Part shown: in pieces, positions 1 through 64,000 of the stretch
Numbering within the stretch: position 1 is the stretch's first letter
How the letters are laid out: the number at the start of each line of letters is the position of its first letter
Origin: Eledone cirrhosa
Lineage: Eukaryota
Direction of reading: 5' to 3'
Assembly (NCBI GenBank): GCA_964016885.1
Contig: OZ024748.1
Location: 41,974,001-42,038,000 of the forward strand
DNA: 64,000 nt
Program-made: the position numbers and the translations under genes
Notes under the pieces: model-generated
The model's input: only the letters and a program-made list of their open reading frames with translations
Told to the model about the DNA's origin: nothing
Database searches by the model: none

Positions 1-3000
1 GTCGACAAATGCCCAAAACTCCGAGTTGGTACCATCAATGTAGGCTCAATGAAAGGAAGAGCAGGGGAAATCGTAGAAATGCTAGAGCGAAAGGAAGTTG
101 ATGTATGCTGTGTGCAAGAGACTAGATGGAGAGGAGGGTCTGCTAGAGTCCTTGTAGGAAAAAGCCAGTGCTACAAATTTTTCTGGGTGGGAAATGACGA
201 TGGGATGGGTGGTGTAGGTATACTACTAGCTGACAAGTGGGTAGATAAAGTAATCTCAGTGTACAGGGTAAATGCAAGAATCATTAAACTCAGACTAGTC
301 CTGAATAAGACAATTACAACAATAATATCAGCTTACGCACCCCAATCGGGGCTGCCAGACGAACTTAAGGATAGGTTTTACGAGTCCCTAATACACACTA
401 CTGCTCTAACAGACGACAAGGACTTCCTAATCATTGCAGGAGATTTTAACGGACACGTAGGTAAACACTGCGACGGCTTCAATAGAGTACATGGAGGCCA
501 TGGAGTTGGCACAAGGAATGAGGAAGGATTCAGACTTCTAGAATTCTGCGACGCCAATGACATGTCAATATGTAACACAAACTTTAAAAAACCCGACAAC
601 CACCTGATCACCTATAGATCAGGGGAGCACTCTAGTCAGTTAGATTTTATCCTCATCAGAGGACGTGACAGATGGACGGTCGTAAACACAAAAGCCTTCC
701 CTAGTGAGGAATGTACATCCCAACATAGCTTAGTTGTCAGCGACCTCACGGACAGAACTAGACGAGCCCTGAAACAGAGGCCAACCTGGAGAAGAAAGAT
801 CTGGAAGCTGAAAGTCCCCTCAACCAGTAACAGATTTAAAGATATTTTACTCAACGCCTACGACAGTAAAGAAGAACAGATAGAGACATTTAACGTAGAA
901 GAGAACTGGGAGTTCCTAAAAAATAACTTACTAGAGGCGACGGATGAGGTTTGTGGCTGGAGTAAGACCTCAAGCAGGAGGAGAGTGACTTGGTGGTGGA
1001 ACAATAAGGTAGATGAAGCAGTCAAGGCCAAGAGACAGGCATGGAAAGAATGGAAGAACGGGGGGAGCAGGGTACATTACATAGAGACCAAGAGGGAAGC
1101 TAGGCGACAAGTATACTTAGCTAGGAGGGAAGCAGAGGATAGAAAATTCAAGCATGTTTTACAACGTGAGGACCAGAAACAGGAGGTATTCAAGATTGCG
1201 AGGCAGTGTGTCAGAGATAGTTGTGAGGTCATTGGAGAGAAGTGTATCCGGAATGATAAAGGTGAGCTTGCCCTCACAAGTGCTGAGAAGAAAGATGCAT
1301 GGAAGAGTCATTATGATAGATTACTAAATGAGGAGAATGCATGGGAAGAAGAGACCCTACCCCACGTAGACCCTATAGAGGGACCAGCAGTACAAGTCAG
1401 CGGCAGCGTAGTAAGTAAGGCAATCAGAGATATGAAGATAGGGAAGGCAACCGGTCCATCGGGTATAGCTGCCGAGATGCTGAAGGCATCTGGGTCTGTA
1501 GGTCACACTATAACCACACGTATCGTTAACCAGGTAATACTAGAGGGGGCCATACCAAAAGATTGGTGCAGTAGCATCATTGTCAACTGCTACAAAGGTA
1601 AAGGCGATGCACTAGATAGAGGAAACTATAGAGGTATAAAGTTGATGGACCAGGTCATGAAAGTAACAGAAAGAGTTATAGCACAGCTGATTAGGGACCG
1701 GGTGAATATAGACGAGATGCAATTTGGGTTTGTACCAGGGAAAGGCACCACTGATGCCCTCTTCCTTGTGAGGCAATTACAGGAAAAGTACCTAGCTAAA
1801 AGTAAGCCACTCTACTTGGCATTTGTCGACCTTGAGAAAGCCTTTGACAGAGTTCCACGTGCAGTAATCTGGTGGGCTCTTAGAAAACTAGGAGTAGATG
1901 AATGGCTTGTGAAAGCGGTACAAGCCATGTATAGGGGAGCAGTCAGCAAAGTTAGGATTGGCAATGAGTATAGCGAGGAATTTAGCGTACAGGTTGGGGT
2001 CCACCAGGGCTCTGTTCTTAGCCCTCTCCTGTTCATCATAGTCCTGCAGGCAATAACGGAGGAGTTTAAGACCGGATGCCCATGGGAACTCCTGTATGCT
2101 GATGACCTCGCACTCATAGCTGAATCTATGGTAGAACTAGAGAATAAATTCCAAACCTGGAAGCAGGGACTAGAGAGAAAGGGCCTCAAAGTCAACATGA
2201 CAAAGACTAAGGTCCTTATAAGTAGACGAGAAAACAGAACCCAGATCCCCTCAGGGAAATGGCCTTGCTCAGTATGTAGGAAAGGTGTAGGTAGGAACTC
2301 CATTCTCTGCCCCAAATGCAAACAATGGGTACACAAGAGATGTAGCGGGATCTCAGGAAGCTTAATTAAGAATGTAGGATTCACATGCAGCAGCTGTGCT
2401 GAAACAGCAAGCAAACAGCCACAGGAAACAAGTACCACCAATCTCTGGGAGGGCCCTGTAGAAACAGTAGACAGCTTCTGCTACCTAGGTGACCGAATTA
2501 GCAACGGAGGTGGGTGCTCAGAAAGTACAATAACTAGGGTAAGAACGGGATGGAAGAAGTTTAGGGAACTACTACCACTGCTAGCTGCAAAAGGCTTCTC
2601 CCTCAGAATGAAAGGCAGACTGTATGATGCGTGTATCCGAACAGCGATGTTGCATGGTAGTGAGACCTGGGCGCTGAAGGTGGAAGACTTACGTAGATTA
2701 GAGAGAAACGAAGCCTGCATGCTCCGATGGATGTGTAACAGTAACATACGTGAACGACAAAGCATAAAGGAATTGAGAGAGAGACTGAGCATAAGAGGAA
2801 TCAAATGCTGTGTGCAGGAGAGGCGGTTACGCTGGTATGGACATGTGATGCGTATGAAGGATGACAGCTGCATAAAAAGGTGCAGAGCACTAGAAGTTGA
2901 TGGAAACCGCGGAGTGGGGAGACCCAAGATGACTTGGGATGAGGTGATAAAAGCCGACCTTACCCAACTACACCTCTCAAAGACAATGACACACGACCGT

Positions 3001-3347
3001 GACTTCTGGCGTCACGCAGTAATACAGGGTACATGCTGAAGCATATAAACAATATGCCCCCACTCCCCCCACCGCAAGGTGGTCGTGGAGGTGCCACGGC
3101 AAAAAAGCACCCAGCCCACACTGTAAAGTGGACGTGTAGGCGCCACGAAAAAGCACCCAGCACTCACTGTAAATGAGGTTGGTGTTAGGAAGGGCATCCA
3201 GCTGTAGAAATCAAGCCAGATCAGTTCCTGTATGAGCAAGGCATGGTCAGCCGACCAGACACTGCCCACAACAGGACAACCCATCTAACCCATGCTAGCG
3301 TGGAAGAACGGACGTAAAACGGTGATGATGATGATGATGATGATGAT
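1..3347 (+). mobile_element. RTE-clade non-LTR retrotransposon (LINE), near full length; 5' end lies before the window
   Basis: Single APE+RT ORF, then a ~290-bp 3' UTR ending in a (GAT)n tail at ~3323-3347. Frame is open from base 1 (VDKCPKLRVGTINVGSM, the usual APE start). Confidence 0.95.
49..3039 (+). CDS. RTE ORF: AP-like endonuclease + reverse transcriptase with an inserted C4HC3 (PHD-type) finger
   Basis: APE motifs VQETRW, GDFNGH, SQLDFIL. RT motifs QFGFVPGKGTTDA, FVDLEKAFDRV, GVHQGSVLSPLLF, YADD, FCYLG. C-terminal RLRWYGHVMRM..GRPKMTW. No stop or frameshift in 996 codons; the true start is probably upstream. Confidence 0.93.
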   Translation: MKGRAGEIVEMLERKEVDVCCVQETRWRGGSARVLVGKSQCYKFFWVGNDDGMGGVGILLADKWVDKVISVYRVNARIIKLRLVLNKTITTIISAYAPQSGLPDELKDRFYESLIHTTALTDDKDFLIIAGDFNGHVGKHCDGFNRVHGGHGVGTRNEEGFRLLEFCDANDMSICNTNFKKPDNHLITYRSGEHSSQLDFILIRGRDRWTVVNTKAFPSEECTSQHSLVVSDLTDRTRRALKQRPTWRRKIWKLKVPSTSNRFKDILLNAYDSKEEQIETFNVEENWEFLKNNLLEATDEVCGWSKTSSRRRVTWWWNNKVDEAVKAKRQAWKEWKNGGSRVHYIETKREARRQVYLARREAEDRKFKHVLQREDQKQEVFKIARQCVRDSCEVIGEKCIRNDKGELALTSAEKKDAWKSHYDRLLNEENAWEEETLPHVDPIEGPAVQVSGSVVSKAIRDMKIGKATGPSGIAAEMLKASGSVGHTITTRIVNQVILEGAIPKDWCSSIIVNCYKGKGDALDRGNYRGIKLMDQVMKVTERVIAQLIRDRVNIDEMQFGFVPGKGTTDALFLVRQLQEKYLAKSKPLYLAFVDLEKAFDRVPRAVIWWALRKLGVDEWLVKAVQAMYRGAVSKVRIGNEYSEEFSVQVGVHQGSVLSPLLFIIVLQAITEEFKTGCPWELLYADDLALIAESMVELENKFQTWKQGLERKGLKVNMTKTKVLISRRENRTQIPSGKWPCSVCRKGVGRNSILCPKCKQWVHKRCSGISGSLIKNVGFTCSSCAETASKQPQETSTTNLWEGPVETVDSFCYLGDRISNGGGCSESTITRVRTGWKKFRELLPLLAAKGFSLRMKGRLYDACIRTAMLHGSETWALKVEDLRRLERNEACMLRWMCNSNIRERQSIKELRERLSIRGIKCCVQERRLRWYGHVMRMKDDSCIKRCRALEVDGNRGVGRPKMTWDEVIKADLTQLHLSKTMTHDRDFWRHAVIQGTC

Positions 3348-3378
3348 ATATATTTGGAAACTCTGCTTCGTAGAATCA

Positions 3379-3475
3379 AGATGTATCTGAGGACCTTGCG
3401 ATTTCAGAGTCAGGTTCGATCATTACATCGATCGTGCCTCGAGCTGGTTGCCAGAGAAACGATTGTAATATGTCT
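3379..3475 (+). ncRNA. Candidate minimal type I hammerhead ribozyme with extended stem II (Penelope-terminal-repeat-like)
   Basis: AGATGTAT (3379-86) pairs with ATATGTCT (3468-75). Core CTGAGGA 3387-93, GAAAC 3456-60, loop GATT, cleavage triplet GTA 3465-67, AATAAA at 3476. Confidence 0.6.
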
Positions 3476-3857
3476 AATAAAATTTTATTCGTCGCACCAC
3501 TGATTCTCCATTTCTTATGTGAGATATATATATATATATATATATATATACTAGCAGTTTAGCCCAGCGTTGCTCAGGTTTGTTCATTTGCTATGAAAAG
3601 TTACATACAGGTAAATGTAGCTTGAAAGCGCATAAGCTTATCAATTAAGTGCATAAAGTAGTTGAACCGGTTATTAATAGTTACGAACCAATTAGCATTT
3701 TGGACAATCAATGATGGGTTAATAATCTTCCAATAGCGAATTTAGTAGACCAAAGTTGCAAGATGGTGGCCCTGATGCCGCTGGGTGTCAGATCTGTCCG
3801 CTATGGGTGACCCTACCAGTTTTCCAGACGGCATAGCTCCAACACCTGCACCAACAT

Positions 3858-5420
3858 CTATAGCACCTCTTTGTAGATGATATTGCGTGTCATCCCTTGA
3901 GGAGTGTAAGCAAAAAGTCCATTTCTGCTCCCTACGCGGGAACAGGCAACATAAAGTTGGTCATGGGAGAAGCATGGCTCCCCCAATTGGATGCCCGCCA
4001 CCGACAATGTTTGCCCTTGTGACTTGTCAATGGACATGACAAAACATGGTCTCACCGGGAATTGGGATCGCCGGAAATCGAACGGGATATCTGACACCGA
4101 GGGGAAAAGGTTCATCTTTGGAGTGAAAACATTCTCCCCTCTCCTGCACCCCGTTACAATGGTGGCCTCAATCAAGTGGGGCGTCAGTGACTTGACGACC
4201 ATGCGAGTACCGTTGCACTGCTTTGGTGGACGCAAGTTCCTTATTAGCATAATGGGACAGCCTAAGCTTAAGAATGTGAGGTGGCAGCCCTGGGGGCTCA
4301 AGGGAATTTAATAACTCAACCGGATAATTAACAATATCGTCGGGGTCTGACGTCCGGTCGATAGATTTGAAGATGTATACTTTACCGGGAATCTTCTCAA
4401 TCAGCTGCTCGTTAATAAAATTAACCATGGTATTTTTCGGAGCAAGGATGGCTCTTTCGCTGAGCCAATTGAGGTTTTTAAAGTTAGATGAGACATTAGG
4501 AAAAACTGCTTTCCAAAGGTCAGAAGGGCTTCTCACAATGTTGTACAGGGAGTCGATTGCTATGCCACCCTTGTCATCCGCAGGGACCTTGCCCACACCA
4601 AGTGCTAAAATATTCTGAGCAAATGCTGCAGACATGTTGTCACCATGCAAATGAGCATGCATATTTGTGCTCAGGTACAAACTCTTCACCTGGAGCCACA
4701 ACATGGACGACTTAAGGCAGGCACACACTTCATCAGCTTTTGTCCCTTTGGGGATGACAGGCAGCGTTTGCCGAAAATCCCCTGATAGCAGAAGGGTTAC
4801 GCCACCCATAGGAGCTGTAGAATCCCTAATGTCTTTCCAGGTCCTGTCGAATGCCTCAAGGGCACCCTTGTGTGCCATTGTGCACTCATCCCAAACAATG
4901 AGGCAACATTTTTTGAGAACCAGAGCTTCGTGTGAACTCTTGCTGATATTGCATGTTGATGTCTCAGTTTTTACTAAATCCAAGGGGAGTTTAAAGGTAG
5001 AATGTGCTGTTTTGCCTCCCGGCAGCAAAGTAGCAGCGATCCCGGACGATGCAACGGTCAACGCAATTTTTTTCTCCTGACAAATCTTAGCGAGAATCAA
5101 TTTCATTACATAAGTTTTTTCCGGTACCCCCAGGAGCATCGAGAAAGTAAATAGCCCCAGTCCTGGTCAGTTGCTGGGTTAGGGATTTCAGCCGAAATGA
5201 AGCTGTCTATGGCATTTGAATTGATTTTATCAGCTAACCAAATCAAAATGTGAGCATGTGGCAGCCCTCGTTTATGCCATTAGATGGTGAACATGTCACA
5301 TTTTACAGCCCCAAATACCTGACCTTTTTTATTAAAGCCACAAGTTTAGCCAGTTTCAGTCTGAACACTCTGGCAATGAGGTCATGTCTGTTCGAATAAT
5401 TTTGCCCAGGAAAAAGTTCA
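3858..5420 (-). pseudogene. Disrupted Helitron RepHel (HUH Rep fragment + PIF1-family helicase)
   Basis: Rep: RHDLIARVFRLK...*WHKRGLPHAHILIW (~5170-5420). Helicase: FLDAPGGTGK (frameshift in the A-run ~5115-5120), ASSGIAATLLPGGKTAHS, IVWDECTM, GDFRQTLPV, RAILAPKN, second frameshift ~4260, KSQGQTL, QLYVACSRV. Confidence 0.9.
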
Positions 5421-5963
5421 CGGGTTACATTCCAATTCATATGTCTATAGCATTAATCTGTTATATTGCGGGTTGTTATTTGCAATAAGCCGATTGAAAA
5501 TGCCCCAGATAAGCCGTATGTCAATACGGAACGCTCCACTGCAGTGTTGTCATACAGAGAGAGTAAAGCGGTTAAATTATAGAGAGGGGGAATATACGGA
5601 ACGCTCCATTAGATCATATACATTGTTTCTCTCTCTGCAGTGCTGTCATATAGGGAGTGAAGAGCGACAGAGAGAGTAAAGCAGTTAAATTATAGAGAGG
5701 GGAATGATCATGATCGATTTTTGTCCTTATTGTTGATTGATTTGAAATTTTTTTGCTTCATGACCTTCTCCTGACCAAAAGCAATAATTGTCCCGACTTG
5801 AATAGAAAAAAGTTTTCTCATTAATTTTTTGTCTCATATTGAGAAAAACAAAGAAAGAAAATTACAAAAAGGACAACAATAAAATATGTCTTTGTTGAGA
5901 ATCATGTAAATAAATGCTTAAGCGTCGTTATTGTTACGTTTGTTGTTTTATAAATTCATCTGT

Positions 5964-6104
5964 TCATCATCATCGTTTAACGTCCATCTTCCACGCTTGC
6001 ATGGGTTTGGACGTGAGTTTTCCCACTTGAGGCAAGAGTGGTTGTCTTGCTCGCATAGGACTGTCTGGCGGGTTTTCTACGACTGGATGCCCTTCCTAAC
6101 ACCA
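5964..6104 (-). mobile_element. RTE 3'-tail fragment nested in the Helitron
   Basis: Reverse complement of GTTAGGAAGGGCATCCAG...ACGTTAAACGATGATGATGA, the same tail as 3180-3347. Confidence 0.75.
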
Positions 6105-7029
6105 TATTTGAATATTTGTTATTTGATGTAAAATGTGTGTAAAATGTAACGTTGAGAGAGCATTTAGTGTTATCAGCTTTTTAAATTTTGATATTTGATG
6201 TATGAGTGTCGTTATGACTGTAGAGAGGGGGAATAATCTATTGTAGAGAGAGGGAAGAGCGATGGAGAGAGTAAAGCTATGGTTGTTGTGTTGCTTAGGT
6301 TTCAAAGTTTGTGTCGCGTTCCTTCAAAAGAAGTTTTGTCGTTGTTCTAAACTGCAATGGTGATAGGGTAACTTTAAACTGTAATGGTGATACGCAGTAA
6401 CCTTTTAAAGAGAGTTGCAGAGGAGATTGAGAGTGGAGTAGAGGAAAGGATGAACCTTTTAAAGAGAGTTGCAACATGTATGTAATTTCATATATTTTTG
6501 ATGGTAGTAGTGAGAGGAATGAAGCGTGTAAAAGAGAGGGTTACAGCATGTATTTAGTTTTATCGATTTTTTTTCATAGAAGCAGGAAATTTTTGGCAAA
6601 AATAATTACGCATTGACCTGCCCTGGTAAATTTGGAGCACATTGGAAAAAAATCATCAAAATCGGTAGAGAAATGTGGAAATGCATAAAAATCATACACA
6701 CACACAGACGGACATCTACCGTTTTATATATAAGAGATATGCATTCATACAAATATATCTGTGAATTTACTTACACACACACATATAATCTATATAACCA
6801 CAAAACTATTAGGCTTAGAGTTGTTTGCTTGAAAAAGATAATCATATTTGGTTGAACAGGTGTGTGAAATCATGAAAGTTGTAGGCATTCTAATTAGTTT
6901 AAATACATCCACCTGTTACAAAATCAGACATCAGGTCAGTTAATATTAAAGTGGTAGTTGATTGAACTGATTAGGGACCGGAGGCAATATAGAGAGGGAC
7001 TCTTCAGTCTGGCCAAGTATATGACAACC

Positions 7030-7240
7030 TCTCTAGTGTTGGAGGGCACAATAAAATACATCCAGTACACTCTGTAATGTGTTAGTACTGGTGCCACAAT
7101 TAAATACACCCAGTACACTCTGTAAAGTGGTAGTGTTGGTGTTGTGAAGTGGTAGTGCTGGTGTCATGACAAAAATACACCCAATACACTCTGTAAAGTG
7201 GTAGTACTGGTGCCACAATAAAATACACCTAGTACACTCT
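7030..7240 (+). repeat. Decayed tandem copies of the RTE/SINE 3'-UTR unit (GTGCCAC..AAAA.ACCCAGTACACTCTGTAAAGTGG)
   Basis: About 4 imperfect copies of the motif that occurs twice in the RTE 3' UTR at ~3090-3175. Confidence 0.7.
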
Positions 7241-8236
7241 GCCCAAAACCACCCTAAACAAAACTACCCATTTTAAAATGGTAATATTTATATTAAAACC
7301 GTCCATCATAATTTTATTTAAGAAATTTCTATGTCTCAAATAATCGCCTCCCCATGTCATTTATTCATTCTTCAGATTTTAATCTATCTCTGGCAAAATA
7401 TTATTTTAAGTAGTAGCATTCCTGCAATAATTAATTTTATTTAGACATTAAAAAACATTATACATGACAAAAAAAGTATATTACTAGAAATCCCATATGT
7501 TATAAAATAAATAGGATGGGTTGGGGTCTCAATATGTAAACTAAACGACTAACTCTGGTTTTTAAAAAAAATCAATGGAGACCAACTAGAAAAATTATTG
7601 ATTTTCCAGCCAACAGCTGGGACCCAAGAGCAATACTCCAAACATCAGCTTAATAATGAAAAAAGTTAGTTATTTTATGAAATTCCTCAAAATGTTTTCA
7701 AAATAAACTCACACACACAATCAGGCAGACAGAGTATATTTCATGGGAAATGATACGGATTAAATCACATTTCATTTTTGATTTATATTCTAAATTATTT
7801 ATTACTATGTAAATATTTTATAATGACCAGGTCCTGGATATGTTAATATATAAACCCCTTTTTATTTTGAAACAAGTGGCTGTATTTAAACTAACTGGAA
7901 TACCTACAGCTTACATGGTTCCACACCTGTTCAACCAGGCATGGTTACCTTTATTCAATGTAACAGCTTTAAGTTGATTAGTTTTGTGGGGCCATAAAAC
8001 TGCCATGACTGTACCCTTCTTCACTGCACACCCCCACAACTCACAACCATTTGTCAGTCATCACTTCTCCCCTTCAAGGTCTGCTCAACACACACTCTCT
8101 CTCTCTCTCTCGCTCTCCTTACCTCCTCCTTCCTCTTCTAAGAGATTACTTCCTAGGCAAGCCTCCCCACCTTCTATGTGAAGACTCCCTCAACAAGCAA
8201 CATGTAGCTTGCTCCCCCACCCCATCCATAGGTAGA

Positions 8237-11200
8237 ACAACAACACCACCACCACCAACAACAACAGCACCACCAACAACAGCACCACCACCAACAACAC
8301 CAGCACCACCACCAACAACAACACCACCAACAACAACAGCACCAACAACACCACCACCACCACCAACAACACCACCACCAACAACAACAGCACCAACAAC
8401 ACCACCACCAACAACAACACCACCACCACCACCAACAACAGCACCACCAACAACAACAACAACAGCACCACCAACAACAGCACCACCACCACCAACAACA
8501 GCACCATCACCACCAACAACAGCAGCAGCACCACCAACAACAGCACCACCAACAACACCACCACCAACAACACCACCACCACCACCAACAACAGCACCAC
8601 CACCAACAACAACAACAGCACCACCAACAACAACAGCACCACCACCACCACCAACAACAACAACAGCACCACCACCACCACCACCACCACCACCAACAAC
8701 AGCACCACCACCACCACCACCACCAACAACAACAACAGCACCACCACCACCACCAACAACAGCACCACCACCAACAACAACACCACCACCAACAACAACA
8801 ACAGCACCACCAACAACAGCACCACCACCAACAACAGCACCACCACCAACAACAACAACACCACCACCAACAACAACAACAACAGCACCACCAACAACAA
8901 CAGCACCACCACCACCACCAACAACACCACCACCACCAACAACACCACCACCACCACCACCAACAGCAACACCACCACCAACAACAGCAGCACCACCAAC
9001 AACAGCACCACCAACAACAACAGCACCACCACCACCACCAACAACACCACCACCACCACCACCAACAGCAACACCACCACCAACAACAGCAGCACCACCA
9101 ACAACAGCACTACCAACAACAACAGCACCACCAACAACAACAACAGCACCACCACCACCACCACCACCACCACCAACAACAGCACCACCACCAACAACAA
9201 CAGCACCACCACCAACAACAACAACAGCACTACCAACAACAACAACAGCACCACCACCAACAACAGCACCACCACCACCACCACCACCACCACCACCAAC
9301 AACAGCACCACCACCAACAACAACAGCACCACCACCAACAATAACAACAGCACCACCACCAACAACAGCACCACCACCACCACCACCACCACCAACAACA
9401 ACAGCACCACCACCAACAACAACAGCACCACCACCAACAACAACAACAGCACCACCACCAACAACAGCACCACCAACAACAACAGCACCACCACCACCAC
9501 CACCACCAACAACAACAACAGCACCACCACCACCACCACCACCACCAACAACAGCACCACCACCAACAACAACAGCACCACCACCAACAACAACAACAGC
9601 ACCACCACCAACAACAGCACCACCACCACCACCACCACCACCACCAACAACAGCACCACCACCAACAACAACAGCACCACCAACAACAGCACCACCACCA
9701 CCAACAACAGCACCACCACCAACAACAACAACAGCACCACCACCACCACCACCACCAACAACAGCACCACCACCAACAACACCACCACCACCACCAACAA
9801 CAGCACCACCACCACCACCAACAACAGCACCACCACCAACAACAACAACAGCACCACCACCAACAACAACAGCACCACCACCACCAACAACACCACCACC
9901 ACCACCAACAACAGCACCACCACCAACAACAACAACAGCACCACCACCACCACCACCACCAACAACAGCACCACCACCAACAACACCACCACCACCACCA
10001 CCAACAACACCACCACCACCACCAACAACAGCACCACCACCAACAACAACAACAGCACCACCACCACCACCACCACCAACAACAGCACCACCACCAACAA
10101 CAACAACACCACCACCAACAACAACAACAGCACCACCAACAACAACAACAGCACCACCACCAACAACAACAGCACCACCACCACCAACAACAACAGCACC
10201 ACCAACAACACCACCACCACCACCAACAACAGCACCACCACCAACAACAACAACAGCACCACCACCAACAACAACAGCACCACCACCAACAACAACAGCA
10301 CCACCACCACCAACAACAACAGCACCACCAACAACACCACCACCACCACCAACAACAGCACCACCACCAACAACAACAACAGCACCACCACCACCACCAC
10401 CACCAACAACAGCACCACCACCAACAACAACAACACCACCACCAACAACAACAACAACAGCACCACCAACAACAACAGCACCACCACCACCACCAACAAC
10501 ACCACCACCACCACCACCAACAGCAACACCACCACCAACAACAGCAGCAGCACCAACAACAACAGCACCACCAACAACAGCACCACCAACAACAGCACTA
10601 CCAACAACAACAGCACCACCACCACCACCAACAACACCACCACCACCACCACCAACAGCAACACCACCACCAACAACAGCACCACCAACAACAGCACTAC
10701 CAACAACAACAGCACCACCACCACCACCAACAACACCACCACCACCACCACCAACAGCAACACCACCACCAACAACAGCAGCAGCAGCACCAACAACAAC
10801 AGCACCACCAACAACAGCACCACCAACAACAGCACTACCAACAACAACAACAGCACCACCACCACCAACAACAGCACCACCAACAACAACAACAGCACCA
10901 CCAACAACAGCACTACCAACAACAACAACAGCACCACCACCACCAACAACAGCACCACCAACAACAACAACAGCACCACCAACAACAACAACAGCACCAC
11001 CAACAACAACAGCACCACCAACAACAGCACCACCAACAACAGCACTACCACCAACAACAACAGCACCACCACCAACAACAACAACAGCACCACCACCACC
11101 AACAACAACAGCACCACCACCACCAACAACAACAGCACCACCACCACCAACAGCACCACCAACAACAACACCACCACCACCACCAACAACAGCAGCGCCA

Positions 11201-11300
11201 CCACCAACAACAACACCACCACCACCAACAACACCAACAATACCACCACCAACAACAACAGCACCACCAACAACAACAACAGCACCACCAACAACAACAA
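8237..11300. repeat. 3-kb compound trinucleotide array (CCA)n(ACA)n(GCA)
   Basis: Almost only CCA/ACA/GCA triplets in unbroken phase. This explains the spurious Pro/Thr-, Val/Gly- and Leu/Val-rich ORFs. Confidence 0.95.
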
Positions 11301-11428
11301 GCTCATTGTTAGATCCACATTTGTAGAGACAAAATAACAAAATAACTGTAGATAACATCTAGGATTATCAGTTGAAATCTACTCTCGGTGTTTTAGTGTT
11401 TCATTGGGGCAAGACACTTTAATAAAAT

Positions 11429-12334
11429 CCTTCTTCTTCACCCACTTATTTCTGGGAGGGTTGTGGGGGCAGAGTCCTCAAACACTCCCTCTAGTGGGTC
11501 CTGTCAGAAGCAACCATCTCCAACTGATCTGGCTGGATCTCCAAGTGAGACAAGCCAAGCTCATGGATGTTATCCAACCATCCTGTCGGTTGGTTTTATC
11601 TGTAAAATCTGTCCAGTGATTCTTTCCTGAGACATTCTAACCACATGTCCGTAGTATCAGAGCTGTGATCTCTCAATTCAGTGATTCTTTCCTGAGACAT
11701 TCTAACCACATGCCCATAGTATCAGAGCTGTGATCTCTCAATTCAGAGATTCTTTCCTGAGACATTCTAACCACATGCCCATAGTATCAGAGCTGTGATC
11801 TCTCAATTCAGAGATTCGTTCCTGAGACATTCTAACCACATGTCGATAGTATCAGAGCTGTGATCTCTCAATTCAGTGATTCTTTCCTGAGACATTCTAA
11901 CCACATGTCCATAGTATCAGAGCTGTGATCTCTCAATTCAGAGATTCGTTCCTGAGACATTCTAACCACATGTCGATAGTATCAGAGCTGTGATCTCTCA
12001 ATTCAGTGATTCTTTCCTGAGACATTCTAACCACATGTCCATAGTATCAGAGCTGTGATCTCTCAATTCAGTGATTCTTTCCTGAGACATTCTAACCACA
12101 TGTCCATAGTATCAGAGCTGCGATCTCTCAATTCAGAGATTCTTTCCTGAAACATTCTAACCACATATCGATAGTATCAGAGCTGTGATCTCTCAATTCA
12201 GTGATTCTTTCCTGAGACATTCTAACCACATATCGATAGTATCAGAGCTGTGATCTCTCAATTCAGAGAAGTAGCAGCTCTACTTGGAGTGAATCTCTGA
12301 TCTCCGAGCTATGCACTCTATTAAGTAACGATAC
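11429..12334 (-). mobile_element. Decayed 3' end of a different RTE family (Rex3/Expander-like) with an internal tandem amplification
   Basis: With the repeat collapsed, the minus strand reads VSLLNRVHSSEIRDSLQVELLLL*IERSQL*YYGHVVRMSQERITGQILQIKPT..GWLDNIHELGLSHLEIQPDQLEMVASDR. (GAA)n tail at ~11430. Confidence 0.8.
11616..12265. repeat. Minisatellite, 10 x 65 bp
   Basis: Unit GTGATTCTTTCCTGAGACATTCTAACCACATGTCCATAGTATCAGAGCTGTGATCTCTCAATTCA, period 65 (11616, 11681...). Confidence 0.95.
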
Positions 12335-12560
12335 TACAAATAGCCTTCGGAGGAACCTACTTTAATAATTTACCTGGCCATTAAACTGCCACTTACAATG
12401 AAGGAACCTCTACATGGTAAGTTGATATGCTAGAAATAACTGCTAAATCATATCTGATCATCTTAAAAACAAATAAAATATGTTTTTCATACATGGAAAT
12501 AATGATTTTCTTTTTAAAAACAAGTGAAAAAGTGTGAAATGTGAAGCAAAGATTACTTAC

Positions 12561-12647
12561 ATTCCTAACTTTTCAAATGTAGCAGCATTTGGTTTGCGTA
12601 GATTGTTGACAAAAAACTCAAGTTTGAACGATGATGGATTTGTGGCT
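12561..12647 (-). CDS. VIRMA: Virilizer/VIRMA coding exon 3
   Basis: ttttcag|A GCC ACA AAT...GGA AT|gtaagt; 87 nt, phase 2 to phase 2; (G)ATNPSSFKLEFFVNNLRKPNAATFEKLG matches the VIR_N domain. Confidence 0.93.
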
Positions 12648-12750
12648 CTGAAAATGGAAGAAAAATTACAATTTATCATTGTTGTTGTTTTTAAATTACT
12701 ACAGAAAAAATATATAAGCATCCATCTTTTCAATATATTTCCTACATTAC

Positions 12751-12869
12751 AGTGTGTTTGTGTGTGATGATGATATGTATTTGTTTGTGTGTGTGTGATG
12801 ATGATATATGTGAGTGTTTGTGTTTGATGATGATGTGAGTGTTTGTGTGTGATGATGATGTGCGAGTGT

Positions 12870-12921
<52 letters not shown>

Positions 12922-12931
12922 CAGTGTGTTG

Positions 12932-12969
<38 letters not shown>

Positions 12970-13052
12970 GTATATATATATGTCAGTGTGTGTGTGATGA
13001 TATATATATATATATGAGTGTGTGTTTGTGTGTGATGATGATGTGCGAGTGT

Positions 13053-13125
<73 letters not shown>

Positions 13126-13136
13126 AGTGTGTGTTG

Positions 13137-13169
<33 letters not shown>

Positions 13170-13271
13170 TATGTGTCAGTGTGTGTGTGTGATGATATAT
13201 ATATGAGTGTGTGTTTGTGTGTGATGATGATACATGTTTGTGTGTGATGGAGTGTGAGTGTTCATGTGATG

Positions 13272-13302
<31 letters not shown>

Positions 13303-13370
13303 ATGATATATGTGTTTGCGTGTGATATATATATATATGTGTGTGTGAGTTTGTGTGTGATGATGATAGA
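12751..13370. repeat. Compound (TG)n/(TA)n/(TGA)n microsatellite
   Basis: Directly visible low-complexity tract. Confidence 0.9.
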
Positions 13371-13502
13371 CATTAAAGGCATACACCAACATATTTACAG
13401 CCCAACATTAACATGGGGAGGTATGTATGGTGTGAGTGGATGGGGTGTCGGAGTGTGTATGGGTGCATGCGTGGTGGGTGGGTGTGTCTGTGCATATGTG
13501 TT

Positions 13503-13607
13503 GAGCAAGACAAGGTCAGCCGACCAGACACTGCTCACAACAGGACAACCCGTCTAACCCATGCTAGCGTAGAAGAATGGACGTAAAATGGTGATGATGA
13601 TGATGAT
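13503..13607 (+). mobile_element. RTE 3'-tail fragment
   Basis: Matches 3234-3347 (GGTCAGCCGACCAGACACTG...CATGCTAGCG...(GAT)n). Confidence 0.85.
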
Positions 13608-13612
13608 ATATA

Positions 13613-14470
13613 ATCATCATCACTGTTTTACGGCTATTTCTCCATGCTACCATGGGTTAGACGGGTTGTCTTGTTGTGAGAAATTCCAGGTCAGGTGACC
13701 ATGTCTTGCTCGTACAGAACTGATTTTGGCTTGGTTTCTACAGCTGGATGCCCTTCCTAACACCAACCACATTTAGTGTGGACTGGGTGCTTTTTGGCGT
13801 GACATCCACACAACCACTTTACAGTGTGGACTGGGTGCTTTTTGGCGTGACATCCACACAACCACTTTACAGTGTGGACTGGGTGCTTTTTGGCGTGGCA
13901 CCCACACAACCACATTTAGTGTGGAATGGGTGCTTTTTGGCGTGACATCCACACAACCACTTTACAGTTTGGACTGGGTGCTTTTTGGCGTGACACCCAC
14001 ACAACCACTTTACAGTGTGGACTGGGTGCTTTTTGGCGTGGCACCCACACAACCATATTTAGTGTGGAATGGGTGCTTTTTGGCGTGACACCCACACAAC
14101 CACTTTACAGTGTGGACTGGGTGCTTTTTGGCGTGGCACCCACACAACCACATTTAGTGTGGACTGGGTGCTTTTTGGCGTGACATCCACACAACCACTT
14201 TACAGTTTGGACTGGGTGCTTTTTGGCGTGGCACCCACACAACCACATTTAGTGTGACACCCACACAACCACATTTAGTGTGGACTGGGTGCTTTTAGGC
14301 GTGACACCCACACAACCACATTTAGTGTGGACTGGGTGCTTTTTGGTGTGACACCCACACAACCACATTTAGTGTGGACTGGGTGCTTTTTGGCGTGACA
14401 CCCACACAACCACTTTACAGTGTGGACCGGGTGCTTTTTGGCGTGACACCCACACAGCCACTTTAAAGTG
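13613..14470 (-). mobile_element. RTE 3'-UTR fragment whose internal 48-bp unit is amplified
   Basis: Reverse complement of the RTE 3' UTR from the (GAT)n tail through GGAAGGGCATCCAGCTGTAGAAA, continuing into tandem units. Confidence 0.85.
13765..14470. repeat. Minisatellite, ~15 x 47-48 bp
   Basis: Unit GTGGACTGGGTGCTTTTTGGCGTGACACCCACACAACCACTTTACAGT. Confidence 0.92.
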
Positions 14471-14684
14471 GTGTATAGTTAATGTAGAATACATTAATAT
14501 TGCATTAAACACTATATATGTGTGTAAAATATATATATATATTGTGATAAATAAATCAATAAATTGATAAATTAAAAGCCTTGAATAAAACACCTTTTAG
14601 GAAACATCTGGTGGTATGTTCCCAAGCCACATCTCATACAGGTTATTCTAACTTACAAGATAATATTTATTGCTCTATATTGTT

Positions 14685-15022
14685 AAATTTGCTGTACTCA
14701 GGGCTGTAAAGGGATGGGCTCTGCCAGGCTTAAAATGCTCAAGAAACGCCATATATCAATGTGGCACCCCAACGACTCTATCAGGAGTTACGGAATTATT
14801 CATAACAATTTGTAATTTAGGCTCAAGACCAGCAATTTGTGAGGGAAGGAGGAGGGGGGAAAGTCAATTAAGTTAACCCCAGTACTTGACTGGTATGTAG
14901 TACATGGTACTTTATTTTATCAACTTCAGAAAGGGCAAAAGGCAAAGTTGACATATGGCATTTCTTGGGTATTTCAAGCCTGGCGGAGCCAATTCCTCTC
15001 CAGGTCTGAGTACAGCAGATTT
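14685..15022. repeat. 75-bp imperfect inverted repeat pair (14685-14759 / 14948-15022) around a SINE fragment
   Basis: AAATTTGCTGTACTCAG..GCCAGGCTTAAAATGCTCAAGAAACGCCATATATCAA aligns end to end with the reverse complement of 14948-15022. Confidence 0.8.
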
Positions 15023-15107
15023 CTTCCAGAGAAAGATAGAAAGTGAGAGAGAGGAAATGAGAAAGAGATATAGAGGAAGAATCGACCCCAGTACTAGACT
15101 TGTACGA

Positions 15108-15889
15108 TTCAGGGAGCTACTGCCACTGCTAGCTGCAAAAGGCTTTTCCCTCAAAATGAAAGGCAGACTGTATGATGTGTGTATACAAACAGCAATGTTA
15201 CATGGTAGTGAGACCTGGCGCTGTCTGTAGAAGACTTGCGTAGATTAGAAAGAAACGAAGCCTGCATGCTCCGATGGATGTGTAATAGTAATATACGCGA
15301 ATGGCAAAGCATAAATGAATTGAGAGAGAGACTGAGCATAAGAGGAATCAAATGCTGTGTGCAGGAGAGGCGGTTGCGTTGGTATGGACATGTAATGCGT
15401 ATGAAGGATGACAGCTGCATAAAAAGGTGCAGAGCACTAGAAGTCGATGGAAACCGCGGATTTGGGAGACCCAAGAAGACCTAGGATGAGGTGATAAAAG
15501 CCGACCTTACCCAATTACACCTCTCAAAGACAATGACACACGACCGTGACCTCTGGCGTCACGCAGTAATACAGAAGACTCGACCCCCCACGGGTACAAG
15601 CCGAAGCTGAAGTATATAGACAATATGACCCCATACCCTCCCACTGCAAAGTGGTCGTGGAGGTGCCACGGAAAAAAAGCACCCAGCACTCACTGTAAAT
15701 GAGGTTGGTGTTAGGAAGGGCATCCAGCTGTAGAAATCAAGCCAGAATCAGTTCCCGTATGATTGCTCATATGGGAACTGATTCTGGCTTGATTTCTACA
15801 TGGTCAGCCGACCGGACACTACCTACAACAGGACAACCTGTCTAACCCATGCTAGCGTGGAAGAACGAACGTAAAACGATGATGATGAT
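15108..15889 (+). mobile_element. 5'-truncated copy of the same RTE family as 1-3347
   Basis: High identity to ~2560-3347 (FRELLPLL..RLRWYGHVMRM), with a frameshift and a stop, 3' UTR and (GAT)n tail. Confidence 0.92.
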
Positions 15890-16060
15890 ATATATATATA
15901 TATATATATATAGTAATAATAATAAATGTGAAGAATGAAATCCAAAGCGGGCTCGATAAGGAAAAATATATATCAAATATATAACACTAGAGCAAATATT
16001 TATTAAAATAACAGATTAAAGTTTAAGCAAAGAATCGCTGCTTTCACCCTTAACAGGATC

Positions 16061-16266
16061 TTCTGGAAAGATAGAGTGAGAGAGAGGGAAGTGAAAAAAA
16101 TATAGCGGAAGAATCGACCTCAGTACATTACTGGTACTTTATTTTATCGACCTCGTAAGGATGAAAGGCAAAGTTAACCTCGGCGAGATTTGAACTCAGA
16201 GAGTTGCAACAAATACCATAAAGCATTCTTATCCACCATTCTAACGACTCTGCCAATTAGCTGCCT
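16061..16266 (-). mobile_element. tRNA-derived SINE
   Basis: Minus strand TTGGCAGAGTCGTTAGA (A-box-like), GAGTTCAAATC (B-box), body TTTGCCTTTCATCCTT..GTCGATAAAATAAAGTACCAG; same family as 18815-19012. Confidence 0.8.
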
Positions 16267-17164
16267 ATAAATTGATATGTAAGTAGCTACGGTAGCTTGA
16301 GTGTGTTTTCATGCAGAGACACTAAGGTTGTTGAAAGCACTAATAATTAATATATAACAGCAACTAACATTCCCAAATAATTTTCCCATAATAAAATGAA
16401 CTTTAGTAAATGTAAGTAATAAAAAAAATGTCAAAGGTTATTTTGAAATTGCCAACATATTACATATTGTGCAGAAAGTGGAACAATTTAGTAGCCAATT
16501 ATTTTAGAATTTTAACAAACTTTAATTCTACTTTTATTATCACTGTCATTATTGTTTTTTTTATGTCCGTCTGCCCGTCTTACATGTTGGCATGAGTCGG
16601 ATGGGGTCACTGTGGTCTGAGTCAGTTTTTATTCAAAGTTACTAACCATCTAGATAGTTTGGAGAACTATGTCTAATTCACACATTCCACTCTCAAATAG
16701 TTTTGAAAGCAGGATGTCATTTCTAACAGCAACCAGTTTACAGAGTGTACTGGGTGCATTTTATCATAGCACCAACACTAGAGAAGTTGTCGCCTGCAAG
16801 ATTAAAGAGACTTTTCTACTCTATATTGTCTCCATTCTTTCAAGACAGTGAAAGAGGAAAGACTATGAGTCTGAATGTGATAGGATGTCAATGGCAGGAG
16901 TAAAGGAAGAGAGACAGTGATAGATATTTGTTTGTTATTGGTTGGAAGTTGAAGAGAAAACAGCATGAGCCGCTTGATAGGATGGCTATGAAGATGTGTC
17001 ATGGTAAAGAGGGAGCGCTGGAGTGATGGGCAATTGTGAGAGTGATAGATGTCAACAAAGAGTGACAAGGGACAGAATGATGGTTAACAGCAGAAGGTGA
17101 GAATATGTACAGATCTAATGCCCTCGTTACACAATGTAAGAATTAGAATAAGTAATAGAGAAGG

Positions 17165-17442
17165 GATTGAAGGCACAAGTCCAGGCAAGGTTGTTTGTGG
17201 AAGACCAGCAGTCACCCATACATACCTGTCTCCCCTCGCCACGCCATCGATGTTGTCCAAGGTAAAGGCAATGACCAATACTGTTTGACACCAGTGACGT
17301 CACAACTCATTTCTACAGCTGAGTAAACTGGAGCAACGTGAAAATAAAGTGTCTTGCTCAAGGATACATTGCATCACTCGATCCGAGAATCAAACTCACA
17401 ACCTATCGATTGCAAGCCCACTGTTCTAACCACTAAGCCATG
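17165..17442 (-). mobile_element. tRNA-derived SINE, second family
   Basis: Minus strand CATGGCTTAGTGGTTAG (A-box), GAGTTTGATTC (B-box-like), conserved core CCTTGAGCAAGACACTT. Confidence 0.8.
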
Positions 17443-17483
17443 GTATTTGTCATCTCCGTCATAAGATTCAGCTTGTCTTCAAC

Positions 17484-18432
17484 TGGTTAAGGTGGTACAG
17501 ACATGGCTGTGTGGTTAAGGTGGAGGTACAGACATGGCTGTGTGGTTAAGGTGGAGGTACAGACATGGCTGTGTGGTTAAGGTGGTGGTAGACATGGATG
17601 TGTGGTTAAGGTGGTGGTAGACATGGTTGTGTGGTTAAGGTGGTACAGACATGGCTCTGTGGTTAAGGTGGAGGTACAGACATGGCTGTGTGGTTAAGGT
17701 GGTGGTAGACATGGATGTGTGGTTAAGGTGGTGGTAGACATGGCTGTGTGGTTAAGGTGGTACAGACATGGCTGTGTGGTTAAGGTGGAGGTACAGACAT
17801 GGCTGTGTGGTTAAGGTGGTGGTAGACATGGATGTGTGGTTAAGGTGGTGGTAGACATGGCTGTGTGGTTAAGGTGATACAGACATGGCTGTGTGGTTAA
17901 GGTGGAGGTACAGACATGGCTGTGTGGTTAAGGTGGAGGTACAGACATGGCTGTGTGGTTAAGGTGGTGGTAGACATGGTTGTGTGGTTAAGGTGGTACA
18001 GACATGGCTGTGTGGTTAAGGTGGAGGTACAGACATGGCTGTGTGGTTAAGGTGGTGGTAGACATGGTTGTGTGGTTAAGGTGGTGGTAGACATGGTTGT
18101 GTGGTTAAGGTGGCACAGACATGGCTCTGTGGTTAAGGTGGAGGTACAGACATGGCTGTGTGGTTAAGGTGGTGGTAGACATGGCTGTGTGGTTAATGAG
18201 GTACAGGTATGGCTGTGTGGTTAAGCTGGTACAGACATGGCTGTGTGGTTAAGGTGGAGGTACAGACATGGCTGTGTGGTTAAGGTGGAGGTACAGACAT
18301 GGCTGTGTGGTTAAATGGTGGTAGACATGGCTGTGTGGTTATGGTGATACAGACATGGCTGTGTGGTTAATGAGGTACAGACATGGCTGTGTGGTTAATG
18401 AGGTACAGGTGTGGCTGAGTGGTTATGGTGGT
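17484..18432. repeat. Minisatellite, ~32 x 28-31 bp, containing a Pol III A-box-like motif
   Basis: Unit GGTACAGACATGGCTGTGTGGTTAAGGT(GGA), with 28/29/31-bp variants. Confidence 0.92.
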
Positions 18433-18472
18433 AAAGAGATTACAGAAATTAAGGAAATATTTTGAAACCTAC

Positions 18473-18585
18473 CCAAGACGATTACCTCCGGGGACTTCAG
18501 CTTGTACTTTGGTACCAAGTGGAACAACATGGACTTCATGAAGAATTGCTGGACGAGGAAACTTCACAAGATCGAGATTTAGTTC
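18473..18585 (-). CDS. VIRMA: Virilizer/VIRMA coding exon 2
   Basis: ttaactctgttatttcag|GAA CTA AAT...CTT GG|gtaggt; 113 nt, phase 0 to phase 2; ELNLDLVKFPRPAILHEVHVVPLGTKVQAEVPGGNRLG. Confidence 0.93.
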
Positions 18586-18617
18586 CTGAAATAACAGAGT
18601 TAACGGAATCAATGTTG

Positions 18618-18812
18618 TTATTATTATTATTATTATTATTATTTCCATTATTATTTTTATTGCACATCATTACTGCTTTACCTTGGGTATGTGCAGTGTA
18701 GTTTTTGCTGATGTTGTTTCTATTGTATTGATAGTACTTTTCGTAATATGTGTGCAGTGCCTAGTAGTGCTATCTTTTGTATACTGTATATATTGGTCTG
18801 TGTGTTTAGTAC
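18618..18812 (-). mobile_element. 3' end of an R4/Dong-like RLE LINE ending in (TAA)n
   Basis: Minus strand encodes NIYSIQKIALLGTAHILRKVLSIQ*, homologous to the end of the 61167-61375 fragment; short UTR, then (TAA)n. Confidence 0.8.
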
Positions 18813-18814
18813 TA

Positions 18815-19012
18815 AAGGTGGTGGATTGGCAGAATCGTTAGAGCGTCAGACACCATGCTTTGCAGCATAGAGTTATGGCCCTTTATGTTCTGAGTTCAAA
18901 TCCCGCCGATGTTAACTTTGCCTTTCATCCTTATGGGGGTCGATAAAATAAAGTACCAGTAATGCACTGGGGTAATTGCTGGCCTTGTGCCAAAAGTAGA
19001 AATAATTATTAT
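18815..19012 (+). mobile_element. tRNA-derived SINE
   Basis: GGTGGATTGGCAGAATCGTTAG (A-box), GAGTTCAAATCC (B-box), family body, (ATT)n-like end. Confidence 0.82.
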
Positions 19013-19030
19013 TTCTATTATTCATACTAA

Positions 19031-22000
19031 GGTGTAACAACCAACACCCTAGCTACTCTGAAGTACAAGTGGTGTAACAACCAACACTCTAGCTACTCTG
19101 AAGTACAAGTGGTGTCACAACCAACATGCTAGCTACCCTGAAGTACAAGTGGTGTAACAACCAACATGCTAGCTACCCTGAAGTACAAGTGGTGTCACAA
19201 CCAACATGCTAGCTACCCTGAAGTACAAGTGGTGTCACAACCAACATACTAGCTACTCTGAAGTACAAGTGGTGTCACAACCAACACTCTAGCTACTCTG
19301 AAGTACAAGTGGTGTCACAACCAACATGCTAGCTACCCTGAAGTACAAGTGGTGTCACAACCAACATGCTAGCTACTCTGAAGTACAAATGGTGTAACAA
19401 CCAACATGCTAGCTACCCTGAAGTACAAGTGGTGTAACAACCAACATGCTAGCTACCCTGAAGTACAAATGGTGTCACAACCAGCATGCTAGCTACCCTG
19501 AAGTACAAGTGGTGTAACAACCAACATGCTAGCTACCCTGAAGTACAAGTGGTGTAACAACCAACATGCTAGCTACCCTGAAGTACAAATGGTGTAACAA
19601 CCAACATGCTAGCTACCCTGAAGTACAAATGGTGTAACAACCAACATGCTAGCTACTCTGAAGTACAAATGGTGTAACAACCAACATGCTAGCTACTCTG
19701 AAGTACAAGTGGTGTAACAACCAACATGCTAGCTACCCTGAAGTACAAATGGTGTAACAACCAACATGCTAGCTACTCTGAAGTACAAGTGGTGTCACAA
19801 CCAACATGCTAGCTACCCTGAAGTACAAGTGGTGTAACAACCAACATGCTAGCTACCCTGACGTACAAGTGGTGTCACAACCAACATGCTAGCTACCCTG
19901 AAGTACAAATGGTGCAACAACCAACATGCTAGCTATTCTGAAGTACAAATGGTGTAACAACCAACATGCTAGCTACCCTGAAGTACAAGTGGTGTAACAA
20001 CCAACATGCTAGCTACCCTGAAGTACAAGTGGTGTAACAACCAACATGCTAGCTACCCTGAAGTACAAGTGGTGTAACAACCAACATGCTAGCTACCCTG
20101 AAGTACAAGTGGTGTTACAACCAACACTCTAGCTACCCTGAAGTACAAGTGGTGTAACAACCAACATGCTAGCTACTCTGAAGTACAAGTGGTGTAACAA
20201 CCAACATGCTAGCTACCCTGAAGTACAAATGGTGTAACAACCAACACTCTAGCTACCCTGAAGTACAAATGGTGTAACAACCAACACCCTAGCTACTCTG
20301 AAGTACAAATGGTGTAACAACCAACATGCTAGCTACCCTGAAGTACAAATGGTGTAACAACCAACACTCTAGCTACTCTGAAGTACAAATGGTGTAACAA
20401 CCAACATGCTAGCTACCCTGAAGTACAAGTGGTGTAACAACCAACACTCTAGCTACTCTGAAGTACAAGTGGTGTAACAACCAACATGCTAGCTACTCTG
20501 AAGTACAAGTGGTGTAACAACCAACATGCTAGCTACCCTGAAGTACAAATGGTGTAACAACCAACACTCTAGCTACTCTGAAGTACAAATGGTGTAACAA
20601 CCAACATGCTAGCTACCCTGAAGTACAAATGGTGTAACAACCAACATGCTAGCTACCCTGAAGTACAAATGGTGTAACAACCAACATGCTAGCTACTCTG
20701 AAGTACAAGTGGTGTAACAACTAACATGCTAGCTACTCTGAAGTACAAATGGTGTAACAACCAACATGCTAGCTACCCTGAAGTACAAATGGTGTAACAA
20801 CCAACACTCTAGCTACTCTGAAGTACAAGTGGTGTAACAACCAACACTCTAGCTACCCTGAAGTACAAGTGGTGTAACAACCAACATGCTAGCTACTCTG
20901 AAGTACAAATGGTGTAACAACCAACATGCTAGCTACCCTGAAGTACAAATGGTGTAACAACCAACACTCTAGCTACTCTGAAGTACAAGTGGTGTAACAA
21001 CCAACACTCTAGCTACCCTGAAGTACAAGTGGTGTAACAACCAACACTCTAGCTACTCTGAAGTACAAGTGGTGTCACAACCAACATGCTAGCTACTCTG
21101 AAGTACAAATGGTGTAACAACCAACACTCTAGCTACTCTGAAGTACAAGTGGTGTAACAACCAACATGCTAGCTACCCTGAAGTACAAGTGGTGTAACAA
21201 CCAACATACTAGCTACCCTGAAGTACAAATGGTGTAACAACCAACATGCTAGCTACCCTGAAGTACAAGTGGTGTAACAACCAACATACTAGCTACCCTG
21301 AAGTACAAATGGTGTGACAACCAACACTCTAGCTACTCTGAAGTACAAGTGGTGTCACAACCAACATGCTAGCTACCCTGAAGTACAAGTGGTGTCACAA
21401 CCAACATGCTAGCTACTCTGAAGTACAAATGGTGTAACAACCAACATGCTAGCTACCCTGAAGTACAAGTGGTGTAACAACCAACATGCTAGCTACCCTG
21501 AAGTACAAATGGTGTCACAACCAGCATGCTAGCTACCCTGAAGTACAAGTGGTGTAACAACCAACATGCTAGCTACCCTGAAGTACAAGTGGTGTAACAA
21601 CCAACACTCTAGCTACCCTGAAGTACAAGTGGTGTAACAACCAACACTCTAGCTACTCTGAAGTACAAGTGGTGTCACAACCAACATGCTAGCTACTCTG
21701 AAGTACAAATGGTGTAACAACCAACACTCTAGCTACTCTGAAGTACAAGTGGTGTAACAACCAACATGCTAGCTACCCTGAAGTACAAGTGGTGTAACAA
21801 CCAACATACTAGCTACCCTGAAGTACAAATGGTGTAACAACCAACATGCTAGCTACCCTGAAGTACAAGTGGTGTAACAACCAACATGCTAGCTACTCTG
21901 AAGTACAAGTGGTGTCACAACCAACACTCTAGCTACTCTGAAGTACAAGTGGTGTCACAACCAACATGCTAGCTACCCTGAAGTACAAGTGGTGTCACAA

Positions 22001-25000
22001 CCAACATGCTAGCTACTCTGAAGTACAAATGGTGTAACAACCAACATGCTAGCTACCCTGAAGTACAAGTGGTGTAACAACCAACATGCTAGCTACCCTG
22101 AAGTACAAATGGTGTCACAACCAGCATGCTAGCTACCCTGAAGTACAAGTGGTGTAACAACCAACATGCTAGCTACCCTGAAGTACAAGTGGTGTAACAA
22201 CCAACATGCTAGCTACCCTGAAGTACAAATGGTGTAACAACCAACATGCTAGCTACCCTGAAGTACAAATGGTGTAACAACCAACATGCTAGCTACTCTG
22301 AAGTACAAATGGTGTAACAACCAACATGCTAGCTACTCTGAAGTACAAGTGGTGTAACAACCAACATGCTAGCTACCCTGAAGTACAAATGGTGTAACAA
22401 CCAACATGCTAGCTACTCTGAAGTACAAGTGGTGTCACAACCAACATGCTAGCTACCCTGAAGTACAAGTGGTGTAACAACCAACATGCTAGCTACCCTG
22501 ACGTACAAGTGGTGTCACAACCAACACCCTAGCTACTCTGAAGTACAAATGGTGTAACAACCAACATGCTAGCTACTCTGAAGTACAAGTGGTGTAACAA
22601 CCAACATGCTAGCTACCCTGAAGTACAAATGGTGCAACAACCAACATGCTAGCTATTCTGAAGTACAAATGGTGTAACAACCAACATGCTAGCTACCCTG
22701 AAGTACAAGTGGTGTAACAACCAACATGCTAGCTACCCTGAAGTACAAGTGGTGTAACAACCAACATGCTAGCTACCCTGAAGTACAAGTGGTGTAACAA
22801 CCAACATGCTAGCTACCCTGAAGTACAAGTGGTGTTACAACCAACACTCTAGCTACCCTGAAGTACAAGTGGTGTAACAACCAACATGCTAGCTACTCTG
22901 AAGTACAAGTGGTGTAACAACCAACATGCTAGCTACCCTGAAGTACAAATGGTGTAACAACCAACACTCTAGCTACCCTGAAGTACAAATGGTGTAACAA
23001 CCAACACCCTAGCTACTCTGAAGTACAAATGGTGTAACAACCAACATGCTAGCTACCCTGAAGTACAAATGGTGTAACAACCAACACTCTAGCTACTCTG
23101 AAGTACAAATGGTGTAACAACCAACATGCTAGCTACCCTGAAGTACAAGTGGTGTAACAACCAACACTCTAGCTACTCTGAAGTACAAGTGGTGTAACAA
23201 CCAACATGCTAGCTACTCTGAAGTACAAGTGGTGTAACAACCAACATGCTAGCTACCCTGAAGTACAAATGGTGTAACAACCAACACTCTAGCTACTCTG
23301 AAGTACAAATGGTGTAACAACCAACATGCTAGCTACCCTGAAGTACAAATGGTGTAACAACCAACATGCTAGCTACCCTGAAGTACAAATGGTGTAACAA
23401 CCAACATGCTAGCTACTCTGAAGTACAAGTGGTGTAACAACTAACATGCTAGCTACTCTGAAGTACAAATGGTGTAACAACCAACATGCTAGCTACCCTG
23501 AAGTACAAATGGTGTAACAACCAACACTCTAGCTACTCTGAAGTACAAGTGGTGTAACAACCAACACTCTAGCTACCCTGAAGTACAAGTGGTGTAACAA
23601 CCAACATGCTAGCTACTCTGAAGTACAAATGGTGTAACAACCAACATGCTAGCTACCCTGAAGTACAAATGGTGTAACAACCAACACTCTAGCTACTCTG
23701 AAGTACAAGTGGTGTAACAACCAACACTCTAGCTACCCTGAAGTACAAGTGGTGTAACAACCAACACTCTAGCTACTCTGAAGTACAAGTGGTGTCACAA
23801 CCAACATGCTAGCTACTCTGAAGTACAAATGGTGTAACAACCAACACTCTAGCTACTCTGAAGTACAAGTGGTGTAACAACCAACATGCTAGCTACCCTG
23901 AAGTACAAGTGGTGTAACAACCAACATACTAGCTACCCTGAAGTACAAATGGTGTAACAACCAACATGCTAGCTACCCTGAAGTACAAGTGGTGTAACAA
24001 CCAACATACTAGCTACCCTGAAGTACAAATGGTGTAACAACCAACACTCTAGCTACTCTGAAGTACAAGTGGTGTCACAACCAACATGCTAGCTACTCTG
24101 AAGTACAAATGGTGTAACAACCAACACTCTAGCTACTCTGAAGTACAAGTGGTGTGACAACCAACATACTAGCTACCCTGAAGTACAAATGGTGTAACAA
24201 CCAACATGATAGCTACCCTGAAGTACAAATGGTGTAACAACCAACATGCTAGCTACCCTGAAGTACAAATGGTGTCACAACCAACATACTAGCTACCCTG
24301 AAGTACAAATGGTGTCACAACCAACATGCTAGCTACCCTGAAGTACAAATGGTGTCACAACCAACATGCTAGCTACCCTGAAGTACAAGTGGTGTAACAA
24401 CCAACACTCTAGCTACTCTGAAGTACAAGTGGTGTCACAACCAACATACTAGCTACGCTGAAGTACAAATGGTGTCACAACCAACATGCTAGCTACCCTG
24501 AAGTACAAATGGTGTAACAACCAACATGCTAGCTACCCTGAAGTACAAATGGTGTCACAACCAACATGCTAGCTACTCTGAAGTACAAATGGTGTCACAA
24601 CCAACATGCTAGCTACCCTGAAGTACAAATGGTGTCACAACCAACATGCTAGCTACTCTGAAGTACAAATGGTGTAACAACCAACATGCTAGCTACTCTG
24701 AAGTACAAATGGTGTAACAACCAACACTCTAGCTACTCTGAAGTACAAATGGTGTAACAACCAACATGCTAGCTACTCTGAAGTATAAGTGGTGTCACAA
24801 CCAACATGCTAGCTACTCTGAAGTACAAGTGGTGTAACAACCAACATGCTAGCTACCCTGAAGTACAAGTGGTGTAACAACCAACATGCTAGCTACCCTG
24901 AAGTACAAATTGTGTCACAACCAACATGCTAGCTACCCTGAAGTACAAGTGGTGTAACAACCAACATGCTAGCTACTCTGAAGTACAAGTGGTGTAACAA

Positions 25001-28000
25001 CCAACACTCTAGCTACCCTGAAGTACAAATGGTGTAACAACCAACATGCTAGCTACTCTGAAGTACAAGTGGTGTAACAACCAACACTCTAGCTACTCTG
25101 AAGTACAAGTGGTGTAACAACCAACATGCTAGCTACTCTGAAGTACAAATGGTGTAACAACCAACATGCTAGCTACCCTGAAGTACAAGTGGTGTCACAA
25201 CCAACATGCTAGCTACTCTGAAGTACAAGTGGTGTCACAACCAACATGCTAGCTACTCTGAAGTACAAATGGTGTCACAACCAACATGCTAGCTACTCTG
25301 AAGTACAAATGGTGTCACAACCAACATGCTAGCTACTCTGAAGTACAAGTGGTGTCACAACCAACATGCTAGCTACTCTGAAGTACAAATGGTGTCACAA
25401 CCAACATGCTAGCTACCCTGAAGTACAAGTGGTGTCACAACCAACATACTAGCTACTCTGAAGTACAAGTGGTGTCACAACCAACACTCTAGCTACTCTG
25501 AAGTACAAGTGGTGTCACAACCAACATGCTAGCTACCCTGAAGTACAAATGGTGTCACAACCAACATGCTAGCTACCCTGAAGTACAAATGGTGTAACAA
25601 CCAACATGCTAGCTACCCTGAAGTACAAGTGGTGTAACAACCAACATGCTAGCTACCCTGAAGTACAAGTGGTGTAACAACCAACATGCTAGCTACCCTG
25701 AAGTACAAGTGGTATTACAACCAACATGCTAGCTACCCTGAAGTACAAGTGGTGTTACAACCAACATACTCGCTACTCTGAAGTACAAATGGTGTAACAA
25801 CCAACATGCTAGCTACCCTGAAGTACAAGTGGTGTAACAACCAACATGCTAGCTACCCTGAAGTACAAGTGGTGTAACAACCAACATGCTAGCTACCCTG
25901 AAGTACAAGTGGTGTTACAACCAACATGCTAGCTAACATGAAGTACAAGTGGTGTTACAACCAACATACTCGCTACTCTGAAGTACAAATGGTGTAACAA
26001 CCAACATGCTAGCTACTCTGAAGTACAAATGGTGTAACAACCAACATGCTAGCTTCCCTGAAGTACAAGTGGTGTAACAACCAACATGCTAGCTACCCTG
26101 AAGTACAAGTGGTGTAACAACCAACATGCTAGCTACCCTGAAGTACAAATGGTGTCACAACCAACATGCTAGCTACTCTGAAGTACAAATGGTGTTACAA
26201 CCAACATGCTAGCTACCCTGAAGTACAAGTGGTGTAACAACCAACATGCTAGCTACCCTGAAGTACAAGTGGTGTTACAACCAACATACTCGCTACTCTG
26301 AAGTACAAATGGTGTAACAACGAACATGCTAGCTACCCTGAAGTACAAGTGGTGTAACAACCAACATGCTAGCTACTCTGAAGTACAAATGGTGTAACAA
26401 CCAACATGCTAGCTACACTGAAGTACAAGTGGTGTCACAAACAACATGCTAGCTACCCTGAAGTACAAGTGGTGTAACAACCAACATGCTAGCTACTCTG
26501 AAGTACAAGTGGTGTTACAACCAACATGCTAGCTACCCTGAAGTACAAATGGTGTCACAACCAACATGCTAGCTACCCTGAAGTACAAATGGTGTTACAA
26601 CCAACATGCTAGCTACTCTGAAGTACAAATGGTGTAACAACCAACATGCTAGCTACTCTGAAGTACAAATGGTGTAACAACCAACACTCTAGCTACTCTG
26701 AAGTACAAGTGGTGTAACAACCAACATGCTAGCTACCCTGAAGTACAAATGGTGTAACAACCAACACTCTAGCTACCCTGAAGTACAAGTGGTGTAACAA
26801 CCAACATGCTAGCTACCCTGAAGTACAAATGGTGTAACAACCAACACTCTAGCTACCCTGAAGTACAAATGGTGTAACAACCAACATGCTAGCTACCCTG
26901 AAGTACAAGTGGTGTAACAACCAACATGCTAGCTACCCTGAAGTACAAATGGTGTCACAACCAACATGCTAGCTACCCTGAAGTACAAATGGTGTCACAA
27001 CCAACACCCTAGCTACTCTGAAGTACAAGTGGTGTAACCACCAACACTCTAGCTACTCTGAAGTACAAGTGGTGTAACAACCAACATGCTAGCTACCCTG
27101 AAGTACAAATGGTGTAACAACCAACATGCTAGCTACTCTGTAGTACAAGTGGTGTAACAACCAACATGCTAGCTACCCTGAAGTACAAATGGTGTAACAA
27201 CCAACATGCTAGCTACCCTGAAGTACAAGTGGTGTCACAACCAACATACTAGCTACTCTGAAGTACAAGTGGTGTCACAACCAACACTCTAGCTACTCTG
27301 AAGTACAAGTGGTGTCACAACCAACATGCTAGCTACCCTGAAGTACAAATGGTGTTACAACCAACATGCTAGCTACCCTGAAGTACAAGTGGTGTAACAA
27401 CCAACATGCTAGCTACCCTGAAGTACAAGTGGTGTTACAACCAACATACTCGCTACTCTGAAGTACAAATGGTGTAACAACGAACATGCTAGCTACCCTG
27501 AAGTACAAGTGGTGTAACAACCAACATGCTAGCTACTCTGAAGTACAAATGGTGTAACAACCAACATGCTAGCTACCCTGAAGTACAAGTGGTGTCACAA
27601 CCAACATGCTAGCTACTCTGAAGTACAAGTGGTGTTACAACCAACATGCTAGCTACCCTGAAGTACAAGTGGTGTAACAACCAACATGCTAGCTACTCTG
27701 AAGTACAAGTGGTGTTACAACCAACATGCTAGCTACCCTGAAGTACAAATGGTGTCACTACCAACATGCTAGCTACCCTGAAGTACAAATGGTGTTACAA
27801 CCAACATGCTAGCTACACTGAAGTACAAATGGTGTAACAGCCAACATGCTAGCTACTCTGAAGTACAAATGGTGTAACAACCAACACTCTAGCTACTCTG
27901 AAGTACAAGTGGTGTAACAACCAACATGCTAGCTACCCTGAAGTACAAATGGTGTAACAACCAACACTCTAGCTACCCTGAAGTACAAGTGGTGTAACAA

Positions 28001-31000
28001 CCAACAGGCTAGCTACCCTGAAGTACAAATGGTGTAACAACCAACACTCTAGCTACCCTGAAGTACAAATGGTGTAACAACCAACATGCTAGCTACCCTG
28101 AAGTACAAGTGGTGTAACAACCAACATGCTAGCTACCCTGAAGTACAAATGGTGTCACAACCAACATGCTAGCTACCCTGAAGTACAAATGGTGTCACAA
28201 CCAACACCCTAGCTACTCTGAAGTACAAGTGGTGTAACCACCAACACTCTAGCTACTCTGAAGTACAAGTGGTGTAACAACCAACATGCTAGCTACCCTG
28301 AAGTACAAATGGTGTAACAACCAACACTCTAGCTACCCTGAAGTACAAATGGTGTAACAACCAACATGCTAGCTACCCTGAAGTACAAATGGTGTAACAA
28401 CCAACACTCTAGCTACCCTGAAGTACAAGTGGTGTAACAACCAACATGCTAGCTACCCTGAAGTACAAATGGTGTAACAACCAACACTCTAGCTACCCTG
28501 AAGTACAAGTGGTGTAACAACCAACATGCTAGCTACCCTGAAGTACAAATGGTGTAACAACCAACACTCTAGCTACCCTGAAGTACAAATGGTGTAACAA
28601 CCAACATGCTAGCTACCCTGAAGTACAAGTGGTGTAACAACCAACATGCTAGCTACCCTGAAGTACAAATGGTGTCACAACCAACATGCTAGCTACCCTG
28701 AAGTACAAATGGTGTCACAACCAACACCCTAGCTACTCTGAAGTACAAGTGGTGTAACCACCAACACTCTAGCTACCCTGAAGTACAAGTGGTGTAACAA
28801 CCAACATGCTAGCTACCCTGAAGTACAAATGGTGTCACAACCAACATGCTAGCTACCCTGAAGTACAAATGGTGTCACAACCAACACCCTAGCTACTCTG
28901 AAGTACAAGTGGTGTAACCACCAACACTCTAGCTACCCTGAAGTACAAGTGGTGTAACAACCAACATGCTAGCTACCCTGAAGTACAAATGGTGTCACAA
29001 CCAACATGCTAGCTACCCTGAAGTACAAATGGTGTCACAACCAACACCCTAGCTACTCTGAAGTACAAGTGGTGTAACAACCAACATGCTAGCTACCCTG
29101 AAGTACAAGTGGTGTAACAACCAACATGCTAGCTACCCTGAAGTACAAATGGTGTCACAACCAACATGCTAGCTACCCTGAAGTACAAATGGTATCACAA
29201 CCAACACCCTAGCTACTCTGAAGTACAAGTGGTGTAACAACCAACACTCTAGCTACTCTGAAGTACAAGTGGTGTCACAACCAACATGCTAGCTACCCTG
29301 AAGTACAAGTGGTGTAACAACTAACATGCTAGCTACTCTGAAGTACAAGTGGTGTAACAACCAACATGCTAGCTACCCTGAAGTACAAGTGGTGTAACAA
29401 CCAACATACTAGCTACCCTGAAGTACAAATGGTGTAACAACCAACATGCTAGCTACCCTGAAGTACAAGTGGTGTAACAACCAACATACTAGCTACCCTG
29501 AAGTACAAATGGTGTAACAACCAACACTCTAGCTACTCTGAAGTACAAGTGGTGTCACAACCAACATGCTAGCTACTCTGAAGTACAAATGGTGTAACAA
29601 CCAACACTCTAGCTACTCTGAAGTACAAGTGGTGTGACAACCAACATACTAGCTACCCTGAAGTACAAATGGTGTAACAACCAACATGATAGCTACCCTG
29701 AAGTACAAATGGTGTAACAACCAACATGCTAGCTACCCTGAAGTACAAATGGTGTCACAACCAACATACTAGCTACCCTGAAGTACAAATGGTGTCACAA
29801 CCAACATGCTAGCTACCCTGAAGTACAAATGGTGTCACAACCAACATGCTAGCTACCCTGAAGTACAAGTGGTGTAACAACCAACACTCTAGCTACTCTG
29901 AAGTACAAGTGGTGTCACAACCAACATACTAGCTACGCTGAAGTACAAATGGTGTCACAACCAACATGCTAGCTACCCTGAAGTACAAATGGTGTCACAA
30001 CCAACATGCTAGCTACTCTGAAGTACAAATGGTGTCACAACCAACATGCTAGCTACCCTGAAGTACAAATGGTGTCACAACCAACATGCTAGCTACTCTG
30101 AAGTACAAATGGTGTAACAACCAACATGCTAGCTACTCTGAAGTACAAATGGTGTAACAACCAACACTCTAGCTACTCTGAAGTACAAATGGTGTAACAA
30201 CCAACATGCTAGCTACTCTGAAGTATAAGTGGTGTCACAACCAACATGCTAGCTACCCTGAAGTACAAGTGGTGTCACAACCAACATGCTAGCTACTCTG
30301 AAGTACAAATGGTGTAACAACCAACATGCTAGCTACTCTGAAGTACAAGTGGTGTAACAACCAACATGCTAGCTACCCTGAAGTACAAGTGGTGTAACAA
30401 CCAACATGCTAGCTACCCTGAAGTACAAATTGTGTCACAACCAACATGCTAGCTACCCTGAAGTACAAATGGTGTAACAACCAACATGCTAGCTACCCTG
30501 AAGTACAAGTGGTGTCACAACCAACATGCTAGCTACTCTGAAGTACAAGTGGTGTAACAACCAACATGCTAGCTACCCTGAAGTACAAATGGTGTAACAA
30601 CCAACATGCTAGCTACCCTGAAGTACAAGTGGTGTAACAACCAACATGCTAGCTACCCTGAAGTACAAGTGGTGTCACAACCAACATGCTAGCTACCCTG
30701 AAGTACAAGTGGTGTAACAACCAACATGCTAGCTACCCTGAAGTACAAATGGTGTAACAACCAACATGCTAGCTACTCTGTAGTACAAGTGGTGTAACAA
30801 CCAACATGCTAGCTACCCTGAAGTACAAATGGTGTAACAACCAACATGCTAGCTACTCTGAAGTACAAGTGGTGTAACAACCAACACTCTAGCTACTCTG
30901 AAGTACAAGTGGTGTAACAACCAACATGCTAGCTACTCTGAAGTACAAATGGTGTAACAACCAACATGCTAGCTACCCTGAAGTACAAGTGGTGTCACAA

Positions 31001-34000
31001 CCAACATGCTAGCTACTCTGAAGTACAAGTGGTGTCACAACCAACATGCTAGCTACTCTGAAGTACAAATGGTGTCACAACCAACATGCTAGCTACTCTG
31101 AAGTACAAATGGTGTCACAACCAACATGCTAGCTACTCTGAAGTACAAGTGGTGTCACAACCAACATGCTAGCTACTCTGAAGTACAAATGGTGTCACAA
31201 CCAACATGCTAGCTACCCTGAAGTACAAGTGGTGTCACAACCAACATACTAGCTACTCTGAAGTACAAGTGGTGTCACAACCAACACTCTAGCTACTCTG
31301 AAGTACAAGTGGTGTCACAACCAACATGCTAGCTACCCTGAAGTACAAATGGTGTCACAACCAACATGCTAGCTACCCTGAAGTACAAATGGTGTAACAA
31401 CCAACATGCTAGCTACCCTGAAGTACAAGTGGTGTAACAACCAACATGCTAGCTACCCTGAAGTACAAGTGGTGTAACAACCAACATGCTAGCTACCCTG
31501 AAGTACAAGTGGTATTACAACCAACATGCTAGCTACCCTGAAGTACAAGTGGTGTTACAACCAACATACTCGCTACTCTGAAGTACAAATGGTGTAACAA
31601 CCAACATGCTAGCTACTCTGAAGTACAAATGGTGTAACAACCAACATGCTAGCTACCCTGAAGTACAAGTGGTGTAACAACCAACATGCTAGCTACCCTG
31701 AAGTACAAGTGGTGTAACAACCAACATGCTAGCTACCCTGAAGTACAAGTGGTGTTACAACCAACATGCTAGCTACCATGAAGTACAAGTGGTGTTACAA
31801 CCAACATACTCGCTACTCTGAAGTACAAATGGTGTAACAACCAACATGCTAGCTACTCTGAAGTACAAATGGTGTAACAACCAACATGCTAGCTTCCCTG
31901 AAGTACAAGTGGTGTAACAACCAACATGCTAGCTACCCTGAAGTACAAGTGGTGTAACAACCAACATGCTAGCTACCCTGAAGTACAAATGGTGTCACAA
32001 CCAACATGCTAGCTACTCTGAAGTACAAATGGTGTTACAACCAACATGCTAGCTACCCTGAAGTACAAGTGGTGTAACAACCAACATGCTAGCTACCCTG
32101 AAGTACAAGTGGTGTTACAACCAACATACTCGCTACTCTGAAGTACAAATGGTGTAACAACGAACATGCTAGCTACCCTGAAGTACAAGTGGTGTAACAA
32201 CCAACATGCTAGCTACTCTGAAGTACAAATGGTGTAACAACCAACATGCTAGCTACACTGAAGTACAAGTGGTGTCACAAACAACATGCTAGCTACCCTG
32301 AAGTACAAGTGGTGTAACAACCAACATGCTAGCTACTCTGAAGTACAAGTGGTGTTACAACCAACATGCTAGCTACCCTGAAGTACAAATGGTGTCACAA
32401 CCAACATGCTAGCTACCCTGAAGTACAAATGGTGTTACAACCAACATGCTAGCTACTCTGAAGTACAAATGGTGTAACAACCAACATGCTAGCTACTCTG
32501 AAGTACAAATGGTGTAACAACCAACACTCTAGCTACTCTGAAGTACAAGTGGTGTAACAACCAACATGCTAGCTACCCTGAAGTACAAATGGTGTAACAA
32601 CCAACACTCTAGCTACCCTGAAGTACAAGTGGTGTAACAACCAACATGCTAGCTACCCTGAAGTACAAATGGTGTAACAACCAACACTCTAGCTACCCTG
32701 AAGTACAAATGGTGTAACAACCAACATGCTAGCTACCCTGAAGTACAAGTGGTGTAACAACCAACATGCTAGCTACCCTGAAGTACAAATGGTGTCACAA
32801 CCAACATGCTAGCTACCCTGAAGTACAAATGGTGTCACAACCAACACCCTAGCTACTCTGAAGTACAAGTGGTGTAACCACCAACACTCTAGCTACTCTG
32901 AAGTACAAGTGGTGTAACAACCAACATGCTAGCTACCCTGAAGTACAAATGGTGTAACAACCAACATGCTAGCTACTCTGTAGTACAAGTGGTGTAACAA
33001 CCAACATGCTAGCTACCCTGAAGTACAAATGGTGTAACAACCAACATGCTAGCTACTCTGAAGTACAAGTGGTGTAACAACCAACACTCTAGCTACTCTG
33101 AAGTACAAGTGGTGTAACAACCAACATGCTAGCTACTCTGAAGTACAAATGGTGTAACAACCAACATGCTAGCTACCCTGAAGTACAAGTGGTGTCACAA
33201 CCAACATACTAGCTACTCTGAAGTACAAGTGGTGTCACAACCAACACTCTAGCTACTCTGAAGTACAAGTGGTGTCACAACCAACATGCTAGCTACCCTG
33301 AAGTACAAATGGTGTTACAACCAACATGCTAGCTACCCTGAAGTACAAGTGGTGTAACAACCAACATGCTAGCTACCCTGAAGTACAAGTGGTGTTACAA
33401 CCAACATACTCGCTACTCTGAAGTACAAATGGTGTAACAACGAACATGCTAGCTACCCTGAAGTACAAGTGGTGTAACAACCAACATGCTAGCTACTCTG
33501 AAGTACAAATGGTGTAACAACCAACATGCTAGCTACCCTGAAGTACAAGTGGTGTCACAACCAACATGCTAGCTACTCTGAAGTACAAGTGGTGTTACAA
33601 CCAACATGCTAGCTACCCTGAAGTACAAGTGGTGTAACAACCAACATGCTAGCTACTCTGAAGTACAAGTGGTGTTACAACCAACATGCTAGCTACCCTG
33701 AAGTACAAATGGTGTCACTACCAACATGCTAGCTACCCTGAAGTACAAATGGTGTTACAACCAACATGCTAGCTACACTGAAGTACAAATGGTGTAACAA
33801 CCAACATGCTAGCTACTCTGAAGTACAAATGGTGTAACAACCAACACTCTAGCTACTCTGAAGTACAAGTGGTGTAACAACCAACATGCTAGCTACCCTG
33901 AAGTACAAATGGTGTAACAACCAACACTCTAGCTACCCTGAAGTACAAGTGGTGTAACAACCAACAGGCTAGCTACCCTGAAGTACAAATGGTGTAACAA

Positions 34001-35270
34001 CCAACACTCTAGCTACCCTGAAGTACAAATGGTGTAACAACCAACATGCTAGCTACCCTGAAGTACAAGTGGTGTAACAACCAACATGCTAGCTACCCTG
34101 AAGTACAAATGGTGTCACAACCAACATGCTAGCTACCCTGAAGTACAAATGGTGTCACAACCAACACCCTAGCTACTCTGAAGTACAAGTGGTGTAACCA
34201 CCAACACTCTAGCTACTCTGAAGTACAAGTGGTGTAACAACCAACATGCTAGCTACCCTGAAGTACAAATGGTGTAACAACCAACACTCTAGCTACCCTG
34301 AAGTACAAATGGTGTAACAACCAACATGCTAGCTACCCTGAAGTACAAATGGTGTAACAACCAACACTCTAGCTACCCTGAAGTACAAGTGGTGTAACAA
34401 CCAACATGCTAGCTACCCTGAAGTACAAATGGTGTAACAACCAACACTCTAGCTACCCTGAAGTACAAGTGGTGTAACAACCAACATGCTAGCTACCCTG
34501 AAGTACAAATGGTGTAACAACCAACACTCTAGCTACCCTGAAGTACAAATGGTGTAACAACCAACATGCTAGCTACCCTGAAGTACAAGTGGTGTAACAA
34601 CCAACATGCTAGCTACCCTGAAGTACAAATGGTGTCACAACCAACATGCTAGCTACCCTGAAGTACAAATGGTGTCACAACCAACACCCTAGCTACTCTG
34701 AAGTACAAGTGGTGTAACCACCAACACTCTAGCTACCCTGAAGTACAAGTGGTGTAACAACCAACATGCTAGCTACCCTGAAGTACAAATGGTGTCACAA
34801 CCAACATGCTAGCTACCCTGAAGTACAAATGGTGTCACAACCAACACCCTAGCTACTCTGAAGTACAAGTGGTGTAACAACCAACATGCTAGCTACCCTG
34901 AAGTACAAGTGGTGTAACAACCAACATGCTAGCTACCCTGAAGTACAAATGGTGTCACAACCAACATGCTAGCTACCCTGAAGTACAAATGGTATCACAA
35001 CCAACACCCTAGCTACTCTGAAGTACAAGTGGTGTAACAACCAACACTCTAGCTACTCTGAAGTACAAGTGGTGTCACAACCAACATGCTAGCTACCCTG
35101 AAGTACAAGTGGTGTAACAACTAACATGCTAGCTACTCTGAAGTACAAGTGGTGTAACAACCAACATGCTAGCTACCCTGAAGTACAAGTGGTGTAACAA
35201 CCAACACTCTAACTACTCTGAAGTAGAAGTGGTGTAACAACCAACACTCTAGCTACTCTGAAGTACAAGT
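19031..35270. repeat. Satellite, 406 x 40 bp, with no visible indel
   Basis: Consensus GGTGTAACAACCAACATGCTAGCTACCCTGAAGTACAAGT; 16240 bp = 406 x 40, phase kept throughout. Confidence 0.98.
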
Positions 35271-35286
35271 GCAAATTTAAATAGAG

Positions 35287-35872
35287 ATTAGCATGGGGGG
35301 GGTGTTCCGAGGCCATAGTATCTAGAATAAGGATGAGTTGGAAGAAGTTTAGGGAGCTGCTTCCTCTGCTGATGAAGGGTTTCTCCCTGCGTACGAAAGG
35401 CCGGTTATATGATGCCTGTGTGAGGAGCGCGATGCTGCATGGTAGTGAGACTTGAGCAATAACTGCAGAGGATATGTGACGGCTGGAGAGAAATGAGGCA
35501 AGCATGCTCCGTTGGATGTGCAATGTCAATGTGCGTGAACGACCCAGCATGTATGTGTTGAGAGAGAAACTGTGTCTAAGAGGGATAGAATGTATTGTGC
35601 GAGAGAGGAGACTGCGGTGGTCTGGACATGTGATGCGCATGGATGATGACCGATGGGTGAAGAAGTGCCAGGAAATGCCAGTTGAAGGAAGACGTGGTAG
35701 AGGTAGACCACGAAAAACATGGGCGGAGGTGGTGAGAACAGACCTCAGATCACTGAAGCTCACGGTGGAGATGACAAAGGACCGTGACAAGTGGAGAGAT
35801 GCTGTGCTGAATAAGACCCGTCCCACCCTTGCAAGCAGGGAAAAGCGGACATAAAATGATGATGATGATGAT
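35287..35872 (+). mobile_element. 5'-truncated RTE copy, related subfamily with short 3' UTR
   Basis: CSEAIVSRIRMSWKKFRELLPLL..MLHGSET*..RLRWSGHVMRM..GRGRPRKTW; internal stops; (GAT)n tail. Confidence 0.9.
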
Positions 35873-36091
35873 GGACAGTAAAAGACTAATTAAAAATAAT
35901 TATGTGGTGATTACGAGAGGATCTATTGGTGCAATAACTAATAAAGTTTTAATTATTTCAATAAATACAGGAGACAACTCCAAACATGTTTTAGCTTTAT
36001 TAAACCTCCTTAGTGAAGCATAGAAGTCATTATACTTGCCAGAGTAGAGAAGATAGAGTCAATAAGTAAATGTACAATAGTAATAGTATAA

Positions 36092-36250
36092 ATGTGGTTG
36101 GAGTTAGGAAGGGCATCCAGCCGTAAAAACCAGCCAGAAACAGTTGTATATGAGAGAGACACGGTCTCCCGACCCAACTTGCTTCAAATGGGACAAACCT
36201 GTCTAACATATGCTAGCGTGGAAGATAGACGTTAAACGATAATGATGATG
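36092..36250 (+). mobile_element. RTE 3'-tail fragment
   Basis: GTTAGGAAGGGCATCCAGCCGTAAAA...ATGCTAGCGTGGAAG..ACGTTAAACGATAATGATGATG. Confidence 0.78.
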
Positions 36251-36491
36251 GGAAGGTGTAAGATAAATTAGCATACTTAAGAAATAAAGCACTAAGATTA
36301 ATTAATCAGATATGCCATTTGTATAAAAAAAAAAAACTCACAGGCATACAATAAGTCTTTCATCTCCGACATCATGGACAAGTAAGATAAATGGAGGAAT
36401 TTGACAAATATCACAGCAATGCCTTAGCCAAGAACTCAATCACTGGTTTGTGTGTAGAGAGGTGTAAATTACAGTTGTTAGGGTGGTAGAA

Positions 36492-39400
36492 TGGGATGGT
36501 GGGATATAGTCACATATTGTTGGTACTAGGATGGTGGGATATAGTCACATATTGGTACTGGGATGGTGGGATATAGTCACATATTGTTGGTACTGGGATG
36601 GTGGGATATAGTCACATATTGGTACTGGGATGGTGGGATATAGTCACATATTGTTGGTACTGGGATGGTGGGATATAGTCACATGTTGGTACTGGGATGG
36701 TGGGATATAGTCACATATTGGTACTGGGATGGTGGGATATAGTCACATATTGTTGGTACTGGGATGGTGGGATATAGTCACATGTTGGTACTGGGATGGT
36801 GGGATATAGTCACATATTGTTGGTGGGATGGTGGGATATAGTCACATATTGGTACTGGGATGGTGGGATATAGTCACATATTGGTACTGGGATGGTGGGA
36901 TATAGTCACATATTGGTACTGGGATGGTGGGATATAGTCACATATTGGTACTGGGATGGTGGGATATAGTCACATATTGGTACTGGGATGGTGGGATATA
37001 GTCACATATTGTTGGTACTGGGATGGTGGGATATAGTCACATATTGTTGGTACTGGGATGGTGGGATATAGTCACATATTGGTACTGGGATGGTGGGTTA
37101 TAGTCACATATTGTTGGTACTGGGATGGTGGGATATAGTCACATATTAGTACTGGGATGGTGGGATATAGTCACATATTGGTACTGGGATGGTGGGATAT
37201 AGTCACATATTGGTACTGGGATGGTGGGATATAGTCACATATTGTTGGTGGGATGGTGGGATATAGTCACATATTGGTACTGGGATGGTGGGATATAGTC
37301 ACATGTTGGTACTGGGAGGGTGGGATATAGTCACATATTGGTACTGGGATGGTGGGATATAGTCACATATTGGTACTGGGATGGTGGGATATAGTCACAT
37401 ATTGTTGGTACTGGGATGGTGGGATATAGTCACATGTTGGTACTGGGATGGTGGGATATAGTCACATATTGGTACTGGGATGGTGGGATATAGTCACATA
37501 TTGTTGGTACTGGGATGGTGGGATATAGTCACATATTGTTGGTACTGGGATGGTGGGATATAGTCACATATTGGTACTGGGATGGTGGGATATAGTCACA
37601 TATTGGTACTGGGATGGTGGGATATAGTCACATATTGGTACTGGGATGGTGGGATATAGTCACATATTGGGACTGGGATGGTGGGATATAGTCACATGTT
37701 GGTACTGGGATGGTGGGATATAGTCACATATTAGTACTGGGATGGTGGGATATAGTCACATATTGTTGGTGGGATGGTGGGATATAGTCACATATTGGTA
37801 CTGGGATGGTGGGATATAGTTACATATTGTTGGTAATGGGATGGTGGGATATAGTCACATATTGTTGGTACTGGGATGGTGGGATATAGTCACATGTTGG
37901 TACTGGGATGGTGGGATATAGTCACATATTGGTACTGGGATGGTGGGATATAGTCACATATTAGTACTGGGATGGTGGGATATAGTCACATATTGGTACT
38001 GGGATGGTGGGATATAGTCACATATTGTTGGTAATGGGATGGTGGGATATAGTCACATATTGTTGGTACTGGGATGGTGGGATATAGTCACATGTTGGTA
38101 CTGGGATGGTGGGATATAGTCACATATTGGTACTGGGATGGTGGGATATAGTCACATATTGGTACTGGGATGGTGAGATATAGTCACATATTGGTACTGG
38201 GATGGTGGGATACAGTCACATATTGGTACTGGGATGGTGGGATATAGTCACATATTATTGGTACTGGGATGGTGGGATATAGTCACATATTGGTACTGGG
38301 ATGGTGGGTTATAGTCACATATTGGTACTGGGATGGTGGGATATAGTCACATATTGTTGGTACTGGGATGGTGGGATATAGTCACATGTTAATACTGGGA
38401 TGGTGGGATATAGTCACATATTAGTACTGGGATGGTGGGATATAGTCACACATTGTTGGTACTGGGATGGTGGGATATAGTCACATATTGTTGGTGGGAT
38501 ATAGTCACATATTGGTACTGGGATGGTGGGATATAGTCACATATTGTTGGTGGGATATAGTCACATATTGGTACTGGGATGGTGGGATATAGTCACATAT
38601 TGGTACTGGGATGGTGGGATATAGTCACATATTGGTACTGGGATGGTGGGATATAGTCACATATTGGTACTGGGATGGTGGGATATAGTCACATATTAGT
38701 ACTGGGATGGTGGGATATAGTCACATATTGGTACTGGGATGGTGGGATATAGTCACATATTAGTACTGGGATGGTGGGATATAGTCACATATTGGTACTG
38801 GGATGGTGGGATATAGTCACATATTGTTGGTGGGATATAGTCACATATTGGTACTGGGATGGTGGGATATAGTCACATGTTGGTACTGGGATGGTGGGAT
38901 ATAGTCACATATTGGTACTGGGATGGTGGGATATAGTCACATATTGGTACTGGGATGGTGGGATATAGTCACATATTGGTACTGGGATGGTGGGATATAG
39001 TCACATATTGGTACTGGGATGGTGGGATATAGTCACATATTAGTACTGGGATGGTGGGATATAATCACATATTGGTACTGGGATGGTGGGATATAGTCAC
39101 ATATTAGTACTGGGATGGTGGGATATAGTCACATATTGGTACTGGGATGGTGGGATATAGTCACATATTGGTACTGGGATGGTGGGATATAGTCACATAT
39201 TGGTACTGGGATGGTGGGATATAGTCACATATTGTTGGTACTGGGATGGTGGGATATAGTCACATATTAGTACTGGGATGGTGGGATATAGACACATATT
39301 GGTACTGGGATGGTGGGATATAGTCACATGTTGTTGGTACTGGGATGGTGGGATATAGTCACATATTAGTACTGGGATGGTGGGATATAGTCACATATTG

Positions 39401-42400
39401 TTGGTGGGATGGTGGGATATAGTCACATATTGTTGGTGGGTGGTGGGATATAGTCACATATTGGTACTGGGATGGTGGGATATAGTCACATATTGGTACT
39501 GGGATGGTGGGATATAGTCACATATTGTTGGTACTGGGATGGTGGGATATAGTCACATATTAGTACTGGGATGGTGGGATATAGACACATATTGGTACTG
39601 GGATGGTGGGATATAGTCACATGTTGTTGGTACTGGGATGGTGGGATATAGTCACATATTAGTACTGGGATGGTGGGATATAGTCACATATTGTTGGTGG
39701 GATGGTGGGATATAGTCACATATTGTTGGTGGGTGGTGGGATATAGTCACATATTGGTACTGGGATGGTGGGATATAGTCACATATTGTTGGTACTGGGA
39801 TGGTGGGATATAGTCACATATTAATACTGGGATGGTGGGATATAGTCACATATTGGTACTGGGATGGTGGGATATAGTCACATATTGTTGGTACTGGGAT
39901 GGTGGGATATAGTCACATATTGTTGGTACTGGGATGGTGGGATATAGTCACATATTGGTACTGGGATGGTGGGATATAGTCACATATTAGTACTGGGATG
40001 GTGGGATATAGTCACATATTGGTACTGGGATGGTGGGATATAGTCACATATTGGTACTGGGATGGTGGGATATAGTCACATATTGTTGGTGGGATGGTGG
40101 GATATAGTCACATATTGGTACTGGGATGGTGGGATATAGTCACATATTGGTACTGGGATGGTGGGATATAGTCACATATTGGTACTGGGATGGTGGGATA
40201 TAGTCACATATTGTTGGTACTGGGATGGTGGGATATAGTCACATATTGTTGGTACTGGGATGGTGGGATATAGTCACATATTGGTACTGGGATGGTGGGA
40301 TATAGTCACATATTAGTACTGGGATGGTTGGATATAGTCACATATTGGTACTGGGATGGTGGGATATAGTCACATATTGGTACTGGGATGGTGGGATATA
40401 GTCACATATTGGTACTGGGATGGTGGGATATAGTCACATATTGTTGGTACTGGGATGGTGGGATATAGTCACATATTGTTGGTACTGGGATGGTGGGATA
40501 TAGTCACATATTGGTACTGGGATGGTGGGATATAGTCACATATTAGTACTGGGATGGTGGGATATAGTCACATATTGGTACTGGGATGGTGGGATATAGT
40601 CACATATTGGTACTGGGATGGTGGGATATAGTCACATATTGTTGGTACTGGGATGGTGGGATATAGTCACATATTGGTACTGGGATGGTGGGATATAGTC
40701 ACATATTAGTACTGGGATGGTGGGATATAGTCACACATTGTTGGTACTGGGATGGTGGGATATAGTCACATATTAGTACTGGGATGGTGGGATATAGTCA
40801 CATATTAGTACTGGGATGGTGGGATATAGTCACACATTGTTACTGGGATGGTGGGATATAGTCACATATTAGTACTGGGATGGTGGGATATAGTCACATA
40901 TTGGTACTGGGATGGTGGGATATAGTCACATATTGGTACTGGGATGGTGGGATATAGTCACATGTTGGTACTGGGATGGTGGGATATAGTCACATATTAG
41001 TACTGGGATGGTGGGATATAGTCACATATTGTTGGTGGGATGGTGGGATATAGTCACATATTGTTGGTGGGATATAGTCACATATTGTTGGTACTGGGAT
41101 GGTGGGATATAGTCATATGTTGGTACTGGGATGGTGGGATATAGTCACATATTGGTACTGGGATGGTGGGATATAGTCACATATTGTTGGTACTGGGATG
41201 GTGGGATATAGTCACATGTTGGTACTGGGATGGTGGGATATAGTCACATGTTGGTACTGGGATGGTGGGATATAGTCACATGTTGGTACTGGGATGGTGG
41301 GATATAGTCACATGTTGGTACTGGGATGGTGGGATATAGTCACATATTGGTACTGGGATGGTGGGATATAGTCACATATTGGTACTGGGATGGTGGGATA
41401 TAGTCACATATTGGTACTGGGATGGTGGGATATAGTCACATATTGTTGCTGGGATGGTGGGATATAGTCACATATTGGTACTGGGATGGTGGGATATAGT
41501 CACATGTTGGTACTGGGATGGTGGGATATAGTCACATATTTGTACTGGGATGGTGGGATATAGTCACATATTGTTGGTGGGATGGTGGGATATAGTCACA
41601 TATTAGTACTGGGATGGTGGGATATAGTCACATATTGGTACTGGGATGGTGGGATATAGTCACATATTGGTACTGGGATGGTGGGATATAGTCACATATT
41701 GGTACTGGGATGTTGGGATATAGTCACATGTTGTTGGTACTGGGATGGTGGGATATAGTCACATATTGGTACTGCGATGGTGGGATATAGTCACATATTG
41801 GTACTGGGATGGTGGGATATAGTCACATATTAGTTCTGGGATGGTGGGATATAGTCACATATTGGTACTGGGATGGTGGGATATAGTCACATGTTGTTAC
41901 TGGGATGGTGGGATATAGTCACATATTAGTACTGGGATGGTGGGATATAGTCACATATTGTTGGTGGGATGGTGGGATATAGTCACATATTGTTGGTGGG
42001 TGGTGGGATATAGTCACATATTGGTACTGGGATGGTGGGATATAGTCACATATTGGTACTGGGATGGTGGGATATAGTCACATATTGTTGGTACTGGGAT
42101 GGTGGGATATAGTCACATATTAGTACTGGGATGGTGGGATATAGACACATATTGGTACTGGGATGGTGGGATATAGTCACATGTTGTTGGTACTGGGATG
42201 GTGGGATATAGTCACATATTAGTACTGGGATGGTGGGATATAGTCACATATTGTTGGTGGGATGGTGGGATATAGTCACATATTGTTGGTGGGTGGTGGG
42301 ATATAGTCACATATTGGTACTGGGATGGTGGGATATAGTCACATATTGTTGGTACTGGGATGGTGGGATATAGTCACATATTAATACTGGGATGGTGGGA

Positions 42401-45400
42401 TATAGTCACATATTGGTACTGGGATGGTGGGATATAGTCACATATTGTTGGTACTGGGATGGTGGGATATAGTCACATATTGTTGGTACTGGGATGGTGG
42501 GATATAGTCACATATTGGTACTGGGATGGTGGGATATAGTCACATATTAGTACTGGGATGGTGGGATATAGTCACATATTGGTACTGGGATGGTGGGATA
42601 TAGTCACATATTGGTACTGGGATGGTGGGATATAGTCACATATTGTTGGTGGGATGGTGGGATATAGTCACATATTAGTACTGGGATGGTGGGATATAGT
42701 CACATATTGGTACTGGGATGGTGGGATATAGTCACATATTGGTACTGGGATGGTGGGATATAGTCACATATTGGTACTGGGATGGTGGGATATAGTCACA
42801 TATTGTTGGTACTGGGATGGTGGGATATAGTCACATATTGTTGGTACTGGGATGGTGGGATATAGTCACATATTGGTACTGGGATGGTGGGATATAGTCA
42901 CATATTAGTACTGGGATGGTGGGATATAGTCACATATTGGTACTGGGATGGTGGGATATAGTCACATATTGGTACTGGGATGGTGGGATATAGTCACATA
43001 TTGGTACTGGGATGGTGGGATATAGTCACATATTGTTGGTACTGGGATGGTGGGATATAGTCACATATTGTTGGTACTGGGATGGTGGGATATAGTCACA
43101 TATTGGTACTGGGATGGTGGGATATAGTCACATATTAGTACTGGGATGGTGGGATATAGTCACATATTGGTACTGGGATGGTGGGATATAGTCACATATT
43201 GGTACTGGGATGGTGGGATATAGTCACATATTGTTGGTACTGGGATGGTGGGATATAGTCACATATTGGTACTGGGATGGTGGGATATAGTCACATATTA
43301 GTACTGGGATGGTGGGATATAGTCACACATTGTTGGTACTGGGATGGTGGGATATAGTCACATATTAGTACTGGGATGGTGGGATATAGTCACATATTAG
43401 TACTGGGATGGTGGGATATAGTCACACATTGTTACTGGGATGGTGGGATATAGTCACATATTAGTACTGGGATGGTGGGATATAGTCACATATTGGTACT
43501 GGGATGGTGGGATATAGTCACATATTGGTACTGGGATGGTGGGATATAGTCACATGTTGGTACTGGGATGGTGGGATATAGTCACATATTAGTACTGGGA
43601 TGGTGGGATATAGTCACATATTGTTGGTGGGATGGTGGGATATAGTCACATATTGTTGGTGGGATATAGTCACATATTGTTGGTACTGGGATGGTGGGAT
43701 ATAGTCATATGTTGGTACTGGGATGGTGGGATATAGTCACATATTGGTACTGGGATGGTGGGATATAGTCACATATTGTTGGTACTGGGATGGTGGGATA
43801 TAGTCACATGTTGGTACTGGGATGGTGGGATATAGTCACATGTTGGTACTGGGATGGTGGGATATAGTCACATGTTGGTACTGGGATGGTGGGATATAGT
43901 CACATGTTGGTACTGGGATGGTGGGATATAGTCACATATTGGTACTGGGATGGTGGGATATAGTCACATATTGGTACTGGGATGGTGGGATATAGTCACA
44001 TATTGGTACTGGGATGGTGGGATATAGTCACATATTGTTGGTGGGATGGTGGGATATAGTCACATATTGGTACTGGGATGGTGGGATATAGTCACATGTT
44101 GGTACTGGGATGGTGGGATATAGTCACATATTTGTACTGGGATGGTGGGATATAGTCACATATTGTTGGTGGGATGGTGGGATATAGTCACATATTAGTA
44201 CTGGGATGGTGGGATATAGTCACATATTGGTACTGGGATGGTGGGATATAGTCACATATTGGTACTGGGATGGTGGGATATAGTCACATATTGGTACTGG
44301 GATGGTGGGATATAGTCACATATTGGTACTGGGATGTTGGGATATAGTCACATGTTGTTGGTACTGGGATGGTGGGATATAGTCACATATTGGTACTGCG
44401 ATGGTGGGATATAGTCACATATTGGTACTGGGATGGTGGGATATAGTCACATATTAGTTCTGGGATGGTGGGATATAGTCACATATTGGTACTGGGATGG
44501 TGGGATATAGTCACATGTTGTTACTGGGATGGTGGGATATAGTCACATATTAGTACTGGGATGGTGGGATATAGTCACATATTGGTACTGGGATGGTGGG
44601 ATATAGTCACATATTGGTACTGGGATGGTGGGATATAGTCACATATTGGTACTGGGATGGTGGGATATAGTCACATATTAGTACTGGGATGGTGGGATAT
44701 AGTCACATATTGTTGGTGGGATGGTGGGATATAGTCACATATTGTTGGTACTGGGATGGTGGGATATAGTCACATGTTGGTACTGGGATGGTGGGATATA
44801 GTCACATGTTGGTACTGGGATGGTGGGATATAGTCACATGTTGGTACTGGGATGGTGGGATATAGTCACATGTTGGTACTGGGATGGTGGGATATAGTCA
44901 CATATAGTTGGTACTGGGATGGTGGGATATAGTCACATATTGGTACTGGGATGGTGGGATATAGTCACATGTTGGTACTGGGATGGTGGGATATAGTCAC
45001 ATGTTGGTACTGGGATGGTGGGATATAGTCACATATTGTTGGTACTGGGATGGTGGGATATAGTCACATGTTGGTACTGGGATGGTGGGATATAGTCACA
45101 TATTGGTACTGGGATGGTGGGATATAGTCACATATTGGTACTGGGATGGTGGGATATAGTCACATATTGTTGGTACTGGGATGGTGGGATATAGTCACAT
45201 ATTGGTACTGGGATGGTGGGATATAGTCACATATTGGTACTGGGATGGTGGGATATAGTCACATATTAGTACTGGGATGGTGGGATATAGTCACATATTA
45301 GTACTGGGATGGTGGGATATAGTCACATATTGTTGGTGGGATATAGTCTCATATTGGTACTGGGATGGTGGGATATAGTCACATATTGGTACTGGGATGG

Positions 45401-48400
45401 TGATATATAGTCACATATTGTTGGTACTGGGATGGTGGGATATAGTCACATATTGGTACTGGGATGGTGGGATATAGTCACATATTGGTACTGGGATGGT
45501 GGGATATAGTCACATATTAGTACTGGGATGGTGGGATATAGTCACATATTAGTACTGGGATGGTGGGATATAGTCACATATTAGTACTGGGATGGTGGGA
45601 TATAGTCACATATTGGTACTGGGATGGTGGGATATAGTCACATGTTGGTACTGGGAGGGTGGGATATAGTCACATATTGTTTGTACTGGGATGGTGGGAT
45701 ATAGTCACATATTGTTGGTGGGATGGTGGGATATAGTCACATGTTGGTACTGGGATGGTGGGATATAGTCACATGTTGGTACTGGGATGGTGGGATATAG
45801 TCACATATTGGTACTGGGATGGTGGGATATAGTCACATATTGGTACTGGGATGGTGGGATATAGTCACATATTGTTGGTACTGGGATGGTGGGATATAGT
45901 CACATATTGGTACTGGGATGGTGGGATATAGTCACATATTGGTACTGGGAGGGTGGGATATAGTCACATATTAGTACTGGGATGGTGGGATATAGTCACA
46001 TATTGGTACTGGGAGGGTGGGATATAGTCACATATTGGAACTGGGATGGTGGGATATAGTCACATGTTGGTACTGGGATGGTGGGATATAGTCACATATT
46101 GTTGGTACTGGGATGGTGGGATATAGTCACATATTGGTACTGGGATGGTGGGATATAGTCACATATTGGTACTGGGATGGTGGGATATAGTCACATATTA
46201 GTACTGGGATGGTGGGATATAGTCACATATTAGTACTGGGATGGTGGGATATAGTCACATATTAGTACTGGGATGGTGGGATATAGTCACATATTGGTAC
46301 TGGGATGGTGGGATATAGTCACATATTAGTACTGGGATGGTGGGATATAGTCACATGTTGGTACTGGGAGGGTGGGATATAGTCACATATTGTTGGTACT
46401 GGGATGGTGGGATATAGTCACATATTGTTGGTGGGATGGTGGGATATAGTCACATATTGTTGGTGGGATGGTGGGATATAGTCACATATTAGTACTGGGA
46501 TGGTGGGATATAGTCACATATTGGTACTGGGATGGTGGGATATAGTCACATATTGGTACTGGGATGGTGGGATATAGTCACATATTGTTGGTGGGATGGT
46601 GGGATATAGTCACATATTGTTGGTGTGATGGTGGGATATAGTCACATATTAGTACTGGGATGGTGGGATATAGTCACATATTGGTACTGGGATGGTGGGA
46701 TATAGTCACATATTGTTGGTACTGTGATGGTGGGATATAGTCACATATTGGTACTGGGATGGTGGGATATATTCACATATTGGTACTGGGATGGTGGGAT
46801 ATAGTCACATATTAGTACTGGGATGGTGGGATATAGTCACATATTGGTACTGGGATGGTGGGATATAGTCACATATTAGTACTGGGATGGTGGGATATAG
46901 TCACATATTGTTGGTACTGGGATGGTGGGATATAGTCACATATTGGTACTGGGATGGTGGGATATAGTCACATATTAGTACTGGGATGGTGGGATATAGT
47001 CACATATTGTTGGTACTGGGATGGTGGGATATAGTCACATATTGGTACTGGGATGGTGGGATATAGTCACATATTGTTGGTGGGATGGTGGGATATAGTC
47101 ACATATTGGTACTGGGATGGTGGGATATAGTCACATATTGGTACTGGGATGGTGGGATATAGTCACATATTTGTACTGGGATGGTGGGATATAGTCACAT
47201 ATTGTTGGTGGGATGGTGGGATATAGTCACATATTGGTACTGGGATGGTGGGATATAGTCACATATTGGTACTGGGATGGTGGGATATAGTCACATATTG
47301 GTACTGGGATGGTGGGATATAGTCACATATTGTTGGTACTGGGATGGTGGGATATAGTCACATATTGTTGGTACTGGGATGGTGGGATATAGTCACATGT
47401 TGGTACTGGGATGGTGGGATATAGTCACATATTGTTGGTACTGGGATGGTGGGATATAGTCACATATTAATACTGGGATGGTGGGATATAGTCACATATT
47501 GGTACTGGGATGGTGGGATATAGTCACATATTGTTGGTACTGGGATGGTGGGATATAGTCACATATTGTTGGTACTGGGATGGTGGGATATAGTCACATA
47601 TTGGTACTGGGATGGTGGGATATAGTCACATATTAGTACTGGGATGGTGGGATATAGTCACATATTGGTACTGGGATGGTGGGATATAGTCACATATTGG
47701 TACTGGGATGGTGGGATATAGTCACATATTGTTGGTGGGATGGTGGGATATAGTCACATATTAGTACTGGGATGGTGGGATATAGTCACATATTGGTACT
47801 GGGATGGTCGGATATAGTCACATATTGGTACTGGGATGGTGGGATATAGTCACATATTGGTACTGGGATGGTGGGATATAGTCACATATTGTTGGTACTG
47901 GGATGGTAGGATATAGTCACATATTGTTGGTACTGGGATGGTGGGATATAGTCACATATTGGTACTGGGATGGTGGGATATAGTCACATATTAGTACTGG
48001 GATGGTGGGATATAGTCACATATTGGTACTGGGATGGTGGGATATAGTCACATATTGGTACTGGGATGGTGGGATATAGTCACATATTGTTGGTGGGATG
48101 GTGGGATATAGTCACATATTGTTGGTACTGGGATGGTGGGATATAGTCACATATTGGTACTGGGATGGTGGGATATAGTCACATATTAGTACTGGGATGG
48201 TGGGATATAGTCACATATTGGTACTGGGATGGTGGGATATAGTCACATATTGGTACTGGGATGGTGGGATATAGTCACATATTGGTACTGGGATGGTGGG
48301 ATATAGTCACATATTGTTGGTACTGGGATGGTGGGATATAGTCACATATTGGTACTGGGATGGTGGGATATAGTCACATATTAGTACTGGGATGGTGGGA

Positions 48401-51400
48401 TATAGTCACACATTGTTGGTACTGGGATGGTGGGATATAGTCACATATTAGTACTGGGATGGTGGGATATAGTCACATATTAGTACTGGGATGGTGGGAT
48501 ATAGTCACACATTGTTGGTACTGGGATGGTGGGATATAGTCACATATTGGTACTGGGATGGTGGGATATAGTCACATATTGTTGGTACTGGGATGGTGGG
48601 ATATAGTCACATATTAGTACTGGGATGGTGGGATATAGTCACATATTAGTACTGGGATGGTGGGATATAGTCACACATTGTTGGTACTGGGATGGTGGGA
48701 TATAGTCACATATTGGTACTGGGATGGTGGGATATAGTCACATGTTGTTGGTACTGGGATGGTGCGATATAGTCACATATTGGTACTGCGATGGTGGGAT
48801 ATAGTCACATATTGGTACTGGGATGGTGGGATATAGTCACATATTAGTTCTGGGATGGTGGGATATAGTCACATATAGGTACTGGGATGGTGGGATATAG
48901 TCACATGTTGTTACTGGGATGGTGGGATATAGTCACATATTAGTACTGGGATGGTGGGATATAGTCACATATTGGTACTGGGATGGTGGGATATAGTCAC
49001 ATATTGGTACTGGGATGGTGGGATATAGTCACATGTTGGTACTGGGATGGTGGGATATAGTCACATATTAGTACTGGGATGGTGGGATATAGTCACATAT
49101 TGTTGGTGGGATGGTGGGATATAGTCACATATTGTTGGTGGGATATAGTCACATATTGTTGGTACTGGGATGGTGGGATATAGTCATATGTTGGTACTGG
49201 GATGGTGGGATATAGTCACATATTGGTACTGGGATGGTGGGATATAGTCACATATTGTTGGTACTGGGATGGTGGGATATAGTCACATATTAGTACTGGG
49301 ATGGTGGGATATAGTCACATATTAGTACTGGGATGGTGGGATATAGTCACACATTGTTGGTACTGGGATGGTGGGATATAGTCACATATTGGTACTGGGA
49401 TGGTGGGATATAGTCACATGTTGTTGGTACTGGGATGGTGCGATATAGTCACATATTGGTACTGCGATGGTGGGATATAGTCACATATTGGTACTGGGAT
49501 GGTGGGATATAGTCACATATTAGTTCTGGGATGGTGGGATATAGTCACATATAGGTACTGGGATGGTGGGATATAGTCACATGTTGTTACTGGGATGGTG
49601 GGATATAGTCACATATTAGTACTGGGATGGTGGGATATAGTCACATATTGGTACTGGGATGGTGGGATATAGTCACATATTGGTACTGGGATGGTGGGAT
49701 ATAGTCACATATTGTTGGTGGGATGGTGGGATATAGTCACATATTAGTACTGGGATGGTGGGATATAGTCACATATTGGTACTGGGATGGTGGGATATAG
49801 TCACATATTGGTACTGGGATGGTGGGATATAGTCACATATTGGTACTGGGATGGTGGGATATAGTCACATATTGTTGGTACTGGGATGGTGGGATATAGT
49901 CACATATTGTTGGTACTGGGATGGTGGGATATAGTCACATATTGGTACTGGGATGGTGGGATATAGTCACATATTAGTACTGGGATGGTGGGATATAGTC
50001 ACATATTGGTACTGGGATGGTGGGATATAGTCACATATTGGTACTGGGATGGTGGGATATAGTCACATATTGGTACTGGGATGGTGGGATATAGTCACAT
50101 ATTGTTGGTACTGGGATGGTGGGATATAGTCACATATTGTTGGTACTGGGATGGTGGGATATAGTCACATATTGGTACTGGGATGGTGGGATATAGTCAC
50201 ATATTAGTACTGGGATGGTGGGATATAGTCACATATTGGTACTGGGATGGTGGGATATAGTCACATATTGGTACTGGGATGGTGGGATATAGTCACATAT
50301 TGTTGGTACTGGGATGGTGGGATATAGTCACATATTGGTACTGGGATGGTGGGATATAGTCACATATTAGTACTGGGATGGTGGGATATAGTCACACATT
50401 GTTGGTACTGGGATGGTGGGATATAGTCACATATTAGTACTGGGATGGTGGGATATAGTCACATATTAGTACTGGGATGGTGGGATATAGTCACACATTG
50501 TTACTGGGATGGTGGGATATAGTCACATATTAGTACTGGGATGGTGGGATATAGTCACATATTGGTACTGGGATGGTGGGATATAGTCACATATTGGTAC
50601 TGGGATGGTGGGATATAGTCACATGTTGGTACTGGGATGGTGGGATATAGTCACATATTAGTACTGGGATGGTGGGATATAGTCACATATTGTTGGTGGG
50701 ATGGTGGGATATAGTCACATATTGTTGGTGGGATATAGTCACATATTGTTGGTACTGGGATGGTGGGATATAGTCATATGTTGGTACTGGGATGGTGGGA
50801 TATAGTCACATATTGGTACTGGGATGGTGGGATATAGTCACATATTGTTGGTACTGGGATGGTGGGATATAGTCACATGTTGGTACTGGGATGGTGGGAT
50901 ATAGTCACATGTTGGTACTGGGATGGTGGGATATAGTCACATGTTGGTACTGGGATGGTGGGATATAGTCACATGTTGGTACTGGGATGGTGGGATATAG
51001 TCACATATTGGTACTGGGATGGTGGGATATAGTCACATATTGGTACTGGGATGGTGGGATATAGTCACATATTGGTACTGGGATGGTGGGATATAGTCAC
51101 ATATTGTTGGTGGGATGGTGGGATATAGTCACATATTGGTACTGGGATGGTGGGATATAGTCACATGTTGGTACTGGGATGGTGGGATATAGTCACATAT
51201 TTGTACTGGGATGGTGGGATATAGTCACATATTGTTGGTGGGATGGTGGGATATAGTCACATATTAGTACTGGGATGGTGGGATATAGTCACATATTGGT
51301 ACTGGGATGGTGGGATATAGTCACATATTGGTACTGGGATGGTGGGATATAGTCACATATTGGTACTGGGATGGTGGGATATAGTCACATATTGGTACTG

Positions 51401-54400
51401 GGATGTTGGGATATAGTCACATGTTGTTGGTACTGGGATGGTGGGATATAGTCACATATTGGTACTGCGATGGTGGGATATAGTCACATATTGGTACTGG
51501 GATGGTGGGATATAGTCACATATTAGTTCTGGGATGGTGGGATATAGTCACATATTGGTACTGGGATGGTGGGATATAGTCACATGTTGTTACTGGGATG
51601 GTGGGATATAGTCACATATTAGTACTGGGATGGTGGGATATAGTCACATATTGGTACTGGGATGGTGGGATATAGTCACATATTGGTACTGGGATGGTGG
51701 GATATAGTCACATATTGGTACTGGGATGGTGGGATATAGTCACATATTAGTACTGGGATGGTGGGATATAGTCACATATTGTTGGTGGGATGGTGGGATA
51801 TAGTCACATATTGTTGGTACTGGGATGGTGGGATATAGTCACATGTTGGTACTGGGATGGTGGGATATAGTCACATGTTGGTACTGGGATGGTGGGATAT
51901 AGTCACATGTTGGTACTGGGATGGTGGGATATAGTCACATGTTGGTACTGGGATGGTGGGATATAGTCACATATAGTTGGTACTGGGATGGTGGGATATA
52001 GTCACATATTGGTACTGGGATGGTGGGATATAGTCACATATTGTTGGTACTGGGATGGTGGGATATAGTCACATGTTGGTACTGGGATGGTGGGATATAG
52101 TCACATATTGGTACTGGGAGGGTGGGATATAGTCACATATTGGTACTGGGATGGTGGGATATAGTCACATATTGTTGGTGGGATATAGTCTCATATTGGT
52201 ACTGGGATGGTGGGATATAGTCACATATTGGTACTGGGATGGTGATATATAGTCACATATTGTTGGTACTGGGATGGTGGGATATAGTCACATATTGGTA
52301 CTGGGATGGTGGGATATAGTCACATATTGGTACTGGGATGGTGGGATATAGTCACATATTAGTACTGGGATGGTGGGATATAGTCACATATTAGTACTGG
52401 GATGGTGGGATATAGTCACATATTAGTACTGGGATGGTGGGATATAGTCACATATTGGTACTGGGATGGTGGGATATAGTCACATGTTGGTACTGGGAGG
52501 GTGGGATATAGTCACATATTGTTTGTACTGGGATGGTGGGATATAGTCACATATTAGTACTGGGATGGTGGGATATAGTCACATATTAGTACTGGGATGG
52601 TGGGATATAGTCACATATTAGTACTGGGATGGTGGGATATAGTCACATATTGGTACTGGGATGGTGGGATATAGTCACATGTTGGTACTGGGAGGGTGGG
52701 ATATAGTCACATATTGTTTGTACTGGGATGGTGGGATATAGTCACATATTGTTGGTGGGATGGTGGGATATAGTCACATGTTGGTACTGGGATGGTGGGA
52801 TATAGTCACATATTGTTGGTACTGGGATGGTGGGATATAGTCACATATTGGTACTGGGATGGTGGGATATAGTCACATATTGGTACTGGGAGGGTGGGAT
52901 ATAGTCACATATTAGTACTGGGATGGTGGGATATAGTCACATATTGGTACTGGGAGGGTGGGATATAGTCACATATTGGAACTGGGATGGTGGGATATAG
53001 TCACATGTTGGTACTGGGATGGTGGGATATAGTCACATATTGTTGGTACTGGGATGGTGGGATATAGTCACATATTGGTACTGGGATGGTGGGATATAGT
53101 CACATATTAGTACTGGGATGGTGGGATATAGTCACATATTAGTACTGGGATGGTGGGATATAGTCACATATTAGTACTGGGATGGTGGGATATAGTCACA
53201 TATTGGTACTGGGATGGTGGGATATAGTCACATATTAGTACTGGGATGGTGGGATATAGTCACATGTTGGTACTGGGAGGGTGGGATATAGTCACATATT
53301 GTTGGTACTGGGATGGTGGGATATAGTCACATATTGTTGGTGGGATGGTGGGATATAGTCACATATTGTTGGTGGGATGGTGGGATATAGTCACATATTA
53401 GTACTGGGATGGTGGGATATAGTCACATATTGTTGGTGGGATGGTGGGATATAGTCACATATTGTTGGTGGGATGGTGGGATATAGTCACATATTGTTGG
53501 TGGGATGGTGGGATATAGTCACATATTGGTACTGGGATGGTGGGATATAGTCACATATTGGTACTGGGATGGTGGGATATAGTCACATATTGTTGGTGGG
53601 ATGGTGGGATATAGTCACATATTGTTGGTGTGATGGTGGGATATAGTCACATATTAGTACTGGGATGGTGGGATATAGTCACATATTGGTACTGGGATGG
53701 TGGGATATAGTCACATATTGTTGGTACTGTGATGGTGGGATATAGTCACATATTGGTACTGGGATGGTGGGATATATTCACATATTGGTACTGGGATGGT
53801 GGGATATAGTCACATATTAGTACTGGGATGGTGGGATATAGTCACATATTGGTACTGGGATGGTGGGATATAGTCACATATTAGTACTGGGATGGTGGGA
53901 TATAGTCACATATTGTTGGTACTGGGATGGTGGGATATAGTCACATATTGGTACTGGGATGGTGGGATATAGTCACATATTAGTACTGGGATGGTGGGAT
54001 ATAGTCACATATTGTTGGTACTGGGATGGTGGGATATAGTCACATATTGGTACTGGGATGGTGGGATATAGTCACATATTGTTGGTGGGATGGTGGGATA
54101 TAGTCACATATTGGTACTGGGATGGTGGGATATAGTCACATATTGGTACTGGGATGGTGGGATATAGTCACATATTTGTACTGGGATGGTGGGATATAGT
54201 CACATATTGTTGGTGGGATGGTGGGATATAGTCACATATTGGTACTGGGATGGTGGGATATAGTCACATATTGGTACTGGGATGGTGGGATATAGTCACA
54301 TATTGGTACTGGGATGGTGGGATATAGTCACATATTGTTGGTACTGGGATGGTGGGATATAGTCACATATTGTTGGTACTGGGATGGTGGGATATAGTCA

Positions 54401-57400
54401 CATGTTGGTACTGGGATGGTGGGATATAGTCACATATTGTTGGTACTGGGATGGTGGGATATAGTCACATATTAATACTGGGATGGTGGGATATAGTCAC
54501 ATATTGGTACTGGGATGGTGGGATATAGTCACATATTGTTGGTACTGGGATGGTGGGATATAGTCACATATTGTTGGTACTGGGATGGTGGGATATAGTC
54601 ACATATTGGTACTGGGATGGTGGGATATAGTCACATATTAGTACTGGGATGGTGGGATATAGTCACATATTGGTACTGGGATGGTGGGATATAGTCACAT
54701 ATTGGTACTGGGATGGTGGGATATAGTCACATATTGTTGGTGGGATGGTGGGATATAGTCACATATTAGTACTGGGATGGTGGGATATAGTCACATATTG
54801 GTACTGGGATGGTGGGATATAGTCACATATTGGTACTGGGATGGTGGGATATAGTCACATATTGGTACTGGGATGGTGGGATATAGTCACATATTGTTGG
54901 TACTGGGATGGTAGGATATAGTCACATATTGTTGGTACTGGGATGGTGGGATATAGTCACATATTGGTACTGGGATGGTGGGATATAGTCACATATTAGT
55001 ACTGGGATGGTGGGATATAGTCACATATTGGTACTGGGATGGTGGGATATAGTCACATATTGGTACTGGGATGGTGGGATATAGTCACATATTGTTGGTG
55101 GGATGGTGGGATATAGTCACATATTGTTGGTACTGGGATGGTGGGATATAGTCACATATTGGTACTGGGATGGTGGGATATAGTCACATATTAGTACTGG
55201 GATGGTGGGATATAGTCACATATTGGTACTGGGATGGTGGGATATAGTCACATATTGGTACTGGGATGGTGGGATATAGTCACATATTGGTACTGGGATG
55301 GTGGGATATAGTCACATATTGTTGGTACTGGGATGGTGGGATATAGTCACATATTGGTACTGGGATGGTGGGATATAGTCACATATTAGTACTGGGATGG
55401 TGGGATATAGTCACACATTGTTGGTACTGGGATGGTGGGATATAGTCACATATTAGTACTGGGATGGTGGGATATAGTCACATATTAGTACTGGGATGGT
55501 GGGATATAGTCACACATTGTTGGTACTGGGATGGTGGGATATAGTCACATATTGGTACTGGGATGGTGGGATATAGTCACATATTGTTGGTACTGGGATG
55601 GTGGGATATAGTCACATATTAGTACTGGGATGGTGGGATATAGTCACATATTAGTACTGGGATGGTGGGATATAGTCACACATTGTTGGTACTGGGATGG
55701 TGGGATATAGTCACATATTGGTACTGGGATGGTGGGATATAGTCACATGTTGTTGGTACTGGGATGGTGCGATATAGTCACATATTGGTACTGCGATGGT
55801 GGGATATAGTCACATATTGGTACTGGGATGGTGGGATATAGTCACATATTAGTTCTGGGATGGTGGGATATAGTCACATATAGGTACTGGGATGGTGGGA
55901 TATAGTCACATGTTGTTACTGGGATGGTGGGATATAGTCACATATTAGTACTGGGATGGTGGGATATAGTCACATATTGGTACTGGGATGGTGGGATATA
56001 GTCACATATTGGTACTGGGATGGTGGGATATAGTCACATGTTGGTACTGGGATGGTGGGATATAGTCACATATTAGTACTGGGATGGTGGGATATAGTCA
56101 CATATTGTTGGTGGGATGGTGGGATATAGTCACATATTGTTGGTGGGATATAGTCACATATTGTTGGTACTGGGATGGTGGGATATAGTCATATGTTGGT
56201 ACTGGGATGGTGGGATATAGTCACATATTGGTACTGGGATGGTGGGATATAGTCACATATTGTTGGTACTGGGATGGTGGGATATAGTCACATATTAGTA
56301 CTGGGATGGTGGGATATAGTCACATATTAGTACTGGGATGGTGGGATATAGTCACACATTGTTGGTACTGGGATGGTGGGATATAGTCACATATTGGTAC
56401 TGGGATGGTGGGATATAGTCACATGTTGTTGGTACTGGGATGGTGCGATATAGTCACATATTGGTACTGCGATGGTGGGATATAGTCACATATTGGTACT
56501 GGGATGGTGGGATATAGTCACATATTAGTTCTGGGATGGTGGGATATAGTCACATATAGGTACTGGGATGGTGGGATATAGTCACATGTTGTTACTGGGA
56601 TGGTGGGATATAGTCACATATTAGTACTGGGATGGTGGGATATAGTCACATATTGGTACTGGGATGGTGGGATATAGTCACATATTGGTACTGGGATGGT
56701 GGGATATAGTCACATGTTGGTACTGGGATGGTGGGATATAGTCACATATTGGTACTGGGAGGGTGGGATATAGTCACATATTGGTACTGGGATGGTGGGA
56801 TATAGTCACATATTGTTGGTGGGATATAGTCACATATTGTTGGTGGGATATAGTCTCATATTGGTACTGGGATGGTGGGATATAGTCACATATTGGTACT
56901 GGGATGGTGGGATATAGTCACATATTGTTGGTACTGGGATGGTGGGATATAGTCACATATTGGTACTGGGATGGTGGGATATAGTCACATATTGGTACTG
57001 GGATGGTGGGATATAGTCACATATTAGTACTGGGATGGTGGGATATAGTCACATATTAGTACTGGGATGGTGGGATATAGTCACATATTAGTACTGGGAT
57101 GGTGGGATATAGTCACATATTGGTACTGGGATGGTGGGATATAGTCACATATTAGTACTGGGATGGTGGGATATAGTCACATGTTGGTACTGGGAGGGTG
57201 GGATATAGTCACATATTGTTTGTACTGGGATGGTGGGATATAGTCACATATTGTTGGTGGGATGGTGGGATATAGTCACATGTTGGTACTGGGATGGTGG
57301 GATATAGTCACATATTGTTGGTACTGGGATGGTGGGATATAGTCACATATTGGTACTGGGATGGTGGGATATAGTCACATATTGGTACTGGGAGGGTGGG

Positions 57401-59187
57401 ATATAGTCACATATTAGTACTGGGATGGTGGGATATAGTCACATATTAGTACTGGGATGGTGGGATATAGTCACATATTAGTACTGGGAGGGTGGGATAT
57501 AGTCACATATTGGAACTGGGATGGTGGGATATAGTCACATGTTGGTACTGGGATGGTGGGATATAGTCACATATTGTTGGTACTGGGATGGTGGGATATA
57601 GTCACATATTGGTACTGGGATGGTGGGATATAGTCACATATTGGTACTGGGATGGTGGGATATAGTCACATATTAGTACTGGGATGGTGGGATATAGTCA
57701 CATATTAGTACTGGGATGGTGGGATATAGTCACATATTAGTACTGGGATGGTGGGATATAGTCACATATTGGTACTGGGATGGTGGGATATAGTCACATA
57801 TTAGTACTGGGATGGTGGGATATAGTCACATGTTGGTACTGGGAGGGTGGGATATAGTCACATATTGTTGGTACTGGGATGGTGGGATATAGTCACATAT
57901 TGTTGGTGGGATGGTGGGATATAGTCACATATTGTTGGTGGGATGGTGGGATATAGTCACATATTAGTACTGGGATGGTGGGATATAGTCACATATTGGT
58001 ACTGGGATGGTGGGATATAGTCACATATTGGTACTGGGATGGTGGGATATAGTCACATATTGTTGGTGGGATGGTGGGATATAGTCACATATTGTTGGTG
58101 TGATGGTGGGATATAGTCACATATTAGTACTGGGATGGTGGGATATAGTCACATATTGGTACTGGGATGGTGGGATATAGTCACATATTGTTGGTACTGT
58201 GATGGTGGGATATAGTCACATATTGGTACTGGGATGGTGGGATATATTCACATATTGGTACTGGGATGGTGGGATATAGTCACATATTAGTACTGGGATG
58301 GTGGGATATAGTCACATATTGGTACTGGGATGGTGGGATATAGTCACATATTGTTGGTACTGGGATGGTGGGATATAGTCACATATTGGTACTGGGATGG
58401 TGGGATATAGTCACATATTAGTACTGGGATGGTGGGATATAGTCACATATTGTTGGTACTGGGATGGTGGGATATAGTCACATATTGGTACTGGGATGGT
58501 GGGATATAGTCACATATTAGTACTGGGATGGTGGGATATAGTCACATATTGTTGGTACTGGGATGGTGGGATATAGTCACATATTGGTACTGGGATGGTG
58601 GGATATAGTCACATATTGTTGGTGGGATGGTGGGATATAGTCACATATTGGTACTGGGATGGTGGGATATAGTCGCATATTGGTACTGGGATGGTGGGAT
58701 ATAGTCACATATTTGTACTGGGATGGTGGGATATAGTCACATATTGTTGGTGGGATGGTGGGATATAGTCACATATTGGTACTGGGATGGTGGGATATAG
58801 TCACATATTCGTACTGGGATGGTGGGATATAGTCACATATTGGTACTGGGATGGTGGGATATAGTCACATATTGGTACTGGGATGGTGGGATATAGTCAC
58901 TTATTGGTACTGGGATGGTGGGATATAGTCATATATTGTTGGTGGGATGGTGGGATATAGTCACATATTGGTACTGGGATGGTGGGATATAGTCATATAT
59001 TGGTACTGGGATGGTGGGATATAGTCACTTATTGGTACTGGGATGGTGGGATATAGTCATATATTGTTGGTGGGATGGTGGGATATAGTCACATATTGGT
59101 ACTGGGATGGTGGGATATAGTCACATATTGGTACTGGGAAGGTGGGATATAGTCACATATTGTTGGTGGGATATAGTCACATATTGT
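36492..59187. repeat. G-rich satellite, ~700 x 32 bp (24/32/35-bp variants)
   Basis: Consensus GGTACTGGGATGGTGGGATATAGTCACATATT over 22.7 kb. Confidence 0.98.
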
Positions 59188-59375
59188 CATCACCGGACAT
59201 AATGTCTTATGATATTTGATCCGGCTCTTTACGTTGAATTCATGTCATGTCGAGGGTCAACTTTGATGTTTGTCTTTCTAAGGTCGATAAAATAAAGCCC
59301 CAGTCAAATACTGGCAGTATTAATATCATCAATAGATTACTTTCTGACCTTGTGTCTACGTTAGAAATTATTATT
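59188..59375 (+). mobile_element. Decayed SINE body continuing directly from the 32-bp satellite
   Basis: CTCTTTACGTTGAATTCA..GTCAACTTTG..GGTCGATAAAATAAAG.CCCAGTCAAATACTGG..CCTTGTGTC..TAGAAATTATTATT aligns with the SINE at 18815-19012. Confidence 0.72.
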
Positions 59376-59431
59376 AGAAAGAATATTATGTATAAAATGT
59401 TGATTGTTTAAGATGTATTAGTTAATTGTGT

Positions 59432-59476
<45 letters not shown>

Positions 59477-59987
59477 TATATGTTTATGTTTACTTTTAAT
59501 ATTTCTGCTAAAATCTGTGAATTATTATTCTAAAATTCCTTTTAGTATAATATCAGAATAAAAGAAAAGTGTTATTTATTAGATAAATTATGTAATAGCT
59601 AGAAAAATGTTACAACTCGTCACATTCAAAACAAAAGAAAGCATGTTTCGTAAACTAGGTTACGTAAGATGTGTCAAATATTATGAATAGATTTTTAAAA
59701 ACATAATATATGATAGTTTTATTTTCGATTAAAATAATAATGTGTGTACGTCTAACAATAGATATTGTGGACGAAGAAATGAGATTAATAAATGTTCGGT
59801 GATTGATTTGAGAATGTTTAAATAAAGATTGTTAACTATACAACGTCTAATGGATTAAAACGATATATATATAATCGAATTTCTTTATTACTTTAAGAGA
59901 ACAAAGACATGCTACAGTATTAGAGGTAATAAATTTGATGTAATATCACAAACGAAGCTTTAAAATCAAACAAACATAAGATCATAC

Positions 59988-60050
59988 CTCAATATTTTCA
60001 TGAGAAAACGTATCAAAAAACAGCAACTCCACTTGCGTAGAATCAGCCAT
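59988..60050 (-). CDS. VIRMA: Virilizer/VIRMA coding exon 1 (start codon)
   Basis: tcaaaATGG context; MADSTQVELLFFDTFSHENIE|gtatga; 63 nt, phase 0. ELLFFDTFSH is the conserved Virilizer N-terminus. Confidence 0.93.
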
Positions 60051-60180
60051 TTTGAAAAATAAGGTTATCTCCCTTGTTAAACGGTGCATACGAAATGTAT
60101 CTCTCAAGTCGGGAATGCCCCATTCCCTCTCATCCTTCTGTGACACTTGATCCCTTGCGTTCCCTTTCTTTCCCGTTTTT
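60051..60180 (-). promoter_or_regulatory. Probable 5' UTR/proximal promoter of VIRMA
   Basis: Positional only: non-repetitive sequence directly upstream of the ATG. The TSS cannot be located. Confidence 0.35.
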
Positions 60181-60579
60181 AAATATTTGAAGTGTTGTTG
60201 TTATTGGAAATAGATTTGTTTATGATTTTTTGGAGATTTTTATTAATAAAACTTTTTGATCTGTAGTAGATTACAAGATAGAAACATTTGTTAGAATAAT
60301 CACCTCTGTGTTCTTGTGGTAGAAATTGGCCAGAAACTCTTTGGCACTAATTTGTTCTAATGCAGAAGTTAAAGGCCGAACCACATGTCTGAGTGAAGTT
60401 TCTTCTCTCTCTCTCTCTGAAGAGCTTCTGCTATCCAGCTCTCCTGAGAATGTCTTACTATTAAAAGTACCCAGAAGCTATCTGGTATTAATTTGTTCTA
60501 ATGCAGAAACTACCTGTCTGAAAGTGAGAAGATATCTTGAAGTTGATCATTAAAAAAACTACCAAGATTCAAGATAATA

Positions 60580-60780
60580 TATTGTTGAAGTATTGGGCAC
60601 TCTTGGATAGGTTTGTGGTAGAACAGTGGAGACTTCCAGCATTCTTGGCCCCCGAACCACATCCCTACTCACTGCTATTAAAGCAGAGTTGGCCACCCGC
60701 AGGTGCGAGCTCTACAAGGTGGAGTGGCTATTCCAGCACATCTCTCTCAGCATTCTCCATTCTGTCAGCTGGGACCCAGA
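60580..60780 (+). mobile_element. Decayed 3' fragment of an RLE-type LINE (CRE-like)
   Basis: KYWALLDRFV../VETSSILGPRTTSLLTAIKAELATRRCELYKVEWLFQHISLSI resembles the (A)VETxGxxGP..LxQRxSxAI C-terminus of RLE elements; frameshifted. Confidence 0.55.
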
Positions 60781-60892
60781 GGCGGAAGATAAGTTAGTTG
60801 GAGGTGGTAGATACTTGTTTGGACGTCACATTCTCTCCATTTGTTTAATATTATACATATACATATGTGTGTAAATATATATATATAGGAAC

Positions 60893-61049
60893 GAGTAGGA
60901 CCCCGACGGCTGTAATCTTTTTCAGTTTTTATTTTATATCCCATAGAAAAAAACTGAAAAGGTTTACCAGGAATCCTACTCCTGACCAGGATTGAACTTC
61001 AGACCAGGATCACCACTGTCTATGATTCATCCAACTAGGCAACCGAGAC
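60893..61049 (-). mobile_element. tRNA-headed SINE-like element with 3' hairpin
   Basis: Minus strand TTGCCTAGTTGG (A-box-like) and AGTTCAATCC (B-box-like), then inverted repeat GAGTAGGA..TTTTCAGTTTTT / AAAAACTGAAAA..TCCTACTC (60893-60981). Confidence 0.5.
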
Positions 61050-61166
61050 AGCTACAAAAGTATAATGAAAATTAATAATTATAAACCTACTTTCAAAATC
61101 AAAGTTAAGAAGATGTGGCATTGTTCATTGCTTTCCATTGTTCATATTTAATAATAATAATAATAA

Positions 61167-61519
61167 GCAAGTATAAGGACCTGGAGATAGAAATTGGAAA
61201 AATGTGGAAATTGAGAACTAAAACAATACCAGTGGTTGTAGGCGCTCTGGGAATGATACCTAAGGGGTCTAATGATTACTTATCGCAAATCCCAGGAAAC
61301 CCGCGTATAGGAGAAATACAAAAGATAGTACTAATGGGAACTGCCCATATACTAAGGAAGATTCTGTCAATATAAGTACATCACAAGTCTAAACACTAAA
61401 GATGCATGTGTGAATATGTATGTTCTTTCTTGAACATGGCGGACCTTGTTGTCTCTTGAGGTCACTGGTTGTGACTTGGTGATAACTCGTATGAACATAA
61501 AGCAAGATAAATGCAACTG
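61167..61519 (+). mobile_element. Short 5'-truncated R4/Dong-like LINE flanked by (TAA)n on both sides
   Basis: KYKDLEIEIGKMWKLRTKTIPVVVGALGMIP..IQKIVLMGTAHILRKILSI*; (TAA)6 at 61149-61166 and (TAA)7 at 61520-61540. Confidence 0.85.
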
Positions 61520-61541
61520 TAATAATAATAATAATAATAAT

Positions 61542-64000
61542 CCTTCTCCGATCTGACATAGAGATTTTAACAAACTATAAAGTAGGTGAACATGTTAAAC
61601 AAACTAAACTTAGAAAATTGAAAAGAAAGTATAGTATAAAATCAACAAGTGACATAGACATGCTGATAGAAATAATCAAGCAAAAAGTGTCGACCAAAGC
61701 TGCTCGTATAAGGTGCTTTGAAAAACGATCTAGATTCTATAAGGACAATAATATGTTCAAAAACAACCAAAGAAACTTCTACAGAAAAATTGGTAAGTCA
61801 ACAATAACTGCTAAATCAATACCACCCAAGGAGGAAGTGCAAGAATTCTGGGAAAAGATCTGGGCCGAAGAAAAAGTTCATAACATACATGCCCCATGGA
61901 TAGACAGACAAATGAAAGATACAGCTCACCTTGAGGAACAAATATGGGAAAACATAACAGTTGAACAGTTGCGCTTGGCTCTAAGAAAAACCAGCAAATG
62001 GAAATCCCCAGGAAAAGACAAAATACAAAATTTTTGGATAAATGCCTTCACAGAGTCTCATGAGCTGTTAGCCCAACTTTACAATGAAATAGTTAAGGAG
62101 CCAGAAAAGATACCATCATGGCTAGTTAACGGCATTACATTCCTGCTTCCGAAGAATGATGAGTCAAACACTCCCAAAAATTACAGATCGATAACTTACT
62201 TGACCACAATGTATAAAATGTTAACATCAGTCCTAACTGAATACACATATGACCACCTGATAACAAATGACCTATTTCCCATTGAGCAGAAAGGGTGTAA
62301 ACGAGGCTCATATGGCTGTAAGGATCAGCTTTTGGTTAACAAAATGATACTGGAAGATTGTCATAATAGACACAAAAATCTATCAATTGCTTGGATAGAT
62401 TATAAAAAAGCATTCGATAGTTTGCCACACAGTTGGCTTGAAAAATGTTTAGAGATTTTCAAAATATCCCCCGTTGTCAGGAGGTTTTTGTCATTCAGTA
62501 TGAAGACATGGAAAACGACACTCCTTTTGAATAGCGAAACAAAATCACTGGAAGCCGGAGAAGTTAATATTAATTGTGGAATTTTTCAGGGTGACTCTTT
62601 ATCACCGCTTTTATTCTGCATCGCACTTATACCATTAAGTAAAATGCTCAATGAAACAAAACATTGATATAAAGTCTATGACAAAACCATTAATCACTTG
62701 TTCTACATGGATGACCTGAAACTATTTGCAAAAAATGATGAACAATTGCAAGGGCTATTATCTACTGTGGAGCAGTTCGGTGATGACATTAAAATGGAGT
62801 TTGGACAAGATAAATGCGCCAAAGCAACGTTCACCAGAGGAAAGCTGCTGAAAAGTTCAGACATTAATCTTGATTGGGGGAATGTGATAAGAGAACTTCA
62901 TCAAGAGGAAACTTACAAATATCTAGGTGTTTGTGAAGGAGACGGAATCAAGCACTCGACAATGAGGGAAAGGATAAGGAAGGAATGTTACCGCAGAGTA
63001 AGAGCAATCTTAAGAACGGAATTGAATGCAAGGAATAGGATCGATGCCATAAACATGCTTGCCATACCAGTAGTAACCTACAGTTATAATGTCATCAACT
63101 GGTCAAGCACAGAGATCCGTAGGCTCGATACAAAAATTCGAAAATTCTTAACCATGCACAGAATGCATCACCCTAAGGCAGATACAGATAGAATATATCT
63201 CCCTAGGAAAGAAGGAGGACGTGGGTTAATCCAGTTAGACATTGCGTTGAAAACTGCAACAATTGGATTATCTACATATCTAAGGGAATCACATGATTGG
63301 ATGATCAAACTCGTTTTGAAACACGAAAGCATCAAAAGATCATACTCCATTACAAAAGATGCACAAAGATACAGTAATGGACTACAAATTTCAGAAGTCC
63401 CATTTACTGCTGAAATGGAAAACACAGAAAAAGCAAAGCAGGTAAAAGTAACTGCAAAGAAAGAACTGCTACAGAAACTGGCTAAGAAATGGCAAGAAAA
63501 GCCTCTGTATGGAGAATACCCAGAACGAGCTAACAATCCTGATGTTGACAAAACTTTAACGCATCAGTGGTTGGCATCCTCTGGACTGAAATCGGAGACT
63601 GAAGGACTGATTATATCAGCACAAGATCAGTGTCTGCCAACAAAAAATTACCAAGCCAACATAATAAAAAATGGATGCAGCTCATTATGCCGTGTATGTA
63701 AAAAACAACCAGAGACCATTGACCATATAATTTCAATGTGCAGTCCTATAGCTCCAACCGAATACCTAAACAGGCATGACAGAGCTGCACAATACATACA
63801 TTGGATAATGTGTAAGCATCTTGACCTGCCCCATCAAAAGAATTGGTGGGAGCATCAACCACCTCCCATACTTGAAAAAGATCACATCTCAATCTTGTGA
63901 AACTTTAGCATCCAAACAGACCGAAAAATTGATGCAAATAGACCTGATATAATACTGAAGGACTTTAAAAAGAGGGTATGCCTGCTAATTGATATGTCCG
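61542..64000 (+). pseudogene. 5'-truncated R4/Dong-like RLE LINE (RT + CCHC knuckle + restriction-like endonuclease) with two in-frame stops; runs off the window
   Basis: WKSPGKD, EQKGC, WIDYKKAFDS, GIFQGDSLSPLLF, FYMDDLKL, YKYLG, RKEGGRGL, CRVC..ETIDHIISMC, RHD, NRPDIILKD..LIDMS. One reading frame, with TGA at 62665 and 63898. Confidence 0.92.

What the first reader, a model, noticed from the sequence alone, without database searches (positions are those of the whole stretch)
11429..59375. 'Satellite nursery': tandem arrays seeded by pieces of retroelements, at graded sizes
Seen: the 65-mer (x10) is a slice of an RTE coding region, and the 48-mer (x~15) is a unit of the RTE 3' UTR. The 28-31-mer (x~32) resembles a SINE A-box head, and the 32-mer (x~700) runs straight into a SINE body. 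The 40-mer (x406) has no source I could identify. Five unrelated monomers have amplified within the introns of one gene, three of them still joined to the parent element's own sequence. Inference: a locus-level or genome-wide process keeps amplifying 30-65-bp segments in place, and TE-to-satellite birth is visible here at several stages.
Basis: partly seen in the sequence, partly recalled or inferred. Interest (0 to 1): 0.7.

Follow-up and report, generated by a model that had tools for sequence, protein, structure and literature searches.

The report
Repeat arrays colonise dead transposon copies
The five repeat blocks in this animal gene's introns are real, four are local members of repeat families scattered across the genome, and for one family the repeats were likely copied from one dead jumping-gene copy into many others instead of being born afresh at each site.

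Summary
All five arrays exist, in introns of virilizer/VIRMA. The locus is no special nursery: array number is ordinary for this genome's small chromosomes.
65-mer: a LINE coding slice with both parent flanks, duplicated in the same register at 77 places.
48-mer: the native repeat of an RTE tail.
31-mer: a SINE head without its body.
32-mer: not from the SINE beside it but from a TTAA-flanked MITE on its left; ten other arrays share it.
40-mer: unique to the locus, weakly like the 48-mer.
New result: in 32 other 65-mer arrays the majority unit differs from the family at 8 of 1,312 sites, their LINE flanks at 413 of 5,066, and the flanks form no clade. One variant fills all 21 listed arrays on C25. 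Units therefore likely moved between old LINE copies, then expanded locally. The window's own 65-mer alone is not decisive (p 0.14).
Transposon-derived satellites are known, and this scan noted similar arrays elsewhere in this genome. The flank-controlled evidence for transfer is the addition.

The parts
59988..60050 (-). virilizer/VIRMA first coding exon (inferred from frame, ATG and donor site)
   Evidence: no Pfam hit on its own
18473..18585 (-). virilizer exon 2
   Evidence: Pfam PF15912 positions 18-55, E 1.9e-10; splice sites
12561..12647 (-). virilizer exon 3
   Evidence: Pfam PF15912 positions 54-84, E 4.1e-10
11430..12358 (-). 5'-truncated LINE copy (RTE-like C-terminal coding region and 3' end) that holds the 65-mer array
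   Evidence: collapsed locus aligns to 29 of 29 fetched family copies; family is related to the RT-LINE protein P0001, best E 3e-5
11614..12266 (-). 65-mer x10; same register as 76 other places in the genome
13606..13763 (-). RTE 3' tail joined to the 48-mer array
   Evidence: 84% over 155 bases to the tail at 3182-3335
13764..14465 (-). 47/48-mer array, about 15 units; native repeat of the RTE 3' UTR
   Evidence: same family arrayed in L035, L036, L193, L218
17484..18437 (+). 27-31-mer array, 33 pieces; SINE 5' head without body; ends about 35 bases from the exon 2 donor site
18808..19011 (+). full-length SINE, left neighbour of the 40-mer array
   Evidence: profile hit E 1e-69
19031..35271 (+). 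40-mer x406, 53 distinct units, found only here; weak likeness to the 48-mer family
   Evidence: 351 of 351 and 164 of 164 genome hits lie in the window
35285..35873 (+). 5'-truncated RTE fragment, right neighbour of the 40-mer array
36380..36540 (+). remnant of a ~320-bp TTAA-flanked MITE, parent of the 32/35/43-mer; continuous with the first unit
   Evidence: profile positions 147-346 of 391, E 4e-21
36492..59187 (+). 32/35-mer array, about 700 units; deletion forms of a 43-mer from the MITE's subterminal direct repeats
59194..59376 (+). headless, decayed SINE abutting the array; neighbour, not parent
   Evidence: profile hit starts at model position 46, E 7e-16; unit-versus-head test negative

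Best explanation
The arrays are local examples of a genome-wide process, commonest on small chromosomes, in which short slices of transposons form tandem repeats that likely spread to other copies of the same transposon by recombination-based copying and then likely grow in place by unequal exchange. Shown: parentage of four monomers; recurrence of the 65-mer in one register at 77 places; units nearly identical between loci whose LINE flanks are old and form no clade; long identical blocks inside the two big arrays. Inferred: (1) a first duplication between short direct repeats of the parent (5 of 6 matching bases for the 65-mer, subterminal repeats 43 bp apart for the MITE, a native repeat for the 48-mer); (2) transfer of units into homologous dead copies during break repair or by re-integration of DNA circles, mostly within one chromosome; (3) local expansion; (4) a link to higher recombination per base on small chromosomes and chromosome ends. 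No function is indicated; the arrays most likely behave as selfish, near-neutral DNA.
For: 77 array 5' edges against 1,616 single-type sites. Only 3 of 77 lie on C1-C4, which hold 54% of the genome, all within 15 Mb of an end; the first 308 Mb of C1 hold 100 single sites and no array. A two-base unit variant (CAGA) is in 43 of 77 first units by my count (C25 21 of 21, C27 13 of 18) but in 49 single-type sites genome-wide, none on C25 or C27. At sites not fixed by the search pattern, majority units of 32 such arrays differ from the family at 8 of 1,312 sites (63 expected at the single-copy rate), flanks at 413 of 5,066; all units 2.5%. No flank column is fixed in these arrays and rare in singles; AU test rejects a flank clade, p 0.024; outer flanks share only repeats. 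The 32/35/43-mer core is identical at 11 loci on 8 chromosomes while MITE flanks are 78-84% alike, and 7 of 10 other arrays lack a clear MITE 5' part. Identical blocks of 35 and 75 units recur inside the 40-mer and 32-mer arrays.
Against: The window's own 65-mer lacks the variant and is not decisive: 0 of 41 differences, 2 expected, p 0.14. A one-crossover insertion predicts one resident-type edge unit per array; seen in 3 of 25 first and 2 of 22 last units, so later overwriting of edges must be assumed (10 or so last units do carry the array-junction base). Per-unit divergence (2.5%) is only about half the single-copy value (4.8%). The flank tree is star-like with no supported branch, and two flank columns in an indel-rich stretch lean towards these arrays (19 of 21 against 9 of 22). 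The 40-mer is unique to the locus, so it shows no spread. The 20 extra loci were chosen from C25/C27. No orthologous locus, recombination map or second haplotype was available; the number of single copies on C25/C27 is unknown.
Confidence: 0.62

Rival explanations
1. Independent birth in place: each transposon copy duplicated its own slice at a favoured microhomology and expanded alone.
For: Parent sequence is continuous on both sides of the 65-mer. Several arrays keep private changes in all units (L081, L132, L133). Two- and three-unit loci are no closer to the family than single copies (11 of 328, 16 expected, p 0.14). Other periods (108, 123) arise from the same LINE stretch. The 40-mer is unique to this locus. 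It may well be true for the window's own 65-mer and 40-mer.
Against: It cannot give 8 of 1,312 private differences where about 63 are expected, nor one rare variant in 21 of 21 listed arrays on C25. MITE-derived arrays occur without MITE flanks.
Confidence: 0.14
2. Arrays ride on transposing elements: a master LINE fragment or MITE already held the array and was copied with it.
For: The 48-mer is native to the RTE tail, 0-2 units in most sampled tails. Four of 30 MITE copies hold short internal arrays, three with the 3' end in place. Published for Xmix/Xstir (PMC6004289, passages).
Against: Variant 65-mer arrays have flanks as divergent from each other (0.215) as single copies (0.167), no fixed shared flank change, and a rejected clade. 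Retrotransposition gives no reason for clustering on C25 and C27. Explains seeds for the 48-mer and MITE, not the spread of uniform units.
Confidence: 0.12
3. Transfer goes through RNA: array transcripts are reverse-transcribed by LINE enzymes and the cDNA converts homologous genomic copies.
For: An RT-LINE frame open for at least 1,012 codons lies at 1-3036; arrays sit in transcribed introns. Same sequence signature as DNA-level transfer.
Against: Does not predict within-chromosome clustering; no poly-A or target duplications were looked for at array edges; the MITE-derived family has no LINE tail.
Confidence: 0.09
4. Assembly artefact: repeat reads from different loci were merged, making units look shared or arrays too long.
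For: Not tested with long reads; copy numbers rest on one assembly.
Against: Each locus has its own mix of recurring unit variants; 53 distinct 40-mers, 44 recurring; a contig of run X17 matches 18400-18606 exactly and runs on into the 31-mer array (may be the assembly's own sample).
Confidence: 0.03

Closest known systems
SINE-derived satellites (sSat) of squamates, Vassetzky et al. 2023, PMC10702118 (abstract, background, passages and Discussion read; supplements not seen)
   Same: Tandem slices of a retroposon still joined to parent sequence at many loci; few to hundreds of units; long loci homogeneous within and between loci; subtelomeric preference.
   Different: Units there are 70-290 nt and SINE-only. 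Here 28-65 nt, from a LINE coding region, a LINE tail, a SINE head and a MITE. In the parts I read, homogeneity is ascribed to concerted evolution with no unit-versus-flank test.
Spread of Rsp-like into 1.688 clusters on the Drosophila X, Sproul et al., 10.1101/846238 (passages read)
   Same: Near-identical repeats appear at new loci where homologous sequence already lay; interlocus conversion or circle re-integration proposed; spread within one chromosome.
   Different: Landing pads there are an older satellite; here they are dead, single-copy LINE fragments, and the array replaces its own parent slice in register.
Xmix/Xstir (TTAA-flanked T2-MITE) and miDNA4 of Xenopus (passages of PMC6004289 and PMC9659126; original papers not read)
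   Same: A satellite unit amplified from the inside of a TTAA-flanked MITE, as for the 32/35/43-mer.
   Different: T2-MITEs end in AGGRR (Kolobok); this MITE begins with CCC, which I recall as piggyBac-like. Most long arrays here have lost the MITE ends.
Alu-, B1- and MaLR-derived minisatellites of human and mouse (listed in review PMC9659126, passages)
   Same: Minisatellites of similar unit length born from retroposon slices, recurrently.
   Different: Arrays here reach 16-60 kb and cover about 15% of sampled bases.

Membership tests
TE-derived tandem repeat | Monomer homologous to a dispersed transposon | tested here: met
   65-mer, 48-mer, 31-mer, 32-mer; 40-mer inconclusive
TE-derived tandem repeat | Array continuous with parent sequence in register | tested here: met
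   65-mer both sides, 48-mer 3' side, 32-mer 5' side; not met for 31-mer and 40-mer
SINE-derived satellite (sSat-like), 32-mer | Unit derived from the adjoining SINE | tested here: not met
   189 of 400 shuffles score as high against 74 SINE heads; none of 9 other 3' flanks seen is that SINE body, by inspection
SINE-derived satellite (sSat-like), 31-mer | Unit is part of a dispersed SINE | tested here: met
   30 of 30 fetched loci continue into a shared ~200-bp element or a piece of it; tRNA origin not shown, Rfam found no tRNA at the heads
MITE (parent of 32-mer) | Short, non-coding, terminal inverted repeats, target duplication | tested here: met
   Both TTAA-flanked inverted ends in 9 of 30 loci at up to 3 mismatches, length 299-396
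piggyBac superfamily (parent of 32-mer) | Autonomous partner with piggyBac transposase and the same ends | not tested
   Label rests on TTAA plus CCC start, recalled
RTE clade (parent of 65-mer) | RT phylogeny places it in the RTE clade | tested here: inconclusive
   Only the C-terminal region is held; 22-35% identity to P0001, best E 3e-5; clade name recalled
Interlocus spread of satellites (Rsp-like model) | Units more alike between loci than their flanks | tested here: met
   8 of 1,312 against 413 of 5,066; p-distance 0.030 against 0.215
Interlocus spread of satellites (Rsp-like model) | Edge units keep the resident sequence | tested here: inconclusive
   3 of 25 first and 2 of 22 last units; edges appear overwritten
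Interlocus spread of satellites (Rsp-like model) | Empty (single-unit) orthologous sites in sister species; repeats on DNA circles | not testable with these tools
   No relatives held; runs X1 and X2 do not cover exon 2
Locus-specific nursery | Array density above comparable regions and monomers private to the locus | tested here: not met
   5 arrays in 64 kb against 26 in 190 kb of small chromosomes; four of five monomers arrayed elsewhere

The most novel reading that the evidence does not exclude
Minisatellite arrays act as homing-like parasites of dead transposons: one array haplotype, born once in a dead LINE copy, has converted dozens of homologous copies along single small chromosomes, with no enzyme of its own. 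Dispersed transposon families would then be maps of landing pads, and thousands of such arrays would record where and how far ectopic recombination reaches in a cephalopod germ line.
Probability: 0.4. Interest if true: 0.68.

Novelty: new variant of a known kind. Interest (0 to 1): 0.46.

Why it matters
How a satellite gets from one locus to many is a standing question, usually argued from arrays without dated surroundings. Here each array sits in a transposon copy whose flanks give its age and ancestry, and 1,616 unarrayed sites are the control. That separates birth in place, riding on a transposon and transfer by recombination, and it points to transfer for one family. It also warns that an array joined to parent sequence need not have been born there. 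The 'nursery' as first described is a known phenomenon and is not special to this gene; no effect on virilizer was shown.

Tried and rejected
SINE origin of the 32-mer: rejected. Segmental duplication as cause of the C25/C27 cluster: outer flanks of 25 (5') and 24 (3') loci share only repeats. Subtelomeric position of the window: no, 42 Mb into a 60.6-Mb chromosome. Source of the 40-mer: no blast hit across the collapsed unit in 1.5 Mb of loci, best profile hit E 0.42; the 48-mer likeness was picked after that search, so its 9 of 400 is not a clean test; one search failed and was redone. Size as stage of birth: no ordering. Orthologue test: runs X1 and X2 gave no cover of exon 2, which proves nothing; the second read-laying run was not used. 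ARAGORN found no tRNA; Rfam on three SINE loci gave only simple-repeat matches and one weak tRNA hit away from the heads. One search had wrong offsets and is superseded. Dropped rows: L092 (truncated single) and L130 (the window itself) from unit counts; loci with under 40 flank sites (1 of 33, 4 of 11, 1 of 9); 47 of 78 loci had enough flank for the tree; the C16 sample did not exist. Literature: searches listed no paper on cephalopod TE-derived minisatellites or on a unit-versus-flank test in LINE copies; most were seen as listings only, and subscription journals are missing. PMC13282606 (part 1 of 3 read) treats TEs there, not such arrays.

Full report
Setting. The window is G000:C8:41,974,001-42,038,000 in a 3.0-Gb animal genome. 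C8 is 60.6 Mb; C1-C4 are 379-443 Mb. No call names the organism; 'octopod' is my inference from recalled repeat types and agrees with unchecked earlier notes. Three minus-strand exons with GT-AG junctions read in one frame, and two hit Pfam VIR_N: the gene is virilizer/VIRMA. The 40-mer and 32-mer lie in intron 1, the 48-mer and 31-mer in intron 2, the 65-mer beyond exon 3.

Observation. TRF finds all five arrays at the stated sizes, plus a 3-kb CAC/CAA array. They cover 64% of the window.

65-mer. Collapsed in a script, the locus aligns at 79-88% to all 29 family copies fetched, and the family encodes the C-terminal part of an RT-LINE protein. Three of those 29 copies hold the same array in the same register. 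A pattern for parent edge plus array junction found 77 places (lower bound, the three are not among them); the matching single-unit pattern found 1,616. Only 3 of 77 are on C1-C4 (54% of the genome), all near ends; C25 has 21 and C27 has 18.

Are the 77 separate births? I examined 53 loci with two or more units and 25 single copies. A two-base variant is in 43 of 77 first units (my count) but only 49 single-type sites, none on C25 or C27. At 41 sites not fixed by the pattern, the majority units of 32 variant arrays differ from the family at 8 of 1,312 sites, single copies at 49 of 1,025, and the arrays' LINE flanks at 413 of 5,066. Seven other arrays of four or more units give 5 of 287 (p 0.007 at the single-copy rate); two- and three-unit loci 11 of 328 (p 0.14). 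Flanks of variant arrays are as far apart (0.215) as those of singles (0.167), carry no fixed shared change and are rejected as a clade (AU p 0.024, 15 of 47 rows), though the tree has no supported branch. Outer flanks share only repeats. So units are younger than their host copies and shared among them: I infer transfer of units. Against this: resident-type edge units are rare (3 of 25, 2 of 22), all units together diverge 2.5%, half the single-copy value, and the window's own array (0 of 41, p 0.14) cannot be assigned.

48-mer. It runs directly into an RTE tail; the RTE at the window's start has two units at that place. In the 59 systematic samples 37 of 38 tails had 0-2 units and one had five or more; family arrays of 12-35 units occur in L035, L036, L193 and L218. 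It is a native repeat that often expands.

31-mer. It matches the first ~27 nt of a dispersed SINE; the body is absent here. Related head arrays lie at four places on C15 by hit spacing (not fetched).

32-mer. A 25-base core has 1,224 exact hits, 400 in the window. Ten other arrays on C2, C3, C4, C9, C17, C21 and C22 have periods 43, 35 and some 32. The SINE on the right lacks its first ~30 nt and is unrelated to the unit. The left flank, 36380-36540, matches a ~320-bp element with TTAA-flanked inverted ends; two direct repeats 43 bp apart near its 3' end give the 43-mer, and the 35- and 32-mers are deletion forms (inferred). Three of the ten other arrays keep a clear MITE 5' part; seven do not. 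Units are near-identical between loci while MITE flanks are 78-84% alike; these loci were found by the shared core, so that contrast is partly selected.

40-mer. All 351 exact-pattern hits and all 164 two-mismatch hits are in the window. It resembles the 48-mer family weakly (9 of 400 shuffles). It is the best case for birth in place, of uncertain source.

Is the locus special? In 10-kb samples at round coordinates, complex arrays (unit 20-200, three or more copies) numbered 6 in 20 giant-chromosome interiors, 26 in 19 small-chromosome samples (p 0.001), 9 in 12 giant ends and 4 in 8 medium chromosomes; mean cover was about 16% in both interior and small sets. The 80 kb left of the window hold 28 arrays, the 40 kb right hold 1. 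The window is ordinary in number, high in cover, at the edge of a dense patch. Only 13 of 45 sampled arrays matched dispersed sequence in 0.64 Mb, so retroelements are one source among others. Within-array divergence is 4.2% (65), 6.5% (48), 3.4% (31), 4.7% (40) and 2.3% (32): size does not mark age. Identical blocks of 35 and 75 units at lags of 68 and 211 show local block duplication.

Mechanism. Most likely: a slice duplicates between short direct repeats; the array then serves as template when a homologous copy elsewhere is repaired, or circles from it re-integrate; each array grows by unequal exchange. Steps of transfer and growth are inferred, as is the tie to recombination rate (0.62). 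Rivals: birth in place (0.14), riding on transposing elements (0.12), RNA-templated conversion (0.09), assembly artefact (0.03).

Known work. Squamate sSats (PMC10702118) show the same anatomy and end preference. Rsp-like spread in Drosophila (10.1101/846238) is the closest mechanism. Xmix/Xstir is the model for the MITE case. My searches listed no unit-versus-flank test in LINE copies and nothing on such arrays in cephalopods; supplements were not seen. Earlier scan notes report TE-derived arrays elsewhere in this genome and none near or like these stretches.

Verdict. Observation partly confirmed, interpretation partly supported. A new variant of a known kind; interest 0.46, carried by the evidence that arrays colonise dead transposon copies.

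Noticed in passing
window 1-3330 +: RT-LINE frame open for at least 1,012 codons, with endonuclease, RT and an inserted PHD finger; runs off the window's left end; looks young.
   Followed up: partly
window 8236-11299: 3-kb CAC/CAA compound microsatellite with extreme strand skew, in the same gene; not in the finding.
   Followed up: no
window 13503-13711: Two opposed RTE tails form a 210-base inverted repeat (81%) inside intron 2; a likely double-stranded RNA and editing substrate.
   Followed up: no
window 3775-5166 -: PIF1-like helicase fragment (E 2.5e-53), probably a Helitron piece.
   Followed up: no
window 61501-63900 +: Second RT-LINE of another kind, broken by stops, with a C-terminal zinc knuckle; R4/Dong-like by recall.
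   Followed up: no
window 6798-6924 and 7864-7989: 128-base inverted pair (79%) about 1 kb apart, enclosing a decayed 48-mer run at 7047-7241; possible DNA transposon ends.
   Followed up: no
G000 C18:30.99 Mb, C19:15.02 Mb, C21:5.80 and 17.30 Mb: The same LINE stretch is also repeated with periods 108 and 123; L148 and L149 alternate 65- and 58-base units.
   Followed up: no
L117/L115 (C4:93.95 Mb): A 35-mer array of over 40 kb starts with inverted units joined to an RTE fragment, a fold-back junction typical of template switching.
   Followed up: no
L027-L029 (C3:58.02-58.08 Mb): A 39-mer array in one MITE copy lies 1.1 kb before a 57-kb 35-mer array of the same family.
   Followed up: partly
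L186-L244: Nine of 59 systematic 10-kb samples lie wholly inside one array, each with a different unit (27-84 bases); the genome seems to hold very many large private satellites.
   Followed up: partly
L034-L045 (80 kb left of the window): 28 arrays, 52% cover, including SINE-tail 50-mers (over 200 units) and several 48-mers; the 40 kb right of the window has one.
   Followed up: partly

Follow-up and report, generated by a model that had tools for sequence, protein, structure and literature searches.

Among the genes of Drosophila pericentromeric heterochromatin, Ranbp16 and CG8578 are reported to have grown from 6.7 kb to ~100 kb and from 3.4 kb to ~137 kb, respectively (PMC7911463, PMC2211541). 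As these accounts describe them, they are ordinary genes under purifying selection that sit in a domain of roughly 80% repeats, in which only some introns, often the first, are inflated many-fold while the coding sequence is conserved, and in which the filler consists of transposon insertions. A second described system is TRACT, a 30-bp VNTR in an intron of human CACNA1C, where a single locus carries a tens-of-kb array with interspersed unit variants, and for which length alleles and effects on expression have been shown (PMC13131567, 10.1101/2025.09.15.676436). The Drosophila Y-loop genes kl-3, kl-5 and ORY are described as having short exons between introns that measure hundreds of kb to Mb, are filled with pentamer satellite, and are transcribed and spliced nonetheless (PMC6508621, PMC11207136).

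Here we describe the single intact VIRMA gene of Eledone cirrhosa, which is spliced across a 41-kb intron consisting of 94% tandem repeats. Virilizer/VIRMA (KIAA1429), an RNA-methylation scaffold, binds WTAP in the METTL3/METTL14 m6A writer complex. The locus resembles the Drosophila heterochromatic genes in each of the respects listed above except the filler, which here is mostly tandem arrays with units of 20-70 bp, and the likeness is one of repeat content and of a conserved protein. With TRACT it shares a unit of 30-40 bp, a tens-of-kb intronic array and interspersed variants, yet unlike TRACT it has a pair of large arrays within a single intron and a total of 32 arrays over the gene, one of them from a dispersed family. 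These two systems are closer parallels than the Drosophila Y fertility genes, to which a sequence-only reading of this DNA had likened the locus: that comparison fails on scale, this intron measuring 41 kb where those of the fertility genes extend over hundreds of kb to Mb, and the units are minisatellite of 32-40 bp here and satellite of 5 bp there. We regard the locus as an extreme case of something already known.

The window analysed is a 64,000-nt stretch of contig OZ024748.1 (positions 41,974,001 to 42,038,000 of the forward strand), and feature positions below are those of the window. Three coding exons lie on its reverse strand: exon 1 (59988..60050, 63 nt), which begins at the ATG and ends in a phase-0 GT donor, exon 2 (18473..18585, 113 nt) and exon 3 (12561..12647, 87 nt). 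Their ends are GT-AG and they join in phases 0 and 2 into the peptide that the sequence-only reading had proposed, and both of the junctions it had offered for checking (59988>18585 and 18473>12647) are present in one 6,717-nt contig from a single run (X5, of a kind not on record) that joins exons 1, 2 and 3 exactly. This contig covers exon 2 exactly and has a 30-letter loose end on either side, one matching the end of exon 1 and the other the start of exon 3; the last 48 nt of exon 1, beyond a shared CT, correspond to its loose end. Contigs of three other runs (X4, X9 and X18) did not cover exon 2, which speaks neither for nor against the junctions. Intron 1 is consequently best called the first coding intron: a non-coding exon upstream of the ATG exon is possible, because 13 nt still separate the end of the contig from the ATG. 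Exon 4, which had been expected to the left of the window, lies 11 kb beyond its edge at C8:41962960-41962912, where it was recovered by a relaxed screen after a strict screen had missed it.

The assignment to Virilizer/VIRMA, also proposed from the sequence, is borne out by a profile search in which exons 1, 2 and 3 match Pfam VIR_N (PF15912) in order, at profile positions 2-17 (E value 0.0075, the score of this 21-aa piece falling short of the curated cut-off), 19-54 (1.6e-9) and 56-83 (2e-9), with exon 5 accounting for positions 100-144. In a genome-wide profile search this locus is the sole match to VIR_N, with none elsewhere. The first three exons also align without gaps to residues 1-23, 24-60 and 62-89 of the Lottia Virilizer. 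Neither exon 2 nor a later exon had a match in a homologous-protein search (up to 2,000 residues), and a PDB sequence search with exon 2 as the query was likewise negative.

Our model of the whole gene comprises 41 exons over 178.6 kb, with a 6,507-nt CDS that encodes 2,168 aa and contains no internal stops; all 40 introns are GT-AG, the exon borders past exon 3 being predictions of the model. Residues 89-2168 are 81% identical to Octopus bimaculoides Virilizer (UniRef100_A0A0L8HH29), the protein is collinear to the C-terminus with Lottia XP_009061409.1 and Lineus XP_064640162.1 at 38-62% identity, and matches fall at both ends of four named Virilizer homologues. It thus has the characteristics of its family, namely an N-terminal VIR_N domain, a length of about 2,000-2,200 aa and collinear homology to the C-terminus, and apart from a long Q-rich insert in common with O. 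bimaculoides we find no protein-level difference. The O. bimaculoides record is without exons 1-3 and begins at exon 4 after an unrelated leader, so the present model completes the octopod VIRMA N-terminus that is missing there, and provides an example of how short 5' exons can be lost behind arrays. At least five differences in exon 3 are listed from a second organism, and all five are synonymous third-position changes. Together with the spliced contig and the sole VIR_N locus, these differences indicate that the gene is expressed, spliced and functional rather than a pseudogene.

The first coding intron (18586..59987, reverse strand, GT-AG) is 41,402 nt long and absent from the spliced contig. 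Two arrays make up 94.0% of it and leave 2,465 nt outside them, in agreement with the extent and the satellite content first estimated from the sequence. The 40-mer minisatellite array (19031..35271) spans 16,241 nt and contains 406 copies, with 405 units of exactly 40 nt each and 53 unit variants; blocks of 2.7 and 5.8-6.0 kb are duplicated inside it. The 32-mer minisatellite array (36492..59187) spans 22,696 nt and contains ~700 units, mostly of 32 or 35 nt and in 55 variants, and internal blocks of 2.6 and 7.0 kb have been duplicated; it lies 863 nt from the ATG, close to the ~0.9 kb given before. A 1.2-kb spacer (35272..36491) separates the two and contains a LINE 3'-end fragment, a label that we infer from the resemblance of its translations to those of the LINE at window positions 1-3039. 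Both arrays are inside the spliced-out intron, and transcription and splicing of VIRMA must cross about 39 kb of repeats, as had been proposed. On the transcribed strand neither array contains a poly(A) hexamer, a GTRAG donor or a YAG-GT ratchet site, and recursive splicing through YAG-GT sites was discarded as a candidate with 0 sites across both arrays. The 40-mer array does hold 247 decoy acceptors and 31 decoy donors that score above the 10th percentile of VIRMA's own splice sites, giving 155 possible pseudo-exon pairs.

Array-filled introns recur along the gene. Across all VIRMA introns, 65% of the DNA is tandem repeat and 58% is long arrays, LINE and PIF1 fragments being a minor share, and we count 32 non-overlapping arrays whose units are mostly different. 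The median intron is 819 nt, five exceed 10 kb and intron 1 is the largest. Introns 12, 16 and 21 are 95-99% array, with 269, 151 and 193 nt left over, respectively. In intron 2 (12648..18472, reverse strand, 5,825 nt), dispersed repeats accompany a 31-mer array of 0.9 kb. The 5' half of intron 3 (1..12560, reverse strand; 23.6 kb for the whole intron) contains 3 kb of CAC/CAA array together with an antisense LINE and a fragment of a PIF1 helicase. When the arrays are compared by strand, poly(A) signals are richer on the sense strand in 2 arrays and on the other in 5, and GTRAG in 4 against 6, which is too weak for depletion in either case.

For comparison we used 39 housekeeping genes with 176 inter-exon gaps, all of them outside the C8 domain described below. 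The median gap is 1.6 kb, about 25 times shorter than intron 1; three gaps exceed 20 kb, and the only one above 41 kb spans missed exons. None of the 16 largest control gaps is more than 66% array. VIRMA is more extreme than all 39 genes, yet two of them do contain intronic arrays of 11-13 kb, a 13.2-kb 37-mer array in a gene for an RNA-polymerase largest subunit and an 11.6-kb 35-mer array in an adaptin-family gene. These genes, the equally array-filled introns 12, 16 and 21, and the ~7 Mb of surroundings that are about 79% array leave the framing of intron 1 as a special case in the sequence-only reading unsupported.

The two arrays of intron 1 differ in their distribution over the genome. 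All 126 exact matches to a 33-nt core of the 40-mer lie inside the intron-1 array and none in 186 other loci, although diverged copies could escape exact matching. The idea that both arrays are single-locus fails for the 32-mer, which belongs to a dispersed family of 32-, 35- and 43-mers that also forms arrays at no fewer than nine other places on seven contigs; these are 75-94% identical, reach ~59 kb and share no long flank. A 26-nt core of the 32-mer has 19 exact reverse matches, none of them within the 13 stretches examined, and the 450-nt flanks of the family revealed no shared carrier element, flank matches being ordinary dispersed repeats.

The surroundings of the gene are themselves rich in arrays. 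In 14 windows of 10 kb over C8:35.5-42.5 Mb, long arrays cover a mean of 79%, against 14% in 77 other grid windows, and an array of at least 8 kb is present in 9 of the 14 (with 8 different units) against 7 of the 77, a difference whose Fisher P of 2e-5 is only descriptive, because the edges of the domain were picked after seeing the data. Starting 25 kb past the VIRMA stop codon, 71-mer units form an array of about 125 kb. An ORF screen over the 100 kb upstream of VIRMA identified no neighbouring gene, and the regional effect discussed here refers to DNA windows rather than to genes nearby.

Because the surrounding domain is itself array-rich, we consider it probable that the VIRMA introns were inflated passively by minisatellite expansion, the gene being situated inside a multi-megabase satellite-rich domain of contig C8, and that they are not a special control device. 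Short seeds, some derived from dispersed repeats, may have duplicated, after which every array would have grown independently through slippage and unequal exchange. Such growth would be promoted across a whole region, as happens in DNA that is heterochromatic or recombines little. The intron-1 arrays may be tolerated because they lack poly(A) hexamers, YAG-GT sites and GTRAG donors on the transcribed strand, and the short exons would still be recognised by exon definition. At an assumed 1-3 kb/min, intron 1 would add about 14-40 min of transcription, a cost that selection likely barely sees.

Several alternative hypotheses may be weighed against passive inflation. The arrays could have arisen passively but by now control VIRMA output by way of their variable length or sequence, through delay, dosage or isoform choice, in the manner of CACNA1C TRACT. 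The 32-mer array does begin 0.8 kb after the exon-1 donor, and about 100 kb of arrays would prolong the synthesis of each transcript by an estimated 33-100 min under the same assumed rates. Moreover, in fibroblasts and testis long TRACT alleles (~24 kb) are reported to be associated with reduced expression (PMC13131567), and addition or removal of TRACT to alter activity-dependent transcription (10.1101/2025.09.15.676436). However, like arrays fill the whole domain and other genes, so that their presence needs no function, and a delay in a broadly expressed gene would be expected to shift timing and not the steady-state level. A regulatory role is consequently unlikely, if worth bearing in mind. 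We are slightly more doubtful of a broader proposal, in which multi-megabase gene-bearing domains of octopods would be patchworks of unrelated minisatellites, not transposons, and ~100 kb of length-variable VIRMA arrays would set transcription time and dosage and so tune m6A.

It is improbable, though less so than the two ideas that follow, that the assembler over-expanded or mis-joined the arrays and that the true intron is much shorter. Near-identical duplicated blocks do occur inside the arrays, and no read or contig was seen to span either one, the contigs considered being those placed on the exon 2-3 region. Nevertheless, the window and the 200 kb to its left are without any N, exact repeats inside the arrays reach at most 1,439 and 2,452 nt, and the duplicated blocks differ by substitutions and by gains and losses of units, which long accurate reads can resolve. 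The spliced contig agrees with the order and strand of the exons; a mis-join is therefore excluded, and an assembly error could concern length alone.

We see very little chance that VIRMA represents the Y-loop type of Drosophila intron gigantism, with a need for a dedicated programme of transcription and processing, a type marked by spermatocyte-specific loops and by the dedicated RNA-binding proteins Blanks and Heph. Intron 1 is satellite-filled and about 25 times as long as the median control gap, but the gene measures 179 kb and its intron 41 kb with units of 32-40 bp, whereas Y-loop genes are reported to exceed 4 Mb (PMC11207136), with (AATAT)n and (AAGAC)n repeats and ~90 h of transcription in spermatocytes (PMC6508621). 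Equally remote, and rejected, is the suggestion that the arrays serve autoregulation as an m6A substrate, through which DRACH units in the VIRMA pre-mRNA feed the writer back on its own scaffold, since the sense-strand excess of DRACH in the 32-mer (717 against 7) and in the intron-21 array (1,385 against 0) is countered by the 40-mer (130 against 282) and the 50-mer (211 against 429), arrays of the 32-mer family turn up at numerous unrelated sites, and the sense strand is favoured in 15 of 30 arrays (P = 1.0), which is no bias.

In terms of genome biology, the locus draws attention to a ~7-Mb domain in which mixed minisatellites surround at least one conserved gene; our literature search, which covered few subscription journals, found no description of such a domain in a cephalopod. 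An effect of array length on expression has a precedent in the published account of CACNA1C TRACT (PMC13131567). Should array length vary in Eledone and change VIRMA output, the locus would offer a natural test of intronic satellite length in a housekeeping gene. As a minor observation on the domain, a single 48-mer takes up both the 39.5-Mb and the 40.0-Mb window, which no more than hints at a very large array.

We recovered the three coding exons of a minus-strand Virilizer/VIRMA gene exactly where the sequence-only reading had placed them (exon 1, 60050-59988; exon 2, 18585-18473; exon 3, 12647-12561), with GT-AG ends, intron phases of 0 and 2 and a joined translation of 87 residues. Each exon separately matched the Pfam domain VIR_N, and profile order was kept (positions 2-17, 19-54 and 56-83). 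As exons 1-3 span residues 1-89 of the Lottia Virilizer without a missing block of residues, the ATG at 60050 is the start. Both proposed junctions (59988>18585 and 18473>12647) are present in a 6,717-nt contig assembled from sequencing run X5, which covers exon 2 end to end and whose two free ends, of which 30 letters apiece are printed, match the last part of exon 1 and the first part of exon 3; a contig from run X1 covers the same region unspliced. Since the X5 contig is spliced and a genome search found no processed VIRMA copy, we take X5 to be RNA. This splice evidence consists of one contig from one sample, X5 and X1 share a study code, and the contig falls 13 nt short of reaching the ATG, so that 'intron 1' denotes the first coding intron. 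In organism B (run X4), 5 of 5 listed exon 3 differences are synonymous third-position changes, among the 40 of 505 rows shown.

VIRMA is part of the m6A writer. In the 2,996 Mb searched, VIR_N occurs at this locus alone (three matches; 102 candidates scored). A late-exon query against protein representatives returned 32 proteins, the best being an Octopus bimaculoides Virilizer (UniRef100_A0A0L8HH29), which was used to model the gene on 200 kb fetched left of the window. This homology puts the animal among the octopods. The model has 41 exons (6,507 nt, 2,168 aa, no internal stops), GT-AG ends in 40 of 40 introns, 81% identity to the octopus protein and a span of 178.6 kb; exon borders past exon 3 are modelled, and two exons missing from the octopus record, together with a few alternative borders, were picked by phase and splice score. 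Exon 4, which had been expected left of the window, lies 11 kb beyond that edge at C8:41,962,960-41,962,912 (C8 being the same contig, on which the window occupies 41,974,001-42,038,000). The octopus record itself lacks exons 1-3 and starts at exon 4 after an unrelated 12-residue leader, and long repeat-filled 5' introns may also have broken that gene model.

Intron 1 (18586-59987) measures 41,402 nt in a window with an N count of 0, and Tandem Repeats Finder assigns 94.0% of it to a 16,241-nt 40-mer array (19031-35271) and a 32-mer array of ~22,700 nt (36492-59187), in agreement with the earlier estimate of about 94% satellite. With long arrays defined by a unit of at least 10 bp, a length of at least 500 bp and at least 8 copies, VIRMA introns have a median of 819 nt and total 172 kb, 58% of it in long arrays. 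Intron 12 is 95% array (a 4.8-kb 39-mer, with 269 nt remaining), intron 16 is 99% array (a 10.7-kb 50-mer; 151 nt) and intron 21 is 99% array (an 18.9-kb 39-mer; 193 nt). The gene carries 32 non-overlapping arrays of at least 300 bp with mostly different units, and we read these as many separate, independent inflations of small introns; some of the other arrays resemble dispersed repeats present in 14-31 of 112 background loci.

The earlier observation is thereby confirmed and extended, and its interpretation stands in part, without the likeness to Y-linked genes. The best reading, and a probable one, is that of an ordinary gene whose introns underwent passive, regional inflation. A first set of 79 10-kb windows on fixed grids (20 on C8 and 16 on the four largest contigs, hence not genome-proportional) contained arrays of at least 8 kb in nine windows, with nine different units, and had a mean long-array share of 16.5%, against 7% on the four largest contigs. 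The latter are 379-443 Mb long, many others being 30-137 Mb, and long arrays are scarcer in windows on them. With 20 further windows on C8, the interval C8:35.5-42.5 Mb showed a mean array share of 79% over 14 windows (12 new and two first-grid), and arrays of at least 8 kb occurred in 9 of these 14 versus 7 of the 77 other first-grid windows, domain edges having been set post hoc from the same window data. Eight new windows at C8 43-47.5 Mb, excluded from this comparison, were 0-20% array, and a first-grid window at 43.5 Mb held one 8.4-kb array. VIRMA (41.86-42.03 Mb) sits at the domain's right-hand edge: a 71/138-bp array of ~125 kb (C8:41705000-41829945; loci L026-L031 and L156-L159, sampled rather than read continuously) starts 25 kb beyond its stop codon, and the 100 kb upstream of its ATG are 14% array.

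The ~7-Mb domain (loci L167-L178, L073 and L074), which may outrank the VIRMA intron in interest, includes at least eight different units (24-71 bp, and one of 467 bp at 39.0 Mb). One 48-mer fills the windows at 39.5 and 40.0 Mb (L174, L175), 0.5 Mb apart, possibly as one very large array and a centromere candidate; VIRMA intron 5 carries a 1.4-kb array of it as well (C8:41956303-41957736), and short matches to it occur in many other loci.

As a control, a genome search with six Pfam families yielded 39 multi-hit genes with 176 gaps between consecutive hits, a set that drops single-hit and intronless loci, under-samples first introns and has 0 of 39 genes inside the C8 domain. The gaps, which are upper bounds given missed exons, have a median of 1.6 kb; three exceed 20 kb and one exceeds 41 kb (62.7 kb, with missed exons within). 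All 16 gaps of at least 9.9 kb were fetched (five as the first 10 kb only), and two contain arrays above 10 kb and a third 6.6 kb: the introns of an RNA-polymerase largest-subunit gene (L123-L128, C2:217.91-217.96 Mb) hold a 13.2-kb 37-mer array and another of 6.6 kb, and those of an adaptin-family gene (L136-L137, C4:77.27-77.29 Mb) hold an 11.6-kb 35-mer array. Array-filled introns are present in other housekeeping genes also, but VIRMA goes further than any of the 39 control genes.

The proposed likeness to Drosophila Y fertility genes fails on size. Y-loop genes are more than 4 Mb long, contain pentamer satellites in introns that range from hundreds of kb to Mb, and depend for ~90 h on Blanks and Heph (PMC6508621, PMC11207136), whereas VIRMA has a 41,402-nt intron in a 178.6-kb gene. 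The closest architecture is that of Drosophila pericentromeric heterochromatin genes, whose proteins are conserved and selected introns, often the first, enlarged 15-40-fold (PMC7911463, PMC2211541), although the filler there is transposons and in VIRMA tandem arrays. For octopuses, published work reports introns averaging 5.4 kb and a simple-repeat share of 14.7% in O. minor (PMC6279123) and mentions the octopus SINE expansion (PMC13218726); titles and abstract openings of mostly non-subscription literature yielded no description of VIRMA in octopods or of cephalopod introns filled with minisatellites.

We think it unlikely that array length regulates VIRMA, yet a dosage effect would have a precedent in TRACT, which is the closest array type: this 30-bp intronic VNTR of CACNA1C spans 3-30+ kb, and its long alleles accompany lower expression in two tissues (PMC13131567, 10.1101/2025.09.15.676436).

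At an assumed 1-3 kb/min, transcription would take 14-41 min for intron 1 and 1-3 h for the whole gene. The transcribed strand of both intron 1 arrays contains no AATAAA/ATTAAA, GTRAG or YAG-GT. Scored with matrices from the 40 VIRMA introns themselves, and counting only sites that exceed the 10th percentile of those introns' own scores, the 32-mer array offers neither donor nor acceptor and the 40-mer array 247 acceptors and 31 donors, the best acceptor scoring 8.1 versus 12.9 for that of exon 2. The exon join in the X5 contig is clean, and exon definition across a largely inert array is the simplest account of splicing. We also considered m6A autoregulation via the arrays; DRACH motifs number 717 sense and 7 on the other strand in the 32-mer array, but the sense strand is favoured in 15 of 30 arrays, and the idea was rejected as without support.

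Turning to how such passive inflation may have proceeded, the 40-mer array comprises 405 units of exactly 40 nt (53 variants), and the 32-mer array units of mainly 32 and 35 nt (55 variants). Both contain several-kb duplicated blocks diverged by substitutions and unit gains and losses, a pattern suggestive of growth by unequal exchange, and exact repeats within them reach at most 1,439 and 2,452 nt. That the array lengths are an assembly error is very improbable, over-expansion by the assembler being countered, as judged from the assembled sequence alone, by these diverged blocks and the shortness of the exact repeats. A 33-nt core of the 40-mer has 126 exact matches in the genome, every one of them inside the window, and the 40-mer had zero matches among 186 fetched loci. 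The 32-mer family has relatives at nine other places (on contigs C3, C4, C7, C8, C11, C17 and C22), with 75-94% identity and arrays of 0.6 kb to about 59 kb; because the only feature common to their flanks is a degenerate edge of 15-20 nt, a short dispersed seed probably gave rise to each array. At its start (L189 ~3670-3730, C4:93.95 Mb) the ~59-kb array, a 35-mer, has a short run of its units in inverted orientation, next to a LINE fragment. CpG is nearly absent from both intron 1 arrays (observed/expected 0.02).

Several neighbouring features were also recorded. An apparently intronless 494-aa open frame with CAP-Gly and leucine-rich repeats, which from this architecture we take to be TBCE-like, lies 4.6 kb beyond the VIRMA stop codon (L024:5367-6848; C8:41850848-41849367, minus). 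VIRMA intron 3 holds, antisense at window 1-3039 (plus strand), a LINE open frame of 1,012 aa that includes an endonuclease, a reverse transcriptase and an inserted PHD finger and looks recent, and at 3858-5166 (minus) a frameshifted PIF1-type helicase fragment, likely a Helitron remnant. Finally, a dispersed repeat of ~135 bp (window 60119-60263), found at 80-88% identity in at least 39 other places, sits 70-210 nt upstream of the VIRMA ATG, likely in the 5' UTR or core promoter.
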